From positions 10,507 to 74,506 of the forward strand of contig JACOYB010000008.1 of assembly GCA_016182085.1 (NCBI GenBank): DNA of 64,000 nucleotides, read 5' to 3'. The position numbers were made by a program, and so were the translations under genes. Below, one piece after another: positions 1 through 64,000 of this stretch (positions are counted from its first letter, which is position 1; every line of letters starts with the position of its first letter). The stretch comes from Candidatus Magasanikiibacteriota bacterium (GTDB taxonomy: Bacteria > Patescibacteriota > Patescibacteriia > Magasanikbacterales > GWA2-37-8). The notes beneath the pieces are model-generated. The model saw only the letters and a program-made list of their open reading frames with translations, had not been told where the DNA came from and did no database searches.

Positions 1-180
1 GACCGTGCATACTCACTTTCACCTAAATCTCCGTTTATATTATTATCATCTTCATCTAAATCTATTCTTGATGTAAAAATACTTGCATCGCCCACTGGCA
101 TATCATCTGCTTCGGCCGGACCGATTCTCTCTCCTATTATTTCATCGTCTGGTCCAGGAAATCTTGGTTTATCTGGCATA
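1..180 (-). CDS. Partial ORF (N-terminal part; continues beyond window start), hypothetical acidic protein
   Basis: Minus-strand translation from ATG at 180-178 gives MPDKPRFPGPDDEIIGERIGPAEADD... with no stop before the window edge. No homology recognised. Confidence 0.3.
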
Positions 181-300
181 TAATTTTATGTATAAAAATA
201 TTTCATTTATCATAAGATAAACTGAGAAGTTTGTCCATTGGTTCTACTGGTCTTCCCAACATACCAAAAACACCACTGTTTAAGCGGTGTTTTATCGGTG

Positions 301-372
301 AGCAGGTAGCGGGAGTCGAACCCGCGTCACCAGTTTGGAAAACTGGGATAATAGCCGTTATATGATACCTGC
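301..372 (-). tRNA. tRNA-Gly (anticodon TCC)
   Basis: Reverse complement folds as acceptor GCAGGTA/TACCTGC, anticodon stem CCAGT/ACTGG with loop TTTCCAA, and T-arm GCGGG-TTCGACT-CCCGC. The D-arm is AT-rich and weak. Confidence 0.6.
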
Positions 373-496
373 AGCGCTTCGCATTATAGATACTGTAAAC
401 TGTAGATAATATTTTACTAAAATTTACAAAAAAGTCAACTGTAGGGTATACTACAAGACGGCAAGTGAAACTTCTTAATTTTTAATTATATACCAT

Positions 497-1297
497 ATGT
501 ATAAAAGAATTAGTGGTCTGGCGATGGTTATTGGGGCTGTTGTTCTTTTAGGCGCCGGTTGTTCCAAAGGTTCTTTACTATCAAATAAAGACAAACAGCC
601 AATAGAGCCGGCCATATCTGTTTCACCTCAAGCTTTGGAAGAAAATAACGAAATTCTTGTTAACGAGGCTTCGCTCCCGGAAGACGGCTGGATCGCCATC
701 CATACCAAAGAAAACGGACAGATGGGGGAAATAATTGGTTATACATTTTTGGCCGCTGGCAAGGATTCAAAGATAAAAATTACGGTAGATAGAAATAAAG
801 TAACGCCCTCACTGGTAGCCATGCTCCACTATGACCGCGACCCTAAAGGCACATTTGAATCACCGGGAAGCGACGGACCGGTAATTAAGGATCAGCAGGT
901 TATCCTGAAAGAATTTGCGATTTTAAACCAAAGCGAACTTATTAAAGAATTTGAGCTAAGCAAACCAACTTCCACGTCTAATGACGATACCCCAAAACCT
1001 ACACCACCGACCTCCCAAGGTACTCGCAAAGAATTTGTAATTACTGCCAAACAATGGTCTTTTTCTCCCGCCACTATAAAAGTTAAAAAAGGAGACAGGG
1101 TTGTACTCAAAGTTACCAGTACCGATGTAAGCCATGGCCTCAACTTACCTGCCTTTAATATTAATGAAACTTTAGAACCGGGCGTGACTAAAACGGTGGA
1201 ATTTGTTGCCGATAAAGTTGGCACCTTTACCTTTAGCTGCAGCGTAATGTGCGGCACGGGCCATAAGGCCATGACCGGAACTCTGGTGGTTGAATAA
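497..1297 (+). CDS. Lipoprotein with C-terminal CuA-type cupredoxin domain (COX2-like)
   Basis: N-terminal signal plus lipobox (LLGAGC). The C-terminal region contains the CuA ligand set: DVSHGLNLPAFN ... FSCSVMCGTGHKAM. This matches the COX subunit II/N2OR CuA motif H...C-x3-C-x3-H-x2-M. Confidence 0.7.
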   Translation: MYKRISGLAMVIGAVVLLGAGCSKGSLLSNKDKQPIEPAISVSPQALEENNEILVNEASLPEDGWIAIHTKENGQMGEIIGYTFLAAGKDSKIKITVDRNKVTPSLVAMLHYDRDPKGTFESPGSDGPVIKDQQVILKEFAILNQSELIKEFELSKPTSTSNDDTPKPTPPTSQGTRKEFVITAKQWSFSPATIKVKKGDRVVLKVTSTDVSHGLNLPAFNINETLEPGVTKTVEFVADKVGTFTFSCSVMCGTGHKAMTGTLVVE

Positions 1298-1299
1298 AC

Positions 1300-1348
1300 T
1301 TTAGATTAACAAAAAAGCCCTGATAAAAGGGCTCTTTTGTTTTATAAT
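1300..1348. terminator. Bidirectional rho-independent terminator between convergent cupredoxin and efp genes
   Basis: The sequence aaaagccctgataaaagggctcttttgtttt forms the hairpin agccc/gggct followed by a T-run. Confidence 0.55.
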
Positions 1349-1351
1349 TTT

Positions 1352-1918
1352 CTAGGAATTTGCTCTGGCGGAATAATCACCGGTTTCGGTATTTACGAGC
1401 ACTTCTTCACCTTCTTTGATAAATATCGGCGCTTGTACTTTTAATCCGTTATCCAAAGTAATTTCTTTGGTAACATTGCCGGTAGCGCTATCACCGCGCA
1501 CGGCTGGCGGCGCTTCCACAACTTTATATTTTATTTTCTTTGGCAATTCAATACTTACCGGACGGCCTTCATATAAACCAACAACCACATCCAAGCCTTC
1601 CTTCAAATATTTGGCATCATCGCCGACTAAATCACCATTCATCTCTATCTGCTCATACGTTTCCATATTCATGAACGCTAAATTGTCGCCGCTTTTATAT
1701 AAAAATTGCATGGTGCGAAAATCTACCTGTACAATATCCACGCTTTCGCTGGTTTTATAGGTTACTTCCAACACTTTGCCGCTGCTGAGACTTTTCATGC
1801 GCGCGCGCACAAATGCCGCGCCCTTACCCGGGTTTACATGTTGAAATTCAACGACTACAAATAAATCATTGGGTTGGCGAATGACTACGCCTTTACGAAC
1901 TTCTGAGGTTGAGGCCAT
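1352..1918 (-). CDS. efp: Elongation factor P
   Basis: MASTSEVRKGVVI...NPGKGAAFVRARMKSL...VDIVQVDFRTMQFLY matches EF-P over its full length. The start is taken at the internal Met (MASTSEV). Confidence 0.9.
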   Translation of the reverse strand: MASTSEVRKGVVIRQPNDLFVVVEFQHVNPGKGAAFVRARMKSLSSGKVLEVTYKTSESVDIVQVDFRTMQFLYKSGDNLAFMNMETYEQIEMNGDLVGDDAKYLKEGLDVVVGLYEGRPVSIELPKKIKYKVVEAPPAVRGDSATGNVTKEITLDNGLKVQAPIFIKEGEEVLVNTETGDYSARANS

Positions 1919-1955
1919 ATACGATGAATTAAGAATCAAGAATTATGAATTAAAA

Positions 1956-2987
1956 TTATGTACGCTGATCATTTACGGATTGAAAGATAACTTCATTTAT
2001 ATCTTTCGCTCCGGTAAACAATCCTACCATACGATCCACGCCCAAGGCAATACCCCCAGCCGGAGCCATACCGCTTTTTAGGGCAGCAATAAAATCCTTA
2101 TCAACCGGCCAAACTGGCTTGCCTAGCTGTTTTCTTTTCTCTTTATCTTCTTCTAATTTTTTTTCCTGTTCGGTTGCATCTGTTAATTCCCCAAAGGCGT
2201 TAGCCACCTCTAAACCACCCATATACAGCTCAAACCTTTCTGCATATCTATTATCATATTCGCATAATCTGGACAGCGAGGTCATTTGCACTGGATAATC
2301 ATAGATAAAAACCGGCTTGGCTACGCCCAAATGCGGTTCAATTTCATTCAAAAAAATTTTATAAAAAATATCTTCATAGGCATCTTCTTTTGATACAGTA
2401 CATCCTTTTGACTGCGCCAGCTCTGCTAATTTGTCGGTTTCTAAATAATTATCCAGATTAACGCCAATAAATTGTTGCCACACTTCTTTGACGCTTAAGC
2501 GATCCCATGCTGCAGAGATAGAAACGGTTTTATCTTTATATGTTAAGGAATTTACATTCAATTTTTCTCCAATAAACCTAAACAGGTTTTCCGTATCATC
2601 CATAATTTCCTGATAAGTTCCTGGTGCCCGATACCATTCCAACATCGTAAATTCAGTATTATGGTTGCCGCCGAAACTTTCATAGTCGCGGAAACATTTA
2701 CCAATCTCAAAAATTTTCTCATACCCCGCGGCTAGCAATTTTTTTAATGAATACTCCGGCGAAGTGCGCAGGTAAAAATTTTCCGCTTTGCCGTACGGAT
2801 CATGAATTGTTATGGGCAATGGATTAAGATACGGCTCTTGGCTGGCCAGTTTTACGGCAATCGGCGTATCTGTTTCCACAAAATTTTGCGACCAAAAAAA
2901 CTCGCGGATTAATTTTATAATTTCAATCCGGGTATTATATATTTTTTTTAATCTAGGGTTATTTTTTAATTCAGACCAATTGCTCAT
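1956..2987 (-). CDS. epmA: EF-P (R)-beta-lysine ligase EpmA/PoxA (class II LysRS catalytic-domain paralog)
   Basis: Class II aaRS motifs are present (FRDYESFGGNHNTEFTMLEWY; GMAPAGGIALGVDRMV). The protein is ~343 aa without an anticodon-binding domain and sits adjacent to efp. Confidence 0.8.
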   Translation of the reverse strand: MSNWSELKNNPRLKKIYNTRIEIIKLIREFFWSQNFVETDTPIAVKLASQEPYLNPLPITIHDPYGKAENFYLRTSPEYSLKKLLAAGYEKIFEIGKCFRDYESFGGNHNTEFTMLEWYRAPGTYQEIMDDTENLFRFIGEKLNVNSLTYKDKTVSISAAWDRLSVKEVWQQFIGVNLDNYLETDKLAELAQSKGCTVSKEDAYEDIFYKIFLNEIEPHLGVAKPVFIYDYPVQMTSLSRLCEYDNRYAERFELYMGGLEVANAFGELTDATEQEKKLEEDKEKRKQLGKPVWPVDKDFIAALKSGMAPAGGIALGVDRMVGLFTGAKDINEVIFQSVNDQRT

Positions 2988-3036
2988 AAATATTTCTGAA
3001 TTTAAGAAACCTCCTTGCGGAGGCTCTTACTTTTTC

Positions 3037-3276
3037 TTAGGCTGTGTATGGCATGAGTGATGCTTGTCTGGCTCTCTTTACAGCGCTGGCTACCTGACGT
3101 TGATGTTTGGCGCATAGTCCGCTGCGGCGGCGAGGAGCAATCTTCATGTAAGAAGAAACAAAGCGTCTTAGGGTGTTGAAATCTTTATAATCAACAACCA
3201 ATTTATTATTTACGCAGTAATAACAGGCTTTGTCTTTTTGAGCTTGTTCTTTGGAATTAGAATTTTGAATTGACAT
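3037..3276 (-). CDS. rpsR: 30S ribosomal protein S18
   Basis: YKDFNTLRRFVSSYMKIAPRRRSGLCAKHQRQVASAVKRAR is the S18 signature. Confidence 0.9.
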   Translation of the reverse strand: MSIQNSNSKEQAQKDKACYYCVNNKLVVDYKDFNTLRRFVSSYMKIAPRRRSGLCAKHQRQVASAVKRARQASLMPYTA

Positions 3277-3285
3277 AATTTAATA

Positions 3286-3726
3286 TTAAAACGGAATATC
3301 TTCTACTTTCACTTCTTCTTCAATTACTTCTTGCGGCGCTTCGGATCCAAAGGCGGTATCTGAAGGTCCGGATGAAGGGGCTGAAGTTGTGCCAGCAGAT
3401 TTGGAATCAAGCATGATCATGTTTTCACCCACAATTTCGGTACGGTATCTCTTTACGCCGTCTTGACCAGTCCATTCGCGAGTTTGCAATCTGCCTTCCA
3501 CATACATTTTACCGCCTTTTCGCAAATATTGACTGCAAATTTCGGCCAGCTTCCCCCACATTACCACATTATGGAACTCGGTCTGTTTTTGCTTTTGACC
3601 GTTTCCATCTATCCAGACTCGGTTGGTGGCAAGACCAATGGTGGCCACAGCTTTACCATTTGGAGTATTGCGGAGTTCAGGGTCTCGAGTAAGTCGTCCG
3701 ATGATCATTGCTTTATTTAAATCCAT
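3286..3726 (-). CDS. ssb: Single-stranded DNA-binding protein
   Basis: The OB-fold N-terminus (MIIGRLTRDPELRNTPNGKAVA...) and acidic C-terminal tail ending DIPF are present. It sits in the classic rpsF-ssb-rpsR arrangement. Confidence 0.9.
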   Translation of the reverse strand: MDLNKAMIIGRLTRDPELRNTPNGKAVATIGLATNRVWIDGNGQKQKQTEFHNVVMWGKLAEICSQYLRKGGKMYVEGRLQTREWTGQDGVKRYRTEIVGENMIMLDSKSAGTTSAPSSGPSDTAFGSEAPQEVIEEEVKVEDIPF

Positions 3727-3857
3727 ATGCGAAATGAATGAGGGAAATAGCCGATGAGATATTTATAACCGCTTGCGAGTTATAAATATTGAAGCTGGAT
3801 ATTTCCGAGTGAATGAGTATATATGGGCTTTAGCCCATATAAGTAAAATAATTTAAA

Positions 3858-4349
3858 TTAAACTCCTGGAATTATATTTTCGTTATCAAGGATAGCATTA
3901 AGCTTTTCGTCAATGTCCTTAAGATCTACTTTCTTTTCTTCGCTGATTTCTTTAACAACCGGAGAAGATTTCGGCTCTGCAACAGCGCTTTCTTCCTTCT
4001 CTATCATGGTGGTAACACCTACTTCGTTAGTGCTATAAACGATCTTTTTAGGAGTGGTTGCGTTGGTATTAAAAATTGTGATCATGCTGCGAAGTACATC
4101 TGATCGTAATTTCAATTTACCAGAGATAACACCTACTGCTTCCGGCTCGGCGTTAAAGACGAGTGTGTAATAATATCCGTATCGAATTTGTTTGATAGGA
4201 TAAGCTAACCTAACTTTACCAAGGTTGTTAAGTTCCACGTCTTGACCGCTGGAACTTACTAAATCTTTTATTTCTTGTACTTGTTTACCGGCTTCCTTTT
4301 CATCCAAAGTACCTGGCAAAACCAGTAATAGTTCGTATTTTTTCAACAT
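3858..4349 (-). CDS. rpsF: 30S ribosomal protein S6 (with C-terminal extension)
   Basis: MLKKYELLLVLPGTLDEKEA... is the S6 N-terminal signature, with operon context rpsF-ssb-rpsR. Confidence 0.85.
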   Translation of the reverse strand: MLKKYELLLVLPGTLDEKEAGKQVQEIKDLVSSSGQDVELNNLGKVRLAYPIKQIRYGYYYTLVFNAEPEAVGVISGKLKLRSDVLRSMITIFNTNATTPKKIVYSTNEVGVTTMIEKEESAVAEPKSSPVVKEISEEKKVDLKDIDEKLNAILDNENIIPGV

Positions 4350-4638
4350 AATGAATTACTAAACAATATATTATCAATTTCAAATACAGAAAATGACTAT
4401 CGATCTAACCATTTTCACTATTTGAATCATTTTATCTTAGATACCAAAGGTGCGACCATCATACCAATAAAGCTCGAAAAAGTCAAGGTGCGGATAATTT
4501 CAAAAAATTCATGTATTTTTGGCTTAACTGGCAATAAAAACAATATAACGACACCTCTTTATATTTTAACTTTATTTGAGATTAATTATATGTTCTGTAA
4601 ACCACAGAACTATGGTATAATTATTCGGTAAACATAGG

Positions 4639-6387
4639 TTGTTTCAATCTTGGTTATTTATGCTTTTACCAAAAACCCTCAAACTCATCTTAAAAAAATA
4701 TAAACTGGGCGATGCCGACAGCTTAAAGACTGCTGAAGCTAAGGCCGCAAAAATGAATAAAGATTTGGAAGAAGTCCTTATTGCTGATGGCGTGGTAAAC
4801 GAAACAGATCTATATGAAAAAGCGGCTGACTACCTAGAAATCCCTTATATTAGCCTAAAAGGTAAGGAAATTAAAAAAGAAATTCTCAATTTAATTCCCG
4901 GACCCGTAGCTGGCACCCATCAAGTCGTGGCTTTTGACACCGACAAAGACGAGGTTAAACTTGCCATGACCGACCCCACAGATATTCAAACCATAGAATT
5001 TTTACGCCGTAAAACTGGATTGGAACCCAAAGTCTTTATCACTTCTCCAGGTGACTTAAAAGAGGCCTTACACCGGTATCATGCTGAACTTGAAGATGAT
5101 TTACGCATCGTACAAGACGGTGGCAATGAAGTAAATGGCGGAGACCTGAAAAAAGCCGCTGAAGAAGTGCCGACTATCAATATCGTTAACACGGTGCTGG
5201 AGCACGCGGTGTACGAAGGCGCGTCCGATATTCATATTGAACCGGCTGAAAAGGAGCTGTCCGTACGCTATCGCATTGATGGTATCTTAAAACCGGTCAT
5301 GACCCTGCCCAAAAACGTACAAAGCGGTCTTATTGCTAGAATTAAAATTCTAGCCAATCTTAAAATAGACGAGCACATGGTGCCGCAGGATGGCCGTTTT
5401 AAAATTCAACTTCAGGATGAAAAACTGGCATTCCGCGTCTCTATTATTCCAGTTTATGATGGCGAAAAAATCGTCTTGCGCCTACTCCACGAAACTACAA
5501 AACCGCTAACCTTAGACCAACTTGGGTTTTTAGATGCCCCTAGAAAAATCCTGGAAACTGCCATCAAAAAACCGCACGGCATGATTCTGGTTACCGGCCC
5601 TACCGGATCCGGTAAAACTACCACCCTATACTCCGTCCTGGGAATTTTAAATCAACCCGGCGTAAATATCTGCACGATTGAAGACCCGATAGAATATCGT
5701 ATGCCGGGTGTTAACCAAAGCCAGATAAACGCTAAGGTTGGCTTTACCTTTGCGGCTGGCTTACGCTCCTTCTTGCGTCAAGATCCAAATATCATCATGG
5801 TAGGTGAAATCCGCGACCAAGAAACAGCCGAAATTGCTATTCATGCGGCCATGACCGGACACTTGGTGCTTTCCACCTTGCACACCAATAACGCCCCCAC
5901 TACCCTGCCTCGTTTGGTAGATATGGGTGTGGCGCCGTTTTTGGTGGCTTATACTACCAATATTGTCATGGCTCAGCGTTTGGTCCGCAAAATTTGCACC
6001 TATTGTAAAAAAGAATACAAACTTGATAAAACCGTTGGCAACGAACTAGGCCGCGTCTTTGACGTAAAAAAAATTTCATCTCTATTTAAAGATAATATTC
6101 CAAAAAACTACAAAGATGAAGGCAGTGATGTAGAAAAAATTACTTTCTATAAAGGCGAAGGTTGTAATCGCTGCGGACAAACCGGATATAAAGGCCGCAT
6201 GGGTATTTATGAAATTTTGGAAATGGATGAAGAGTTAATAAAAATGATCAACGCGCACGGCACCGCCGATGATATTAAAAAATACGCTCGTGAAAAAGGC
6301 ATGATTACCATGCTTGAAGACGGACTTATAAAAGCCAAGATGGGAATTACAACCATTAGCGAAGTTCTGCGCGTAACCAAAGAATAA
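4639..6387 (+). CDS. pilB: Type IV pilus assembly ATPase PilB (GspE family)
   Basis: Walker A VTGPTGSGKTTTLYS, tetracysteine motif CTYCKK...CNRCGQTGY, and a GspE N-terminal domain are present. The start may be 4639 or 4660. Confidence 0.9.
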   Translation: MFQSWLFMLLPKTLKLILKKYKLGDADSLKTAEAKAAKMNKDLEEVLIADGVVNETDLYEKAADYLEIPYISLKGKEIKKEILNLIPGPVAGTHQVVAFDTDKDEVKLAMTDPTDIQTIEFLRRKTGLEPKVFITSPGDLKEALHRYHAELEDDLRIVQDGGNEVNGGDLKKAAEEVPTINIVNTVLEHAVYEGASDIHIEPAEKELSVRYRIDGILKPVMTLPKNVQSGLIARIKILANLKIDEHMVPQDGRFKIQLQDEKLAFRVSIIPVYDGEKIVLRLLHETTKPLTLDQLGFLDAPRKILETAIKKPHGMILVTGPTGSGKTTTLYSVLGILNQPGVNICTIEDPIEYRMPGVNQSQINAKVGFTFAAGLRSFLRQDPNIIMVGEIRDQETAEIAIHAAMTGHLVLSTLHTNNAPTTLPRLVDMGVAPFLVAYTTNIVMAQRLVRKICTYCKKEYKLDKTVGNELGRVFDVKKISSLFKDNIPKNYKDEGSDVEKITFYKGEGCNRCGQTGYKGRMGIYEILEMDEELIKMINAHGTADDIKKYAREKGMITMLEDGLIKAKMGITTISEVLRVTKE

Positions 6388-6389
6388 AT

Positions 6390-7496
6390 ATGCCCAAAAA
6401 AGAACGGAAACTTTCTCCGCTTGAGATAAAAATCAATGCTTGGATAGAACATCACTTGCACCGCGTACCAATAATGCAAAAAATTCTTTTTGTCAGCCAT
6501 TTAAAGACTATGGTTAAGGCTGGTTTATCTCTGATTGATGCTTTGCGCATTTTGAGCCAGGAAGTTGAAAATAAAAAATTAAAAAATATTATTGCGGATA
6601 TTACCGAGGGTGTAGAGAAAGGCCAGCAATTCAGCGAGGTACTCGCGCGATACCCAAAAATTTTTCCTCCCGTATATGTCAGTATGATCGCGGCCGGAGA
6701 AACCGCGGGAAAAGTTGAAACGGCGCTTGAACAAGTTTCAATACAGATGAAAAAAAATCACGAGTTAACTTCTAGAATTAAAGGCGCCTTAATGTATCCG
6801 GCAGTGATTGTTATCGCTATGGTAGGCATTAGTATTGAAGTCGTGGTATTTATCCTGCCAAAATTACTGATAATGTTTAAAGAATTTGACGCGCAACTGC
6901 CGCTTCCAACCAGAATCCTCATTGGTATTACGGATTTTACCCAGAAATACGGATTGTGGATGGTTATAGTTTTAATTCTTCTAATCATCGGGGCCGTACA
7001 ACTGCTAAAACAATATAAAGTTAAACGGGTGGTACATACAATAAATTTAAAATTGCCCATTATTGGCAGTATTATTAAAAAAATAAATTTGGCTCGTTTT
7101 ACCCTTACCCTTTCATCCCTGCTAGAGAGCACCATTCCAATCATTGACGCCACTCGCATCTCCTCGGATGTATTAAATAACGTAATTTATAAAGAAAAAT
7201 TGATGGCAGTTTCTGAATCCCTTAAAAAAGGCGAGGCATTATCAGATATATTAAGACAGTCGCCGACAATCTTTCCTCCCATGGTAACCGAAATGATCAT
7301 GGTTGGAGAAAAAGCCGGAAAAAGTGAAAGCATGTTAAGAGAACTTTCTGAATACTACGGAAACGAAGTAGATACGACTATGAGGAATTTTACGACTATT
7401 ATTGAACCGATCATTATTTTAGTTATGGGTCTGGCGGTAGCTGGCATCGCTGTAGCAATCATTATGCCTCTATACTCTCTGGCGCAAAATATTTAA
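6390..7496 (+). CDS. pilC: Type IV pilus platform protein PilC (GspF family)
   Basis: Two GspF-type repeats with conserved TM topology (…AGE.AG..E..L…). It lies immediately downstream of pilB. Confidence 0.85.
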   Translation: MPKKERKLSPLEIKINAWIEHHLHRVPIMQKILFVSHLKTMVKAGLSLIDALRILSQEVENKKLKNIIADITEGVEKGQQFSEVLARYPKIFPPVYVSMIAAGETAGKVETALEQVSIQMKKNHELTSRIKGALMYPAVIVIAMVGISIEVVVFILPKLLIMFKEFDAQLPLPTRILIGITDFTQKYGLWMVIVLILLIIGAVQLLKQYKVKRVVHTINLKLPIIGSIIKKINLARFTLTLSSLLESTIPIIDATRISSDVLNNVIYKEKLMAVSESLKKGEALSDILRQSPTIFPPMVTEMIMVGEKAGKSESMLRELSEYYGNEVDTTMRNFTTIIEPIIILVMGLAVAGIAVAIIMPLYSLAQNI

Positions 7497-7499
7497 AGT

Positions 7500-8609
7500 A
7501 TGTTTTTGCACAATCCTTTCTACGATGCCTTTGGTCTGGATATTGGCGATCTGTCAATAAAACTTGTCCAGCTTGCTCCCGTGTCTTTTTACCACAAGCA
7601 GGTGTTTAAAATTAAAGAACTTCGCACGACGCCACTGCCACCGGGCCTGATTGTAAACGGCGAGATTCAGCAGCCGGAACCCGTACGTAAAAAAATTTTA
7701 CACCTACTTGGCAAAGAAGGCGAGGGTTTTAAACCAATCCGCTCGCCATGGGTGGTAGCCAGTCTTCCGGAACCAAAAACATTCTTCAAATTAATAGATG
7801 TTGATATTAATTATGAAGCGCTCACTTCCGTTGATATTGCCTACCAAGCCAAAAAGCATCTCCCCTATGAACTTGAGGACACATACTTGGATTGGCAAGT
7901 AATTACGGGAACCGTAAAAGAAAAAAATACACAGGTACTCATTTCCGCGACACCAAAAATAATAGCTGATTCGTACACTTACTTACTGGAAAGCACGGGC
8001 TTAAACCCGATAGTCTTGGAAGCGGAAGCCGTAGCTATTGCGAGAACCATGATTACCTATGACAAAGATTATACCGGTGAAGCGCGGGCGATTTTGGATC
8101 TGGGCGCTACCCGTTCTAATTTAACTATTTACGACAATAACAGCATTCAGTTCAGCACCACTCTAAACTTCTCCGGAGAAATAGTTACATCCGCAATCGC
8201 CCAAGAATTAAAAATAGAACACGCGCGGGCTGAAAGTTTAAAAATTAAAAACGGACTCACCTATGATGAAAAACATCCGAAATATTTAGCGGCGGTCTCG
8301 GGAATTGCCGACAAATTGATCGCTGAAATTAAAACAGCTCTAACTTTTTATAAAGAGCATTTTGATAATACAAATGACATAAACAGGATTACCCTCTGCG
8401 GAGGCACGGCAAATATGGAAAATATAGAAACTTTCCTTTCTAAAGAATTAAAAATACCAGCCCAGGCCGGTCATCCATGGAAAAACTTAGAAAATAAAAA
8501 ATTATACGAATTTGAACCAAAAAGGAGTCTTTCTCTGGCGAGCGCTATCGGCCTGGCGCTTCGCGCCACGCAGAATCCACTTTTAAACCACAGGCATGAA
8601 GACTTTTAA
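7500..8609 (+). CDS. pilM: Type IV pilus assembly protein PilM (actin-like ATPase fold)
   Basis: The N-terminus FGLDIGDLSIKLVQL and C-terminus RITLCGGTANMENIETFLSKEL are typical of PilM/FtsA-like proteins. It follows pilC. Confidence 0.8.
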   Translation: MFLHNPFYDAFGLDIGDLSIKLVQLAPVSFYHKQVFKIKELRTTPLPPGLIVNGEIQQPEPVRKKILHLLGKEGEGFKPIRSPWVVASLPEPKTFFKLIDVDINYEALTSVDIAYQAKKHLPYELEDTYLDWQVITGTVKEKNTQVLISATPKIIADSYTYLLESTGLNPIVLEAEAVAIARTMITYDKDYTGEARAILDLGATRSNLTIYDNNSIQFSTTLNFSGEIVTSAIAQELKIEHARAESLKIKNGLTYDEKHPKYLAAVSGIADKLIAEIKTALTFYKEHFDNTNDINRITLCGGTANMENIETFLSKELKIPAQAGHPWKNLENKKLYEFEPKRSLSLASAIGLALRATQNPLLNHRHEDF

Positions 8610-8632
8610 TTATGGTAAAGTGAGACAAAAAT

Positions 8633-9178
8633 ATGATGAACATAAACCTTAATTTACTTCCCAATACGAAAAAAGCTCGTCTGGAAACTACGATCAAGGT
8701 TTTATTTATTAAAAATATCTTGGAGTTATTTCTCTTAACCGCGGCCGTGGTGGGGGCAACTCTCGTATGGAGCTGGATTTTTCTGGAAAACGACTTTGCC
8801 AATCTGGCAGAAAACGCCAACCTTATCAATCGCGAGTATTATACATATAACCAGGACGCGAAAAATATAAATGGTTTAATTAAAAACATCAATTTATCCA
8901 GCCGAAAGTTTTCACCTCTCAGTCCGAAACTTAAAGATATCACTAGTTCCTTGCCGGCAGATATAAAAATTGGCTCTTTGCAAATAAATATGGCCGAACA
9001 GCAAATTATCATAAGTGGCACGGCACTCTCCCGATCTGCTTTGCTCAACTACCAAGCTGTCCTAAATGAAACGCCTTGGATAACTGCCGTGGAAACTCCG
9101 GTTTCACAGTTATTTCAGAAAGAAAATATCAACTTTGAATTTAAAGCCAAGTTAAAAAATTCATCCATAAAAAATTAG
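8633..9178 (+). CDS. pilN: PilN-like bitopic membrane protein
   Basis: A single N-terminal TM after a short basic segment (NLNLLP motif), about 180 aa, in the position downstream of pilM. Confidence 0.55.
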   Translation: MMNINLNLLPNTKKARLETTIKVLFIKNILELFLLTAAVVGATLVWSWIFLENDFANLAENANLINREYYTYNQDAKNINGLIKNINLSSRKFSPLSPKLKDITSSLPADIKIGSLQINMAEQQIIISGTALSRSALLNYQAVLNETPWITAVETPVSQLFQKENINFEFKAKLKNSSIKN

Positions 9179-9189
9179 GATAATTTTAT

Positions 9190-9732
9190 ATGACCGCCGA
9201 TCCAACCAAAAAAATAATCCTCACCGTGAGTTTTTTCTGCCTAATATTTTTAGGGATATTATTTGGTATTCTGGCCCCTACCCTGATCCGCATTAAAAAA
9301 ACTTCCCAAGAGAGCCTAAAATTAAGGATATTTCTAGAACAAAAATACCAAGAGTCTCTTAATTCACGCATTACCAGGAAAAAACTAAGCGAGATTAAAG
9401 AAGCCACGGCTGACTTTGATCGTTTTATTTTTAAACCCGGGGAAGAGTTGGAGCTCATTACTTTTTTGGAAACCTCGGCTGCCAAACATGATGTCGTTCA
9501 AACCATTACCGCCTCCAACCTAGATCAAATAAGCAATAATCGCCTAGCCACCATTTCCATAAATCTCAAAGGCAACTACTATGATATTTTAAATTATATT
9601 ACCGACCTGGAAACTTCCGATTATTTTATTAATATTGATCAGCTGCAAATCACGCCTGTTTTTTCCAAGGAAGGACAAGTTACGCAAACTGCCAACTTAA
9701 ACATTTCAACCGAATTATATGTTACTGAGTAA
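9190..9732 (+). CDS. pilO: PilO-like bitopic membrane protein
   Basis: N-terminal TM and coiled-coil, about 180 aa, immediately after the pilN-like gene. Confidence 0.45.
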   Translation: MTADPTKKIILTVSFFCLIFLGILFGILAPTLIRIKKTSQESLKLRIFLEQKYQESLNSRITRKKLSEIKEATADFDRFIFKPGEELELITFLETSAAKHDVVQTITASNLDQISNNRLATISINLKGNYYDILNYITDLETSDYFINIDQLQITPVFSKEGQVTQTANLNISTELYVTE

Positions 9733-10057
9733 AGACAAAATACTGCCATCGCTAAAAACGGAATACAGCCACTGGCGGCTTATTTATATTTTAATATTTG
9801 GTTTACTGGCTTCCGCTGTGGCCTTAACGTATTATTTCATTTATCAAAATGTGTATAGCGCGATTGCCAATGCCAACGCGATCATATCGCTACAATCAAG
9901 TTTAAACATCTACAACCTGGATATTCCAGCCTTTGAAAAAGCGACGGCGGCAATTGAAAAAAAACAAAAAATAGGAGGGTTTCCCTCAAACTCCAGAAAT
10001 ATTTTTTACTATAATTCTTCTACTTCCACCTATGGTAACTCCAGCACTTCTCGCTAA
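9719..10057 (+). CDS. Small membrane protein (possible PilP-like accessory), Ser/Thr-rich C-terminus
   Basis: A single TM (LIYILIFGLLASAVALTYYFI). The assignment is by operon position only. Confidence 0.35.
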   Translation: MLLSKDKILPSLKTEYSHWRLIYILIFGLLASAVALTYYFIYQNVYSAIANANAIISLQSSLNIYNLDIPAFEKATAAIEKKQKIGGFPSNSRNIFYYNSSTSTYGNSSTSR

Positions 10058-11270
10058 GCCAACGTATTGGTTTGTACTAGGAAGGGAATCAAAAATCGCT
10101 GCGGCTGAAATAGCCGCGATTTTAAATTTTAAAAAGCATACATACGCCTCAACAATATTAAAAATTCAAGACATATCATTTAGAGAACGCCTGTTTACAT
10201 CAGAAATGACACTGGACCCATCTCAGTTGATGCGCCGTTTGGGCGGTACGATTAAAATCGCGAAAGAATTGGCTGTAAATATCACCGAACAGCAAATGAA
10301 CAATCTGATCCGAGAAGAATTGAAAACTATTTCTGGAAAAATAAACTTTGGCATTAGTATTTACCGCGAAAACCAAGATAAGTATGCCGATTTAAAATTG
10401 GCAACCGATATTGGCAAGAAAATAAAAAGGTCTCTAAAAGACGAGGGGTTTTCCGTAAGATACGTAGAAAACCGCGAACCAATCTTATCTTCGGTTACAG
10501 TTGAAAAAAATAATTTGACTGGCCGAGGCCGAGAATTTTTAATTCAAAAAAATATAAACAATACGTTTTCCGTGGCCAAAACCGAGGCTGTCCAGCCATT
10601 TGAGGATTTCAGCGCGCGCGATTTTGGCCGGCCCGGACGCGATGATATAAGCGGCATGCTGCCTCCAAAACTAGCTATGATCATGATTAATCTTGCCCAA
10701 GCTCCTTTGGAGGCTGTAATTATGGATCCATTTTGCGGATCCGGCACGATACTGAGCGAGGCATTACTGATGGGATATACGAACGTAATTGGTACCGATA
10801 TTTCGAAAAAGGCAATTTTAGACACGAAAAAAAATATTGATTGGATAACTGCTAAATTTAATATTTCAACTAATGAGTCGCGTATAACAATTGAACAAAA
10901 AGACGCGGAAGAAATAGGAGCTTTTGTTCCGCCAGCTTCTGTCAGCAGCATTATCGCCGAACCTTATATGGGCAAACCGCTCAAAGGCCGCGAAACTAAA
11001 GAAGAGCTGCTGTTGCAAGCAAACGAACTTAAAAAATTATACGTTTCGGCTTTTGCGCAATTTTATAAAATACTACAACCGGGAGGCGTGGCTGTATTTT
11101 TAATCCCTCGTTTTAAGTATCAAAGTGAATGGATAACCATTAACTGCCAAAAAGAAATAGAGGGGCTTGGTTTTAAATTATTGCCATTTTTTGAAGACAA
11201 CATGCCTCTTATCTACGCCCGCCCCGACCAGAGAGTAGCTAGAGAAATTTGGAGATTTAAAAAAGTGTAA
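10032..11270 (+). CDS. Class I SAM-dependent methyltransferase, Trm11/RlmL-like (putative RNA guanine-N2 methyltransferase)
   Basis: Motif I VIMDPFCGSGTILSEA and motif IV-like IIAEPYMGKP (a D/NPPY variant) are present. Confidence 0.6.
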   Translation: MVTPALLAKPTYWFVLGRESKIAAAEIAAILNFKKHTYASTILKIQDISFRERLFTSEMTLDPSQLMRRLGGTIKIAKELAVNITEQQMNNLIREELKTISGKINFGISIYRENQDKYADLKLATDIGKKIKRSLKDEGFSVRYVENREPILSSVTVEKNNLTGRGREFLIQKNINNTFSVAKTEAVQPFEDFSARDFGRPGRDDISGMLPPKLAMIMINLAQAPLEAVIMDPFCGSGTILSEALLMGYTNVIGTDISKKAILDTKKNIDWITAKFNISTNESRITIEQKDAEEIGAFVPPASVSSIIAEPYMGKPLKGRETKEELLLQANELKKLYVSAFAQFYKILQPGGVAVFLIPRFKYQSEWITINCQKEIEGLGFKLLPFFEDNMPLIYARPDQRVAREIWRFKKV

Positions 11271-11280
11271 TCACACCTTC

Positions 11281-11730
11281 TATCACCCCATTTTGTCAGC
11301 AAAACGGGGTGATGCCCCAAAACTGCCTCGCGGATGAATATCTCACAGCCAGTTCGGATTAGAATTTTTCCTCTGGACGATACGTCCAGACACGGAAAAA
11401 CTAATCTCGAACTGCTTGGTTCAATATTCATATGCTCGGTTGGACACTTGGGTGTCTGTCGCTTGTCCGTACATTGTCCCGGCGAACATTGGAATTAAGA
11501 GGATAGCAGACAGAGATGAACCGGAACGGTTGCTCCGACGGAACGTCGGAGAATTTGTCCTGCTGTTTGAGCTCACCTGTTATATACAGGTGAGTGAGTT
11601 CAGGACAAAAGTGATGGTGAGTCCTGTCTGGCTCCGAATAATTCCACCGTGAGCGATTTCTTTCCACCCCCTTTCTTTTAAAAGAAAGGGGGTAAGGGAG
11701 GTGTGTTTTTGCTGACAAAATGAGGTGATA
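11281..11730. repeat. 450-bp non-coding element bounded by 24-bp terminal inverted repeats (MITE-like or structured RNA)
   Basis: tatcaccccattttgtcagcaaaa (11281-11304) is the reverse complement, with one mismatch, of ttttgctgacaaaatgaggtgata (11707-11730). The interior has at least five perfect short hairpins and a 26-nt perfect palindrome at 11667-11692. Confidence 0.5.
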
Positions 11731-11811
11731 AATGTTGGCAAGCGGTTTTCTACTAAGGAAAGCGGCTGTAAGGAATTACACAAGGTGGAAAGCCTAAGAT
11801 AAAAAGAAGAA

Positions 11812-12888
11812 TTAATTAGCTATATGAAAAAAACAAACATCCCCATCCTGCACCGCATAGTCTTTTCCTTCCAACCTCATCTTTCCTGTACTTCTAATTT
11901 TATTCCATCCCCCAGCTTCTACAAAATCCTTCCAGTTTACCACATCGGCTTTCACAAAACCTTTAATAAAATCCGTATGTATTACCCCGGCGGCTTCAGG
12001 CGCTTTAGCGCCATTTCTTACAGTCCAAGCCCTGGTTTCCTGCTCTCCGGAAGTAAAAAATGTAAGTAAATTTAATAATTTATAGCTAGCGGTAATCAAT
12101 TTATCTAATCCGGTTTCACTCATTCCCAATTCTTTTAAATAGTCTTTGGCTTCGGCTTCGGTTAGATCTGCCAGTTCTGCTTCTAGTTTTGCCGATATTT
12201 CTATCTGCGGTGTTGACTCGCTCACCTTTGGAACCTCGGCACTGGCAATATTTTCATCCATATTTACCACATAAAGCATTGGCTTCATGGTCAGTAGCTG
12301 CAATTCTTTCATCAAAATATTCTCATCTTCATTATATTCCAACTCACGAGCCGGCTTACCGGCTTGCAATTGCTGCTCCACTCTTTCCAAAACTGCGATT
12401 TGTTTTTCAAATTCTTTAGCTGACGCGCCTTTGGCAGATCGTTTGGTGTTATCTAATTTTTTGGAAACTGTTTGTAAGTCTGCAAGCGCTAACTCTAAAT
12501 TTATTACTTCTGCGTCATTTTTTGGATCAACTTTATTATGAACATGAATAACATCATGATCGGTAAACGAACGTACTACCTGAACAATTGCGTCCACTTC
12601 GCGGATGTGAGACAAAAATTTATTTCCCAAGCCTTCGCCTTCGGAAGCGCCTTTTACCAAACCAGCAATATCAACAAACTCTATTACTGTGGGGATAATT
12701 TTTAAAGAGGAAGAAGATTCGCTTAATTTTTGCAGCCTGTTATCAGGCACCTCAACTACGCCAACGTTTGGATCAATGGTACAAAAAGGATAATTTTGCG
12801 CGTTTGCCTGTTTACTGCGGGTAAGGGCATTAAACAGCGTAGATTTTCCAACATTTGGTAAACCAACTATACCAACAGATAATGACAT
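11812..12888 (-). CDS. ychF: Ribosome-binding ATPase YchF (Obg-family)
   Basis: G1 motif GIVGLPNVGKSTLFNALT and a C-terminal TGS domain (…VQDGDVCFFHI). Confidence 0.9.
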   Translation of the reverse strand: MSLSVGIVGLPNVGKSTLFNALTRSKQANAQNYPFCTIDPNVGVVEVPDNRLQKLSESSSSLKIIPTVIEFVDIAGLVKGASEGEGLGNKFLSHIREVDAIVQVVRSFTDHDVIHVHNKVDPKNDAEVINLELALADLQTVSKKLDNTKRSAKGASAKEFEKQIAVLERVEQQLQAGKPARELEYNEDENILMKELQLLTMKPMLYVVNMDENIASAEVPKVSESTPQIEISAKLEAELADLTEAEAKDYLKELGMSETGLDKLITASYKLLNLLTFFTSGEQETRAWTVRNGAKAPEAAGVIHTDFIKGFVKADVVNWKDFVEAGGWNKIRSTGKMRLEGKDYAVQDGDVCFFHIAN

Positions 12889-12895
12889 ATGATTG

Positions 12896-12968
12896 TGGAC
12901 CTGATGGGAATCGAACCCATAGTCTCTTCCATGCCATGGAAGCGCGATAGCCGTTACGCTACAGGCCC
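12896..12968 (-). tRNA. tRNA-Ala (anticodon GGC)
   Basis: Reverse complement GGGCCTGTAGCGTAACGGCTATCGCGCTTCCATGGCATGGAAG...GGGTTCGATTCCCATCAGGTCCA folds with acceptor GGGCCTG/CAGGTCC, the G3:U70 Ala identity pair, and anticodon loop ATGGCAT. Confidence 0.8.
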
Positions 12969-13031
12969 ATTATTTTTAAACTTGTTGCATTGTAAAACAA
13001 AACTACCGCCGTGTCAACCATGATAATGGGC

Positions 13032-16000
13032 CTAATTCTTCTTTAATTTCACATCAAGATTAATGGTTTCGGCATCCTTGCCTTCCAAATCAATAATGTC
13101 CGTTTTTTGCGGATGATACTCCTTATGTTCGTATGTAACATAATATTTTGCATCTCCGGCCAAGAAATAATACTTACCGCTACTATCGGTAATTTGCGTA
13201 TCTACCAGTTTATTGAACTGTGAATTAAACAGTCTGGCGACTACTCTGGAAACAGGGGTTTTGCTGGCATCATCATAAACAATACCCCAGTTTCTGGCCT
13301 TGGCAGGCATAGCTAATTTGCGGAAAACGAAGAATAATAAAATATGGGCAAATAACAAAACTGCGATATACCATTTAGGAGAGATAAATAAGGAAGCGAT
13401 TGTAACCAAAATGCCGACTACAGACAAAATATTCTGCAACCTGCGTCCAAATTTTTCCCAGGCCAAACGGCTTGGCTTTTTCTGCGCGCCTATTGGATCC
13501 AAAGGTATAGTGGCTGTAATACCGGCTGTACCTGTAACCTCAACTACCTCCCCATGGTAAATATCTACTTTCTGGCCATCGCTCTGGAAACCCTCCAAAA
13601 ACTTGGATGGGAAAATAAAATTACTCTTCTGTGCCTGCAGCCTATACTTTCCCGGGCCAACCATAAAAATAAAGCGGCCTTTTGAATCTGTCACTTTGGA
13701 TTGCATAACCCGTCCATTTTCCGCGTTGATGAGCCGCACCATTGCCAAATCAACCGGTAATTTATTTAATGAATTATATACCAAACCCCATTTTTCTCTT
13801 TTTCTCCAACCAAGAAGCATGAGCGGCTGCAAGAACAACAGTCGCAGGAAAGGCAAAAAATCCAACCACGAAATAAGCGGTACAGCACCGGCCACAACCA
13901 CGGTAATTACCGCGGGTGCTACTACTTGTTCATTTATTTTCTTTACCTCGGGATCCGAAACTACATCTTGAATTTTTTGTACGGCTACGGTTGTTAAAAC
14001 CTTTGTTTGACCGGCTAGCGCTCCAACAATATTTTGAATATTTTCCACGAGCGGAGCTTCCGGATCTATCTCTAAAATAAGTTCCGGTGGACGGGCAATG
14101 AGCGTGAATTCTGGGTTGATTACATTATTACCTACGTTATTTATACTGAGTGTACGGTTATAATACCCATCTTTCTCCAGGCTTATCCTAAAATTTCCGT
14201 TTGGCACCATCCAGCCAAAGCTGCCGTTGGCATCAGTTACAATTGGGTTTAATTCACCATAATTCCCCATGTTTATGGGTTCGTCATTTGCTCCATACAA
14301 CAAAACTAAAACTCCAACCAAACTTTGACGGTCATCATCTACCACCTGGCCCCATGGCAAACTGTTCAATCTAAATCCGACCGAATCACGCTGATTTGAT
14401 CCATAATCAATTTCCACAAATGCTTGGGTGAATCCGAGTTGATTAAAAAATAAGCTGGCATAGTACATCCGGTCGGTAGCATTATAGACAAACTGATGCG
14501 CGTCCGTATCCCCGACACGAAGCACCATACTTTCCGGCCGGCTATATAAAATTTCTTCAGGAATCGCTACGGTAAGATTTGCTCCCGATAAACCAGTTAC
14601 AACTTCGTCAACTGGAAGAAGCCGTATATTACGATTGCCTGCCAAAAATACTAGGCCGTTTAAATTTATTTGCACAAATTCCGGCACGGTAGGTTCGGGT
14701 GGATTATACTCGTCCGTATCACTGCCGCTTTCACACCCCGGGTCAGCGGGAAAATCAACTAAACTATCACCATCATCATCTGCTCCATTATTACAAGCAA
14801 CCAACTGACTTGGCGCGCAACTGCCAAAACCCGCGCAAGCGGTATCGGCGCAATCTACTTGTCCGTTGTTATTATCATCCAAACCATTATCGCATATTTC
14901 CGGACTAGGAGGTGTGGAGGTAGGCGGGGTTTGACCGCATTCGGGTAAAGAAGCGCAAGCGGTATCGGCGCAATCTACTTGTCCGTTGTTATTATCATCT
15001 ATATTATTTCCGCATATTTCTGTCGGAGTGGTGGCTGGTACGACTGCGCCGCTTCTAAAAATGCCCGGGCTGTTGTTACCCGACGTATCAAAGGAAAAAA
15101 TCGTATAAAAATAAGTAACATTTACAATTATATTCGTATCCGTAAATGTTCCATCGGTTCCGGCATATACAACTGTGCCATCGCTGGGATTATTTGAAGC
15201 TGAACCAATTTTTCGCACCACCCTCACCTGGGAAAAATCCGGAGTTCCGGCTATGCTGGGATTTGTCCATGACAATACAATGGAATTACTGGTTGTAACC
15301 AAAACAAAATTAGAAACATCTGGTGGCGGAGTTGTGTCCGCGCCTGTAGTAAATGTCGCGTCGGTTGTGCTGGCGCTATTGCCGCTACTATCTGTGGAAA
15401 TAATTCTAAAATGATAGGTAGTATTAGGGCTTAAATTAAACAACAATGCGGTGTGCGATAAAACTCCGGCGGAATCAAAATAATTACTGCCGTAGACTGC
15501 GGTTGGCCCGTAAATTATTTGCGTGTCAGCTGACTCATTTGTATCCCACCGTATACTGCTTGTAGTTACTCCGGTTGAAATTTGAATACTACTGATAACC
15601 GGCGGCGTAGTATCCGGTGGTTCGGGGGAAGTAGAAAAAGTGCCGGTAAATTCGGTGGTCTGCGGCTTAGTATCAACAACTGAAATTTTAAAATAATATA
15701 AAGTGCCGGTAGCCAAACCGGTTAAACTGGTCTGATAATTTCCCGTAACTGTGCCAGAGTTTCCATAACTAGTATTTAGACCATACACAAAAGTTACACT
15801 GGAAATACCCAAGTCGTCGGTAGCACTCCAACTAATACCGGCCGTAGTAAAGGAAGTGGAAGAAGCGACGTTAAAAATTACTGCCGGCACATCCGATCCG
15901 CCGGGGCCGCCACCGGTTCCGCCACCGCCTCCTCCGCCACCGGAAGGCACGGTAGCATTTACAGTTATGCCCTGATTTACTTCTGCGGCGTGCGCACGCT

Positions 16001-16094
16001 CTCCCTGTTCAGTGTGAATTCCAAACCAAAAAAAGCTGCTAAAAATAACAGCTGCAAATAATATAATTTTTTTTAATTCTTTTGCCATACACAA
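13032..16094 (-). CDS. Large secreted/membrane protein (1020 aa)
   Basis: Signal peptide, poly-Gly tract, and a duplicated Cys-rich module (ICGNNIDDNNNGQVDCADTACA ×2). Three carboxypeptidase-regulatory-like beta-sandwich segments follow, interspersed with TM helices. It lies 32 bp downstream of the giant gene. Confidence 0.7.
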   Translation of the reverse strand: MCMAKELKKIILFAAVIFSSFFWFGIHTEQGERAHAAEVNQGITVNATVPSGGGGGGGGTGGGPGGSDVPAVIFNVASSTSFTTAGISWSATDDLGISSVTFVYGLNTSYGNSGTVTGNYQTSLTGLATGTLYYFKISVVDTKPQTTEFTGTFSTSPEPPDTTPPVISSIQISTGVTTSSIRWDTNESADTQIIYGPTAVYGSNYFDSAGVLSHTALLFNLSPNTTYHFRIISTDSSGNSASTTDATFTTGADTTPPPDVSNFVLVTTSNSIVLSWTNPSIAGTPDFSQVRVVRKIGSASNNPSDGTVVYAGTDGTFTDTNIIVNVTYFYTIFSFDTSGNNSPGIFRSGAVVPATTPTEICGNNIDDNNNGQVDCADTACASLPECGQTPPTSTPPSPEICDNGLDDNNNGQVDCADTACAGFGSCAPSQLVACNNGADDDGDSLVDFPADPGCESGSDTDEYNPPEPTVPEFVQINLNGLVFLAGNRNIRLLPVDEVVTGLSGANLTVAIPEEILYSRPESMVLRVGDTDAHQFVYNATDRMYYASLFFNQLGFTQAFVEIDYGSNQRDSVGFRLNSLPWGQVVDDDRQSLVGVLVLLYGANDEPINMGNYGELNPIVTDANGSFGWMVPNGNFRISLEKDGYYNRTLSINNVGNNVINPEFTLIARPPELILEIDPEAPLVENIQNIVGALAGQTKVLTTVAVQKIQDVVSDPEVKKINEQVVAPAVITVVVAGAVPLISWLDFLPFLRLLFLQPLMLLGWRKREKWGLVYNSLNKLPVDLAMVRLINAENGRVMQSKVTDSKGRFIFMVGPGKYRLQAQKSNFIFPSKFLEGFQSDGQKVDIYHGEVVEVTGTAGITATIPLDPIGAQKKPSRLAWEKFGRRLQNILSVVGILVTIASLFISPKWYIAVLLFAHILLFFVFRKLAMPAKARNWGIVYDDASKTPVSRVVARLFNSQFNKLVDTQITDSSGKYYFLAGDAKYYVTYEHKEYHPQKTDIIDLEGKDAETINLDVKLKKN
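14826..15000. repeat. Intragenic direct repeat encoding the duplicated Cys-rich module
   Basis: gcaagcggtatcggcgcaatctacttgtccgttgttattatcatc occurs twice, about 125 bp apart. Confidence 0.7.
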
Positions 16095-16125
16095 AACGGC
16101 CTATTTCTGAAAAACTATTTTAATA

Positions 16126-19100
16126 TTATTCTGCGGCTGTGCTGGTGTTAACAATATTTTCGGCGGGAGGCTGTTCCAAAACAACCGGTTCCGTGCTGCT
16201 GGCAACCGGCTCAATGGTTTCCGATACGGTAGAGGTGGAGGGGTCTGTAGTAGTAGAAGTTGTTGAACTTGGGCTTTCTTGAGAAACTTCTGGAGTTTCT
16301 GGAATACCTGCACCCCCGGATGATTCATTTATAGCTTCCGGAACAACTTCTTCGGGCTGTAATACTTTGGCAATCACCGTCCAATCAAACGCAGCATTGC
16401 TTTGGCCGTTTTCATTTTCTTTCACTACAAAGCTGTCATAATTTCTTTCTGATACATACACGCCTTTGGTGTCGCCAGACATCGTAATTTGAATATTAAG
16501 CGGTACGGATCTATCTATAATTGCCTGATCAAGATCGGTTAAAACTACTCGTCTTGTCCCATTTTCCAAAGTGCTGGTGCCGGAAATTACGATTTCCTGT
16601 TTACCAGCGCTTTGCAAACCATAAATTTCTTTGTCGCCAACCGCGGTTGTGATTTTTTGTATTAAGTTGCCAAACTCATCAATTTTCCATTTATCATCTT
16701 TGCCAATAATACCGGCCACGTTAATAATGGAATTATTTTGCAAATCAAGATTGCCGCCGGAATATACTAATTGATTATTATTACTTTCCACGCTTAATGT
16801 ACCTGGGTTAGCTCCTGGAGAAAGATTTATACCTTGAGCTATTGCCAACTGTTCTATATTATTATGCAAATTATCTATATCTTTATCTCTGTTATACACC
16901 CAACCGGTTCTAATTAACGCTAAAATTTTACCGGTTGAAGAAGCTGGCAATGGCTCAAGCGCCACCCCAATTATACCTACAACTTTATTATTCTTGTCCT
17001 TGGTCGGATCATATTTCATGGCAAATCCGGCAGTTGACGCGCTCACAAGCAAGTCACCTCTGGCAATGGCGCCATTTTCAGCAGAAACTTTTACCGGCAC
17101 GCGGCCCACCATGGCTAGTACGGCCGTGTAATCTGTCTTGCCATTCCCAACTACGATAGTTGGGTTGGTAGAAATTACACCAGCCACCGATTGTTCGTAA
17201 GCAGAATTGCTACGACGGTATGTATCTGGCGAATTTGGATCTACCATCATTACATCTCCAGCTTCAGCCGTATCGTCAATGGCAATATCTACTCGTTCGG
17301 CTAAATCTCCCGGATTAGTGGAAGTGCCCAAGACCGCGCTTGCGCCATAGTAATTGCCGGAAGTATGAACATCACCATTGGCAGCCACAGAGAATACTGA
17401 ATTATTATTAGCTCGCAGAGAAATAATATAATTATCGGCCAGAGGCGAAGTAAAATTGGCGGCATTAAAGGTAAAGGCTCTTGACCCGGCAAAACTACCA
17501 ACATTAGATTCAAACAATGTGGAGGTGGCAAATGAAAGCTTGTTGACTATGCTGTTATTGGCAAAGGAAATATTGCCGGAAATGATAAGATCAAAAGGAT
17601 TGGTAGAATCGCCAACGGTAATGGTGCTGCTGGTAGTATCTATCGTTAAAGGCGACTGTCCCGGCGCCCAAGAAGGCGAAATAAAGACTTCAATGACGCC
17701 AGTGCCGCTGCCAGCAAACGATTCCAGCGCCCGACCGACAATTACTCCGTCTTTTTTAGCTTTCATACCAACGCCGGGCAACGAGGAAGCGGCAATGGGG
17801 TCGCCAGCCAGGATGGGGCCATTTTCATCGGAGACTTTGGTCGGCACGCGACCCGACAGAGTGACAAGACGCCCATCTTCGCTGCTCGTCCAATCGGAGA
17901 GCCGGATACCGGGGTTCGTGGAAATTACACCAACTACCCCATCATAGGCGCCGGTTGTTTTTTCCACGGTTGGTCTAACGCCGGAAGAAGAAGTGGCTAT
18001 CCGTACGAGGTCGCCGGCCGTGATTGAAAGGTCATCCACACGGTATGACTCGGCCAAGTCAAAGCCTTCAATCTGGAACTGCTTTCCCCAGAAGCTATTG
18101 GCATAGACGTTCATAAAGAAAGCGCCAAGAGAACCGATATTTGAGCCGCCGGTAAAAGAGCCGCCGGTGGTATTTTTACAGCCGGGGGTCGCGCATTTTG
18201 CCGCTCTCAAATCAAGATCTGTGACGTTGTAATAACTAATTACCGGCAAGCCATCCGTGCCAATGGCGATGGAGGTGAACTGGCCCTGATTTCCGGTGCT
18301 GTCAATGGTGGTGGTAACATTACCCGATGAGCAGGAGGCGTTGCCGCATTTTGCTACCCTCAGATCAAGATCTGTACCGTTGTAATAACTAATTACCGGC
18401 AAACCATCTGTGCCAATGGCGATGGAAGAGAGTTGGCCTTGATCTCCGGCGCTGTCAATCGTAGTGGTAACATTACCCGATGAGCAGAACGAGTTGCCAC
18501 ATTTTACTACCCTCAGATCGCCATCTGTACCGTTGTAATAACTAATTACCGGCAAGCCATCTGTGCCAATGGCGATGGAGGTGTCCTGGCCCTGATCTCC
18601 GGTGCTGTCAATCGTAGTGGTCACATTACCCGATGAGCAGGAGGCGTTGCCGCATTTGGCTACCCTAAGATCGCCATTTGTCGCATTGTAATAACTAATT
18701 ACCGGCAAGCCATCTGTGCCAATGGCGATGGAGGTGTCCGTGCCCTGACTTCCAGTGCTGTCAATCGTAGTGGTCACATTACCCGATGAGCAAGAGGCGT
18801 TGCCGCATTTTGCTACCCTAAGATCAAGATCTGTGACGTTGTAATAACTAATTACCGGCAAGCCATCTGTGCCAATGGCAATGGAGGTTTCCTGGCCCTG
18901 ATCTCCGGTGCTGTCAATGGTGGTGGTAACATTACCCGATGAGCAGGAGGCGTTGCCGCATTTGGCTACCCTAAGATCGCCATTTGTCGCATTGTAATAA
19001 CTAATTACCGGCAAGCCATCTGCGCCAATGGCAATGGAGGAATTCGAACCCTGATCTCCGGCGCTGTCAATCGTAGTGGTCACATTACCCGATGAGCAGG

Positions 19101-22100
19101 AGGCGTTGCCGCATTTGACCACTCTCAAATCAAGATCTGTGACGTTGTAATAACTAATTACCGGCAAGCCATCTGCGCCAATGGCGATGGAGGAGTATGA
19201 ACCCTGATCTCCGGCGCTGTCAATGGTGGTGGTCACTTGAGTAGATGCGCCAGCGGTCGGCGAGGCATTTGGCAAGACATTACCATCAAAGGTGGATGTG
19301 CCAACCACGGAAAATATAGAAACTGGCGAAGAGGAATTAACCCCAATATTTCCATTTGCCAGCACTCTTAACATACTAGCACCAGTAGATGAGGCAATAT
19401 CAAATAATGGAGTGCTGGTAGGAGTGCTGAAAATGTTAAATGTCGCTCTTTGCGACGTGGTATTTATACCAACTCTACCAAGAGCATCTATTCTTATTCT
19501 TTCAGTTCCAGCTGTCCAAAAAGCCATGCTGTCAGCACTAAGTTGAGACCCACCAGCAAATGTATATCTAATTACACCTCTATTTTGTGCCGTGGTATCA
19601 AAGAATATATCGCTGGTTCCGTTAGTAGCCGCCGTAATGGCAATAAGTCCTTGCGTTTCTGTAGTATTACCTACTTGTAAATCCGCATTTGGAGCATCCG
19701 TACCAATACCAACATTACCATTTTGTAAAATTCTAAACATGCTGGAGCCGGTAGATGATGCAATTTCCAAAGGATTTGCACTGGCTGCTCCTTGCAAAGC
19801 CAGGCTGGCTATTGGCGAAGTTGTGTTAATGCCAATACGCCCATCGTGTAATATTCTTAAGTAGCTAGCACCGGAAGAAGAAGCCACCTCAAAAATAGAG
19901 TTCCCTCCATTTGTAGATGAAGCTGCAATAGTAAAGAATGCCAAAGGAGTAGTTGTACCGATACCTACTCTACCGGCATTAGTAATAGCCATTTTTTGGA
20001 AAGCCGAACCATTGCCGCCGGTTTCAAACTTTATTCCACCTGCATTTGCATTAAAAACTAACCCACCCGAGATATTAGATTGTGAAGACAAAATTCCGGC
20101 ATCCTGCCAGCCTGTAACAGCTGTATAGCCAGTTCCTGCGGTAAGCAATAAAACTCGATCATCAGTTCCTAAACCTCCATTTCTAAAATCAAATCCCGCA
20201 GAGGCGCTAGATCCAGAATTGTTATTATCAATTCTAAGACCAGACTGAGCAGATTGATCTAGGCGGGCATGGATTAATTCACTTGGTGTAGTCACTCTAA
20301 CTCCAAGGTTGCCAGTCATTACACCCACATCGCCATTTGTTAAAACACGGAATAAACTGGCGCCAGTAGATGAGGCAATTTCCACAGGATCTGCGCTACC
20401 TGTTCCTTGTAAAGCCAGAGTGGCTATTGGCGAAGTTGTGTTTATGCCAACTCTGCCATTTTTATCTATAACAAACAAAGATGTATGATTGCCAGCGCCG
20501 TTTGCCAAAGCATTGGTACCTACATCAAATAAATAAGCATTTGTTGAAGACATGGCCGTGACTAAAGGAGAAACACGCAGAGCGGAAATATATTGACCGT
20601 TATATGATGGGGATGTTGAAACAGTGGGGGCAACATCAAGCCCGATAAAATTTCCTGTACCAGAACCAGGATTAAACGTTCCTCTAACTTGCGCCATAGT
20701 AGAAGTCCCTGAGGTAGCTTGACGTTGGTTGTCATCATTAAAGAATACTGAAACACCGGATAAATTAGTTGCAAGGTTTCCCGCCACACCCATACCGGTA
20801 TTAGTATAGGCACGGATATATGGGTTTGTGCCTGCAAAGAAATACTTACCAAAGCTGGAGGTAAATATAAGCCCGGCGCTTTCTGAGAACTGGAAGCTAT
20901 GACTTCCGCCAGAGCTTTTTAAAGTTAGATCGCCAATTGAATCTGTGCTTAGAACAGAAACTGATGATGTTACTATATTTATAAGAGGAACTCCTCCTTG
21001 ACCGGTAAGCGCAAACGAAGCGACTGGAGTTGATGTGTTTATACCAACCCTGCCATTTGCCACCACCTTTAATATATTTGATCTTTCCGCAGTATCAATA
21101 CTAAATAGAGAAGAACTTGCTCCGGTAGACGAAGCAAAAACAGATATTGATCCTTGCGACATTATGCCTCCGGTTCCAACATTTAATCCTGTGCCGGCCA
21201 TAATGTTGCCCTGAGCAAAAATATCATTTCTGGATTGAATGTTTCCGACTTCGGCGCTGTGGGCGATAAGGCTGGTAACTTCCGTGCCGGAGATATCAAT
21301 AACAAACATAGAATTTAAACCACTGCTTACTGCATAGAGATAACGACCAGAGACAAAAATGGAGTTAGAACCGGCGTTTGTACCTAAAGCAAGCGTGGTA
21401 ATAAGAGTCGGCGCCGAAGAGCTAGAAACATCAACAACAGCAATGGTTTGATTTGATTGATTTGCCACATACGCATAGCGGCCGGAGACAAAGATGGAAG
21501 CAGGACCTGAACTCGCACCCACAGAAGTGGTGGCAATCTGTGTTGGCGCAGACGCATTTGAAATATCAATAACAGAAATACTATCAGATGTGTCGTTGGC
21601 TGTATAAGCGTAACGACCGGAGACATAAATGGACATTGGTCTTGCATCCACAACAGTGCTAGAAACTTGAACGGGGATTGATGGATTGGAAATATCTACA
21701 ACAGAAACAGTATTGGCGGAAAAATTAGTTACATAAGCATATTGGCCGGAAACATAAACTGAGTTTGCCCCATCACCAACAGAAGTGGTGGCAATTTGCA
21801 CTGGCGCTAACGGGTTGGATATATCAACAACAGACATGCTATCTGAAGTAAAGTTCGCCACATAAGCATAGCGGCCGGAGACATAAATTGATCTTGGGCT
21901 TGAACCAACCGCAACGGTAGAAATTTGTCTTGGAACTGCGGCGTTAGAAATATCTATAATTGATATGTTATTACTACCCTGATTTACTGTATAAGCGTAA
22001 CGACCGGAGACAAAAATTGACCGTGGATTTGTGCCAACGGAAGTGGTGGCAATTTGCACTGGCGCTGCCGGGTTGGATATATCAACAACAGATATTGTGC

Positions 22101-25100
22101 TGGAATTATAATTACCAACATAAGCGTAGCGGCCGGAGACAAAAATTGATTGGGGGCTATTTTCCACAGAGGTGGTAGAAATCCTGGAAATAACGGTATT
22201 AGCATCCGTAATGTTGGAAATATTTCCGACTACGGATAATTTTTGGGTTGGGGTAGTCGTGCCAACACCTACATTGCCATTTGCATTTATTCTAAAAATG
22301 TTTGTTGAAGGAGAAGAAGATACTATATCTAAAATAGGATTGCCACTGGCGGCAGCTTGCATGGTGATAAATGCGTTGGCAGAGGTGGTGTTAAATCCAA
22401 AATATGGAGCTTCGCCAATATTAAAGACGGTGTTATTAGAGCCATTTAAAACTTGAAATTCATTTATACCATTGCCATTAGCATCAATTCTCATAAAAAT
22501 TGAGTTATCAGAATTGATATTGAATCCATTATCCCCTTGTCCGTAAATTTCTACGCCTCCCGCGCTATTTACCAAGTTAACAATAGCGCTATCACTGGCA
22601 GTGCTGTGCACTATATCTCCGTTTGTTAAAATTCTAAATAAATCCGCCCCGCTAGAAGATACAACGGCAAAAGGATTTGTTCCGGCCGTACCTTGCAAAG
22701 CAAGGCTAGCAACCGGTGAAGAAGAGTTTATGCCAACTCTGCCATTTGTCAAAATCGTAAACATAGAAGAGGCGGCGGCAGTGTTAGTGACAACCGAGAA
22801 AGGATTTACAGATCCAGATCCTTGGACTGCCAAACTTGCCGACTGAATAGTAGTAGTGCCGACAAATATTCCGGTTTTGGCAAAAATGTAGCGCGGATTT
22901 CTCGTGCCGCCGCCTATATCAAAAGTATTATCGGTGCTAAAACCAACATCGCTGCCGAACAATGTAGCGCCGGTACTATTGCCAACTATGGTTTGATTAG
23001 AAGAATTAAGGCTAATTAAATTTAGATCTCCGGTGTTGGCGGCGTTTCTTATATTTATGCCTGTATTGGTTGAGAGCCGGATAGCGCCGGCGGTGGCTGG
23101 AACATTGCCAATACTTAACGCGCCGTTTCCGCCAATAGTTAACGCGTTGGTTGGAGTGCTTGTACCAATACCGATATTTCCATTGGATAAAACTTTTATA
23201 ATACTGGAAGAGGCGGCGCTATCAATACTAAATATGGAAGATGTGGAGCCTGTAGAAGATGCAAATATAGACAAACCGCCTTGAGAAAAAATTCCTCCAG
23301 CGCCAACATTTAACGATGTCCCAGCCATGATATTGCCTTGAGCAAAAACATCGTTTCTGGATTGAATATTCCCGACTTCGGCAGAGTGAGCAATAAGACT
23401 GGTAACTTCCGTGCCGGAAATATCAATGATGGAAAAGTTGGATGAAGTGTAATTAGCCGTATACGCATAGCGGCCGGAGACATAGACCGATTTAGGAGCC
23501 GAACCAACAGTGACACTGGTTAATAGGGCAGGATTCGTTGAGCTGGCAACATCAATTATAGACATGTTAGTTGAAGCGCTATTAGCCACATAGGCGTAGC
23601 GCCCTGACACATAGATATCTGTAGGGTCGCCTGCGGAAACAGTACCGACTGTTACGGGATTTGATGAACTGGATATATCAACAACAGAAACAGTATTTGC
23701 GGCATCATTTGCCGTATACGCATAGCGGCCGGAAACATAAATAGATGCTGGGCCTGTGCCCACAGAAGTAGAGGCTATAAATACTGGGGCCTGAGGATCG
23801 GAAACATCAATTACCGATACACTGGCTTCGTTATAATTGGCTGTATAAGCAAACCGGCCCGAGACAAAAACACCGTTAGGCTGAGAACCCACGGTAGTAG
23901 TAGAAATTCTTACCGGAGATAAAGGATTAGAAATATCAATAATGGTCATGGTAGTTGCACTGCCATTAACTACATAGAGATAGCGACCGGACACATATGG
24001 TGATTTAGGGCCGCCACCTACAGTTATGGTAGAAACTTGTCTTGGGGCAGACGGATTGGAAATATCAACTATAGAAACATTAGCGCCGTTACCATTTGTT
24101 ACATAAGCATACCGACCGGAGATGTATAAATCATTTGGGTTAGTACCAACTGAAGTGCTGGCAACAAATCTCGGGTACGCTGGGTTAGAAACATCAACAA
24201 TCGATATGCTATTTTCAACTTGATTGGCTGTATAAGCATATTTACCTGAAACAAAAATTCCAAGTGGGTTTGACCCAACCGAACCAGTACCAACTACAGA
24301 AACAGCAGTGCTTGGATCTGTAATATTAGAAATATTTCCCACCACGGATAATTTTTGCGCCGGGGTACTTGTGCTAATACCAACATTGCCATTTGTTAAA
24401 ATGGTAAACATAGAAGTAGCGGCGGCAGTTGAACTTACAACCGAGAAAGGATTGGCTGTGCCCGTTCCTTGGATAGTTAATTTTGCTTGCGGCGTAGTGG
24501 TGCCGATTCCAATTAAACTGGTTGGTAAAATAAACAAAGTGGAAGTGCCAACCAAGGTTGTTCCATTGGAAGCATAATAAGAAAACTGTCCGGCGGTGCC
24601 GCTACTGACCGTGCCGCTGCCACCTATACCCAAAGAAGACGTGGAAACCCAAGTAACTACCGAACCATTACTTTGAAGAAGATAACCATTTACTCCCAGA
24701 CTGGAAACACTATCATAAATTCCACCCGTTAATGCTAAATCGCCTTGAACTGAAAGAGTGGCTATCGGAGAAGAGGAATTTATACCCACTCGGCCATTTG
24801 TCAGAATAGACAACAAAGAAGCTCCTGTAGAAGAGTTTATACTAAAAGGATTAACCCCGGCCGTACCTTGCAATGCCAAACTGGCTATTGGCGAGGAAGA
24901 ATTTATGCCTACTCGGCCATTTGTTAAAATCGTAAACATAGAAGACGCGGCCGCGCTGGAAGATACAATTGAAAACGGATTTTCTGTTCCACTTCCTTGA
25001 ATTGTAAATTTAGCAGACAGGGTAGATGTGCCTATGCCGATTCTTCCGTTGGCAAGGGCTCTAAATATATATGGCGTCTGAACAGAGCCAATGTTAAAAA

Positions 25101-27564
25101 TAGATGAAGTAGCACCGGTAGAAGAAGCAAAAACAGACAACGCTCCTTGCGATTGAATACCGCCGGCCCCAACAAAAAGCGATGTTCCGACCATTACATT
25201 TCCCTGGGCAAAAATATCATTTCTAGATTGAATGTTTCCGACTTCGGCGCTGTGAGCAATAAGACTGGTAACTTCGGTACCGGAAATATCAAGAACTATC
25301 AGGCCGTTGCTTTGATAATTGGCCATGTAAAGATAGCGGCCGGAGACAAAAACATAACTAGGATAATTAAAACCAGCCCCCAAAAAAGTATTAAGCACAG
25401 CCGGAGCTAAAGGATTAGAAAAATCTACGATAGAAATACTATTGTCGGTGGTATTAGCCGTATAACCATAACGACCGGAGATATGTATTGAAAATATTCC
25501 CGCAATAACAGAGCTTGTCGCCACCGGAACCGGGGCTGCCGGATTCTTAACATCTACGACAGAAATAGTTTCAGATCCACTATTTACCACATAGGCATAG
25601 CGTCCGGATACAGAAATAGAAGATGGATTAGTGCCAAGGCTGGTAGTAGCTATGCGAACCGGATTAAGCGGGTTGGAAATATCAATTACAGAAATACTAC
25701 CGCCGCCATAGTTGGCGGTATACGCATAACGACCGGAGACATATATGGAATAAGGACCTAGGCCCTCCATAGTAGTGGTAGCTACTTTAGTTGGGCGCAA
25801 TGGATTAGAGATGTCTACAACCGAAACGCTATCGCCGCCATAGTTTGCAATATAGGCGTACTGACCGGAAATATAAATTGATCTAGGACCTGTGCCGACT
25901 GAAGTAGTGGCCACTTGCCGAGGGGAAGATGGATTAGAAATATCTACAATTGACATGCTATCTTCACCTTGATTGGCGGTATAGGCATAACGGCCGGAAA
26001 TATATACAGAAGCCGGATTAGACCCTGTGTTGCCTATGGAAGTGCTGGCCACATGCGTCGGAGATGATGGATCAGAAACATCAATTATAGACAAACTTCC
26101 GCTATCAAAATTTGTCATATACACATAACGGCCGGAAACAAAAGGAAACCAAGCGCCGACCTCCATAGTCGTAGAAGCAACTTTAGAAATAGTAGTACTA
26201 ACATCGGTAATGTTGGAAATATTTCCTACGACCGATAATCTTTGAGCCGGAGTAGTGGTGCCAATACCTACATTTCCATTTGTATTTATTCTTAACAAAC
26301 TGGCGCCGGTAGATGAAGTAATATCAAAAGGATTAACACCGGCTGTACCTTGCAAAGCAAGACTAGCAATTGGCGAAGAAGAGTTTATGCCAACACGGCC
26401 ATTTGTAAGCACCGTAAACATAGAACTAGCGGCCGCGGTTGAAGTAAGAATTGAAAACGGATTTGCCGAACCAGTTCCTTGGATAGTCAATTTTGCCTGT
26501 GGAGTGCTGGTGCCAATACCAATTAAACTGGTGGGTAATATGAACAAGGTGGAAGTGCCAACCAAGGTTGCTCCACTAGAAGCATAATAAGAAAACTGTC
26601 CGGCGGTGCCGCTACTAATTGTACCGGTACCAAAGGTAGTGCTATTTATCCAAACCGGTCTGCCTGCGCCAGCTGACATGAGCAAGTAACCAAGTGTTCC
26701 AACTTCGGTGGCGTTGTATCTGGTACCATCTGAATAAATTACCGAACCGTTGGCTGCCAAAGTAGAAGAATTAGTGCCGCCATTAGCAATAGATAAAACA
26801 CCCGTAACATCTGAGGCGGAAGCTAAATTGACGGTGGAAGTTGCCCAATTTCCGGCTGTGACGCGAACCAAACCAGTCCAAGCTTGCGAGTTTTGTCCGG
26901 TACCGCCATATGTAGATGAGATTACCGTTCCGTTCCAAATTCCGGCGGTAATAGTGGCAAAACTAGATCCACCAAAAACATTCAAACTGCCAAGGATGGT
27001 GGAAGTAGAAACCGTAGTGCTGTTAAACGTAAAATTGCCACTACTATCTGATCTGGGAATATAGGGGGTAGTAGAGAGAGTATTTACACCGTAACCGTCC
27101 AAGTATTTTGAATTAAATGCATACGGTGTAGCGGTAATTCTTTTTCTTGGAGTCAAGGTATCGGAACCAATTCTGACTTCTAAATATACGGAACTGTTAT
27201 TTTGAAAAATTGCCGGTTCTAATGAATTTGTGCCAGTATCGCCCAAATTTATACTAAACAAACCTTGGGATGGAGTTGTGCTAACAGCCACAGGAGTGCC
27301 AATCGTACCGCTGGCGGTATATAAAACATTCCCACCACTTGAAGCATCGTACAAAATAAAATACATGTTTTGGCTGGTCGTGGCCAAACGATTACTTATT
27401 AAAAGTTTACCCTGATAGGTAATAATTGATGGAGCAACGGCCGCATTGGCTTTATTTGAAACAAAACCAATAATTGCAAAAAGCAAAACTAGCCCAAATA
27501 TCAAAAAAATGGGAAGGTTTTTCGCATTTCTGCCGCTTCTACGTGGCGTTTCCTCCATAATCAT
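16126..27564 (-). CDS. Giant cell-surface protein (3812 aa)
   Basis: N-terminal signal anchor. Three paralogous ~700-aa modules follow, each with IGTSTPQAKLTIQG-type tail-fibre-like repeats. Each module also has a run of ~8 YVTN/LVIVD blades (VSGRYAYTAN...SVVDISNP) and a conserved ISGTEVTSLIAHSAEVGNIQSRND segment. Seven 51-aa tandem repeats (CGNASCSSGNVTTTIDS...DGLPVISYYN) follow. The C-terminus is Ser/Thr-rich. Confidence 0.85.
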   Translation of the reverse strand: MIMEETPRRSGRNAKNLPIFLIFGLVLLFAIIGFVSNKANAAVAPSIITYQGKLLISNRLATTSQNMYFILYDASSGGNVLYTASGTIGTPVAVSTTPSQGLFSINLGDTGTNSLEPAIFQNNSSVYLEVRIGSDTLTPRKRITATPYAFNSKYLDGYGVNTLSTTPYIPRSDSSGNFTFNSTTVSTSTILGSLNVFGGSSFATITAGIWNGTVISSTYGGTGQNSQAWTGLVRVTAGNWATSTVNLASASDVTGVLSIANGGTNSSTLAANGSVIYSDGTRYNATEVGTLGYLLMSAGAGRPVWINSTTFGTGTISSGTAGQFSYYASSGATLVGTSTLFILPTSLIGIGTSTPQAKLTIQGTGSANPFSILTSTAAASSMFTVLTNGRVGINSSSPIASLALQGTAGVNPFDITSSTGASLLRINTNGNVGIGTTTPAQRLSVVGNISNITDVSTTISKVASTTMEVGAWFPFVSGRYVYMTNFDSGSLSIIDVSDPSSPTHVASTSIGNTGSNPASVYISGRYAYTANQGEDSMSIVDISNPSSPRQVATTSVGTGPRSIYISGQYAYIANYGGDSVSVVDISNPLRPTKVATTTMEGLGPYSIYVSGRYAYTANYGGGSISVIDISNPLNPVRIATTSLGTNPSSISVSGRYAYVVNSGSETISVVDVKNPAAPVPVATSSVIAGIFSIHISGRYGYTANTTDNSISIVDFSNPLAPAVLNTFLGAGFNYPSYVFVSGRYLYMANYQSNGLIVLDISGTEVTSLIAHSAEVGNIQSRNDIFAQGNVMVGTSLFVGAGGIQSQGALSVFASSTGATSSIFNIGSVQTPYIFRALANGRIGIGTSTLSAKFTIQGSGTENPFSIVSSSAAASSMFTILTNGRVGINSSSPIASLALQGTAGVNPFSINSSTGASLLSILTNGRVGINSSSPIATLSVQGDLALTGGIYDSVSSLGVNGYLLQSNGSVVTWVSTSSLGIGGSGTVSSGTAGQFSYYASNGTTLVGTSTLFILPTSLIGIGTTTPQAKLTIQGTGTANPFSVVSSTAAATSMFTILTNGNVGISTSTPAQKLSVVGNISNITDPSTAVSVVGTGSVGSNPLGIFVSGKYAYTANQVENSISIVDVSNPAYPRFVASTSVGTNPNDLYISGRYAYVTNGNGANVSIVDISNPSAPRQVSTITVGGGPKSPYVSGRYLYVVNGSATTMTIIDISNPLSPVRISTTTVGSQPNGVFVSGRFAYTANYNEASVSVIDVSDPQAPVFIASTSVGTGPASIYVSGRYAYTANDAANTVSVVDISSSSNPVTVGTVSAGDPTDIYVSGRYAYVANSASTNMSIIDVASSTNPALLTSVTVGSAPKSVYVSGRYAYTANYTSSNFSIIDISGTEVTSLIAHSAEVGNIQSRNDVFAQGNIMAGTSLNVGAGGIFSQGGLSIFASSTGSTSSIFSIDSAASSSIIKVLSNGNIGIGTSTPTNALTIGGNGALSIGNVPATAGAIRLSTNTGINIRNAANTGDLNLISLNSSNQTIVGNSTGATLFGSDVGFSTDNTFDIGGGTRNPRYIFAKTGIFVGTTTIQSASLAVQGSGSVNPFSVVTNTAAASSMFTILTNGRVGINSSSPVASLALQGTAGTNPFAVVSSSGADLFRILTNGDIVHSTASDSAIVNLVNSAGGVEIYGQGDNGFNINSDNSIFMRIDANGNGINEFQVLNGSNNTVFNIGEAPYFGFNTTSANAFITMQAAASGNPILDIVSSSPSTNIFRINANGNVGVGTTTPTQKLSVVGNISNITDANTVISRISTTSVENSPQSIFVSGRYAYVGNYNSSTISVVDISNPAAPVQIATTSVGTNPRSIFVSGRYAYTVNQGSNNISIIDISNAAVPRQISTVAVGSSPRSIYVSGRYAYVANFTSDSMSVVDISNPLAPVQIATTSVGDGANSVYVSGQYAYVTNFSANTVSVVDISNPSIPVQVSSTVVDARPMSIYVSGRYAYTANDTSDSISVIDISNASAPTQIATTSVGASSGPASIFVSGRYAYVANQSNQTIAVVDVSSSSAPTLITTLALGTNAGSNSIFVSGRYLYAVSSGLNSMFVIDISGTEVTSLIAHSAEVGNIQSRNDIFAQGNIMAGTGLNVGTGGIMSQGSISVFASSTGASSSLFSIDTAERSNILKVVANGRVGINTSTPVASFALTGQGGVPLINIVTSSVSVLSTDSIGDLTLKSSGGSHSFQFSESAGLIFTSSFGKYFFAGTNPYIRAYTNTGMGVAGNLATNLSGVSVFFNDDNQRQATSGTSTMAQVRGTFNPGSGTGNFIGLDVAPTVSTSPSYNGQYISALRVSPLVTAMSSTNAYLFDVGTNALANGAGNHTSLFVIDKNGRVGINTTSPIATLALQGTGSADPVEIASSTGASLFRVLTNGDVGVMTGNLGVRVTTPSELIHARLDQSAQSGLRIDNNNSGSSASAGFDFRNGGLGTDDRVLLLTAGTGYTAVTGWQDAGILSSQSNISGGLVFNANAGGIKFETGGNGSAFQKMAITNAGRVGIGTTTPLAFFTIAASSTNGGNSIFEVASSSGASYLRILHDGRIGINTTSPIASLALQGAASANPLEIASSTGSSMFRILQNGNVGIGTDAPNADLQVGNTTETQGLIAITAATNGTSDIFFDTTAQNRGVIRYTFAGGSQLSADSMAFWTAGTERIRIDALGRVGINTTSQRATFNIFSTPTSTPLFDIASSTGASMLRVLANGNIGVNSSSPVSIFSVVGTSTFDGNVLPNASPTAGASTQVTTTIDSAGDQGSYSSIAIGADGLPVISYYNVTDLDLRVVKCGNASCSSGNVTTTIDSAGDQGSNSSIAIGADGLPVISYYNATNGDLRVAKCGNASCSSGNVTTTIDSTGDQGQETSIAIGTDGLPVISYYNVTDLDLRVAKCGNASCSSGNVTTTIDSTGSQGTDTSIAIGTDGLPVISYYNATNGDLRVAKCGNASCSSGNVTTTIDSTGDQGQDTSIAIGTDGLPVISYYNGTDGDLRVVKCGNSFCSSGNVTTTIDSAGDQGQLSSIAIGTDGLPVISYYNGTDLDLRVAKCGNASCSSGNVTTTIDSTGNQGQFTSIAIGTDGLPVISYYNVTDLDLRAAKCATPGCKNTTGGSFTGGSNIGSLGAFFMNVYANSFWGKQFQIEGFDLAESYRVDDLSITAGDLVRIATSSSGVRPTVEKTTGAYDGVVGVISTNPGIRLSDWTSSEDGRLVTLSGRVPTKVSDENGPILAGDPIAASSLPGVGMKAKKDGVIVGRALESFAGSGTGVIEVFISPSWAPGQSPLTIDTTSSTITVGDSTNPFDLIISGNISFANNSIVNKLSFATSTLFESNVGSFAGSRAFTFNAANFTSPLADNYIISLRANNNSVFSVAANGDVHTSGNYYGASAVLGTSTNPGDLAERVDIAIDDTAEAGDVMMVDPNSPDTYRRSNSAYEQSVAGVISTNPTIVVGNGKTDYTAVLAMVGRVPVKVSAENGAIARGDLLVSASTAGFAMKYDPTKDKNNKVVGIIGVALEPLPASSTGKILALIRTGWVYNRDKDIDNLHNNIEQLAIAQGINLSPGANPGTLSVESNNNQLVYSGGNLDLQNNSIINVAGIIGKDDKWKIDEFGNLIQKITTAVGDKEIYGLQSAGKQEIVISGTSTLENGTRRVVLTDLDQAIIDRSVPLNIQITMSGDTKGVYVSERNYDSFVVKENENGQSNAAFDWTVIAKVLQPEEVVPEAINESSGGAGIPETPEVSQESPSSTTSTTTDPSTSTVSETIEPVASSTEPVVLEQPPAENIVNTSTAAE
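18190..19260. repeat. Seven tandem 153-bp coding repeats inside the giant gene
   Basis: A repeat of period 153 nt with sequence ...gcattttgc..ccctcagatcaagatctgt...ggcaagccatctgtgccaatggcgatgga... is visible in the DNA. Confidence 0.8.
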
Positions 27565-27574
27565 GCGTCTTCTT

Positions 27575-27638
27575 TATAATTACAGTAAAGTGAGAAAAAA
27601 GGTCGCTTGCGAACTTTTCCGAACGCACTGTAATTATA
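27575..27638. promoter_or_regulatory. 12-bp inverted repeat in the 5' leader/promoter of the giant gene
   Basis: tataattacagt (27575-27586) and actgtaattata (27627-27638) flank 40 nt immediately upstream of the ATG at 27564. Confidence 0.35.
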
Positions 27639-27855
27639 TCTATTATATATATACATTATACAACTTTTTTATCGCCATTTCTATCAAAATTAGAGGCTTT
27701 AGATGTGGATAAGTAGGCAGAAAAATGATAAACAAAAAATTCTGCTATTTTCTACTAAAAAAACACAAAAAATCATCGTAATTTTGAAACTAAAAACATG
27801 GAATTTTGATCCAAATTCCAAATAATTCTCTAATTTAGAGAAACAGGGTCTTTCG

Positions 27856-28734
27856 TTAACTTTTTCTCAATTTTTTTATCAACAAAAATACGAGAAAAGC
27901 CATACATAAACCACCTGCCGCCAAAACAACCTTGCTCCAAATTGGGAAATACCAAATATAATCAATCGCGGATACTGCCTGATTCGTGCGGCCGTAGTTT
28001 ACCTGTATCTGTGCCTGATAAATGCCCGGCAGGCTAATATTATTTTTTAAACTAATTTCCGGTGAAAGTACGCGCCGAGAACCGGCAAGCAACGTGTTGC
28101 CCAAAACTACTGGTTCTATAAATATTTCTTCTCCCCGCCAATTTTTAATAGCTGCCGTACCTTTAAGCGGCACTTCCACAGTGCCATTATTTTGCAAACC
28201 TAAGGCAAATTTCCAACTTTTATTTCCAACAGATCCTTTTATAACATCCCACTTTTCTATTATCACTGATTCTTGCACCAAACCTTTTACCTGCAAAGTA
28301 AGCAGGGAAAGCAACCGTGAAGTTATTGCGTTTTGATTTGTATTTTTTAATGCCGGCTCAACCGCAAGCCCCACATAATGCGAACCGGCGGAAGCGTTTT
28401 CCGGAACTCTAATGATAAAATTAACCGCTCTCGTCTCTCCGGGTTTTAATGTTACCAAACTCTCTTCTGGAAAAATCCAAGCTTCAGCTTCATCAACCCC
28501 TCGCTCAAAAACAGGCAGCCCCATTTCGTCTTGCTTTGTCCCTAAAACGCTTAATTTAAACGTCAAATTTGTTTTGTCTGAATTGTTTATTCTTACCACT
28601 ACGGTTTGACTTGTGGCCGGGTCGGCAGTTACGAGCATTTTTACCGGTGTAATACCAAAGGCATGCACCGGAGAAATTGCGATAAAAAGAATAAAAATCA
28701 TTGATAAAAAAAATGTTTTAGCGAAAAATTGCAT
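27856..28734 (-). CDS. Secreted protein with C-terminal TM anchor (cell-surface; DUF916-like architecture is speculative)
   Basis: Signal peptide (…ISPVHAFG) and a C-terminal TM plus basic tail (VVLAAGGLCMAFLVFLLIKKLRKS). Confidence 0.6.
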   Translation of the reverse strand: MQFFAKTFFLSMIFILFIAISPVHAFGITPVKMLVTADPATSQTVVVRINNSDKTNLTFKLSVLGTKQDEMGLPVFERGVDEAEAWIFPEESLVTLKPGETRAVNFIIRVPENASAGSHYVGLAVEPALKNTNQNAITSRLLSLLTLQVKGLVQESVIIEKWDVIKGSVGNKSWKFALGLQNNGTVEVPLKGTAAIKNWRGEEIFIEPVVLGNTLLAGSRRVLSPEISLKNNISLPGIYQAQIQVNYGRTNQAVSAIDYIWYFPIWSKVVLAAGGLCMAFLVFLLIKKLRKS

Positions 28735-28740
28735 ACAAAA

Positions 28741-29376
28741 TTAAATATTTGTTGAAGCTGAAATGGTCACCGTTTGACTGCGAGAACCTGCGGTGGTTGC
28801 CGAACTAATCGCCGCCTTAAATGTTAAGGTTGTTTCCGCGCTTACAACCGCCGTACTGGATGAAGACAAATTCAAACCTGCGGCTATTCCCCTATCATCA
28901 CTAAAGGCCCTATCAACTCCGCTCACCGCCACACCATACTCTTGTGATCCGGCAGTTACCGTTCCATCCGTAACTGCGGTTAAACTCGTCCCACTTACAC
29001 TGCCAACGGACAACACATAACCGGTGCTCGCGTCCGCGGTAACGGAAAATATGGTCGAGGTGCTCTCCACAGTTAAAACACTTAACGTACCCAGGTCTAG
29101 AGTCGTACTGCTTACTTCCACGACGAGCACACTCCAATCCATTGCCTGATACCCTCCAAGCACTTCATATACGCCACCGGTAGAAGTTCCGGCCGGAGAC
29201 TCGCCTAATGTATCTTCCAAACTATATGTACCGCTGGTACTTAAAATTCCTCCCGCATCTATACTATCGGAAAAAATCGTGTAATTGGTAGAAGACATTA
29301 CACCAAAAGATACGGAAGGAAAAGCAAAAATCCCCACGAGCAGCACTATCACAAACAGACTCAGTGTACGGCGCAT
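28741..29376 (-). CDS. Secreted Ser/Thr/Gly-rich protein with SxNYxI N-terminal motif
   Basis: Signal peptide, then SSTNYTIFSDSIDAGG...GTYSLEDTLGESPAG. No recognised domain. Confidence 0.55.
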   Translation of the reverse strand: MRRTLSLFVIVLLVGIFAFPSVSFGVMSSTNYTIFSDSIDAGGILSTSGTYSLEDTLGESPAGTSTGGVYEVLGGYQAMDWSVLVVEVSSTTLDLGTLSVLTVESTSTIFSVTADASTGYVLSVGSVSGTSLTAVTDGTVTAGSQEYGVAVSGVDRAFSDDRGIAAGLNLSSSSTAVVSAETTLTFKAAISSATTAGSRSQTVTISASTNI

Positions 29377-29394
29377 AATTTATTTGGAATTTTA

Positions 29395-31677
29395 CTAATT
29401 CACCCCAGCCAACAATGATTTTATCTTATCAATTATATCCTTGTTATTTGGATTTAGATCTTTCACTTTATAATAATATTCCAAAGCTTTGGCCTTATCG
29501 CCTCTATTTTCATATAACAAACCAAGACTGTATAACGCATTGGAGTAACTTGGTTGCAATTTTACTGCTTCCAACCATAATTTTTCCGCGTCGTTTTTGT
29601 CGGCTCTGGTGCCACGGTTGTACAGCAGTCTTCCAAAGTTGAACAAAATTTCCGGATTATTTCCCGCGCCGGATTGCAATAAATTTTTATATACCTCTAT
29701 CGCCTTATCTGTTTCCTTGTTTAATTCATACGCGCTGCTGAGCGTTACATATGCGCCCAGATAATCTCTTTTTAGAGAAACCGCTTTTTCATAATATTCA
29801 ATGGCTTTGGGAATATTTTTTTGCAGCATATAATTATTTCCCAAGCGCCACATAAGAATTGGGTTGGTAGGTTCTAGCTCGCTTGCTTTATCCAAAGATT
29901 TTATTGCCCAATCGGTGGCTTCAGGAATTAAGGCTGATGTATTTTCATACATCGTAGCCAAATTTTCCCAAATAGCCACGCTGTTTGGAGAAAGTTCAGT
30001 TGCCACCCTAGCTTCATTTACAGCCCTGGATAATAAATCCGTAACAGCCTGCACATTGGGATTGTTTTCTTTTGAAAGCTGGCTTGCCTGTACTAAATAG
30101 GCGCTCGCAATCGCGGTATGATAAATGTCCGAACTGCGACGCAAGGACAACGCTTTTTGTAAACTCATTTCTGTTTGCTCATAACCGCTTTCCTGCAAAC
30201 CGCGAGCAAACACGCGATCGGCCACATAAAATCTTGCGCCAAGAATTCCCACCATTACTACCATCGCCATTACCACGATCGCGCTAAAAGAAAATACCAA
30301 ATTGTACTGAGGCGTATCTTCCAAAGTCCAGTGTTTTTCTTTCACCATATTATGACCAAGGAGTGACAAGCCGGAGATTACAATTCCAAGCAACAACCAC
30401 CAAAAAACCCACAACGAAACACTGTAAAAATTAGTTATAAGTCCTACACATAAAACTACCCAGGCGACTACAACTAAAAATACATCCAACCGAATATTGG
30501 TCTTGGTTAAATGCAAACTATGTGAAATACCAAAGGCCGAGCCCCTGGCTTTAAACCAAGTGCTAAACACATGTCCTAAAACAAAAAGCAGTATAAATAC
30601 AAACCCTAATACTACAAGCACCCCGCCTTCAGCCAGCATCGCGAAGAATGAATTAAGCGGCTGCGTGAATCGCAAAGACCAGGCCGTCGGGTGATAATTA
30701 AAATCCGTTGTTCTAAACTTAGAAAAATCAGATGCGAATGTGCCAAGCCCGCTGCCAACCAAAAAATTCTTGGCGCCGGAAAATAATACATTTTTAGTTA
30801 TTGCCCAAGAAGGAGCCATATCAAGAGAAATTTCTGCCGGCACTATGGACTGCAAAGATTTTGGACTGCCAAAAATTATAAAAATACAAGACAGGATTAG
30901 TAGCGCGAATAATGCCGAAAGCCATCCAAGTCTGGCATCCTGCAAAAAACTTACACCGAGCAGCAATAATAAAATTAAACCGATGAGCATTACCCACCAG
31001 AAAAATCCAAAACCCATAATAAGCAATACTCCTAAGCACAAGATCATTACGAAAAAATAAAACAAGGCGCGGCCAACTTCCACATTCTTTTTTATAAGCG
31101 ATCCGGCCGCGATTATAAATACCGGCATAATCCACAAACCAAACGAGCTATTAATTCCGTCTACCGTATTCCAGAATTGATTTATAAACGGCAAGTCCAA
31201 ACCAAAAGCGGTTTTTAAAATAAATAAAATTGAAGCAAATCCCCCTACTCCGAGTATGGCATCTAGAACTCCGCGCCACCTATCGGGCGTATGCAATAAA
31301 TTGACAAGAATAAAATAAAATAAAACTAAAAAAACAAAAAAACTAAAGTTAAAGACAAAATATTCCGTGCGACCCAAAAAGCTGTCATAAATACTAGCTG
31401 AAAAGAGAGATGATACAAGCGCGACAGATAAAAATATGAGAAGCGGTACATCTAAAATTGACTTACGATAGTGCACTTTCTTGGAAAGAATTGTCTTTAA
31501 GGCAAATAGCAAAAGATTAACCAACAGAAATCCTGAAAAGATATATTGTTTAGGAAGCGCGTACGCGTTAAGCAAATTTCTATCCACAAACAACGGCACG
31601 ACAATAATATTTAACAGAACTAAACCATACGAAAACCAGTCAAAAAATTTAATAGCTTTTTCATTCTGACTAAGCAT
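29395..31677 (-). CDS. O-antigen ligase-like polytopic membrane protein with C-terminal TPR repeats
   Basis: More than 10 TM helices (Wzy_C-like), then about 6 TPR repeats (…AIEYYEKAVSLKRDYLGAYVTLSSAYE…ALEYYYKVKDLNPNN). Confidence 0.7.
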   Translation of the reverse strand: MLSQNEKAIKFFDWFSYGLVLLNIIVVPLFVDRNLLNAYALPKQYIFSGFLLVNLLLFALKTILSKKVHYRKSILDVPLLIFLSVALVSSLFSASIYDSFLGRTEYFVFNFSFFVFLVLFYFILVNLLHTPDRWRGVLDAILGVGGFASILFILKTAFGLDLPFINQFWNTVDGINSSFGLWIMPVFIIAAGSLIKKNVEVGRALFYFFVMILCLGVLLIMGFGFFWWVMLIGLILLLLLGVSFLQDARLGWLSALFALLILSCIFIIFGSPKSLQSIVPAEISLDMAPSWAITKNVLFSGAKNFLVGSGLGTFASDFSKFRTTDFNYHPTAWSLRFTQPLNSFFAMLAEGGVLVVLGFVFILLFVLGHVFSTWFKARGSAFGISHSLHLTKTNIRLDVFLVVVAWVVLCVGLITNFYSVSLWVFWWLLLGIVISGLSLLGHNMVKEKHWTLEDTPQYNLVFSFSAIVVMAMVVMVGILGARFYVADRVFARGLQESGYEQTEMSLQKALSLRRSSDIYHTAIASAYLVQASQLSKENNPNVQAVTDLLSRAVNEARVATELSPNSVAIWENLATMYENTSALIPEATDWAIKSLDKASELEPTNPILMWRLGNNYMLQKNIPKAIEYYEKAVSLKRDYLGAYVTLSSAYELNKETDKAIEVYKNLLQSGAGNNPEILFNFGRLLYNRGTRADKNDAEKLWLEAVKLQPSYSNALYSLGLLYENRGDKAKALEYYYKVKDLNPNNKDIIDKIKSLLAGVN

Positions 31678-31921
31678 AGATAAAAATATGAATTAACGTA
31701 TTGATTATATCACAGTTATAGAAACCGGCAAAAATATTATCCTCTTTTGCTCTTGGCTATCTGGTTTCTAGTTTTTCTAGGCTTCTACAATTAAAAATTA
31801 AACCACAGTTTATAATAATATAAATTATTTTAATTTTATTGATTTGACATTGAACTTAAAAATATTTATAATAAGTATGTTCCTTTTAACAACATAATGT
31901 TACATGTGAAACATATATATT

Positions 31922-32287
31922 ATGAATTCTTTAATATCTCCTTCTTTAGACTTTATAGCCGGTTTCTTTAGCACAGGCGCTACCTTTATGTGGGTAAAGC
32001 AAAAAAACTTAAAGGTTCCCGTATTCCAAATAAAAATGCAGATTTCGGACCGAGACTTGCTTGAAACGGTAAAATTAAAACTCGGTCTTAAGGAAAAAAT
32101 ATATGAATATAAGTATAAAAATACAAATTATCTTCTTTTACTAGTCCGAAAACGATCAAGTATAGAAAATGTCATAATTCCAACTTTTGACGGGAGATTA
32201 TTTGGAAATAAAGCAATTCAATTTGAAAACTGGAAAAATAAGTATTATCAAGAGAAGCTTAACTTTGTTTATAAACACTATAGATAG
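31922..32287 (+). CDS. Free-standing LAGLIDADG-type homing-endonuclease-like ORF (degenerate motif)
   Basis: SLDFIAGFFSTGATFMWV follows the LAGLIDADG dodecapeptide pattern, but the acidic residues are replaced by S/A. A downstream …DRDLLETVKLKLGLKEKIY… segment is typical of this family. It lies in a very AT-rich (~25% GC) patch. Confidence 0.5.
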   Translation: MNSLISPSLDFIAGFFSTGATFMWVKQKNLKVPVFQIKMQISDRDLLETVKLKLGLKEKIYEYKYKNTNYLLLLVRKRSSIENVIIPTFDGRLFGNKAIQFENWKNKYYQEKLNFVYKHYR

Positions 32288-32528
32288 ATACAAAATGTTT
32301 CACGGGAAACTTTTGTAGGAATAAGTTCTATTTATAGCTACTTTAGTTAACAAAGTTACTAATAGTAGTAGTTACACAAATTCAAGTTTAATATAGTTAA
32401 AAATCTTCTAAAATTAGCCACTATTTATAATTAAAGTGTATAAATTTGTATAGACTAATGTATACAAATATCCCCATATCCACCTAGTTATACACAGACT
32501 TATCCACTTATTTTTTACCTTAAAACCA

Positions 32529-32557
32529 TTGACAAATGGCCTATTTTAAGGTATATG
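32529..32557 (+). promoter_or_regulatory. Sigma70-like promoter for the metalloprotease gene
   Basis: TTGACA, a 17-bp spacer, then TATATG. The SD AAGGAG sits 7 nt before the ATG at 32587. Confidence 0.5.
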
Positions 32558-32586
32558 TACCTTCATTAACCGCCAAGGAGATACAC

Positions 32587-33558
32587 ATGCCCAGAACTTT
32601 CTGGCTAGTCGTTGCCTTTCTGGTGGTTTTGTCCACCACTGGCTGCACCAAGTGCTCCCAATCAAATGGGACACCGACTTCCACAGATCCGTGTGCGGAT
32701 CAAGGAGAGCGGGATGCCCTCCTGACCATGTGGGAGTCCGACATGGCAACCGCCCAAGTGGAGTTTGGCCTCTCACAGGCCTGGACCAACTGGGTCAACG
32801 AACACAAAGGTTCCTACCAGAATCCCTACATCCACACTCGCTGCCGAGACAAGGCCGCGGAAATTCTGGTCCTTCTAACCTATTATGGAGGAGCTGGACG
32901 AAAGCCGACCTTCTTCAGAGATGGGTGGACGCAGGAAAAAGAAGATCACTTCCGTGACCTTATGGAAAGGTACATGGAAAAGGTCTTTTCAGGCTTTGAC
33001 TTTTATCTCACCTTCAACTCTGAGGGTTCCAGATGGGTCAACGCCGAAGAAGCTCGTTTGATTTTGGCTGTCGGATACAACGGACCAGCGTCGTTTGCAA
33101 CAGACAAGTACCTCTACCTCATTTATCCGGCTATCGTTGGACATGAGGCGGCACACTTGTGCCCTCAACCTTATGACCAGAATGGCTGGTGTATGGGGTA
33201 CGACCACCATTACTGCAATGACGAAATAGACAATCATGAGCGTTGCGCGCCACCAGGTGAATTTGAAGTAGGCTGCATCATGCACCGCAACGCCCTAACA
33301 TTCGGACCAATGGAGCAAAAGATCTCCGGACTTGATTATCCTTTCTCGCCAGAAGCCCGACAAGCGCTGGAAGACGAGATTGAGGGTATAGGACTGGAGA
33401 TCAAAACCATGTTGCCCGAAGAAATGGTTGCTCGCGGCGAAGCCGAACTTGAAGCGCCACTCAACCACGGTCTTGAGCTGACACCGCAGCAGCGACAAGA
33501 CCACATTGCTCACAAGCAACTTCTCCAGAATGGCCAGTACTGGCTTTCTGGAGAGTAG
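32587..33558 (+). CDS. Lipoprotein zinc metalloprotease (HExxH) encoded in a GC-rich island
   Basis: Signal plus lipobox (LVVLSTTGC) and HEAAH in …AIVGHEAAHLCPQ…. Local GC is about 55-58%, against about 40% nearby. The start is reassigned to the Met preceded by AAGGAG. Confidence 0.65.
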   Translation: MPRTFWLVVAFLVVLSTTGCTKCSQSNGTPTSTDPCADQGERDALLTMWESDMATAQVEFGLSQAWTNWVNEHKGSYQNPYIHTRCRDKAAEILVLLTYYGGAGRKPTFFRDGWTQEKEDHFRDLMERYMEKVFSGFDFYLTFNSEGSRWVNAEEARLILAVGYNGPASFATDKYLYLIYPAIVGHEAAHLCPQPYDQNGWCMGYDHHYCNDEIDNHERCAPPGEFEVGCIMHRNALTFGPMEQKISGLDYPFSPEARQALEDEIEGIGLEIKTMLPEEMVARGEAELEAPLNHGLELTPQQRQDHIAHKQLLQNGQYWLSGE

Positions 33559-33592
33559 GCGAGCAATCAAGGAAGCCACCGGCTTCCGTCGT

Positions 33593-33624
33593 CCACCACC
33601 CTAAAAGGTGGTGTTTTGTTTTTT
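33593..33624 (+). terminator. Rho-independent terminator
   Basis: ccaccacc-ctaaaa-ggtggtg followed by ttttgtttttt. Confidence 0.7.
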
Positions 33625-33664
33625 ACAAAAGTTTCTTAACTAGAATAATCTTGGATCGCTGTGC

Positions 33665-33693
33665 ATATCCTACTACATAGTGTAGTAGGATAT
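33665..33693. promoter_or_regulatory. Perfect 13-bp-arm palindrome containing the TACTACA-N3-TGTAGTA motif
   Basis: atatcctactaca-tag-tgtagtaggatat. The core is shared with the sites at 38203 and 39777. Confidence 0.5.
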
Positions 33694-33750
33694 GAGTTTG
33701 CTTATTAAAATACAAAAGCCGCCAAAATTTACACACATCTTGACGGCGCC

Positions 33751-34035
33751 TCACCATACACAATATGCAATAGTGAAAACAACTGAACCTCCAATCCACA
33801 ACCGGGTTGTCCATGAAATCTTTCTACGCTCTTGCCAATCCCGAATCATTTTCCCGAATACACGACTGTTTAAGAGCCGCTTGTGGAATTTTTCCGATCC
33901 CTTGTTGTAACAACCGGCTGCCAGAAACGCAAACAGGGCGGCCGGCACATGCGGCAATACTAACCCCAGAAAGGCGAGGATTGCTGCCAAATGCCCGGCA
34001 AAAACAAAAAGCCATTTCGGGACTTTGACCTTCAT
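33751..34035 (-). CDS. YbaN/DUF454-family inner-membrane protein
   Basis: LGLVLPHVPAALFAFLAAGCYNKGSEKFHKRLLNSRVFG matches the YbaN pattern (LPxxPxxxFxLLAAxCxxxxSxRFHxWLL). The region is GC-rich. Confidence 0.65.
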   Translation of the reverse strand: MKVKVPKWLFVFAGHLAAILAFLGLVLPHVPAALFAFLAAGCYNKGSEKFHKRLLNSRVFGKMIRDWQERRKISWTTRLWIGGSVVFTIAYCVW

Positions 34036-34089
34036 TACTTTCTCCTTTAGTTCCCTTAGCCAAACTACTTTTTCGTTTAAGTTTCTTTG

Positions 34090-34160
34090 TGGACCTGGCG
34101 AGAATCGAACTCGCGTCTGAGCAATGCGAATGCCCTATACTACCACTGTAATACAGGCCC
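34090..34160 (-). tRNA. tRNA-Ala (anticodon CGC)
   Basis: Reverse complement GGGCCTGTATTACAGTGGTAGTATAGGGCATTCGCATTGCTCAGACGCGAGTTCGATTCTCGCCAGGTCCA. It has the G3:U70 pair and anticodon loop TTCGCAT. Confidence 0.7.
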
Positions 34161-34168
34161 TAATATTT

Positions 34169-34188
34169 TGTGCCCCCAGCATGAATTG
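34169..34188. repeat. Direct repeat of the 3' 20 nt of tRNA-Arg (possible att remnant)
   Basis: tgtgcccccagcatgaattg occurs at 34169-34188 and again at 34319-34338, inside the tRNA. The two copies are separated by 130 nt of GC-rich sequence. Confidence 0.6.
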
Positions 34189-34320
34189 GCTTCGGCTCTT
34201 ACTCGCTTCCACTCATTCGGCCTAGCCACCGCCTCGCGGCCGCACTCGCCAGCCTGCGTCGTGCGACATCACTCCGGCGTTCAATTCATATCGCAACACA
34301 CGCAGGTGTGTTGCGCTTTG

Positions 34321-34392
34321 TGCCCCCAGCATGAATTGAACACACATCTTACCCTTAGGACGGGTCTGTTCTATCCGTTGAACTATGGGGGC
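34321..34392 (-). tRNA. tRNA-Arg (anticodon CCT)
   Basis: Reverse complement GCCCCCATAGTTCAACGGATAGAACAGACCCGTCCTAAGGGTAAGATGTGTGTTCAATTCATGCTGGGGGCA. The fold has acceptor GCCCCCA/TGGGGGC, D-stem GTTC/GAAC and anticodon loop GTCCTAA. The T-stem is weak, with two G·U pairs. Confidence 0.6.
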
Positions 34393-34456
34393 AAATTGAA
34401 TTGATAAATGAAACTATATAGGAAAAATGTTGTTTTGACAATGAGCCTATCCCGAT

Positions 34457-35575
34457 TTGAAACTTTCCTTGTTCAAGGCTATAATTGCAAGTGCTATGCA
34501 AACCATTCTCTTCATATTTCTAATCATACTTTCACTTGGCTTGGCCGCGGCGGTTTTTTTACTTATCAAAAAACAAGGAACTAAACCAAACGACGGCGAA
34601 CAAAATCTTTTCTTAATGCTGCAAAACCAAATCCAGGATTTAAATAGGCTGGTAGAACAAAAGATTACCGACACGCATAAAGTAATGAGCGATACTCAGG
34701 CAAATTTAAACAAAACTATCCAATCGCAATTTGGCCAAAGCATGAAAATAATTACCGATGTCACGGAACGCCTGGCCAAACTGGACGAAACTAATCGCCA
34801 GGTTATCAGTTTCACCGACCAGTTACAAAATTTGCAAGATATTTTAAAAAATCCAAAGCAGAGAGGGATTTTGGGGGAATATTATCTGGAAACACTCCTC
34901 AAAAATGTCTTGGCTCCTAGCCAATACCAAATGCAATACGGATTTAAAAACGGCGAAATTGTGGACGCGGTTGTATTTGTAAAGGATAAAATTATTCCGG
35001 TTGATTCTAAATTTTCTTTAGAAAATTATAATAGAATGATTGAAACAACTGATGCGACAGAGAAATCCAGATTAGAAAAACTTTTTGTAAATGATCTGAA
35101 ATTGCGCATTACCGAAACCGCCAAATATATCAGGCCCGAAGAGGGGACAATGGAATTTGCTTTTATGTTCATTCCTCATGAGGCTATATATTACGATCTT
35201 CTTATAAATAAAATTGGCGCCATCACCGAAGATACCGAAAACCTGATCCAGCGCGCCGCCGGTAAGTATAAAGTTATAATTGTTTCACCCACCTCATTTT
35301 TGGCATACTTACAAACTGTCTTGCAGGGCCTAAAAGCCATGCAGATAGAAGAAACAACCAAAGATATCATAAAGCGCGTTGGGGAAATTGGCACCCACTT
35401 AAAAAAATATGAAGAGTACCATAATAAGTTAGGCAGCTCTCTCGGCACGACAGTCAACCATTTCAATAGTTCAAGCAAGGAATTCAAAAAGATAGATAAA
35501 GATGTGGTTCGTATTACCGGTGGTTCGGCCGGTTTTGAAATTGCCCTCATAGACAAGCCGGACTCTGAAGAATAG
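34457..35575 (+). CDS. rmuC: DNA recombination protein RmuC
   Basis: N-terminal TM, coiled-coil, then RmuC core motifs (GEYYLETLL…FAFMFIPHEAIYY…VIIVSPTSFLAYLQTV). Confidence 0.85.
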   Translation: MKLSLFKAIIASAMQTILFIFLIILSLGLAAAVFLLIKKQGTKPNDGEQNLFLMLQNQIQDLNRLVEQKITDTHKVMSDTQANLNKTIQSQFGQSMKIITDVTERLAKLDETNRQVISFTDQLQNLQDILKNPKQRGILGEYYLETLLKNVLAPSQYQMQYGFKNGEIVDAVVFVKDKIIPVDSKFSLENYNRMIETTDATEKSRLEKLFVNDLKLRITETAKYIRPEEGTMEFAFMFIPHEAIYYDLLINKIGAITEDTENLIQRAAGKYKVIIVSPTSFLAYLQTVLQGLKAMQIEETTKDIIKRVGEIGTHLKKYEEYHNKLGSSLGTTVNHFNSSSKEFKKIDKDVVRITGGSAGFEIALIDKPDSEE

Positions 35576-35681
35576 CAACCCTTGACTTTTACTGTAAAAA
35601 GTAGTACTGTATGCAAGTTGGAATTAATAAACTTCACTCTCATTTTTATTTATTCTGCCTTAAATCAACATTTTAAACACT

Positions 35682-35927
35682 ATGCCTAATATTCAAAGTG
35701 CGAGAAAAGAACTTCGTAAAGCCAAAAAACGCGCCGCCTTAAATAAATTGCGCCGCGATACATATAAAAATTTGCTAAAAACCGCCGTGGTTTCCAAATC
35801 TGCAGATGCAGTCAAGGCCGCTCAAAAAGCCCTAGACAAAGCCGCTAAAAACGGTGTTATCAAAAAGAACACCGCCGCCCGCAAATTGTCCCGCTTGATG
35901 AAAAAATTGAATAAGACCAAAAAATAA
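35682..35927 (+). CDS. rpsT: 30S ribosomal protein S20
   Basis: MPNIQSARKELRKAKKRAALNK… is an S20 signature. Confidence 0.9.
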   Translation: MPNIQSARKELRKAKKRAALNKLRRDTYKNLLKTAVVSKSADAVKAAQKALDKAAKNGVIKKNTAARKLSRLMKKLNKTKK

Positions 35928-35946
35928 AGCTTAGTATAAATTAAAA

Positions 35947-36051
35947 TAGGTATTGTATTTTGCAACACACCGGAGGCCGATTCGCATCGGCCGAGGTCTG
36001 AAGCGACCAGTCGCCACAGCGACTGGGACGCTGTTTGCAAAAGACAATACC
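35947..36051. ncRNA. Structured element copy A (long outer stem enclosing two hairpins); strand unresolved
   Basis: Outer stem ggtattgtattttgcaa/ttgcaaaagacaatacc, with inner hairpins ggccga-ttcgca-tcggcc and agtcgc-caca-gcgact. The core is about 90% identical to the copy at 54707-54825. Confidence 0.45.
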
Positions 36052-36093
36052 TGTTTTATTTATGTTTGCTAAATATAGCTTCCTCTTTTTAAT

Positions 36094-37059
36094 TTAACTC
36101 AATCTCGCTACAAACAAATCAATAAGCCAAGACTGGTCCGCAAGACCGGTCTTTGTTTTTATATCTATTTCCAAAAGCTGATTATAAATATCTTTTAATT
36201 TATCAAGCGAATATCTTTTAATAAGCGGTAATGATTTTTTTACCACAAACGGATGAAGCCCGAGCATTTTTGCCATCTGGTCGCTGGAAATATTTTCTTC
36301 TCTATTAAATAAATCACGAAGTGAAATAAGAATTCTAAACTGGCGCAAAATCATACTAAATAAATATCCGTCGTCTTGTCCCAAGCGCCTCTGATCTTCA
36401 ATTAGTTTGAACGCCAACTTTTGATTGCCGGCGACGATCGCATCAACCATATTAAAGATATTATCATCGGATTTTTCTTCCAAAAACAACTGTACATCAG
36501 AAAGAGCGATCTCTTTTGTGCCAGCATACGCCACCAGCTGATCAATGAGCGAACTGGCATGCCACATATCGCTCCCCGCGTGCTCTGCCAAATAATTTAA
36601 CGCGGCGGCGGAAATTGTACCACCGCGCGCAACAACTTCATTTTTTATCCAAGAAGTAAGTGCTGCGCCGCTAAGCAATGCAAATTCTTTAGCCCATGTT
36701 GCTTTAGCCAATATTTTATGCAATTCCTGAACGACCTTGGATTTTCCCATTGGCTCGGATTGGTAAAAAATTACAACGTTTTTTTCGGGGATTTTATTCT
36801 CTTTCACTCCTTGGATAAAGGACTCCAGTGTATCTGCATCTTTAGTAGATAAAATATTTTGAATAACTACAAGTCTTTTCTCCGCCAAAAATGGCATGGC
36901 AGTTATTTCATTCCACAAACGGCTGCTTTCTTCCTTTTGCCCATTCAAAATCACCACATTCATGCCTTGCGGGTCTCTTTCTTTTTTAAATCTTTCTATC
37001 TGTAATTTTAGATAGTTGTGGCTGGAAAATGTATCTTCGCCGTAAATATATATAATCAT
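36094..37059 (-). CDS. holA: DNA polymerase III delta subunit
   Basis: N-terminal IYIYGEDTF and the HolA clamp-loader delta fold pattern. The start is moved to the internal Met (MIIYIYG). Confidence 0.75.
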   Translation of the reverse strand: MIIYIYGEDTFSSHNYLKLQIERFKKERDPQGMNVVILNGQKEESSRLWNEITAMPFLAEKRLVVIQNILSTKDADTLESFIQGVKENKIPEKNVVIFYQSEPMGKSKVVQELHKILAKATWAKEFALLSGAALTSWIKNEVVARGGTISAAALNYLAEHAGSDMWHASSLIDQLVAYAGTKEIALSDVQLFLEEKSDDNIFNMVDAIVAGNQKLAFKLIEDQRRLGQDDGYLFSMILRQFRILISLRDLFNREENISSDQMAKMLGLHPFVVKKSLPLIKRYSLDKLKDIYNQLLEIDIKTKTGLADQSWLIDLFVARLS

Positions 37060-37241
37060 AATAATTAGCTTTCCAATAAGCATTACAATTTTAATGCTTA
37101 TCTTCTTTTTTAGCAATATTTTACATTGACAAAATCAAAAAAATATAGTAGTGTGGGTCTCACCCATATATGGTGATTCCTTCGGCGGAACTAATATCCG
37201 CCAGCACCTAACAGGGCTTTTCCCTTCCGAAACGGAGCATC

Positions 37242-37631
37242 ATGAACAACCCCGATCCTTTCGATCCGCCCGATGAACTGGACCAGACGCTGCACGGCGA
37301 CGAGGTGCCGCCGACAACTACGACCAGCGACGAGACTGGCGAAGACGATGAGTCCACGGCCGATACCATGGACCGGAACCGACCCCCGTCCGACGGCTCC
37401 CCGCTTGCAGATGAGGCCGTGTTCATTGAGCTCGGCGAGATCGCCGATGCCATTGACGAGGTGATTGATGACGATCTGAAGTTTGATCGTAATCAGCCCG
37501 TCACCATGAGCGGTCAAATCGGCACTGCCAAGTCCAGTCCGGCCCATGACGCCAGGCTTCACCAATGGAAAGCCATTAACGTGGACGCTTCCATTGGCGG
37601 CGGTACGGATGCGAGTAATCGCCTTCCCTAG
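37242..37631 (+). CDS. Acidic hypothetical protein encoded in a GC-rich island (~60% GC)
   Basis: A GGAG SD sits 6 nt upstream of the ATG. The ORF is highly acidic and low-complexity (DPPDELDQTLHGDEVPPTTTTSDETGEDDEST…), with strong terminators immediately after it. Confidence 0.5.
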   Translation: MNNPDPFDPPDELDQTLHGDEVPPTTTTSDETGEDDESTADTMDRNRPPSDGSPLADEAVFIELGEIADAIDEVIDDDLKFDRNQPVTMSGQIGTAKSSPAHDARLHQWKAINVDASIGGGTDASNRLP

Positions 37632-37650
37632 CGAGGGCGAACAAGGAGAA

Positions 37651-37725
37651 TATGGTAGCTGTTCTGAGGAAACAGAACAGCTACCACCTATAAATTAAAG
37701 CATCGCGCCTCAAGCGCGTTTTTTT
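37651..37725 (+). terminator. Two hairpins, the second a canonical rho-independent terminator
   Basis: gtagctgttctg-aggaaa-cagaacagctac is a perfect 12-bp stem. gcgcctcaagcgcg followed by ttttttt is the second hairpin. Confidence 0.7.
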
Positions 37726-37831
37726 AATGGTCCCAGACCATAGAGGGGTTGACTAACCCCTCAAAATATGGTAAGTTATCTTCGCCCTAGCGACAGCCTG
37801 CAAGGCTTTCCCGCTAGCGCACAGGAACTAC

Positions 37832-37942
37832 ATGCAGAAGAACAACATCGCCAACCCCCGCGGTCGTCCGACCAGCAACACGGAGGCCCTCGTTCATAGC
37901 GATCGCAAGAATCTCGACAACACCGGCGCCGGCGCCAACTGA
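37832..37942 (+). CDS. Small ORF (36 aa) in GC-rich island, SD-preceded
   Basis: AGGA 6 nt before the ATG. The product is MQKNNIANPRGRPTSNTEALVHSDRKNLDNTGAGAN. A TTGACT-N17-TAAGTT promoter-like sequence lies at 37749-37777. Confidence 0.3.
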   Translation: MQKNNIANPRGRPTSNTEALVHSDRKNLDNTGAGAN

Positions 37943-38033
37943 TCCCAGCTCGACGCCGACGACAACGGTCTCGCGACCTGAATCCTCATCCTGAGGAGCC
38001 GGGCCGGGGCCGATCCTCCGCGCTGCGGGAGAG

Positions 38034-38144
38034 CATCATGGAGAACTTCCTGACAACAGGATGTTCCACCTGGCTCAAGCAGCCACCGGAAGGGCGGCGG
38101 CACCAAGTCTTCGGACACGGTGCCGCCGCCCACTCCGTCTATAA
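38034..38144 (+). CDS. Small ORF (36 aa) in GC-rich island, SD-preceded
   Basis: GGAGAG 5 nt before the ATG. The product is MENFLTTGCSTWLKQPPEGRRHQVFGHGAAAHSVYN. Coordinates are approximate. Confidence 0.25.
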   Translation, partial: HHGELPDNRMFHLAQAATGRAAAPSLRTRCRRPLRL

Positions 38145-38202
38145 TTAACTCAGCCATTACTTAGCTCACGCATACCTTGCGGGCTTTTTTTGTTTTATGC
38201 TA

Positions 38203-38219
38203 TACTACACATTGTAGTA
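38203..38219. promoter_or_regulatory. Candidate BlaI-family operator TACTACA-cat-TGTAGTA overlapping the promoter of the repressor gene
   Basis: A perfect palindrome 23 bp upstream of the ATG at 38242. BlaI/MecI/CopY repressors bind TACA/TGTA dyads. Confidence 0.6.
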
Positions 38220-38241
38220 AATTTTTTATCCTAAAAAATAT

Positions 38242-38628
38242 ATGCGATATAACGCTACCACTTCTTCCTTAGGAAGTTTGGAAGAAGAAATCATGCAAAT
38301 AATTTGGAAAGAGCCCGCGGCTTCGGTGCGTTTGGTTTTTGAAAAAATAAAAAAAAGACGCGAGATTGCCTATACTACCGTTATGACCATTATGTCCCGC
38401 TTGCACGCCAAAGGCATACTAAACCGCAAACAAAAAGACGGCGGCGCTTATGTTTACGCCCCGGCGCAAAGCAAAGAAAAATTCTTGGAACAAATTTCCG
38501 AACGGGTAATAAAAAACTTAATAAAAAATTGCGGCGAGGTAGCCGTGGCCAGATTTATAGATATAGTGGAAGCGGGTAATTTTAAAAAATCAGCTCAGTG
38601 GAGAAAAAAACTGAAAAAGATTAAATGA
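38242..38628 (+). CDS. BlaI/MecI/CopY-family winged-helix transcriptional repressor
   Basis: …EEEIMQIIWKEPAASVRLVFEKI…YTTVMTIMSRLHAKGILNRKQKDGGAYVY matches the penicillinase-repressor fold. There is no C-terminal CxCx4CxC motif, so it is not CopY-like. Confidence 0.8.
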   Translation: MRYNATTSSLGSLEEEIMQIIWKEPAASVRLVFEKIKKRREIAYTTVMTIMSRLHAKGILNRKQKDGGAYVYAPAQSKEKFLEQISERVIKNLIKNCGEVAVARFIDIVEAGNFKKSAQWRKKLKKIK

Positions 38629-38643
38629 TTCCGGTTTTAAATT

Positions 38644-39702
38644 ATGATTTTTAACATGCGGCAAAAATCCAACTGGCTGTTTGCTCAAATTATAATCTTG
38701 GGAACGATTATAACTATTCTTATCGCCGGTTTATTTTATAAAATTTATAATTTCACATTCGGCGCTTTAGGCAATATTACTCTAAACCGCATACAAAATG
38801 CTTGCGGCTGCCAAATACCTTCATCCGCCAACAACTCTGTCCTTACGGGGTTTGCTGTTCTGCTGGGATCGGCTATAGTCATATCTTTTATTTTTGCCTT
38901 ATCCAAAATAATTATTTCTTTAATAAAAACCAAAAAATTTATAAGCCTGCAAAAAATAAACTTCGTTAAAAGCTCTAAAAAATTAACCCAGGTAGCGGCC
39001 ACCATCGGCATCCAAAATCAGGTGGTAGAAATAAATACAACCCAACCCCTTATTTTTTGCCACGGACTAAAAAGCGAAAAAATATACATATCATCTACGG
39101 TAGTAAAAGCTTTGAGTTTTGCCCAGTTACAAACAGCTCTGCTACACGAGACCCATCATTTGCTTACAAAAGAGCCGGCTCGATTATTAATCCTAAAACT
39201 CATCGGGGTATTTGGTTTTATCCCGGGCATCAATAGTTTAATAAAAAAATATTTGTCTTTTTCGGAGATCGCGGCCGACGAACTGGCTACAGATAACTTT
39301 AAAGAAAAAAACCATCTGGCCGCGGCTATGGCCAAAATTTTGGAACTGGAAGAAAAAAACATTATCCAAAAAGAGTTAGCCGTATCTTTCTTCAGCCAGA
39401 TGACAGAAGAACGAGTTGTAAATTTAAGCGAAGCTGGTTATAAACCAACATTTAAAACAGAGCTGCTAAAAGCAGCTTTTGGCATAGCTGGTGCAGCTAT
39501 ATTTATTTTATTTTTTAGCTCCAACCTAAATGTTCAACAGTCCAAGGCCCAAGAAATATATACAAAATCCGGCTGCGCCGAACAAATTTATAAAATTGAA
39601 AAATGCCAAAACGGCTGGACAAAATGCGCCGAACAAAATTATCATCAAGAAAAAACCAATTGTCAAAAATCTATCAAATACTTTGATAAGTTAAAAAATT
39701 AA
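38644..39702 (+). CDS. BlaR1/MecR1-like M56-family signal-transducing metalloprotease with a novel Cys-rich C-terminal domain
   Basis: Multiple TM helices, zinc site LLHETHHLLTKEPARL (HExxH), then a C-terminal CAEQIYKIEKCQNGWTKCAEQNYHQEKTNC with four Cys. There is no penicillin-binding domain. Confidence 0.7.
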   Translation: MIFNMRQKSNWLFAQIIILGTIITILIAGLFYKIYNFTFGALGNITLNRIQNACGCQIPSSANNSVLTGFAVLLGSAIVISFIFALSKIIISLIKTKKFISLQKINFVKSSKKLTQVAATIGIQNQVVEINTTQPLIFCHGLKSEKIYISSTVVKALSFAQLQTALLHETHHLLTKEPARLLILKLIGVFGFIPGINSLIKKYLSFSEIAADELATDNFKEKNHLAAAMAKILELEEKNIIQKELAVSFFSQMTEERVVNLSEAGYKPTFKTELLKAAFGIAGAAIFILFFSSNLNVQQSKAQEIYTKSGCAEQIYKIEKCQNGWTKCAEQNYHQEKTNCQKSIKYFDKLKN

Positions 39703-39776
39703 TTACTTGCCTGCAGGGTAGTGAGTTTAACTCTACTGCCCTGTGGATAAATAAATTTTACAATTAAAGCCATACC

Positions 39777-39793
39777 TACTACAATATGTAGTA
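39777..39793. promoter_or_regulatory. Second candidate BlaI-family operator TACTACA-ata-TGTAGTA
   Basis: A perfect dyad 20 bp upstream of the ATG at 39813. Confidence 0.55.
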
Positions 39794-39812
39794 ATAAATA
39801 ATTATATCACTT

Positions 39813-40562
39813 ATGCAAATAAACAAAGGCTGGTTAAAAAATAATCTAAACACGCTTCTCCTGGTGCTGCTTACCGTTTCGGTGGCTTCCAACCAGTTTA
39901 TCTTGGCAAAAACACAAAAAGTAGTCGGTATAAAAAATAATACCGCTCTCAGCTCTCTTACCGTGCGATTCCAAAAAATTATTAAGGGCGGCGTGGGTCT
40001 TTCCGGAAATCTGGGCGAAGATGCGGTAAAATTGGCCTTTATACAGGGCATACCGGAGGTATACGGCGCTGAATTAAATGTTAATTTTGACCAGCCGGCA
40101 GAATCAATGGGGGCGCTCAAACAATTTGATCTGGGTTATGGAAGAAATAAGCCCGACCTTTCCGCAGAAGAAAAAAAGCGATATACGGATATAAACTTGA
40201 AAATTTCTTGCGAATTTTGCTGTGGAGCAAAGGCGATAGTTTTTGAAAATGGCGAACCTTCCTGCGGCTGCGCCCATTCGCAGGCCATGAGAGGACTAAC
40301 TGCTTATTTAATAAAAAACCATGGGACCGAATATTCCGATGATCAAATTTTAAGAGAGCTGGCCAGTTGGAAAAGCCGCTGGTATCCAAAACAGATGGTG
40401 CAAAAAATGTCGGACCAATTAAAAAGCGGCAGCTACACCCCAGATATTGCCTCCTTGCTTCTGGATGTAAAATTGCCAAAATACGATGGAGCCGCCCACA
40501 GCGGAGCCGCGCCTTTGCCATCAGACATACAAAACGCGCCTAGTATGGTAGGCGGATGCTAG
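39813..40562 (+). CDS. Membrane-anchored Cys-rich protein with C-terminal PSMVGGC tag
   Basis: N-terminal TM, then CEFCCGAKAIVFENGEPSCGCAHS. The C-terminus is …AHSGAAPLPSDIQNAPSMVGGC. Confidence 0.6.
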   Translation: MQINKGWLKNNLNTLLLVLLTVSVASNQFILAKTQKVVGIKNNTALSSLTVRFQKIIKGGVGLSGNLGEDAVKLAFIQGIPEVYGAELNVNFDQPAESMGALKQFDLGYGRNKPDLSAEEKKRYTDINLKISCEFCCGAKAIVFENGEPSCGCAHSQAMRGLTAYLIKNHGTEYSDDQILRELASWKSRWYPKQMVQKMSDQLKSGSYTPDIASLLLDVKLPKYDGAAHSGAAPLPSDIQNAPSMVGGC

Positions 40563-40633
40563 ATTGAAAGTTAAAAGTTTAAAGTAGAAAGTTATAAAGT
40601 TAAAAAATAAAATTATTTAATAAATATAATTAT

Positions 40634-40900
40634 ATGGATGAACAAAAAAATTCCAGCGGGCTGGAATCTATAAAAAACGAAATTATCACTAAACTAAACG
40701 ACCAAAATAAAAAATCTTTGTCTTGGAATAATATGGTGGTAACGGCCGTTTTAGCGGTACTGACCATTGTCTCTCTTTCGCAAATGGCCGCTTCTATTAC
40801 TATTTTTAACAAACTAAAAACCGGCGATGTCCAAGCCGCTTCCGGAGCGCCTCAAAATAACTCTCTGCAAAGCTTGCCGGATATGGTGGGCGGATGCTAA
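40634..40900 (+). CDS. Small membrane protein with C-terminal PDMVGGC tag (paralogous tail to the previous gene)
   Basis: One TM (VVTAVLAVLTIVSL). The C-terminus is …AASGAPQNNSLQSLPDMVGGC. The DNA for the two tails is also near-identical (atggtaggcggatgcta versus atggtgggcggatgcta). Confidence 0.55.
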   Translation: MDEQKNSSGLESIKNEIITKLNDQNKKSLSWNNMVVTAVLAVLTIVSLSQMAASITIFNKLKTGDVQAASGAPQNNSLQSLPDMVGGC

Positions 40901-41742
40901 ATCGTATGAATGAACAACAAAACAATTTAAAAGTTAATTACTGGTTTTTAATGGCTGCTTCCGGGTTTATACTTATTGGCGGCATTGTTTCTACCGCGTT
41001 CTTCTTAAAAACCAACTCTCTGGCGAACAAAAATATCACGGCCGCAACCGAAACCAAACGTCCGGCTAATTTGGAATGGATAGCTATTCTAGACGAATCT
41101 TGCAAAGATTGTTTTGATATAAATCCGGTCTTTGATTACCTTAAAAAAGAAAATGTAAATTTTACTTCTCAAAAAAATCTGGATAAAAACAGCGAGGAAG
41201 GCAAAAATTTAATTGAAAAATATTCCATAAAAAAACTACCGACCTTTATTCTAAAGGGCGAGCTGCAAAAAAACTCCGTCCTGGCCCAATTTTTTTCTAA
41301 AACCGGAGATACCGAAGAAAACACTTTTGTTTTTAGGCAAGTAGGCGCTCCATATAGTTTAGCTGCTACTGGAGAAGTAAAGGGCCAAGTAAACTTTACC
41401 ATGATTACTGACACTTCCTGTACCGAGTGCTATGACGTAACCCAACACGAAATAATTTTACAGCAGTTTGGTATTGCGAGTCCGGGCACCGTAATTGATG
41501 CCAAATCCGCGGCTGGCCAAGCGCTCATTAAAAAATATAGAATAACTCTTGTACCAACATTTATTCTATCCGGAGACATGAACGAGTATCCAAGTCTTAA
41601 GCCGGTCTGGGCACAGGTTGGCGTGATAGCCAGTGATGGCACGTATGTATTTACCTCTGGCACGCCATTTATGGGAACATACAAAAACCTAACGACCAAC
41701 AAAGTAATTTCTCCTCCGGTTCAAAATAGTTCACAGCAATAA
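40894..41742 (+). CDS. Membrane-anchored tandem thioredoxin-fold protein with two CxxC motifs
   Basis: N-terminal TM. Domain 1 has CKDC with a cis-Pro motif KLPTFIL. Domain 2 has CTEC with LVPTFIL. Confidence 0.65.
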   Translation: MLNRMNEQQNNLKVNYWFLMAASGFILIGGIVSTAFFLKTNSLANKNITAATETKRPANLEWIAILDESCKDCFDINPVFDYLKKENVNFTSQKNLDKNSEEGKNLIEKYSIKKLPTFILKGELQKNSVLAQFFSKTGDTEENTFVFRQVGAPYSLAATGEVKGQVNFTMITDTSCTECYDVTQHEIILQQFGIASPGTVIDAKSAAGQALIKKYRITLVPTFILSGDMNEYPSLKPVWAQVGVIASDGTYVFTSGTPFMGTYKNLTTNKVISPPVQNSSQQ

Positions 41743-41743
41743 T

Positions 41744-42208
41744 ATGCTTAAAAACATTGCCCTAATAATACTAGTTGCAGGCGCAGCCACGGCCATGGTC
41801 TGGGCTATCATAAAACAGCCCTCGGCCACAACAGTTTCTCCGGCCACCGAAAATTACACTATATCTAAAACCGGCATCCATTATCATCCAAAGTTGGATA
41901 TTTATATCAAAGGCCAGTTGCAAACTATTCCGACTAATATTGGCATAGGCGCGGTGCACCTGCCAATACATACTCACGCGGCAGATCATATAATTCACTT
42001 GGAATTCTCTCGGTTAGTAACTCTGGACGATACAAGACTGCAGGAATTCTTCAAAATCTGGAATAAAAAATTTGACGCTAATTGTATTTTTGATAATTGC
42101 AATGGACCAAGCGGAACGGTAAAAATGTTTGTCAACGGCCAGCCGAATAGTGAGTTTGAAAAATACCCAATGAAAAATGATGATAGAATTGAAATTCGCT
42201 ACGAATAA
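41744..42208 (+). CDS. Membrane-anchored His-rich protein (possible metal-binding)
   Basis: N-terminal TM, then GIHYHPKLDIY…AVHLPIHTHAADHIIHLEF. No recognised domain. Confidence 0.55.
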   Translation: MLKNIALIILVAGAATAMVWAIIKQPSATTVSPATENYTISKTGIHYHPKLDIYIKGQLQTIPTNIGIGAVHLPIHTHAADHIIHLEFSRLVTLDDTRLQEFFKIWNKKFDANCIFDNCNGPSGTVKMFVNGQPNSEFEKYPMKNDDRIEIRYE

Positions 42209-42213
42209 CTTGC

Positions 42214-42411
42214 ATGATTAAAGAAATAACTATTCCAATTTTAAAAAGAAAAAAATACGCTCTTGTTGCCCTAGCCGCGGCTATTATAATGGCTGGCCTT
42301 TCTTATTACCTCACGATTGTTAATGTGGCCTTTCACAGTTTTTTTGTTCTTATCCAAATGGACGGCTGGGCCTTTACCACCGTTTCCTTAGGGCTTTCTT
42401 TGATTATTTAG
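42214..42411 (+). CDS. Small two-TM membrane protein
   Basis: 65 aa, hydrophobic, the last gene of the co-directional cluster. Confidence 0.35.
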   Translation: MIKEITIPILKRKKYALVALAAAIIMAGLSYYLTIVNVAFHSFFVLIQMDGWAFTTVSLGLSLII

Positions 42412-43671
42412 CATGAATTTGGCGGAGTCGCTGATTTTGAATCCTGCCTTTACTAACTCTGCCTCCAGTTGTTTGGCAGTTTTACCGCCGATCTCTACGG
42501 TTCCACGGCGGATTTTGCCTTCGGGGAACCAAAACTCGGAATAAATATGATTGATTATATCGGGTAGGGTTTTAAAAATACCAGGATACAAGGGGCCGAT
42601 ATATATTTTGGTACCTCTGTTTACTTCATTTTCTTTTTGCGCTATTTCCTCCGGTTTCACTTTAATGCCAATAAAAATTTGTGCGATTTTGGCAACATCT
42701 ATTTTGGACAACCCTTCCAGTGGCATGGCGCCCGCTTTTAAATACGGGGATTCGGTATTCGGGTTAAAATCTCGATAATGCACCTCGCCATTTTCAGTTA
42801 AAAGATGCTGGTCTTTGACTTCAATATCATCGAGTTCGTCGGGTGAAATATTGGAAAAATCTCTCGGTTCGCCAGTGTCAGTGGTAGTTTTTCCAACTTG
42901 CTTTATAACGCCAAACAAATCAAGGCCTGCAATATCTTGATTGGTAATCAAATCATCATTGGCTTTTTTTATTTGTATAACTATCTTGTTTTTTGGATCA
43001 TATTCAATAGTCAAAATCGGACTGTCTCCTTCCAGCTCACCCATTTGACCTAGTTTTTCATTAAATACGGGCACGGTACGCAGAGAAAATATCTCAATTT
43101 CACCTCTCTTCATTCTGTTTATATACGAATCACTCGTGCCAACACAGTGCCCCATATAATCAGATTCTTTTTCTAAATGCGGCATATTAAGAAGTTTGGC
43201 CAGATAAAATTTGCCGGAATTAGTGGTAAAAAAAGCCTCGTACGGATTAAGTTCTTGGTTGCCGGTAATTTCGGCGCGTCGTTTGCGTATCTCGGCAATT
43301 TTATACAGGGTTTTTTGTTCGTGAATTTTAAGCAAACGATGCAATCCGCCTTTTTCAATAGAAATAAAATTTGGCGTTTCAATAATGGCATCAAAAAGAG
43401 TATTTTCATCAACAGTGTTTTCTCTCTGAAAATATCGCGCTAATTTTAATTTTAAAATTGCCTGTTCTTGCTCGCCAAATAAAAACCCTTCCTGTCTGGA
43501 AAGACGCGCTTGCAAAGTATTAAAAGCAGCGGAAATAAGAGGTTCTTTTTGCGAACGTACATCTTCCGAAAAGATGGCGAGAGTATCTTGGTATAATTTT
43601 TCTACACTCGCTTTAGCGGGGCTGGCTGCTTCGGCTTTGGCATAGTCGTGCCGGATTCTTTCTGGGGTCAT
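42388..43671 (-). CDS. Hypothetical protein (427 aa)
   Basis: A long ORF with coding-like composition and no recognised motifs. Confidence 0.5.
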   Translation of the reverse strand: MTPERIRHDYAKAEAASPAKASVEKLYQDTLAIFSEDVRSQKEPLISAAFNTLQARLSRQEGFLFGEQEQAILKLKLARYFQRENTVDENTLFDAIIETPNFISIEKGGLHRLLKIHEQKTLYKIAEIRKRRAEITGNQELNPYEAFFTTNSGKFYLAKLLNMPHLEKESDYMGHCVGTSDSYINRMKRGEIEIFSLRTVPVFNEKLGQMGELEGDSPILTIEYDPKNKIVIQIKKANDDLITNQDIAGLDLFGVIKQVGKTTTDTGEPRDFSNISPDELDDIEVKDQHLLTENGEVHYRDFNPNTESPYLKAGAMPLEGLSKIDVAKIAQIFIGIKVKPEEIAQKENEVNRGTKIYIGPLYPGIFKTLPDIINHIYSEFWFPEGKIRRGTVEIGGKTAKQLEAELVKAGFKISDSAKFMLNNQRKP

Positions 43672-43782
43672 ATTTAATAGTGGTTTATTTAAATATTAAG
43701 AGAGGGATCCTTCAATTCGCTCAGCTCGCTCAGAGCCTGCCCCGAGCTTGTCGAAGGGATGACGCAACATGCGAACATTGCG

Positions 43783-46506
43783 TCACTTCATTTCGCCCCA
43801 GCTGCGATTGATGCTCAACCCAACTTTTACCGGTACGCGCAGAGTAACCACATTTTCCATTATATTTTTTACAAGATTGGCCACTTCTTCGGCCAATTCT
43901 TTTTTTACTTCCAAAACCAATTCATCATGCACCTGCAAAAGTATTTTTGGGCAATTGTCATTCCCGCCAAAGCGGGAATCCAGTCGATTGAATACTGGAT
44001 CCCCGTTTTTACGGGGATGGCAAAAAGCATCCTTGATGCCTTTTGCCACTTCTATCATGGCCATCTTCATCAAGTCGGCAGCCGTGCCCTGAATAGGATG
44101 ATTTACAGCCATACGTTCGGCAGCGGCGCGCATCTGAAAATTAGACGCATTTAATTCCGGCAAATAACGTCTGCGGCCAAACAGAGTTTCGCAATATCCT
44201 TCTTTTTTTGTAAATTCCAATGTCCGATCTATATATTCCCGCACTCCGCTAAACGCTTCAAAATATTTTTTAATAAAATCTCTGGCTTCAAATTGGGAAA
44301 TGCCGGCACGCCAGCTTAGTCCATACGAACCCATGCCATAGAGCACGCCAAAATTTACTTCTTTGGCCGCATAACGCATCTCTTTGGTAACTTCCGATAA
44401 TGGCACATTGTTTATAGCGGCGGCGGTGGCCTTATGAATATCTTCATCTTTATTAAAAATCTCTATCATGCGTTTATCTTGGGCCAGCGAGGCTACAATA
44501 CGCAATTCAATCTGCGAATAATCGGCGCTTACCAGAGTGTTTCCCGGTTCGGCTATAAAGGCTTTGCGTATTTCCCGTCCCAATTCACTGCGGATAGGAA
44601 TGTTTTGTAAATTTGGATCCAAACTAGACAAGCGTCCGGTAGCCGCCACCGTCTGATTAAAATGAGAATGAATTCTACCGGTTTTTTTGTTTACCAAATC
44701 CGGCAAAACATCTATGTAGGTATTTTGCAGTTTGGCTAATTCGCGATAAGCAGAAATCTCTTCTATTATTGGATGCAAGCCATGTAATTTTTCCAGTTCT
44801 TCGGCCGAAGTAGATAGGCCCGTCTTGCCTTTTTTTATACCGGCTGCAGACAAGTCTAATTTATCAAATAAAACTTCCCGCAGCTGAACTGGTGAAGCGA
44901 TATTAAATTCCATGCCGGCCAGTTTATAAATCTTTTTGGTTAATTTTTCCAAACTCTCTTTCGCTTCCACAGATAATTTCTTAAACATCGCTTTGTCTAC
45001 CGCAATACCGTTTAATTCCATCTCGGCCAAAACATATTCTAGCTGCATTTCCATTTTTTGAAACAAACCAAAATTACCGGCTTTTTCCAAATCGGTTTTT
45101 AATTTTTCTTTGGCCTGATTTATCAAAAATAATTCCTCGGCCAGACTCTTTTTATCTATGCCAAACAAACTTGTCTGGGCCGTATTTTGTGGCAAAATCT
45201 TACCCAAAACTTTTAGTAATATGCTGGTAATATCGTGCGCTCTGGTACCGGAGCTAAGCAGATACGAAGCTACCATCACATCAAACAGTGCATTTTCCGG
45301 CACTACATTAAAATTGTATTGCAAAGCTTTTATAAGCTCCTTTAGGTCATGCCCCACCAACTCTATATCTTTATCGGCAAACAACGGTAAAACTTTTTTT
45401 GTTATTTTGGCATCAACAAAAAATACTTGATGGCCCACAACAATCATAAGCCCCAGAAATTCGCTGTCCAAAACTTCTTTACCGCTTAACACCGCCCGAC
45501 AAGCAAACGATTTTTTCTCCTTTACTAATTTAAATAATTTTTCCAATTCACTTTCTTTGTCTATTTCAGAAAAAATCATCTTCTCGGTGTTTTTATGCTT
45601 CTCTGTTTTTTCTTCCTCTGCTTGAAACCCTGGTATTCTTTTTAATAATGAAACAAATTCAAACTTTTGAAACAGATGACTTATTTTTTCTTTATCAAAT
45701 TCACCAATTTCACAATGTTTAAAATCAAATTTCAGATCCGGCACATCGCAATCTATAGTAGAAAGTTCTTTACTCATCTTGGCGCTGTCTTCTCCTTCTA
45801 CCAGCTTGGCAATTACGCCCGGTTTTAATTCCTTAGCAATTTTTTCTCTGTTTTTTAATTGTTTGTAGATATTTTCTACACTGCCAAATTTTAAAATTAA
45901 TTCCAAAGCGGTTTTTTCGCCAATGCCGGGCACGCCGGGAATGTTATCTGAAGCATCACCGCGCAAAGCTTTGTAATCAATCATTTTTTCCGGCCCAAAC
46001 CCAAACCTGGCTTTTACGCCCGCCACATCATAAATCACAATATCGCTTATGCCTTTTCGCAAGGTGTAAACTTTTACATTATCGCGTACCAGCTGCAGAG
46101 TATCCATATCGCCGGTAACGATAAACACTTCTGCATCTTTCTTTTTTTCAAAATGTTTGGCAATGGTGCCGATTACATCATCAGCTTCGTAGCCTTTTTT
46201 TTCATAAATCGGCAAACCAAAAGCTTCTACCACTTCGTGTACCAAGGGAATTTGGTCGTATAGTGCCTGGTCGGCTTTTACGCGAGTGGCTTTATACTCT
46301 TTGTACTGCACATGCCGGAATGTCGGCCCGGCCATATCAAAAGTAACGGCAATACAGTCCGGTTTTAAATCTTTCCAAACTTTGAGCAGCATGGAAGTAA
46401 ATCCATACACAGCATTTACCATAACTCCGTCTTTGGTAGTAAGCGGAGGGATAGCATGGTACGCGCGATGGATAATGGCATTACCGTCAAAAATAACAAG
46501 TTTTTG
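43783..46506 (-). CDS. polA: DNA polymerase I (5'-3' exonuclease plus polymerase domains)
   Basis: The N-terminus (FDGNAIIHRAYHA…) marks the 5'-nuclease domain. Polymerase motifs are …RRAAKEVNFGVLYGMGSYGLS… and QVHDELVLEV. The start is trimmed to the internal Met because the upstream stretch overlaps tRNA-Cys. Confidence 0.9.
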   Translation of the reverse strand, partial: QKLVIFDGNAIIHRAYHAIPPLTTKDGVMVNAVYGFTSMLLKVWKDLKPDCIAVTFDMAGPTFRHVQYKEYKATRVKADQALYDQIPLVHEVVEAFGLPIYEKKGYEADDVIGTIAKHFEKKKDAEVFIVTGDMDTLQLVRDNVKVYTLRKGISDIVIYDVAGVKARFGFGPEKMIDYKALRGDASDNIPGVPGIGEKTALELILKFGSVENIYKQLKNREKIAKELKPGVIAKLVEGEDSAKMSKELSTIDCDVPDLKFDFKHCEIGEFDKEKISHLFQKFEFVSLLKRIPGFQAEEEKTEKHKNTEKMIFSEIDKESELEKLFKLVKEKKSFACRAVLSGKEVLDSEFLGLMIVVGHQVFFVDAKITKKVLPLFADKDIELVGHDLKELIKALQYNFNVVPENALFDVMVASYLLSSGTRAHDITSILLKVLGKILPQNTAQTSLFGIDKKSLAEELFLINQAKEKLKTDLEKAGNFGLFQKMEMQLEYVLAEMELNGIAVDKAMFKKLSVEAKESLEKLTKKIYKLAGMEFNIASPVQLREVLFDKLDLSAAGIKKGKTGLSTSAEELEKLHGLHPIIEEISAYRELAKLQNTYIDVLPDLVNKKTGRIHSHFNQTVAATGRLSSLDPNLQNIPIRSELGREIRKAFIAEPGNTLVSADYSQIELRIVASLAQDKRMIEIFNKDEDIHKATAAAINNVPLSEVTKEMRYAAKEVNFGVLYGMGSYGLSWRAGISQFEARDFIKKYFEAFSGVREYIDRTLEFTKKEGYCETLFGRRRYLPELNASNFQMRAAAERMAVNHPIQGTAADLMKMAMIEVAKGIKDAFCHPRKNGDPVFNRLDSRFGGNDNCPKILLQVHDELVLEVKKELAEEVANLVKNIMENVVTLRVPVKVGLSINRSWGEMK
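43956..44030. repeat. GTCATTCCC…GGGAATC palindromic-unit repeat located inside the polA reading frame
   Basis: gtcattcccgccaaagcgggaatccagtcga… is almost identical to the intergenic copies at 54231 and 50652. On the minus strand it reads in frame as [21 protein letters not shown], inserted just before motif C (QVHDEL). Confidence 0.6.
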
Positions 46507-46542
46507 CATATAGTTTGAGGTGCCGGCCAAAAATGAGTATTG

Positions 46543-46614
46543 AGGTCGGGATGGGAATCGCACCCACGCATAAGAGTTTTGCAGACTCCTGCCTTACTGC
46601 TTGGCTACCCGACC
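46543..46614 (-). tRNA. tRNA-Cys (anticodon GCA)
   Basis: Reverse complement GGTCGGGTAGCCAAGCAGTAAGGCAGGAGTCTGCAAAACTCTTATGCGTGGGTGCGATTCCCATCCCGACCT. Acceptor GGTCGGG/CCCGACC and anticodon loop CTGCAAA fit, but the D-loop and T-loop (TGCGATT) are atypical. Confidence 0.6.
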
Positions 46615-46662
46615 ATGGAAGTGATAAAACAATATCACTTCACGCCTATTTTTTCAACCCCT

Positions 46663-47979
46663 TTATTTAACAAACCTAAACGGATTAGTGCGAACGCCGT
46701 TTACCCATACTTCAAAGTGAATATGGATACCGGTACGACCGCGAACATTGCCAGTGTTGCCCATCAAACCAATTGTCTGTCCGGTTTCCACACGATCACC
46801 GGCGCTCACAAGCAAGCGAGAATTGTGGCCATAGAGCGTCTTGATACCACCGCCATGATCAATAATGATTACGCAGCCATAGCCCGAATTCCAACCACAC
46901 TGTGATTTCTCTACCACACCGGCTTTAGCCGCATAGTTAGGCGTAGACAAGCTTCCGCCCGCAATATCAAGACCATGATGCTTCCAAGTAAAGTACTGGG
47001 TAATAAGCCGAACCGCGGTTGGCCATACATAACCGGAAACCGTTGGGATTTGTCTGGATGCCGCTGGCTTGGCAATTTGACTTACGGCCCGAGATGGCGA
47101 TACCGGAACTCTAACCGCAACTTTTACGCCATTTGGAATCAAAATCTTTTCTCCAATTACCAAATCCGAACCATCCGTCTTTAGTTTATTGTATTTTACA
47201 ATGTCTTCAACTGTAGCCGAATATGCCGCGGCGATCTTTTTAAGCGTATCACCCCTCTTTACCGCATGAATTACGCCGTTTATTGGTAAAATTCTTAATT
47301 TATCCCCTGGTTGCAGATAGGATCTGATACTTAAATTATTCTCCCAGAGAATTGTATTGACGCTAATTTGAAATTTGCCGGCAATACTTCCAAGCGAATC
47401 GCCTGATTGAACTATATATTCTATAATTCTATCTCTACCTCCGCTTACCGTTGCTCCAGATAAAATAGTGGGTTTAGATAAAGCCGTACCCCCAGCCACT
47501 ACCGTGCCAAGTTCCACGGTTTCAAACCCGCTATGAGTAAATTGATCGGGGCTTAATGCGCCGGTTTTCCAATCCGGAGTTACCGTATTATCAAAATTCG
47601 TAGCTACCGTGGCAGTGATTTCCTCTACGCTATAGTCTTCCTCATCGGAAGGCGTTAGAGAATAGGCCACGGTCTGTCTGCCGGGGACATCAAGTTCTTT
47701 TTTGGCATACAGCTTGGTCTGGGGCAAAGCCACCACAAACAAAACCACAAATATTATGACTTGCAGGTTGTCTCGTTTTACCAGCTGGCCATCCAGCCCG
47801 GCTGCGCCCAGGATCCTCTTTATAAAGTAGTTTATTTTATAGTGTAATAACCCTATAAAACGTAAGGGCAGAACAAATATTTTGGCTAAAACAAAAAAAA
47901 TTTTGGCTCCAGTCCACCAAAACAGTCTTTTCAGGTATATCAACCCTTTCAGGCTTTTTAACAGAATTTTATAGCGCAT
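46663..47979 (-). CDS. M23-family metallopeptidase with two LysM domains
   Basis: LysM segments (GDSLGSIAGKFQISVNTILWENNL; GDTLKKIAAAYSATVEDIVKYNKL). The C-terminal M23 core is HHGLDIAG…IIDHGGGIKTLYGHNS…GNTGNVRGRTGIHIHFEV. Confidence 0.85.
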   Translation of the reverse strand: MRYKILLKSLKGLIYLKRLFWWTGAKIFFVLAKIFVLPLRFIGLLHYKINYFIKRILGAAGLDGQLVKRDNLQVIIFVVLFVVALPQTKLYAKKELDVPGRQTVAYSLTPSDEEDYSVEEITATVATNFDNTVTPDWKTGALSPDQFTHSGFETVELGTVVAGGTALSKPTILSGATVSGGRDRIIEYIVQSGDSLGSIAGKFQISVNTILWENNLSIRSYLQPGDKLRILPINGVIHAVKRGDTLKKIAAAYSATVEDIVKYNKLKTDGSDLVIGEKILIPNGVKVAVRVPVSPSRAVSQIAKPAASRQIPTVSGYVWPTAVRLITQYFTWKHHGLDIAGGSLSTPNYAAKAGVVEKSQCGWNSGYGCVIIIDHGGGIKTLYGHNSRLLVSAGDRVETGQTIGLMGNTGNVRGRTGIHIHFEVWVNGVRTNPFRFVK

Positions 47980-48124
47980 ACAGCTTGACGTAGAACGTAT
48001 CTTAACATATCATACTGTTTAAAACAACCGACCGGTATGTTCCGGTTAATGCCTAATTACAGCCATTATACCAACCGTTTTTCATCAAAATTTATCGTTT
48101 TAATCATTTTTAACTTAGGAATCT

Positions 48125-50110
48125 ATGACCGTAGTTCTCTACGCAATATTGCCGGCAGTTTTGGCAATAGTTTATGGTGTAATTTTAATTGGCTGGATCA
48201 ACAAACAGCCATCGGGCGATGACCGCATGAAGGCTATTGCTAAAGCTATTCAGGAAGGAGCCAATGCCTACCTTGGCAGACAGTATAAAACTATTGCCTT
48301 GGTTGCGGCGGCAGTATTTGTGTTAATAGCTGTTAAGGTAAATTTGGTCACTGGTCTTGGATTCTTAACCGGAGCCGTACTATCCGGACTCGCCGGCATC
48401 ATTGGCATGAACGTATGCGTACGAGCCAATATCCGCACGGCTGAAGCTGCCAAAAAGGGCATGGCTGAAGCGTTAAACGTTGCCGTACGCGGCGGTGCAA
48501 CTACTGGATTACTGGTTGTCGGTTTAGGATTACTCGGTGTCGCCGGTTTTTATATTATTACTAAAGATTTATCTGCTTTAATCGGCCTGGCTTTTGGCGG
48601 CAGTTTGATTTCAGTTTTTGCCAGAATTGGCGGCGGCATTTTCACCAAAGCTGCGGATGTGGGCGCGGATTTGGTTGGCAAGGTGGAAAAAGGTATTCCT
48701 GAAGACGATCCTCGCAACCCGGCCGTAATTGCCGATAATGTGGGCGATAATGTTGGCGATGATGCTGGTATGGCTGCTGACCTATTTGAAACATACGCCG
48801 TAACCGCAATCGCAGCTATGGTACTGGCCGGATTACTATTTGTGGGCAACGAAAAAGCTATCATCTACCCACTGGTTTTAGGTGGCGTATCTGTTGTTGC
48901 TTCAATTGTCGGAACATTCTTTATCCGCTTAGGTAAAAAACAAAATATCATGCATGCTTTATACAAAGGTTTGGTTGCGGCTGGTGTTCTATCGGCAATT
49001 GCCTTTTATCCGGTTACCAAATGGCTCATGAGCGGATTAAATGGTTATAGTGTAACTAATATTTACCTCTCCGCCTTGGTTGGCTTGGTATTATCCGGCC
49101 TTATGGTTTGGATTACTGAATATTACACTTCTACCGAATATGCTCCGGTAAAACAAATTGCCAAAGCCAGCGAAACCGGCCACGGCACCAATGTTATTGC
49201 CGGTTTGGCAGTTTCCATGAAATCCACCGCTTGGCCAGTGTTATTTATCGTGGCTGCTATCCTTACTACTTATTGGCTGGCCGGATTATACGGTGTGGCT
49301 GTAGCTGCCATGAGCATGTTATCTCTGGCTGGAATTATTGTAACCATTGATGCCTACGGCCCAATTACCGATAATGCGGGCGGTATCGCAGAAATGAGCG
49401 AGCTTCCAGAAAATGTTCGTGAAATTACCGACAAATTAGACGCGGTTGGCAATACCACCAAAGCCGTTACCAAAGGTTATGCAATTGCCAGCGCGGCACT
49501 AGCATCACTTGTGCTATTTGCCGACTTCACCCATAAACTTCCAGATTCCGTACAATTCTTAATCAATGATCCAAAAGTGCTTGCCGGTCTATTTATCGGC
49601 GGATTATTGCCATATTTATTTGGCTCTCTGCTTATGGAATCCGTTGGCAAGGTAGCTGGAAAGGTTGTAGAAGAAGTTCGTAGACAATTTAGAGAAATCC
49701 CAGGAATCATGGAACGCACCAACAAACCGGATTACGGTAAAGCCGTAGATATTGTTACCAAAGGCGCAATTAACCAGATGGTCTTACCGGCTGTTATTCC
49801 TGTACTTGCACCAATATTAGTTGGTTGGTTATTGGGCGTAGAGGCTTTGGGCGGATTATTGCTTGGTACAATCATTACCGGTTTGTTTGTAGCAATTTCC
49901 ATGACTACCGGCGGCGGCGCTTGGGATAATGCTAAAAAATATATTGAAAAAGGAAACTACGGCGGCAAGGGTTCTTTTGCCCACCAGGCCGCGGTAACCG
50001 GCGATACGGTTGGCGATCCATACAAAGATACTGCCGGCCCAGCCATTAACCCGATGATTAAAGTGGCAAATATTGTGGCGCTACTAATAGTGGGATTACT
50101 AATAAAATAA
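48125..50110 (+). CDS. hppA: Membrane-bound proton/sodium-translocating pyrophosphatase
   Basis: H+-PPase signatures are present: [19 protein letters not shown] and [21 protein letters not shown]. It is polytopic. Confidence 0.9.
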
Positions 50111-50126
50111 AATTTTACATTAACTT

Positions 50127-50190
50127 ACTGTCATCCTGAACTTGTTTCAGGATCTAAAAGAAGGTTACTAAACACGACCTTCTTTTTGTT
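50127..50190 (+). terminator. Palindromic unit plus rho-independent terminator after hppA
   Basis: atcctgaa-cttgtt-tcaggat is a repeat-family unit also found at 61795. It is followed by aagaaggt…accttct and tttttgtt. Confidence 0.6.
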
Positions 50191-50263
50191 AATTAAAAAA
50201 GTCCCGGGCAGAAACTTGTTCTGCGACAGGACTTGGACCGTGGTAACCGAGGTACGCGCCGAG

Positions 50264-50518
50264 CTACCTCGCCAGGTTTCTCTCATGCTCCTCCTTGGTC
50301 ATGCACCCGCATTCGCCTCGCTTACACTCCTCCTTGTAGGCAGAACGCAACCGATTGGCGAGATCCTGGAGACACGTTGGACACTCCTGGACGGGAATGC
50401 CCAAGGCGTCGAGGAAACCGTCCTTCTCGCGCTGAATGCACTGCTTCTCCAGATCGCTTCCGGGTTGTGCCGTGTGCACATGACCGGACGGACATTGAAC
50501 ATTGTATTTGGTCTCCAT
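50264..50518 (-). CDS. Cys-rich small protein (84 aa) in a GC-rich island
   Basis: METKYNVQCPSGH…CPTC…C..GECGC contains seven Cys. A minus-strand TTGACT-N17-TAGACT promoter at 50538-50565 and a GGGGA SD precede it. A terminator hairpin plus T6 lies at 50195-50236. Confidence 0.55.
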   Translation of the reverse strand: METKYNVQCPSGHVHTAQPGSDLEKQCIQREKDGFLDALGIPVQECPTCLQDLANRLRSAYKEECKRGECGCMTKEEHERNLAR

Positions 50519-50651
50519 GGATTCCCCTTTGAAACGAGTCTAGCATAAAATATCTCTAAAGTCAATGTATCCCGTATCTAAACATGATTACCCGTTGCCT
50601 TGACATTTTACTATTTTTCCATTAAAATTAGCGGGTAATAAACTCATTTTT

Positions 50652-50800
50652 GTCATTCCCGCCACAAGCGGGAATCCAAACAATTAATTGTACACTGAAT
50701 TCCCAATCAAGCCTGCCTGTAGGCAGACAGGTTGGGATGACAGACAGAGATCCCTCGTCATCCCGAGTACTCGGGACTCGCTCGGGATGACAAATCCGCG
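50652..50800. repeat. Cluster of about 4 palindromic units of the GTCATCC…GGATGAC family
   Basis: The units are gtcattcccgccacaagcgggaatcc, gggatgac…gtcatccc and gtcatcccgag-tactcgggactcg-ctcgggatgac. Confidence 0.65.
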
Positions 50801-50833
50801 TAATCCACACTTTAAATCTGTGTAATCAATAAT

Positions 50834-52120
50834 ATGAAATACGAACTCAAAACCATAGAAAAATCCCAAGTGGAACTAACCATTACCGTGGAACCAAATG
50901 ATTATAAAAAGAATCTTGAAGACGCGGCTGTGCGCATTTCTGAGCGGGCCGCTATTGCCGGTTTCCGCCCGGGCAAAGCCCCTTATGACAAAGTAAAACA
51001 ACAGGTCGGTGAAATCCGCATTATTGAAGAAGCTATGCAGAGCATTGTGGAAAAGAATTTTTTCCACGCTGCCAAAGAAGCCAAAATTGATACGGTGGGT
51101 ATGCCGCAAATTACCATCACCAAAATCGCTCCGGGCAATGACTTGGTTTTCACTGCCACTGTGGCCTTACTCCCTAAAATTACCTTGGGTGATTTGGCAA
51201 CTGTAAAAGTAAAACATCAAGCCAAGGAAATTACTGATGCTGAAGTTGATACGGTTTTAAACGATTTGAAAAAAATGCAGACCAAAGAAATTCTTAAATC
51301 CGGCCCGGCTGCCAAAGAAGACAAACTGATAGTAAACCTGGAAATGTTTTTGGACAAAGTTCCGGTTGAAGGCGGACAAGCTCCAAACCACCAAGTATAC
51401 TTAAACGAACCCCACTATATTCCCGGCCTCGCCGAACAACTGATCGGCCTGCAAAAAGATGATACCAAAGAATTTTCTTTGAAATTTCCCAAAGATCATT
51501 ACCAAAAACATTTAGCTGGCAAAGACACGGATTTTAAAGTAAGAGTAAACGATGTGTTTGAATTGCAATACCCGGAACTTAATGACGAGTTTGCCAAATC
51601 TTTGGGTCAAAAAAACATGGAAAAACTAAAAAATATCATTAAAGAAAACTTGGTTCAGGAAGCTAAACAAAAAGACGACCAAAAAATTGAAATAGAAATT
51701 TTGGATCAAATGATTGAAGCGAGCGCTATTTCCGAAATTCCAGATGTGCTTATTAACACCGAAAAGAATAAAATCTTCCAGGAACTTAAACGCAGTTTGG
51801 AAACCCAGGGCATTGAAATGGAAAAATACCTAAATGACTTAAAGAAAACCGAAGAGGATATTTATAAGGACTTCACCGAGCAAGCTACTCGTCGTGTTAA
51901 AGCCGCGCTGGTTTCTCGCCAAGTAGCTTTGGATAATAATATCAAAGCTGAAAAAACGGATATTGATGAAGAGGTAAAACAAATTAAAGCCGCTTATCCG
52001 GATAATAAAAATGTGGAAGAGAACCTAAAAAAACCGGAAGTAATTGACACCTTGGCTCTCACTATACAGAATAGAAAAGTAATGGCTTGGCTAAAGGAAA
52101 AAATTGCGGGGGAAAAATAA
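50834..52120 (+). CDS. tig: Trigger factor
   Basis: The N-terminal ribosome-binding domain (MKYELKTIEKSQVELTITVEP…AGFRPGKAPYDKV) and overall length match Tig. Confidence 0.9.
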   Translation: MKYELKTIEKSQVELTITVEPNDYKKNLEDAAVRISERAAIAGFRPGKAPYDKVKQQVGEIRIIEEAMQSIVEKNFFHAAKEAKIDTVGMPQITITKIAPGNDLVFTATVALLPKITLGDLATVKVKHQAKEITDAEVDTVLNDLKKMQTKEILKSGPAAKEDKLIVNLEMFLDKVPVEGGQAPNHQVYLNEPHYIPGLAEQLIGLQKDDTKEFSLKFPKDHYQKHLAGKDTDFKVRVNDVFELQYPELNDEFAKSLGQKNMEKLKNIIKENLVQEAKQKDDQKIEIEILDQMIEASAISEIPDVLINTEKNKIFQELKRSLETQGIEMEKYLNDLKKTEEDIYKDFTEQATRRVKAALVSRQVALDNNIKAEKTDIDEEVKQIKAAYPDNKNVEENLKKPEVIDTLALTIQNRKVMAWLKEKIAGEK

Positions 52121-52204
52121 AGGCACTATATTTACTTCTATAAAAAAATAATATACCATTACCTGGTATATTATTTTTTAACTGTCATTTTAATACTTTA
52201 ACGT

Positions 52205-53050
52205 ATGTACTTCGGCGCGCACGTCTCTATTGCCGGCGGACTGCCCAATGCCCCTATTAACGCGGCTGCAATCGGCTGTGAGGTTTTTCAGATGTTTTCC
52301 CGCTCTCCCCGTGGCGGCTGGGTAGCTCCGCTAGACAAAAAAATTGCCAAGCAATTTAAAGATAACTGCAAAGCCAATAACCAAAAAGAGTGGTATATTC
52401 ACGCGCCCTACTTTATCAATTTTGCTTCTATAAATCCCAAAATAAAATACGGATCTGTATCTGTCTTAAAGCAAGAATTGGAACGCGGCTCCATGCTCGG
52501 CGCTACCTATGTTATGACCCACCTGGGCAGTTATAAAGATGTGGGAAAAGAGGAAGGATATAAACAGTTGGCCGAGGGATTAGAACAAGTAATGAAAGGA
52601 TACAAAGGCTCAACTCAATTTTTAATTGAAATTTCTGCCGGCGCAGGCACGGTTATTGGCGATACATTTGATGAAGTTGGCAAAGCATTGCACCATAAAA
52701 AAATAGAAAAATATAATATTGGTGTTTGTTACGATACACAGCATGCGTTTGCCAGCGGCTATGATTGCCGCACTCCAGAGGTTTTTAAAAAAACATTAAA
52801 CGAGTTTGATAAATACATTGGGCTGGACAGGCTAAAAATGTTCCACTGCAACGACTCCAAGACTGAGCTGGGTTCTCATAAAGATAGGCATGAACATATC
52901 GGCAAAGGCAATATCGGCTTAGCCGGTTTTAAAACTATTTTATCCGACAAAAGATTACAAAATATAAACTTCATTGCCGAAACCGAACATGATGAAATTG
53001 TGGAGGATTTAAAAATCCTCAAAAAAATAAGACAGAAATCCCTGAACTAA
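52205..53050 (+). CDS. nfo: Endonuclease IV (AP endonuclease family 2)
   Basis: MYFGAHVSIAGG…HAPYFINFAS…VMTHLGS…GVCYDTQHAFASGYD…HCNDSK…HEHIGKG are the metal-ligand motifs of Nfo. Confidence 0.9.
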   Translation: MYFGAHVSIAGGLPNAPINAAAIGCEVFQMFSRSPRGGWVAPLDKKIAKQFKDNCKANNQKEWYIHAPYFINFASINPKIKYGSVSVLKQELERGSMLGATYVMTHLGSYKDVGKEEGYKQLAEGLEQVMKGYKGSTQFLIEISAGAGTVIGDTFDEVGKALHHKKIEKYNIGVCYDTQHAFASGYDCRTPEVFKKTLNEFDKYIGLDRLKMFHCNDSKTELGSHKDRHEHIGKGNIGLAGFKTILSDKRLQNINFIAETEHDEIVEDLKILKKIRQKSLN

Positions 53051-53716
53051 TTATTGCCTCAAATTTCTCGCAGTAGCCTTATATGCTTTATTTAATATTT
53101 GAAATAAATAATTAACACCGGCTACATAATTTCCGCCATCAGCAGCATTCAAAGCGTCCAAATATTTATCCTTGTTTTTATTTATAATAGAATTTATCAT
53201 AACTGGGTATGTCAATTCTGACAGGTGCTCAAAGCGTAAAACCAAGCACATTAATAATCTTGCCATTTTACCATTTCCATCAGTAAATGGATGGATTATA
53301 ACGAACTTATGGTGAATATACCAAGCAATAAATAATTTAATAGTTAATTCCCTATCAATCTTTTTTGTTGGTTTATTTACTACATATTTCAAAAATGCTT
53401 TTTTATACATTGGCGCCCATCTACGCTTATTATTAATAAATTCAATTAAATTTAAAATCTCGGCTTGTATAAGCCACGGCTCACTTGGATTAAAAGTTTT
53501 TCCCTCTATTTTCAATTCGTGCAAAGCTGTTCTGTATTTTCCTGCTTCCTTTATATTGTGCGCTAAAAGAATTTTATGTATGCCTAGAAAAAAACTCCCT
53601 GGTAATTGGAGTTTTTTTCGTTCAATTTTATCAAGCTGCCCTGCGGCTGCTGAAGTAGCACGCCGAAGATCATTTATTTTGCGCCGCATGCTTGGTATCA
53701 TATTTAACATGGGCAA
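53051..53716 (-). CDS. Fic/Doc (Fido) family protein
   Basis: The Fic motif HPFTDGNGKMARLLM, matching HPFx[DE]GNG[RK], is present. Confidence 0.8.
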   Translation of the reverse strand: MPMLNMIPSMRRKINDLRRATSAAAGQLDKIERKKLQLPGSFFLGIHKILLAHNIKEAGKYRTALHELKIEGKTFNPSEPWLIQAEILNLIEFINNKRRWAPMYKKAFLKYVVNKPTKKIDRELTIKLFIAWYIHHKFVIIHPFTDGNGKMARLLMCLVLRFEHLSELTYPVMINSIINKNKDKYLDALNAADGGNYVAGVNYLFQILNKAYKATARNLRQ

Positions 53717-53895
53717 AATTTATGTTTTTCTTCTATTTCTACTGAGCTTTGACTTTCTGCGTCAATCAACCTATTAGTTATTTCCTTTCTATCATTCTCG
53801 TTTAATTTTTTGAATTCGCCAAAAGAATCCCTATATATTCTTATAGCACCATGCAAGCCCTTTAGTTGTTTTGTATCAATTTTTAATTTTTTCAT
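53704..53895 (-). CDS. Small ORF (63 aa) overlapping the Fic start by 13 nt, a possible antitoxin-like partner
   Basis: It overlaps the Fic gene and is charged, helical and ends …HKFCPC. There is no clear [ST]xxxE[GN] inhibitory motif. Confidence 0.35.
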   Translation of the reverse strand: MKKLKIDTKQLKGLHGAIRIYRDSFGEFKKLNENDRKEITNRLIDAESQSSVEIEEKHKFCPC

Positions 53896-53953
53896 ACTAT
53901 ATCACCTTACAGTTATTATATTACTATAAAAAATCTAATTTTGCAACCTACTT

Positions 53954-54226
53954 TTACGGAAGATCCTCTCCACCCTTACCCCATGGATTACAACGCAAAA
54001 TCCTCCAAGCTGCCTTAAAACCGCCTACCACTAGGCCGTTTTTTTTTATTGTTTGGTAGCCATACTCGCTGCAAGTGGGATAAAACCGGCAATACCCATA
54101 AGGAAACGCCCGTTTAAATAGGCCGTGGTCAGGAGAAATAGTTTTTTGATAAAGTTTTATTAATAATAAAATAGGCATTCTTGGCAGAAATAAGAGAAAA
54201 TTTATTATTCTTTTAATCATAATCAT
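53954..54226 (-). CDS. yidD: Membrane protein insertion efficiency factor YidD
   Basis: …[61 protein letters not shown] is the YidD signature. The start is trimmed out of the upstream palindrome. Confidence 0.8.
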
Positions 54227-54229
54227 CTT

Positions 54230-54296
54230 TGTCATTCCCGCCAAAGCGGGAATCTAGTCGACAATTGTCTGGATTCCCGCTTTGGCGGGAATGACA
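54230..54296. repeat. 67-bp near-perfect palindrome made of two inverted GTCATTCCCGCCAAAGCGGGAATC units
   Basis: tgtcattcccgccaaagcgggaatc-tagtcgacaattgtctg-gattcccgctttggcgggaatgaca lies between rnpA and yidD. Confidence 0.8.
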
Positions 54297-54302
54297 ATAA
54301 AA

Positions 54303-54698
54303 CTAAACTTTTAAAACCTTCGCTTTAGATAATAATACTTTTATTTCTTGGCTAATCTCTGGGTAATTTTTATTCAAAATATCTTTTTTTGCTACCACAA
54401 GTATATAGTAGCCATTTTTTATGGCCCCATCCTTAATTAACAGCCGAACAGCCTCACGGATCTGTCTGCGAACTCGGTTGCGCTTCACGGCGCTTTTATG
54501 CACTTTTAATCCCGTAGAAATTGCTAGCTTTAGCTGATTTTTAAAACTTTCCGGATCCTCTTTTTTTGGAAAAAAGTTTTGATTTTTGGCTAATTCTAGG
54601 GCCTTTATATCCAAAAACTGGCCATTTACCCAGCGACCATGCTTTAAAATTAAATTAAAATCCCTAACTTTTCTTAAACGATTGTCTTGTTGCAGCAT
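54303..54698 (-). CDS. rnpA: RNase P protein component
   Basis: The RNR motif KSAVKRNRVRRQIREA is present, in rpmH-rnpA-yidD context. Confidence 0.85.
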   Translation of the reverse strand: MLQQDNRLRKVRDFNLILKHGRWVNGQFLDIKALELAKNQNFFPKKEDPESFKNQLKLAISTGLKVHKSAVKRNRVRRQIREAVRLLIKDGAIKNGYYILVVAKKDILNKNYPEISQEIKVLLSKAKVLKV

Positions 54699-54706
54699 AA
54701 TAAAAA

Positions 54707-54825
54707 TATTATATCAGGATACCACCTTTTTGTCTTGGCAACACACCGCGGGCCAATTCGCATCGGCCGAGGTCTGAAGCGGCCAATCGCCACAGCGATT
54801 GGAACGCTGTTTGCCGAGATAAATA
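54707..54825. ncRNA. Structured element copy B, in the rpmH-rnpA intergenic spacer
   Basis: Outer stem ggataccacct…aggtggtatc. The core gcaacacaccgcgggccaattcgcatcggccgaggtctgaagcggccaatcgccacagcgattggaacgctgtttgc is homologous to copy A. It carries a compensatory change in hairpin 2 (aatcgc/gcgatt versus agtcgc/gcgact). Confidence 0.5.
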
Positions 54826-54878
54826 GGTGGTATCTAAATTAAACATAAAACCCGCGTTTCTAGCGGGTTTTATGTTTA

Positions 54879-55059
54879 ATTACCAGGTTTTTCTTGTTCT
54901 CTTGCCCTTGCGTTCGTCTGAAACCGTGAGCTTCTTTCTACCCTTAGCGCGTCTGCGGCTTAGTACCGCACGTCCACCCTTGGTTGCCATTCTGGATCGA
55001 AAACCATGGGATTTTGCTCTCTTTCTTTTTTTAGGTTGATAAGTTCTTTTTGTTGCCAT
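54879..55059 (-). CDS. rpmH: 50S ribosomal protein L34, apparently interrupted by a 1-nt frameshift near an A7 run
   Basis: Frame 1 from the ATG at 55059 gives [14 protein letters not shown] second frame gives [46 protein letters not shown] through to the stop. Together they reconstruct a typical L34. This is a manual translation. Confidence 0.55.
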
Positions 55060-55276
55060 AAACTAGCATTAAAAGTTTAAATTAAGTACCCTCATTATAG
55101 GGTTTATTTTAACAATTGTCAAGTTATACCCTGACACCAAATGGTTTAGTATGGGTTATACAGTTTGTCCACAACTTGTCCCCAGTCTTTCCCCCACCCA
55201 TTTTTAGCTAACTATTGGTCAGTTTATCTTCTTGTGATAAGATTAAAAACACTTATCATAATAAGCTCTTTATCGT

Positions 55277-56671
55277 ATGTCTAACCACGAAATATGGCAG
55301 GCCGTCCTAGCTGAACTTGAGCTTTCCATTTCCAAACCAAACTTTGTTACCTGGTTTAAAAATACAGATATCTTGTCCTATCAGGATAATTATGTTGTTT
55401 TGTGCGTCCCAAATGACTTTTACCGCGCTTGGATAGAAAAAAACTACCACCAAACCATCGTAAAATCTTTAGAGAGGGTTACCGAAAAGCCTGTAAAAAA
55501 ACTGGAATATAAAATTTTCAACATTAAAAACATTGTTCCTCAAACTCATGAGGTAAAAACTGAAAACCCCGTTCCCGAAACAAATTTAAGCACACCCGAC
55601 TTTTCTTCAAGCGAGGGTAAAATACCGCCTCGTGTCGGTGAGTTTGGCTTAAACCCAAAGTATAATTTTGAAACCTTTGTGGTTGGTGGCGGTTCAGAGC
55701 TGGCTTTTGCCGCAGCCCAGGCTGTGGTAAATAAACCCGGTGAAGCCTATAACCCACTATTTATTTATGGCGGCGTAGGGCTTGGCAAAACCCACTTGGT
55801 CCAGGCTATTGGCAACCACTTGTTAAAGGCCAGACCCAACATTAGCATCATGTATGCCAGCGCCGAGAAATTTTCCAATGATTATATTGCCTCGGTTAGA
55901 GATGGTAATGCCAAAAACTTTCAAAATCGCTATCGCAATATTGATGTGCTTTTAATTGATGATATCCAATTTATCTCGGGCAAAGACAAAACCCAAGAAT
56001 CTTTTTTCCACACCTTCAACGAACTCCACCAGCAAAACAAGCAAGTAGTAATGACCTCTGACCGCCCGCCAAAAGCTATCCCGGCCCTGGAAGACCGCTT
56101 AAAATCCCGTTTTGAATGGGGTATGATTGTGGATGTGGCTCCACCAGACCTGGAAACCAGAATCGCGATTTTGCAAAAAAAATGTGTAGAGAAGAATTTT
56201 CCGCTTAACCAAGAAATTTTACAGCTGGTTGCTACCACTATTTTCCGCAATATCCGCGAACTAGAGGGGGCTTTAAACAAAATTATCGCCCTACATCAGC
56301 TCAAAAACATGGAACCAACTGTGGAATCGGTAAAATCTCTCCTAGCTAACTCCGAGGTCAGGACTACCTACAAATCCATCACCCCCCAACAAATTATTGA
56401 AGCTGCCAGCGAATTCTTTACCATCAACATTGCTGACTTACTTGGCCAAAGCCGAGAAAAAAAATTCTCCTATCCACGCCAAATTATCATGCATCTCATG
56501 CGTAAAGAGCTGAACATGTCGTATCCGGCAATTGGCAACGAACTCGGTGGCCGCGACCACACCACCGCCATGCATGCCGACAACAAAATTAGCAATGATA
56601 TTGAACGAGACAACAAATTAAAACAAGAGATTGAACTGATTAAACAAAAATTGTATATCAATATTACCTAG
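55277..56671 (+). CDS. dnaA: Chromosomal replication initiator DnaA
   Basis: The AAA+ Walker A (GGVGLGKTHLVQAIGN), sensor motifs, and a C-terminal DNA-binding domain (…HTTAMHADNKI…) are present. Confidence 0.95.
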   Translation: MSNHEIWQAVLAELELSISKPNFVTWFKNTDILSYQDNYVVLCVPNDFYRAWIEKNYHQTIVKSLERVTEKPVKKLEYKIFNIKNIVPQTHEVKTENPVPETNLSTPDFSSSEGKIPPRVGEFGLNPKYNFETFVVGGGSELAFAAAQAVVNKPGEAYNPLFIYGGVGLGKTHLVQAIGNHLLKARPNISIMYASAEKFSNDYIASVRDGNAKNFQNRYRNIDVLLIDDIQFISGKDKTQESFFHTFNELHQQNKQVVMTSDRPPKAIPALEDRLKSRFEWGMIVDVAPPDLETRIAILQKKCVEKNFPLNQEILQLVATTIFRNIRELEGALNKIIALHQLKNMEPTVESVKSLLANSEVRTTYKSITPQQIIEAASEFFTINIADLLGQSREKKFSYPRQIIMHLMRKELNMSYPAIGNELGGRDHTTAMHADNKISNDIERDNKLKQEIELIKQKLYINIT

Positions 56672-56689
56672 CAAATATAAAAATACCTG

Positions 56690-57060
56690 AGCATAAGTTG
56701 TGGATAAGGGAGGTAAAAACAACACTTCTTACACACTCTTTATTAACACTACCAAACACTTATAAACAGATAAAATAAATTCCGAAAAATCCGCCCACAC
56801 TTTATTAGTCCAGTCCGCACAATTTACCAACAGCTATAATTAAGAAAGGTTTGCTAGATATAACGCTTTTTCCGACTTATCCACCCTTATCCACCGCATT
56901 ATAGTAACGATTGTAATTTATTTATAAATAAATCGATATACAATAATAGACAATAAAAATTTACCCACGGTTTTTAATAAAATTTTATAGGGGCTAAAGC
57001 CGCATATATACTCGTTCGCTCATATAAAGTTAAAAACATTTAACTTTATATTCACTCATT
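56690..57060. promoter_or_regulatory. Candidate oriC, a DnaA-box cluster plus an AT-rich unwinding region
   Basis: DnaA boxes TTGTGGATAA (56698-56707), CTTATCCACC ×2 (56876-56896) and TTTACCCACG (56961). An AT-rich tract lies at 56920-57000, between dnaA and dnaN. Confidence 0.6.
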
Positions 57061-57066
57061 TCGCAT

Positions 57067-58194
57067 ATGAAATTCTTTTGCACAAAGGAGAACTTGTCAA
57101 AAGCTTTGGCGCTGGTAATTGGGGTGGCCGGTAAAAATATTAACCTGCCAATACTTGGCAATGTCCTTATCAAGGCGACTGAACAAAAAGTAGAATTTAT
57201 GGCCACTAATTTAGAGTTGGCTATAACTTCCAATCTACGAGCCAAGGTAGAAGTTCCGGGTGTGTTTACGGTACCGGCCAGAACCCTCAATGACTTTGTG
57301 AATTTATTATCTGAAGAAAAAGTTGAGTTAACCCTAAAAGATAACGAGTTAGAGGTGGTGTGTGGGAGGTCTTCAACCAAGATAAAAGGCGCGCCAGCCG
57401 ATGAGTTCCCGGTTGTGCCGGTGGTAGGCGAAGGAAAGGGTTATTTAATAGAGGTAGAGGCCCTTAAGAGCGGTTTAGGACAGGTTTTTCAGGCGGCGTC
57501 AAAGAATGAAATTAGGCCAGAGCTCGCCGGTGTTTTGTTTAATTTCAATGATCAACCAGGGGTGCTTACTTTGGCCGCAACTGACAGTTATAGGTTGGCA
57601 GAAAAGAAGGTAAAAGTGCTGCAAGGAGAAGATAAGGCACGGATAATTATTCCAGCTCGCACGGCGCAGGAAATGAACCACATTTTAATAATTTCCCTAT
57701 CCAAAGGAGCAGAAAGCGAAAAAAACATCCGACTGCTGGTAACCGAAAATCAAATAGTTTTGCGCTGCAATGATGTGGAACTCGTGTCTCGCCTGGTAGA
57801 CGGCCAATATCCGGATTATACCCAGATTATTCCAACCAGCTTTAAAACCGAGGCGGACTTCTCTACAAACCAGATAACCAAGGAAATAAAGGCTGCTAGT
57901 TTGTTCACCACAACTGGTGTAAATGCTGTAAGTTTTGAGTTTGACCCCACAGCCGGGGTTATTCATTTGTCTTCGGTTTCCACCCAGACCGGTGAGTACA
58001 AATCCGAAGTTTCGGCAGATGTTAAGGGTGAAAAGAATAATACGCTTTTGAACCACCGGTATATTTTAGACGGTCTTTCAAATATCAACACCGAGAACGC
58101 GGTGTTAAAGGTAATAAATGCGGACAGCCCGTGCGTGCTTGCGCCAAAGGGCGATCAAAGCTTTGTTTATATTGTGATGCCTATAAGACAATAA
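57067..58194 (+). CDS. dnaN: DNA polymerase III beta sliding clamp
   Basis: N-terminus MKFFCTKENLSKAL…, three-domain length (375 aa), position after dnaA. Confidence 0.9.
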   Translation: MKFFCTKENLSKALALVIGVAGKNINLPILGNVLIKATEQKVEFMATNLELAITSNLRAKVEVPGVFTVPARTLNDFVNLLSEEKVELTLKDNELEVVCGRSSTKIKGAPADEFPVVPVVGEGKGYLIEVEALKSGLGQVFQAASKNEIRPELAGVLFNFNDQPGVLTLAATDSYRLAEKKVKVLQGEDKARIIIPARTAQEMNHILIISLSKGAESEKNIRLLVTENQIVLRCNDVELVSRLVDGQYPDYTQIIPTSFKTEADFSTNQITKEIKAASLFTTTGVNAVSFEFDPTAGVIHLSSVSTQTGEYKSEVSADVKGEKNNTLLNHRYILDGLSNINTENAVLKVINADSPCVLAPKGDQSFVYIVMPIRQ

Positions 58195-58239
58195 AAATTC
58201 AAATAAAAAATATCCGACGTAACGTCGAATATTTTTTAT

Positions 58240-60921
58240 TTATTCTATATTCACCTGTAAAGTCTTCTCAACCGTATTACCAAAATTATCCAATAGTACT
58301 GCCTTGAGCGAATGTTCTCCAGCGCCCGGACTATTTTTCCAGGTAAATGTGAGCATGTTGTTAAACAATTTATCTTCTTGATGGTTAAAGTTATAAATCA
58401 ACCTCTGGCTGCCGCCGTTTGAAGACAGATAAATATCAATTTTTTTCATATCATCCCATCTAAACGGTACGATATTAAACACGCGTGGATAATCATCTGG
58501 CCGTAAGGTAAGCGGGCCAGAATCAAACCACTCAAAGTTTGGCGGATCAAAATCCGCCTGCATCGCAAAAGTAATGCTCTTTTGTGAACTGTGTCCCGCG
58601 TCATCAACAGCTACGGCGCTTAGGGTGTGCGGACCTTTTGAAAGTTTTTGCGCGTAGTAATTTAAAGTAAATGGGAATTCCGTAGCTGTGCCAATCGGTT
58701 GGTTATCTATTTGATAGATTATTTTGCTAACCCCGCCCGGAGCCGTGGCGCGCGTTTCAATATTCATTTCTCTGGAAGTAAGCACCACGCCTTCAACCGG
58801 AGAAATAAATTCTATCTTTGGAGCCAGTTCAGCCGCAAGTTCGCTGTCATATTCGGTTGGCGGTTCTAGGAAAGTTACATTTTCGCTGGATTGTAGCTTT
58901 ACCACCCAAACTTGTAATGCTTGCTCCCAATTTAAATATTGCGGATCATCGGCCGGAAATGGCGGCGCAGGTCCGCGCGGATCTTCTCTATCTACATAAT
59001 GAAGAATATCGTGTGGAGGCAGATAAGTGCGTTCTGTAATTAAATTTTCTGGAGTGGAGCTGGAAGCAATTTTACCGGTTTCAGAATTAATTTTTAAGGT
59101 AATACCGTTGTTGCCGCCGCGCAGTACGGGTTTCTGCGCGTCATTTGGTGGTGGGGCCGGGAAATATTCTACAGGAGTTCCTTTTACCGCTTCCTTCATG
59201 AACTTATTCCAAATCGTACCGGCCAAGGCATTGCCGCCGGCTTTCATTGAAGTTGGTACGGTATTGCCTACCCAAACACCCGCAACTATTGATGGGGTAT
59301 TTTGTCCTTCATTTTCCTCCGGTTTCCATTCATACAATACTTCTCCAGTCGGGTCTGTAACTTTCAAAATACTAACCGGTTTATTATATACGCCGTTATT
59401 TGCCAGTGTGGCATAACCATTGGTATGTTCCAGCAAATTTACCTCACCACCGCCAAGCACAAGACTTAAGCCATAGTCACCGGTAAAGGTGGTGTAGCCA
59501 AACCGTTTGGCAAAATCTATCGTGTTTTTTGTGCCAACCAAATACATAGTCTTTACTGCTGGAATATTTAATGATCCTTGCAAGGCTCGGCGGATTGTAA
59601 CTAGCCCATGTTCTTTGCCGTCAAAATTTTTGGGCGTATAGTTTGCGCCCGCACGCGCATCAAAATTAGTGGTGACATCATATAGCACAGTATCTGGTGT
59701 ATAACCTTTTTCAAAAGCCAACGTATAGACAAATGGTTTAAACGAAGAACCAGGCTGGCGTTTCCCCAAAGTGGCCACGTCAAACTGGCCATTAATTTCA
59801 TCATTGTTATAATCGCGTGAACCGACCAGGGTTAGGATTTGGCCGGTTTTTGGATCAATGGCCACTAGCGCGGCGTTATTGGCATTGGCGGTTTTGGCAT
59901 TTTTATCTCCCAGTTCTTTTACAATTGCTTCCGCGGCTTTTTGTTTATCATAATCTAATGAGGTGATAATTTTTAATCCGCCCCCATCTACAGTTTTTTC
60001 ACCAAATTCTTCGGCCAAAAGTTGTTTTACATATAATACGAAATGCGGCGCTTCCATTGGTCCGCCAGATTTGAAAATTCGCAGCGCCACTCCTTGCGCT
60101 TCTTTTTTTTGTTCCTCGGTTATCATTCCTTGGTCATACATGAGCGCGAGTACCACATCTCGTCTATCTCGCAGCGCGTCTAAATTTTTTAAGAAACGAC
60201 TAGGAGACGGCAAAATGGCCGCCAGCGTAGCTGCTTCGGCCAGGGTTAAGTCTTTAGCGCTTTTTTGAAAATATGATTGACTGGCAGACTCAATACCATA
60301 ATTGGTAGAGCCGTATGGAATCTCATTTAAATACAGTTTTAAAATTTCATCCTTGGTATATTTTTTTTCCAGACGCACCGCCAGAATTGCTTCCTTTATT
60401 TTTCTAAAATAACCCCAGATGCCGCGGCGTTCATCTCCGACAATAGTATTTTTAATTACTTGTTGAGTAATAGTGGAAGCGCCGCCTGAACCGCTTTTAC
60501 GGCCGATTAGGTTGTTGAATCCAGCTCTAATGATACTGACCACACGTACGCCGCTATGTTCATAGAAGTGTTTATCTTCAATGGCCACGGTAGCTTGTTT
60601 GGCATAATCCGAAATCTGATCCAGGTTAACCAGGGTACGTTTTTGGTTGTGGTAGACCTCATACAGCAGATGTTCGCCCGTACGATCGTAGATTTTGGTG
60701 CTTTGCGATACGCGACGATCGTTTAATTTGTTTGGGTCTGGGAGGTCGCGACTAATGATTGCTATGGTAATCGTGCCAATAATAAAAGAAGCGCAAAAAA
60801 TAGCGGCCGCGGCCAGACCAGCAGTTTTAAGGAGTTTTTTTCTTTTTTCCGGAGATGACCAGGGTTCACTGCCGGGAATATGGCCATATTGCCGTCTTTG
60901 GTTAAGTTGAGGGATGGGCAT
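58240..60921 (-). CDS. Class A penicillin-binding protein (PBP1A-type) with a ~300-aa C-terminal extension
   Basis: Glycosyltransferase GT51 motifs (…EDKHFYEHSGV…RKSGSGGASTITQQV…) and transpeptidase SxxK/SxN/KTG-type motifs (…GSSFKPF…). The start is set at an internal Met (MPIPQLNQ…); the ORF could extend to 61071. Confidence 0.8.
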   Translation of the reverse strand: MPIPQLNQRRQYGHIPGSEPWSSPEKRKKLLKTAGLAAAAIFCASFIIGTITIAIISRDLPDPNKLNDRRVSQSTKIYDRTGEHLLYEVYHNQKRTLVNLDQISDYAKQATVAIEDKHFYEHSGVRVVSIIRAGFNNLIGRKSGSGGASTITQQVIKNTIVGDERRGIWGYFRKIKEAILAVRLEKKYTKDEILKLYLNEIPYGSTNYGIESASQSYFQKSAKDLTLAEAATLAAILPSPSRFLKNLDALRDRRDVVLALMYDQGMITEEQKKEAQGVALRIFKSGGPMEAPHFVLYVKQLLAEEFGEKTVDGGGLKIITSLDYDKQKAAEAIVKELGDKNAKTANANNAALVAIDPKTGQILTLVGSRDYNNDEINGQFDVATLGKRQPGSSFKPFVYTLAFEKGYTPDTVLYDVTTNFDARAGANYTPKNFDGKEHGLVTIRRALQGSLNIPAVKTMYLVGTKNTIDFAKRFGYTTFTGDYGLSLVLGGGEVNLLEHTNGYATLANNGVYNKPVSILKVTDPTGEVLYEWKPEENEGQNTPSIVAGVWVGNTVPTSMKAGGNALAGTIWNKFMKEAVKGTPVEYFPAPPPNDAQKPVLRGGNNGITLKINSETGKIASSSTPENLITERTYLPPHDILHYVDREDPRGPAPPFPADDPQYLNWEQALQVWVVKLQSSENVTFLEPPTEYDSELAAELAPKIEFISPVEGVVLTSREMNIETRATAPGGVSKIIYQIDNQPIGTATEFPFTLNYYAQKLSKGPHTLSAVAVDDAGHSSQKSITFAMQADFDPPNFEWFDSGPLTLRPDDYPRVFNIVPFRWDDMKKIDIYLSSNGGSQRLIYNFNHQEDKLFNNMLTFTWKNSPGAGEHSLKAVLLDNFGNTVEKTLQVNIE

Positions 60922-61137
60922 ATTTGTTGACTCAGAAACGATATTATTAGCACAGCCAGTTGGTTTTGTAAATGTAGGCAAGTTCACGCAGAGCTTTTGA
61001 TATTTTATATCATTTTTTTGTTTTTTACCACCCGGCAAAATGACAGGCGGAAGGGTTGACAAAAATGGCAATTTGTGATATATTATGCCGTTAACAAAGC
61101 AGGGGTACCTTAAGGGTATCTTTTAATTTTAACAAAT

Positions 61138-61701
61138 ATGCGCTTAGTTAAGAGAAATTTGACCGTTAAAGGCTTAGAAATAGCCCTGCATACAGTGGTA
61201 GGAATCGCTTTAATTAGCCAAATTACCTTGCCAATGACTGCGAAAGCCCTAATGGGCCAAGAAATGGCTAATTCTACACAAAAAATAGCTTTAGAGGTGG
61301 CAAAACCAGCCACTAAACCGCAAGATAGCATAAAATTGGCTATCGCGGATAAAGAAGAACGGGAAGAAAAGCCGGATAGAGTAATGAATGCGGTAATTAC
61401 TGCTTATACCAGTACCCCAGATCAAACCGATGACAGCCCATTTATTGCGGCTTCCGGTAAAAGGGTGCATGACGGTATGATTGCGGCCAATGGCTTGCCA
61501 TTTGGTACCAGAATCAAGATCCCGGCTTTATATGGAGATAAGATCTTCTATGTAGAAGACCGCATGAATTCCAGATACGGCCTGGGTCGTATGGATATCT
61601 GGTTGGATACTACCAGAGCCGAAGCCAGAAAGTTTGGTGTTAAGCGAGTAGAGGTAGAAATCTTTTACCCGGAAAAGAAAGCTCTTACTAGAGCTAGATA
61701 A
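61138..61701 (+). CDS. 3D-domain (MltA-like) cell-wall protein
   Basis: AVITAYTSTPDQTDDSPFIAASGKRVHDGMIAANGLPFGTRIKIP…GDKIFYVEDRMNSRYGLGRMDIWLDT is a 3D domain with the three conserved Asp. Confidence 0.75.
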   Translation: MRLVKRNLTVKGLEIALHTVVGIALISQITLPMTAKALMGQEMANSTQKIALEVAKPATKPQDSIKLAIADKEEREEKPDRVMNAVITAYTSTPDQTDDSPFIAASGKRVHDGMIAANGLPFGTRIKIPALYGDKIFYVEDRMNSRYGLGRMDIWLDTTRAEARKFGVKRVEVEIFYPEKKALTRAR

Positions 61702-61715
61702 GCACTCAAAAAAAC

Positions 61716-61752
61716 AAAAAGGCCCTTTAATTGGGGCCTTTTTGTTTTTGGT
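61716..61752 (+). terminator. Rho-independent terminator
   Basis: aaaaaggcccc-ttaatt-ggggcc followed by tttttgttttt. Confidence 0.75.
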
Positions 61753-61753
61753 T

Positions 61754-61820
61754 GTCATGCTGAACAGGTTTTCAGCATCTCGTCAATATAATTAGATCCT
61801 GAAACAAGTTCAGGATGACA
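61754..61820. repeat. Two tandem palindromic units of the GTCAT…GATGAC family between convergent genes
   Basis: The units are gtcatgctgaa-caggttt-tcagcatc and gatcctgaa-acaagt-tcaggatgaca. The second is the exact reverse complement of the copy at 50127-50152. Confidence 0.7.
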
Positions 61821-61822
61821 AA

Positions 61823-62548
61823 CTATTTCTCTACGATCTCTACCGATAAAATTTTTACCGGGTTAACTGGTTTTGACATAGCCCCATCCGCGCCAAGCGT
61901 AGTTTCGGCTTCAGCAATTTTATCAACCGCATCTAGTCCGGCAGTGACTCGGCCGAAGATCACATAGTTTGGCGGCAAAGGATATTCTTGGTGCATGATG
62001 AAAAATTGACTGCCATTGGTGTTGGCTCCGGAATTGGCCATGGCAATTGTGCCGCGCAAGTATTCTCCGGTAAATGGTTCATCGTCAAACTTGTATCCTG
62101 GGCCGCCGCTGCCAGTGCCGGTCGGGTCGCCGCCTTGGATCATAAACCCTTTTATCACACGATGAAAAATCACATTTTCATAAAAACCCTTTTTAGATAA
62201 GAAAACAAAATTGTTTACCGTAATTGGCGTGGCGGCCGCGTTTAGAGAAATTTCTATGTCTCCAGCCGTAGTTTTCATTTTGGCTGTGTAGGTTTTATTT
62301 TTGTCTACTATCATAATTGGTGTTTTGTATTGCGATAAGTCTAAGGGCTTATCTGAATTAGGTTTGTTATTTTCCTGCTCTTCAACAATCATTTCTGTGG
62401 TGGTTGTTCCAGGCACCGGCATTGTATTGGTTATCTCTGGTTGGGAGTTCTCTACTTCAGTTATAGGTGTTGATGTTGTTTTGACGCAACCAGCGCCAGC
62501 TAGTACAACTATTGATAAAAGTACGGCGAGAAAAGAAACTTTTTGCAT
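61823..62548 (-). CDS. Cyclophilin-type peptidyl-prolyl isomerase, lipoprotein
   Basis: Lipobox LAGAGC. Cyclophilin core FHRVIKGFMIQGGDPTGTGSGGPGYKFDDE…GTIAMANSGANTNGSQFFI. The start is set at MQKVSFLAV. Confidence 0.85.
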   Translation of the reverse strand: MQKVSFLAVLLSIVVLAGAGCVKTTSTPITEVENSQPEITNTMPVPGTTTTEMIVEEQENNKPNSDKPLDLSQYKTPIMIVDKNKTYTAKMKTTAGDIEISLNAAATPITVNNFVFLSKKGFYENVIFHRVIKGFMIQGGDPTGTGSGGPGYKFDDEPFTGEYLRGTIAMANSGANTNGSQFFIMHQEYPLPPNYVIFGRVTAGLDAVDKIAEAETTLGADGAMSKPVNPVKILSVEIVEK

Positions 62549-62612
62549 AGCAAAAAAATTAATTTTAAGTGTTAGAATTGTAACAGAACTATAAATTATA
62601 GACAAGTTTTTA

Positions 62613-63149
62613 TTAAATTCCTTTTATTTTTTTCCATGCATTTACAAACTCTCCTGATTCTGCAAGTTCTTGCAACTTTTCCCACTGTATAATGAATTCG
62701 CGGGAATTTTGAGGATTTGTCTCTAAAGCCAAATGCTCATATAATTTTTTTAGGCCCGGGCTACCTCCGCGAAAAATTATATTTATAGGCCTAGGGATTT
62801 TACCAGTTTTTAACATGGTTAATAAATCTTGGCGTTCATAAATTTTTCCCGATTCCTGAGTCATTATTTTATTGTAAGCTTTAATTGTTTCTCCCCAACT
62901 TTCCATTCTTTTTAACTTTTCATCCAGCTCTACATTTTTATTTTCAGTGACAAACATGTGCATGATAGCATTATCGGTTGAATTATCTACGCCCCAAAAA
63001 TCCAACATGATTTTATTCATTTCTAGGTATAAATCGTCTTTAGTTAAGTTTGCTGTTAATTTTTTTTGACCCCCCTCTATATCTAAATTAACAACAAAAT
63101 GTTCTTGTATTTTTTCTTTTTCAGGATAAAATGGCATTTCTTTTTTCAT
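62613..63149 (-). CDS. Hypothetical protein (178 aa)
   Basis: An ORF with coding-like composition, adjacent to comM, with no recognised motifs. Confidence 0.45.
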   Translation of the reverse strand: MKKEMPFYPEKEKIQEHFVVNLDIEGGQKKLTANLTKDDLYLEMNKIMLDFWGVDNSTDNAIMHMFVTENKNVELDEKLKRMESWGETIKAYNKIMTQESGKIYERQDLLTMLKTGKIPRPINIIFRGGSPGLKKLYEHLALETNPQNSREFIIQWEKLQELAESGEFVNAWKKIKGI

Positions 63150-63151
63150 AT

Positions 63152-64000
63152 TTATTCTATTTTAGCACGGAACTGTAATGCTTCGGCGACGTGACTTAAT
63201 TCAATATTATCACTCTTGCCTAAATCGGCAATAGTGCGAGAAAGTTTTAAGATGCGGTTATAGGCTCGGGCGGACAAATGCATCTGGGTTACAGCCGCGC
63301 GCAACAGGTCTGCAGATTCGTCATTTAGTTTACAAAACTCTCTTATCTCGGCATTGCGCATTTCGCTATTGGCGTGAATGTTACAATTTTTAAATCTTTT
63401 TGTTTGAATATTTCTAGCATCTTCCACTCGTTCGCGAATACTTTTTGATGACTCGGCCAACGTTTCGGAAGATAATTTTTCAAACTGCACCCTCGGCACT
63501 TCTACATGCAAATCAATACGGTCTAGCAGCGGCCCGCTGATTCTTTTTTGATACCGAATAATTTGGCTTGGCCCGCAGACACATTGTCTGTCGGGGTCGC
63601 TGCTAAGTCCGCAGGGACAAGGGTTTTGGCTGGCGACCAAAATAAATCTTGCCGGAAATTTTAAGACGCTTTGAATTCTAGAAATTGTAATCACTCCATC
63701 TTCCAAAGGTTGGCGAAGGCTTTCTAAAACCGAACGGGGAAATTCCGGAAATTCATCAAGGAATAATACGCCACGATGAGCCAAGGAAATTTCTCCGGGT
63801 CGCGGATATTTGCCACCGCCAACCAGCGATACTCCCGAAGCTGTATGATGCGGCGAACGGAACGGGCGTTCTTTGATAAAGCCGTTTTGGAGCAGTCCGG
63901 CTACTGAATATATTTTAGTAACTTCCAAAGCTTCTTCAGCCGTAAGTTTTGGCAGGATTGACGAGAAGCTTCGGGCCAGCAAGGTTTTGCCCGATCCAGG
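63152..64000 (-). CDS. comM: Mg-chelatase-like AAA+ ATPase YifB/ComM family (C-terminal part; continues past window end)
   Basis: …VLFLDEFPEF…, the zinc-finger-like CPCGLSSDPDRQCVC, and the C-terminal SARAYNRILKLSRTIADL. Walker A (…DPGSGKTLLAR…) is readable at the window edge. Confidence 0.8.
   Translation of the reverse strand, partial: PGSGKTLLARSFSSILPKLTAEEALEVTKIYSVAGLLQNGFIKERPFRSPHHTASGVSLVGGGKYPRPGEISLAHRGVLFLDEFPEFPRSVLESLRQPLEDGVITISRIQSVLKFPARFILVASQNPCPCGLSSDPDRQCVCGPSQIIRYQKRISGPLLDRIDLHVEVPRVQFEKLSSETLAESSKSIRERVEDARNIQTKRFKNCNIHANSEMRNAEIREFCKLNDESADLLRAAVTQMHLSARAYNRILKLSRTIADLGKSDNIELSHVAEALQFRAKIE

Follow-up and report, generated by a model that had tools for sequence, protein, structure and literature searches.

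An in-frame GTCAT-headed palindromic module in the polA gene of a Candidatus Magasanikbacteria genome

Results

A 69-nt element is read in frame ahead of PolA motif C

The DNA analysed here is a 64-kb stretch (the window) of a contig from a Candidatus Magasanikbacteria MAG (uncultured, CPR). The polA gene lies on the minus strand (43783..46509) and encodes 908 aa followed by a TGA stop, with the 5′-nuclease, exo-like and polymerase domains intact in translation; since a tRNA occupies positions 46543-46614, the start was set at M19 of the long ORF. The product is identical (100%) to the NCBI entry 'DNA polymerase I [Candidatus Magasanikbacteria bacterium]' (P0001), matches Taq, Bst and Klenow in the PDB, and carries the catalytic QVHDE sequence as residues 859-863. 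Just before this motif C, polA contains a palindromic element of 69 nt (43955..44023, minus strand) consisting of two inverted hairpin units and a 16-nt spacer. The element is read in frame as 23 codons, and its product, 22 residues between F and N, corresponds to PolA residues about 829-852. The original prediction of one full repeat copy tolerated in frame at this place holds, with the length of the insert corrected from ~21 aa to 69 nt or 23 codons.

The first unit of the element, GTCATTCCCGCCAAAGCGGGAATC (43957..43980, plus strand), is intact and NTS-like, having the dRS3 core ATTCCC-N8-GGGAAT with a GTC head and a C tail. Identical 24-mers are present at 54231-54254 (plus strand) and 54272-54295 (minus strand), in the polA gene of L005 and on at least 120 metagenome contigs. 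The second unit, GCCATCCCCGTAAAAACGGGGATCC (43997..44021, minus strand), is a variant with the head GCC rather than GTC, and two compensated pairs set its stem, ATCCCCGT/ACGGGGAT, apart from ATTCCCGC/GCGGGAAT. Directly upstream in the sense of polA stands an extra hairpin, TGGCAAAAGGCATC-AAG-GATGCTTTTTGCCA (44018..44048, minus strand; 13/14 paired), whose 3′ arm overlaps the terminus of the element. This hairpin recurs in L007 with compensatory changes and partly in L003-L005.

The best reference copy for the insert is an intergenic element of the same length between rnpA and yidD (54229..54297), with 29-nt arms that are 97% complementary; yidD was named by domain assignment. A unit in polA had been described as almost identical to this copy, which is true of the first 26 nt of the polA element, an exact match, but not of the whole, where identity is 55/69 (57/69 against the reverse complement). 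Among the reading frames of the reference copy, the one used in polA is alone in being open in both orientations. The polA junctions of the window and L007 may be read as having a 4-nt direct repeat, TGYC, or else an overlap of the TIRs, which leaves a target-site duplication ambiguous; no such repeat was found at the intergenic copies. The open frame suggests that the insert is translated. Translational bypass, an intron and an intein were considered and rejected, as the frame is open, also where the hairpins have decayed, and the insert is far too small.

In the alignment with Taq and Bst, the insert falls into a gap between Taq chain residues 475 and 484. AlphaFold2 assigns a pLDDT below 50 to residues 833-849 and predicts coil for 830-854, with the flanks of the insert intact (helix 791-829 and strand 855-860). 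In this model the insert is a disordered loop by the active site, between helix Q and the strand with the catalytic Asp862, and the predicted surface position is compatible with fold and function.

GTCAT-headed hairpins form a dispersed family in the window

Strict hairpin units of the form GTC-AT-stem-loop-stem-AT-C number seven in the 64-kb window, against 0.23 expected from shuffles (maximum 2), and both oriented flanks, GTC directly 5′ of the palindrome and C directly 3′, are found on 7/7. They span 43.9-61.8 kb, around dnaA, with several degenerate copies besides. The sequence GTCATYCC occurs 8 times (2.2 expected), and perfect 8-bp hairpins with an ATYCY start occur 10 times (1.0 in shuffles, maximum 5). 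Further stem subfamilies, CTGAAC and CCCGAG, stand beside the main units in the same window. Rfam searches in gathering and E-value modes returned tRNAs and sub-threshold terminator-like matches only, and the units are covered by no RNA family.

All hairpin copies that the original prediction had listed (50127, 50652-50800, 54230-54296 and 61754-61820) are present, and the repeat family is indeed over-represented. A single unit, GTCATCCTGAACTTGTTTCAGGATC (50130..50154, plus strand), lies 20 nt past the stop of the H+-PPase gene, with a canonical terminator next to it (50156-50186). Between convergent genes, a 71-nt element (61752..61822) with units at 61754-61779 (plus strand) and 61795-61819 (minus strand) directly follows a terminator (61710-61749); a near-identical match to this pair is found at 19648-19727 of L007, in a non-orthologous place. 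The exact reverse complementarity reported for the copies at 50127 and 61795 extends over 29 nt (50129-50157 and 61794-61822) rather than 26. The 5′ leader of tig contains a composite element (50652..50741), made of an intact unit (50652-50676) and an imperfect inverted unit that ends with GGGATGAC at 50741, and near it a compact 35-nt palindromic element, GTCATCCCGAG...CTCGGGATGAC (50757..50791). At the same tig-leader position of L002, downstream of a common promoter, there is an element of a different subfamily.

Two copies at the end of polA had been overlooked: a degenerate GTCATCC...GGATCC unit (43705..43763, minus strand) and a palindrome, TGACGCAA...TTGCGTCA (43760..43785, minus strand), that contains the polA TGA stop. 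Related elements occupy the same place in L006 and L007; the polA-end element is absent from L001-L003, in which the stop is TAG or TAA. The proposed location of the units mostly at gene 3′ ends describes three sites (H-PPase, polA and the convergent pair at 61.7 kb) but not the tig 5′ leader (50652-50791) or the rnpA-yidD copy, which is within an operon.

The units resemble Neisseria NTS and dRS3 repeats

The dRS3 core of Neisseria is the 20-bp sequence ATTCCC-N8-GGGAAT (Bentley et al. 2007, PMC1797815). The small GIY-YIG nuclease SsnA targets NTS in ssDNA form, and their wider relatives, the 'Ssn-related motifs' (SRM), are recognised by SsnA-family nucleases (Chenal et al. 2025, PMC11893778). 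Cutting and binding by SsnA depend on the GTC head and the C tail, and loop identity is not required for cleavage (PMC11893778). In the window, the dRS3 core is exact in three units (43960-43979, 54234-54253 and 54273-54292), and the unit at 50655-50675 has a dRS3-like core with N9. The authors' search rule for NTS allows at most one mismatch to the 28-nt consensus CGTCATTCCCGCGMAVGCGGGAATCYRG (PMC11893778), from which TGTCATTCCCGCCAAAGCGGGAATCCAG and the form ending in CTAG depart by two (T at position 1 and C at loop position 13). The degenerate SRM pattern HGTCWYN(0-2)YYVSBRHN(0-5)WNVSBRGN(0-2)RNCYNB gave 0 matches in the 64-kb window, failing at the first loop base, which is C and not R; a structural definition (GTC-AT-stem-AT-C) was used in its place.

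Motif searches, tblastn and Pfam on 40 ORFs detected no Ssn/GIY-YIG, RAYT or other transposase gene in the 64-kb window; about 97 kb of close relatives gave none either, and no Ssn gene of the small single-domain GIY-YIG kind (cd10448) was found in L001-L007. Small Ssn-like GIY-YIG genes flanked by these units are present on the related contigs L209, L159 and L135, one of these contigs being Magasanikbacteria-like, and the Ssn-like protein of L135 has relatives at 61-81% that are named Candidatus Magasanikbacteria. By sequence comparison, the window units are best assigned to the NTS/dRS3/SRM hairpins, a GTCAT-headed class associated with GIY-YIG nucleases of the Ssn type.

The module architecture recurs across phyla, with at least 119 genome loci matching the pattern; inverted pairs of 66-137 nt number 25. 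In-frame copies occur elsewhere in the P-type ATPase of a Magasanikbacteria MAG and in TruB, DNA methylase, TGT, GatB, Mur ligase and UvrA, and additionally in MreB and a UvrA-like ABC ATPase. When the 32-aa insert was compared with 1.84 billion protein representatives, 7 matches came back, nearly all of them spurious ORFs of repeat arrays, and none was a host protein.

The same PolA loop is filled in some orthologues and empty in others

The closest orthologues of the window PolA (P0002-P0006, about 90% identical outside the loop) are without the insert. It is present in P0015-P0017 (80-84%) and, with other internal units, in P0027-P0030, P0045 and P0073; codon, frame and flanks agree in all of them. 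Other GTCAT...ATGAC elements occupy this loop in L006 and L007, the VIAR-type insertion of L006 being at a slightly different codon. Counting the same insert and others, such elements fill the loop in 19-21 of 119 orthologues (about 18%), which bears out the earlier remark that the insertion point is notable; some orthologues have such elements at other PolA loops as well. The orthologue comparison called for earlier came out in favour of the original prediction: the segment is missing from the nearest relatives, and where it is shared it still resembles the repeat at the nucleotide level.

Compared with the nearest element-free orthologues, the window loop has 18 additional aa; compared with Taq, it has about 24. 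The filled allele has 27 codons in place of 9, not a clean addition of 23. The compared polA sequences yielded no clean empty site whose flanks are identical, and the predicted empty allele D-A/S-F-C-P-K (..FCPK..) is seen in 0/119 PolA orthologues. Filled and empty intergenic sites (rnpA-yidD and H-PPase-tig) gave no clean junctions because their spacers have diverged too far.

When the window is compared with L005, identity at third codon positions is 88% (23/26) inside the element and 56% outside, a contrast with a binomial P of about 5e-4 by our own calculation. The stems are identical between the two, and the loops and spacer differ. In L003 and L004 the hairpins are decaying, with the frame still open. 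The predicted fold of the element region has −56 kcal/mol, versus −3 to −7 in empty alleles.

Discussion

A probable origin of the PolA insert

There is, in our judgement, a strong case that the window carries members of a GTCAT-headed hairpin class, one 69-nt module of which was fixed and is tolerated in polA, with spread that would proceed through ssDNA hairpins. This explanation builds on the sequence-based family identity of the units, their over-representation, the in-frame state of the insert and its presence or absence in orthologues, and on the location and disorder of the loop, its reuse as a host site and the conservation of the stems at the DNA level. The units form short palindromic modules here, each with two inverted units around a variable spacer, and one such module would have become fixed inside polA. 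It would survive there because its length is a multiple of three, because the frame CH[PS]R...GND is stop-free in either orientation of the reference copy, because the peptide is hydrophilic and rich in Gly, Asp, Asn, Arg and Pro, and because its site, which joins helix Q to the Asp862 strand, is a surface loop of variable sequence in which it would be extruded as a disordered segment. Modules may be spread, kept uniform, or both, by a process acting on ssDNA hairpins, for which the most plausible agent is a candidate Ssn-type GIY-YIG nuclease that would be encoded elsewhere in the genome. The patchy loop alleles could result from repeated insertion near a pre-existing hairpin, from homologous exchange of polA segments between populations, or from both. 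Against this explanation weigh the lack of an Ssn, RAYT or other transposase gene in the window and in about 97 kb of close relatives, the unmatched SRM pattern, the missing clean empty site and the ambiguous target-site duplication, as does the known role of Ssn in Neisseria, which is to cut incoming ssDNA.

The filled allele may instead have been imported from a related population by homologous recombination or transformation, with loop alleles circulating as cassettes, and we take this as a serious contender even if we lean against it. Across the PolA tree, loop alleles have a scattered distribution and vary together with the sequence directly beside them (AKGIKDAF...NCPK). Over the final third of polA, the window resembles the filled L003-L005 (0.79-0.91) as much as it does empty alleles, and over the whole gene its similarity to filled alleles (0.76-0.79) is lower than to empty ones (0.825). 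Type IV pilus components are encoded in the window, and transformation is modulated by NTS repeats in Neisseria (PMC11893778). However, intergenic copies of this genome match the 43957-43980 unit exactly, an observation equally consistent with local insertion or gene conversion, and the insertions at different codons (VIAR-type, L006) need independent events anyway. Import is compatible with the identity of the element and concerns only the route by which this genome acquired it.

A second alternative is that the polA hairpins are kept for a role at the DNA or RNA level, either as an Ssn cleavage or recognition site that limits or directs polA recombination or as mRNA structure that acts on translation or stability; the insert would then be more than passively tolerated. 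Such a role, which we think unlikely, would account for stems that stay identical between the window and L005 while the loop, the spacer and other synonymous sites diverged (88% versus 56%), for the two compensated base-pair changes between the two arms and for the very stable predicted fold. Recent gene conversion with other genomic copies gives the same pattern, however; the hairpins of L003 and L004 are decaying within a frame that remains open, and the closest relatives manage without the insert.

We similarly doubt that the insert is an old, vertically inherited PolA loop that the empty relatives lost by deletion, its similarity to the repeat reflecting ancient origin only. The common codon, frame and flanks in P0015-P0017, and the other internal units in P0027-P0030, P0045 and P0073, would agree with such a history, but several independent in-frame replacements would be needed in the clade where the window nests, and an exact match of 26/26 nt to an intergenic copy would not be expected given the divergence in the rest of polA.

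Mobilisation of a classical REP/BIME by RAYT (an IS200/IS605-like tyrosine transposase) is very improbable. The resemblance is general only, residing in short GC-rich imperfect palindromes that are clustered, often arranged in inverted pairs and mostly extragenic, whereas the conserved head is GTCAT and not a tetranucleotide of the GTAG type, a search of the window ORFs gave no Y1 transposase, and units flank GIY-YIG genes elsewhere. What survives of the REP/BIME-type label first given to the units is a dispersed family of small palindromes; as classical REP/BIME, with neither the GTAG head nor a RAYT gene, they do not qualify. Finally, a repeat-induced mis-join that placed a repeat copy inside polA, as might befall a MAG contig whose genome repeats the unit, is scarcely credible, because reading frame and PolA homology are continuous on both sides and homologous inserts are present in three independent assemblies from other samples (L003, L004 and L005).

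Implications

Two known phenomena, Ssn-associated NTS/SRM hairpins and in-frame selfish DNA of the type of Rickettsia palindromic elements (RPE), are extended here to the Candidate Phyla Radiation and joined. The notion of 'selfish DNA in proteins' is already known from Rickettsia, and the CPR PolA example is new. The occurrence of the 24-nt unit in frame in several core enzymes across phyla suggests that hairpin repeats are a general source of protein loop insertions, and Ssn offers a concrete enzyme candidate, with substrates, for the study of repeat spread. In CPR genomes such inserts inflate apparent protein novelty, and the repeats yield spurious ORFs, for example 'VIPAKAGIQ', 'DSRFRGND' and 'CHPRESGDP'.

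A far-reaching version, improbable as a whole, is that Ssn-type modules are actively targeted to CPR coding sequences and maintained in them. The helix-Q loop would then be a hot spot that adjoins a resident hairpin whose arm mimics the element end, and intragenic hairpins would mark, like punctuation, the places where Ssn cleaves ssDNA during transformation. If this were true, populations would trade essential genes, polA among them, as mosaic cassettes, and the 25-year-old RPE phenomenon, Neisseria dRS3/NIME and the CPR inserts would come down to one mechanism.

Comparison with known systems

The module of our preferred explanation can be set beside four kinds of short palindromic repeat. 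REP/BIME of Enterobacteria and Pseudomonas are small extragenic mosaic palindromes whose spread is attributed to RAYT, a domesticated enzyme with specificity for ssDNA hairpins. The window units are likewise small palindromes, form mosaics and are mostly extragenic, but they have the head GTCAT in place of a GTAG-type one, a GIY-YIG nuclease instead of RAYT as candidate partner, and in-frame copies. MITEs (Correia/NEMIS, ERIC, Nezha) are short, non-autonomous and bounded by terminal inverted repeats, and some lie in frame within genes. Such repeats are clear at the rnpA-yidD copy, with its long, nearly complementary arms (29 nt, 97%); unlike in MITEs, there is no clear target-site duplication and no parent IS is known, and the termini are autonomous hairpins common to many otherwise unrelated modules.

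With the NTS/dRS3/SRM repeats the window units have in common an identical core, the GTC head and the C tail, the arrangement as hairpins, inverted pairs and small mosaics, non-random clustering, spread over many phyla, and units that flank GIY-YIG genes on related contigs. They differ by two mismatches to the 28-nt consensus and by the unmatched strict SRM pattern, by the coexistence of other stem subfamilies, and by a Patescibacteria host, a group outside Chenal et al. 2025 (PMC11893778), with no ssn in the window. They also differ in having one copy in frame in an essential gene, while NTS are reported to be rarely intragenic (2% in N. meningitidis; PMC11893778).

The RPE literature (Ogata et al. 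2000 via PMC10969869; Matsutani et al. 2013, PMC3767692) describes palindromic repeats in frame in housekeeping genes, which stay unbroken, at fold-compatible positions, with different element groups at the same locus in orthologues, and reports an ATGAC hallmark for RPE-4/-6/-7 (PMC10969869, PMC3767692). The shared hallmark ATGAC (= GTCAT) of RPE-4/-6/-7 is the sole sequence link to the window elements, which are shorter (35-90 nt against about 100-150 bp) and belong to another phylum; the literature search found no link of Patescibacteria to such elements, nor of RPE to GIY-YIG. By analogy, the in-frame behaviour of the polA element matches that of Rickettsia palindromic elements: in both, a multi-copy palindrome is found in intergenic places as well as in frame within intact ORFs, orthologues carry different element groups at one locus, and the same question of hot spot versus common origin arises.

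Hairpin units around the replication origin

The polA gene (43783-46509, minus strand) encodes a protein 100% identical to P0001, the NCBI entry for DNA polymerase I of a Candidatus Magasanikbacteria MAG, and related Patescibacteria contigs show synteny with the region around it. After polA, the second half of the window continues with genes for a LysM/M23 peptidase, an H+-pyrophosphatase, tig, an AP endonuclease, a Fic protein, yidD, rnpA, rpmH, dnaA (55277-56671), dnaN and a class A PBP. From this gene order, the repeat copies and the polA insert therefore surround the replication origin of a small genome with ~41% GC.

All repeat copies in the original prediction were found in the sequence. 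GTCATYCC occurs 8 times in the window versus 2.2 expected, and perfect 8-bp hairpins beginning with ATYCY occur 10 times versus 1.0 in shuffles. Strict units (GTC, then a hairpin whose stem starts with AT and ends with AT, then C) number 7 against 0.23 expected, all at 43.9-61.8 kb. These units are clustered near the origin, within the 18 kb around dnaA/dnaN (43900-61900), with none in the other 44 kb (1-43900). The copies at 50127 and 61795 are exact reverse complements as predicted, over 29 nt (50129-50157 and 61794-61822) rather than 26. The polA element (43955-44023) and an intergenic copy (54229-54297) are each exactly 69 nt long and consist of two inverted units flanking a short spacer. 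Their predicted resemblance is exact over the first 26 nt; across the whole element 55/69 positions agree.

Between the hairpin units at 50130-50154 and 50652-50676 lies a segment of ~330 nt (50190-50520) at ~58% GC, with a Cys-rich 84-aa ORF on the minus strand (50264-50518); searches gave no Pfam or Rfam match and no homologue among 5.8 billion proteins. The related contig L002 carries a different GC-rich insert in the H-PPase/tig spacer, and has no Fic/DOC gene at the position corresponding to that of the window (53051-53716, between AP endonuclease and yidD, ~500 nt from the element at 54229-54297). A free-standing LAGLIDADG homing-endonuclease ORF (121 aa) is located at 31922-32287, with a similar ORF on related contig L003 (12016-12414). 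On the minus strand at 16126-27564, an ORF of 3812 aa is followed by a 1020-aa ORF with fn3/SdrD-like domains; such giant surface-type proteins are common in CPR genomes.

An in-frame element in PolA

Alignment with orthologues (n=119) showed that the five closest, P0002-P0006, lack the segment. Outside the loop these are 89-91% identical to the window PolA, and their loop reads ...KKIKSNDHKSLAQAKILLQVHDEL. Extra residues do precede the catalytic motif as predicted; the proposed size of ~21 aa is replaced by a net gain of 18 residues over the nearest relatives (27 codons in place of 9), or ~24 over Taq polymerase. Three orthologues with 80-84% identity (P0015, P0016, P0017) share the insert at the identical codon and frame. 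The frame is open in all three corresponding contigs, although their DNA hairpins range from intact (L005) through half decayed (L004) to largely decayed (L003).

Reading frame and position would explain why polA tolerates the insert. The intergenic copy at 54229-54297 has only one frame without stops in both orientations (CHSRQSGN...LDSRFGGND), and polA uses that frame; the GGA-ATG-ACA frame ends in TGA and the third meets stops in the spacer. In alignment with Taq, the insert falls into a gap bounded by chain residues 475 and 484, from helix Q to the catalytic-aspartate strand. An AlphaFold2 model (mean pLDDT 83.9) places it before the catalytic motif as expected, with residues 791-829 as a long helix, 830-854 as coil (pLDDT <50 at 833-849) and 855-860 as a strand running into QVHDE at 859-863. 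The model thus predicts a palm domain that is normal except for the insert, which leaves it as a disordered loop.

Directly upstream of the insert in the polA sense is a 14-bp hairpin, TGGCAAAAGGCATC-AAG-GATGCTTTTTGCCA (44018-44048), whose first arm looks like native coding sequence and whose second arm overlaps with the end of the element. It is present with compensatory changes in L007, a related contig with another element in this loop, and partly in L003-L005, and could be a structure targeted by the element or an inverted duplication that arose when the element inserted. Since intergenic elements also adjoin terminator hairpins, it is reasonable, though unproven, to suppose that elements insert at the foot of hairpins already in place. 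The junctions are readable as 4-nt direct repeats (TGCC in the window, TGTC in L007), under which the two elements would share a single empty site encoding D-A/S-F-C-P-K; none of the 119 orthologues searched had this site.

Import of the filled allele by recombination, rather than local insertion, is a live alternative, as the last third of the window polA is equally similar to filled and empty alleles, although the gene overall is less similar to filled ones. Misassembly is argued against by the filled alleles of L003, L004 and L005, which are independent assemblies from other samples.

Stem conservation and recurrent use of the loop

Comparison with L005 shows 76% nucleotide identity in polA, falling to 56% for third-codon positions; the element itself has 88% for both (23/26 third positions). 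The stems are identical and the differences lie in loops and spacer. Within the window copy, one arm differs from the other by two compensated base pairs. Such intragenic stem conservation is compatible with selection acting on the hairpin or with gene conversion from copies elsewhere in the genome; the decayed copies of L003 and L004 show that neither is universal.

In other lineages, the loop before QVHDE hosts other elements with GTCAT...ATGAC ends. L007 has a single unit encoding CHPERAKRVEGS, and L006, another related contig, has a GTCATTGCGAGG...CGCGATGAC element encoding VIARRETTKQS...LAMT, a few codons upstream and in a different frame; several further element types occupy the same loop. 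Element-type peptides are present here in 19/119 orthologues (21/119 including two short VIAR-type loops). With the loop excluded, a neighbour-joining tree has the loop alleles dispersed over its branches instead of grouped by clade, and the window PolA nests among insert-free sequences. Some orthologues have element-type peptides in other PolA loops, near reference residues 123, 223-227 and 398-403.

The end of polA is also affected. A degenerate unit at 43705-43763, additional to those originally listed, abuts a 26-nt palindrome (43760-43785) within which the TGA stop codon of polA lies, and L006 and L007 have related elements in the same arrangement. Because relatives without an element at the gene end terminate polA with TAG or TAA, the stop codon appears to have been replaced by the repeat.

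Family identity

The Neisseria dRS3 repeat is defined by 20 bp, ATTCCC-N8-GGGAAT (PMC1797815), and three window units fit exactly. About half of dRS3 copies are part of a longer oriented 28-nt hairpin, NTS (CGTCATTCCCGCGMAVGCGGGAATCYRG), which the small single-domain GIY-YIG nuclease SsnA binds and cuts solely as single-stranded DNA; the three bases 5′ of the palindrome affect cutting and the C directly 3′ affects binding (Chenal et al. 2025, PMC11893778). The GTC head and C tail are both present in the window units, in which two positions (first base and first loop base) depart from the NTS consensus. In many phyla, ssn genes have related hairpins, termed SRM, on their flanks (PMC11893778); because of these two differences, the published degenerate SRM pattern does not match the window units.

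The pattern GTCATTCCCGC-N3-6-GCGGGAATC occurs at no fewer than 119 loci (one genome per species), against ~4 expected by chance over the whole collection by our own estimate. Among the matches listed are Proteobacteria, Bacteroidota, Chloroflexota, Planctomycetota, Nitrospirota, Neisseria, several Patescibacteria classes and others, and 25 of those listed have two inverted units enclosing 20-90 nt of unrelated sequence, the module design of the window 69-mer. At least 120 metagenome contigs carry the polA copy's 24-mer without mismatch, with GC from 34% to 67% among the matches listed. The original reading as a palindromic repeat family with a tolerated polA copy was essentially right; in place of its REP/BIME-type label, the family is better named NTS/dRS3-type, Ssn-associated hairpin modules.

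Candidate partner nuclease

GIY-YIG genes and transposases are absent from the 64-kb window and from ~97 kb of close relatives. Ssn-like GIY-YIG genes (Pfam PF01541) do occur among contigs retrieved with the unit. On L159 and L209 such a gene has NTS-like units on both sides, one of them on L209 being the exact window 24-mer. On L135, a 457-kb contig, a locus at 37% GC has a GIY-YIG gene flanked by four SRM-like units, with an exact window unit 2.6 kb away. Two small GIY-YIG genes are in tandem there (6449-7056), of which the first is Ssn-like, and the four units around it represent three different stem subfamilies. Relatives of the L135 protein at 81%, 71% and 61% identity bear the NCBI name Candidatus Magasanikbacteria, so the clade has the candidate partner enzyme, which this genome may also encode.

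The NTS-ssn-NTS layout resembles an insertion sequence, and NTS/Ssn modulates natural transformation in Neisseria (PMC11893778). For this reason, the type IV pilus genes at 4639-9178 (pilB-like T2SSE, pilC-like T2SSF, pilM, pilN) are possibly relevant.

In-frame copies elsewhere and comparison with RPE

The polA-type unit is in frame in bona fide proteins of other genomes, namely a P-type ATPase (another Magasanikbacteria MAG), TruB, a DNA methylase, TGT (Parcubacteria), GatB (Saccharibacteria), a Mur ligase (Massilia) and UvrA. Low-GC metagenome contigs add MreB and a UvrA-like ABC ATPase. On L096 (965-2716), a contig binned as Nanoarchaeota, the same NTS-like unit is in frame in an N6/N4 DNA methylase, either because it has spread between domains or because the contig is wrongly binned.

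Both Ssn-associated hairpins and RPE-type in-frame insertion have already been described. What is new is the host phylum, the repeated use of the PolA helix-Q loop, the conservation of intragenic stems at the DNA level, and the presence of one and the same unit within the reading frames of numerous core proteins from different phyla. In-frame palindromic insertion was first described for Rickettsia palindromic elements (reviewed in PMC10969869), and the polA copy is an RPE-like insertion. RPE-4, -6 and -7 have the pentamer ATGAC in common (Matsutani et al. 2013, PMC3767692), the complement of the GTCAT head of the window units. The same study found different RPE groups at one locus in orthologous genes and raised the question of hot spots versus a common origin, which the PolA loop poses likewise.
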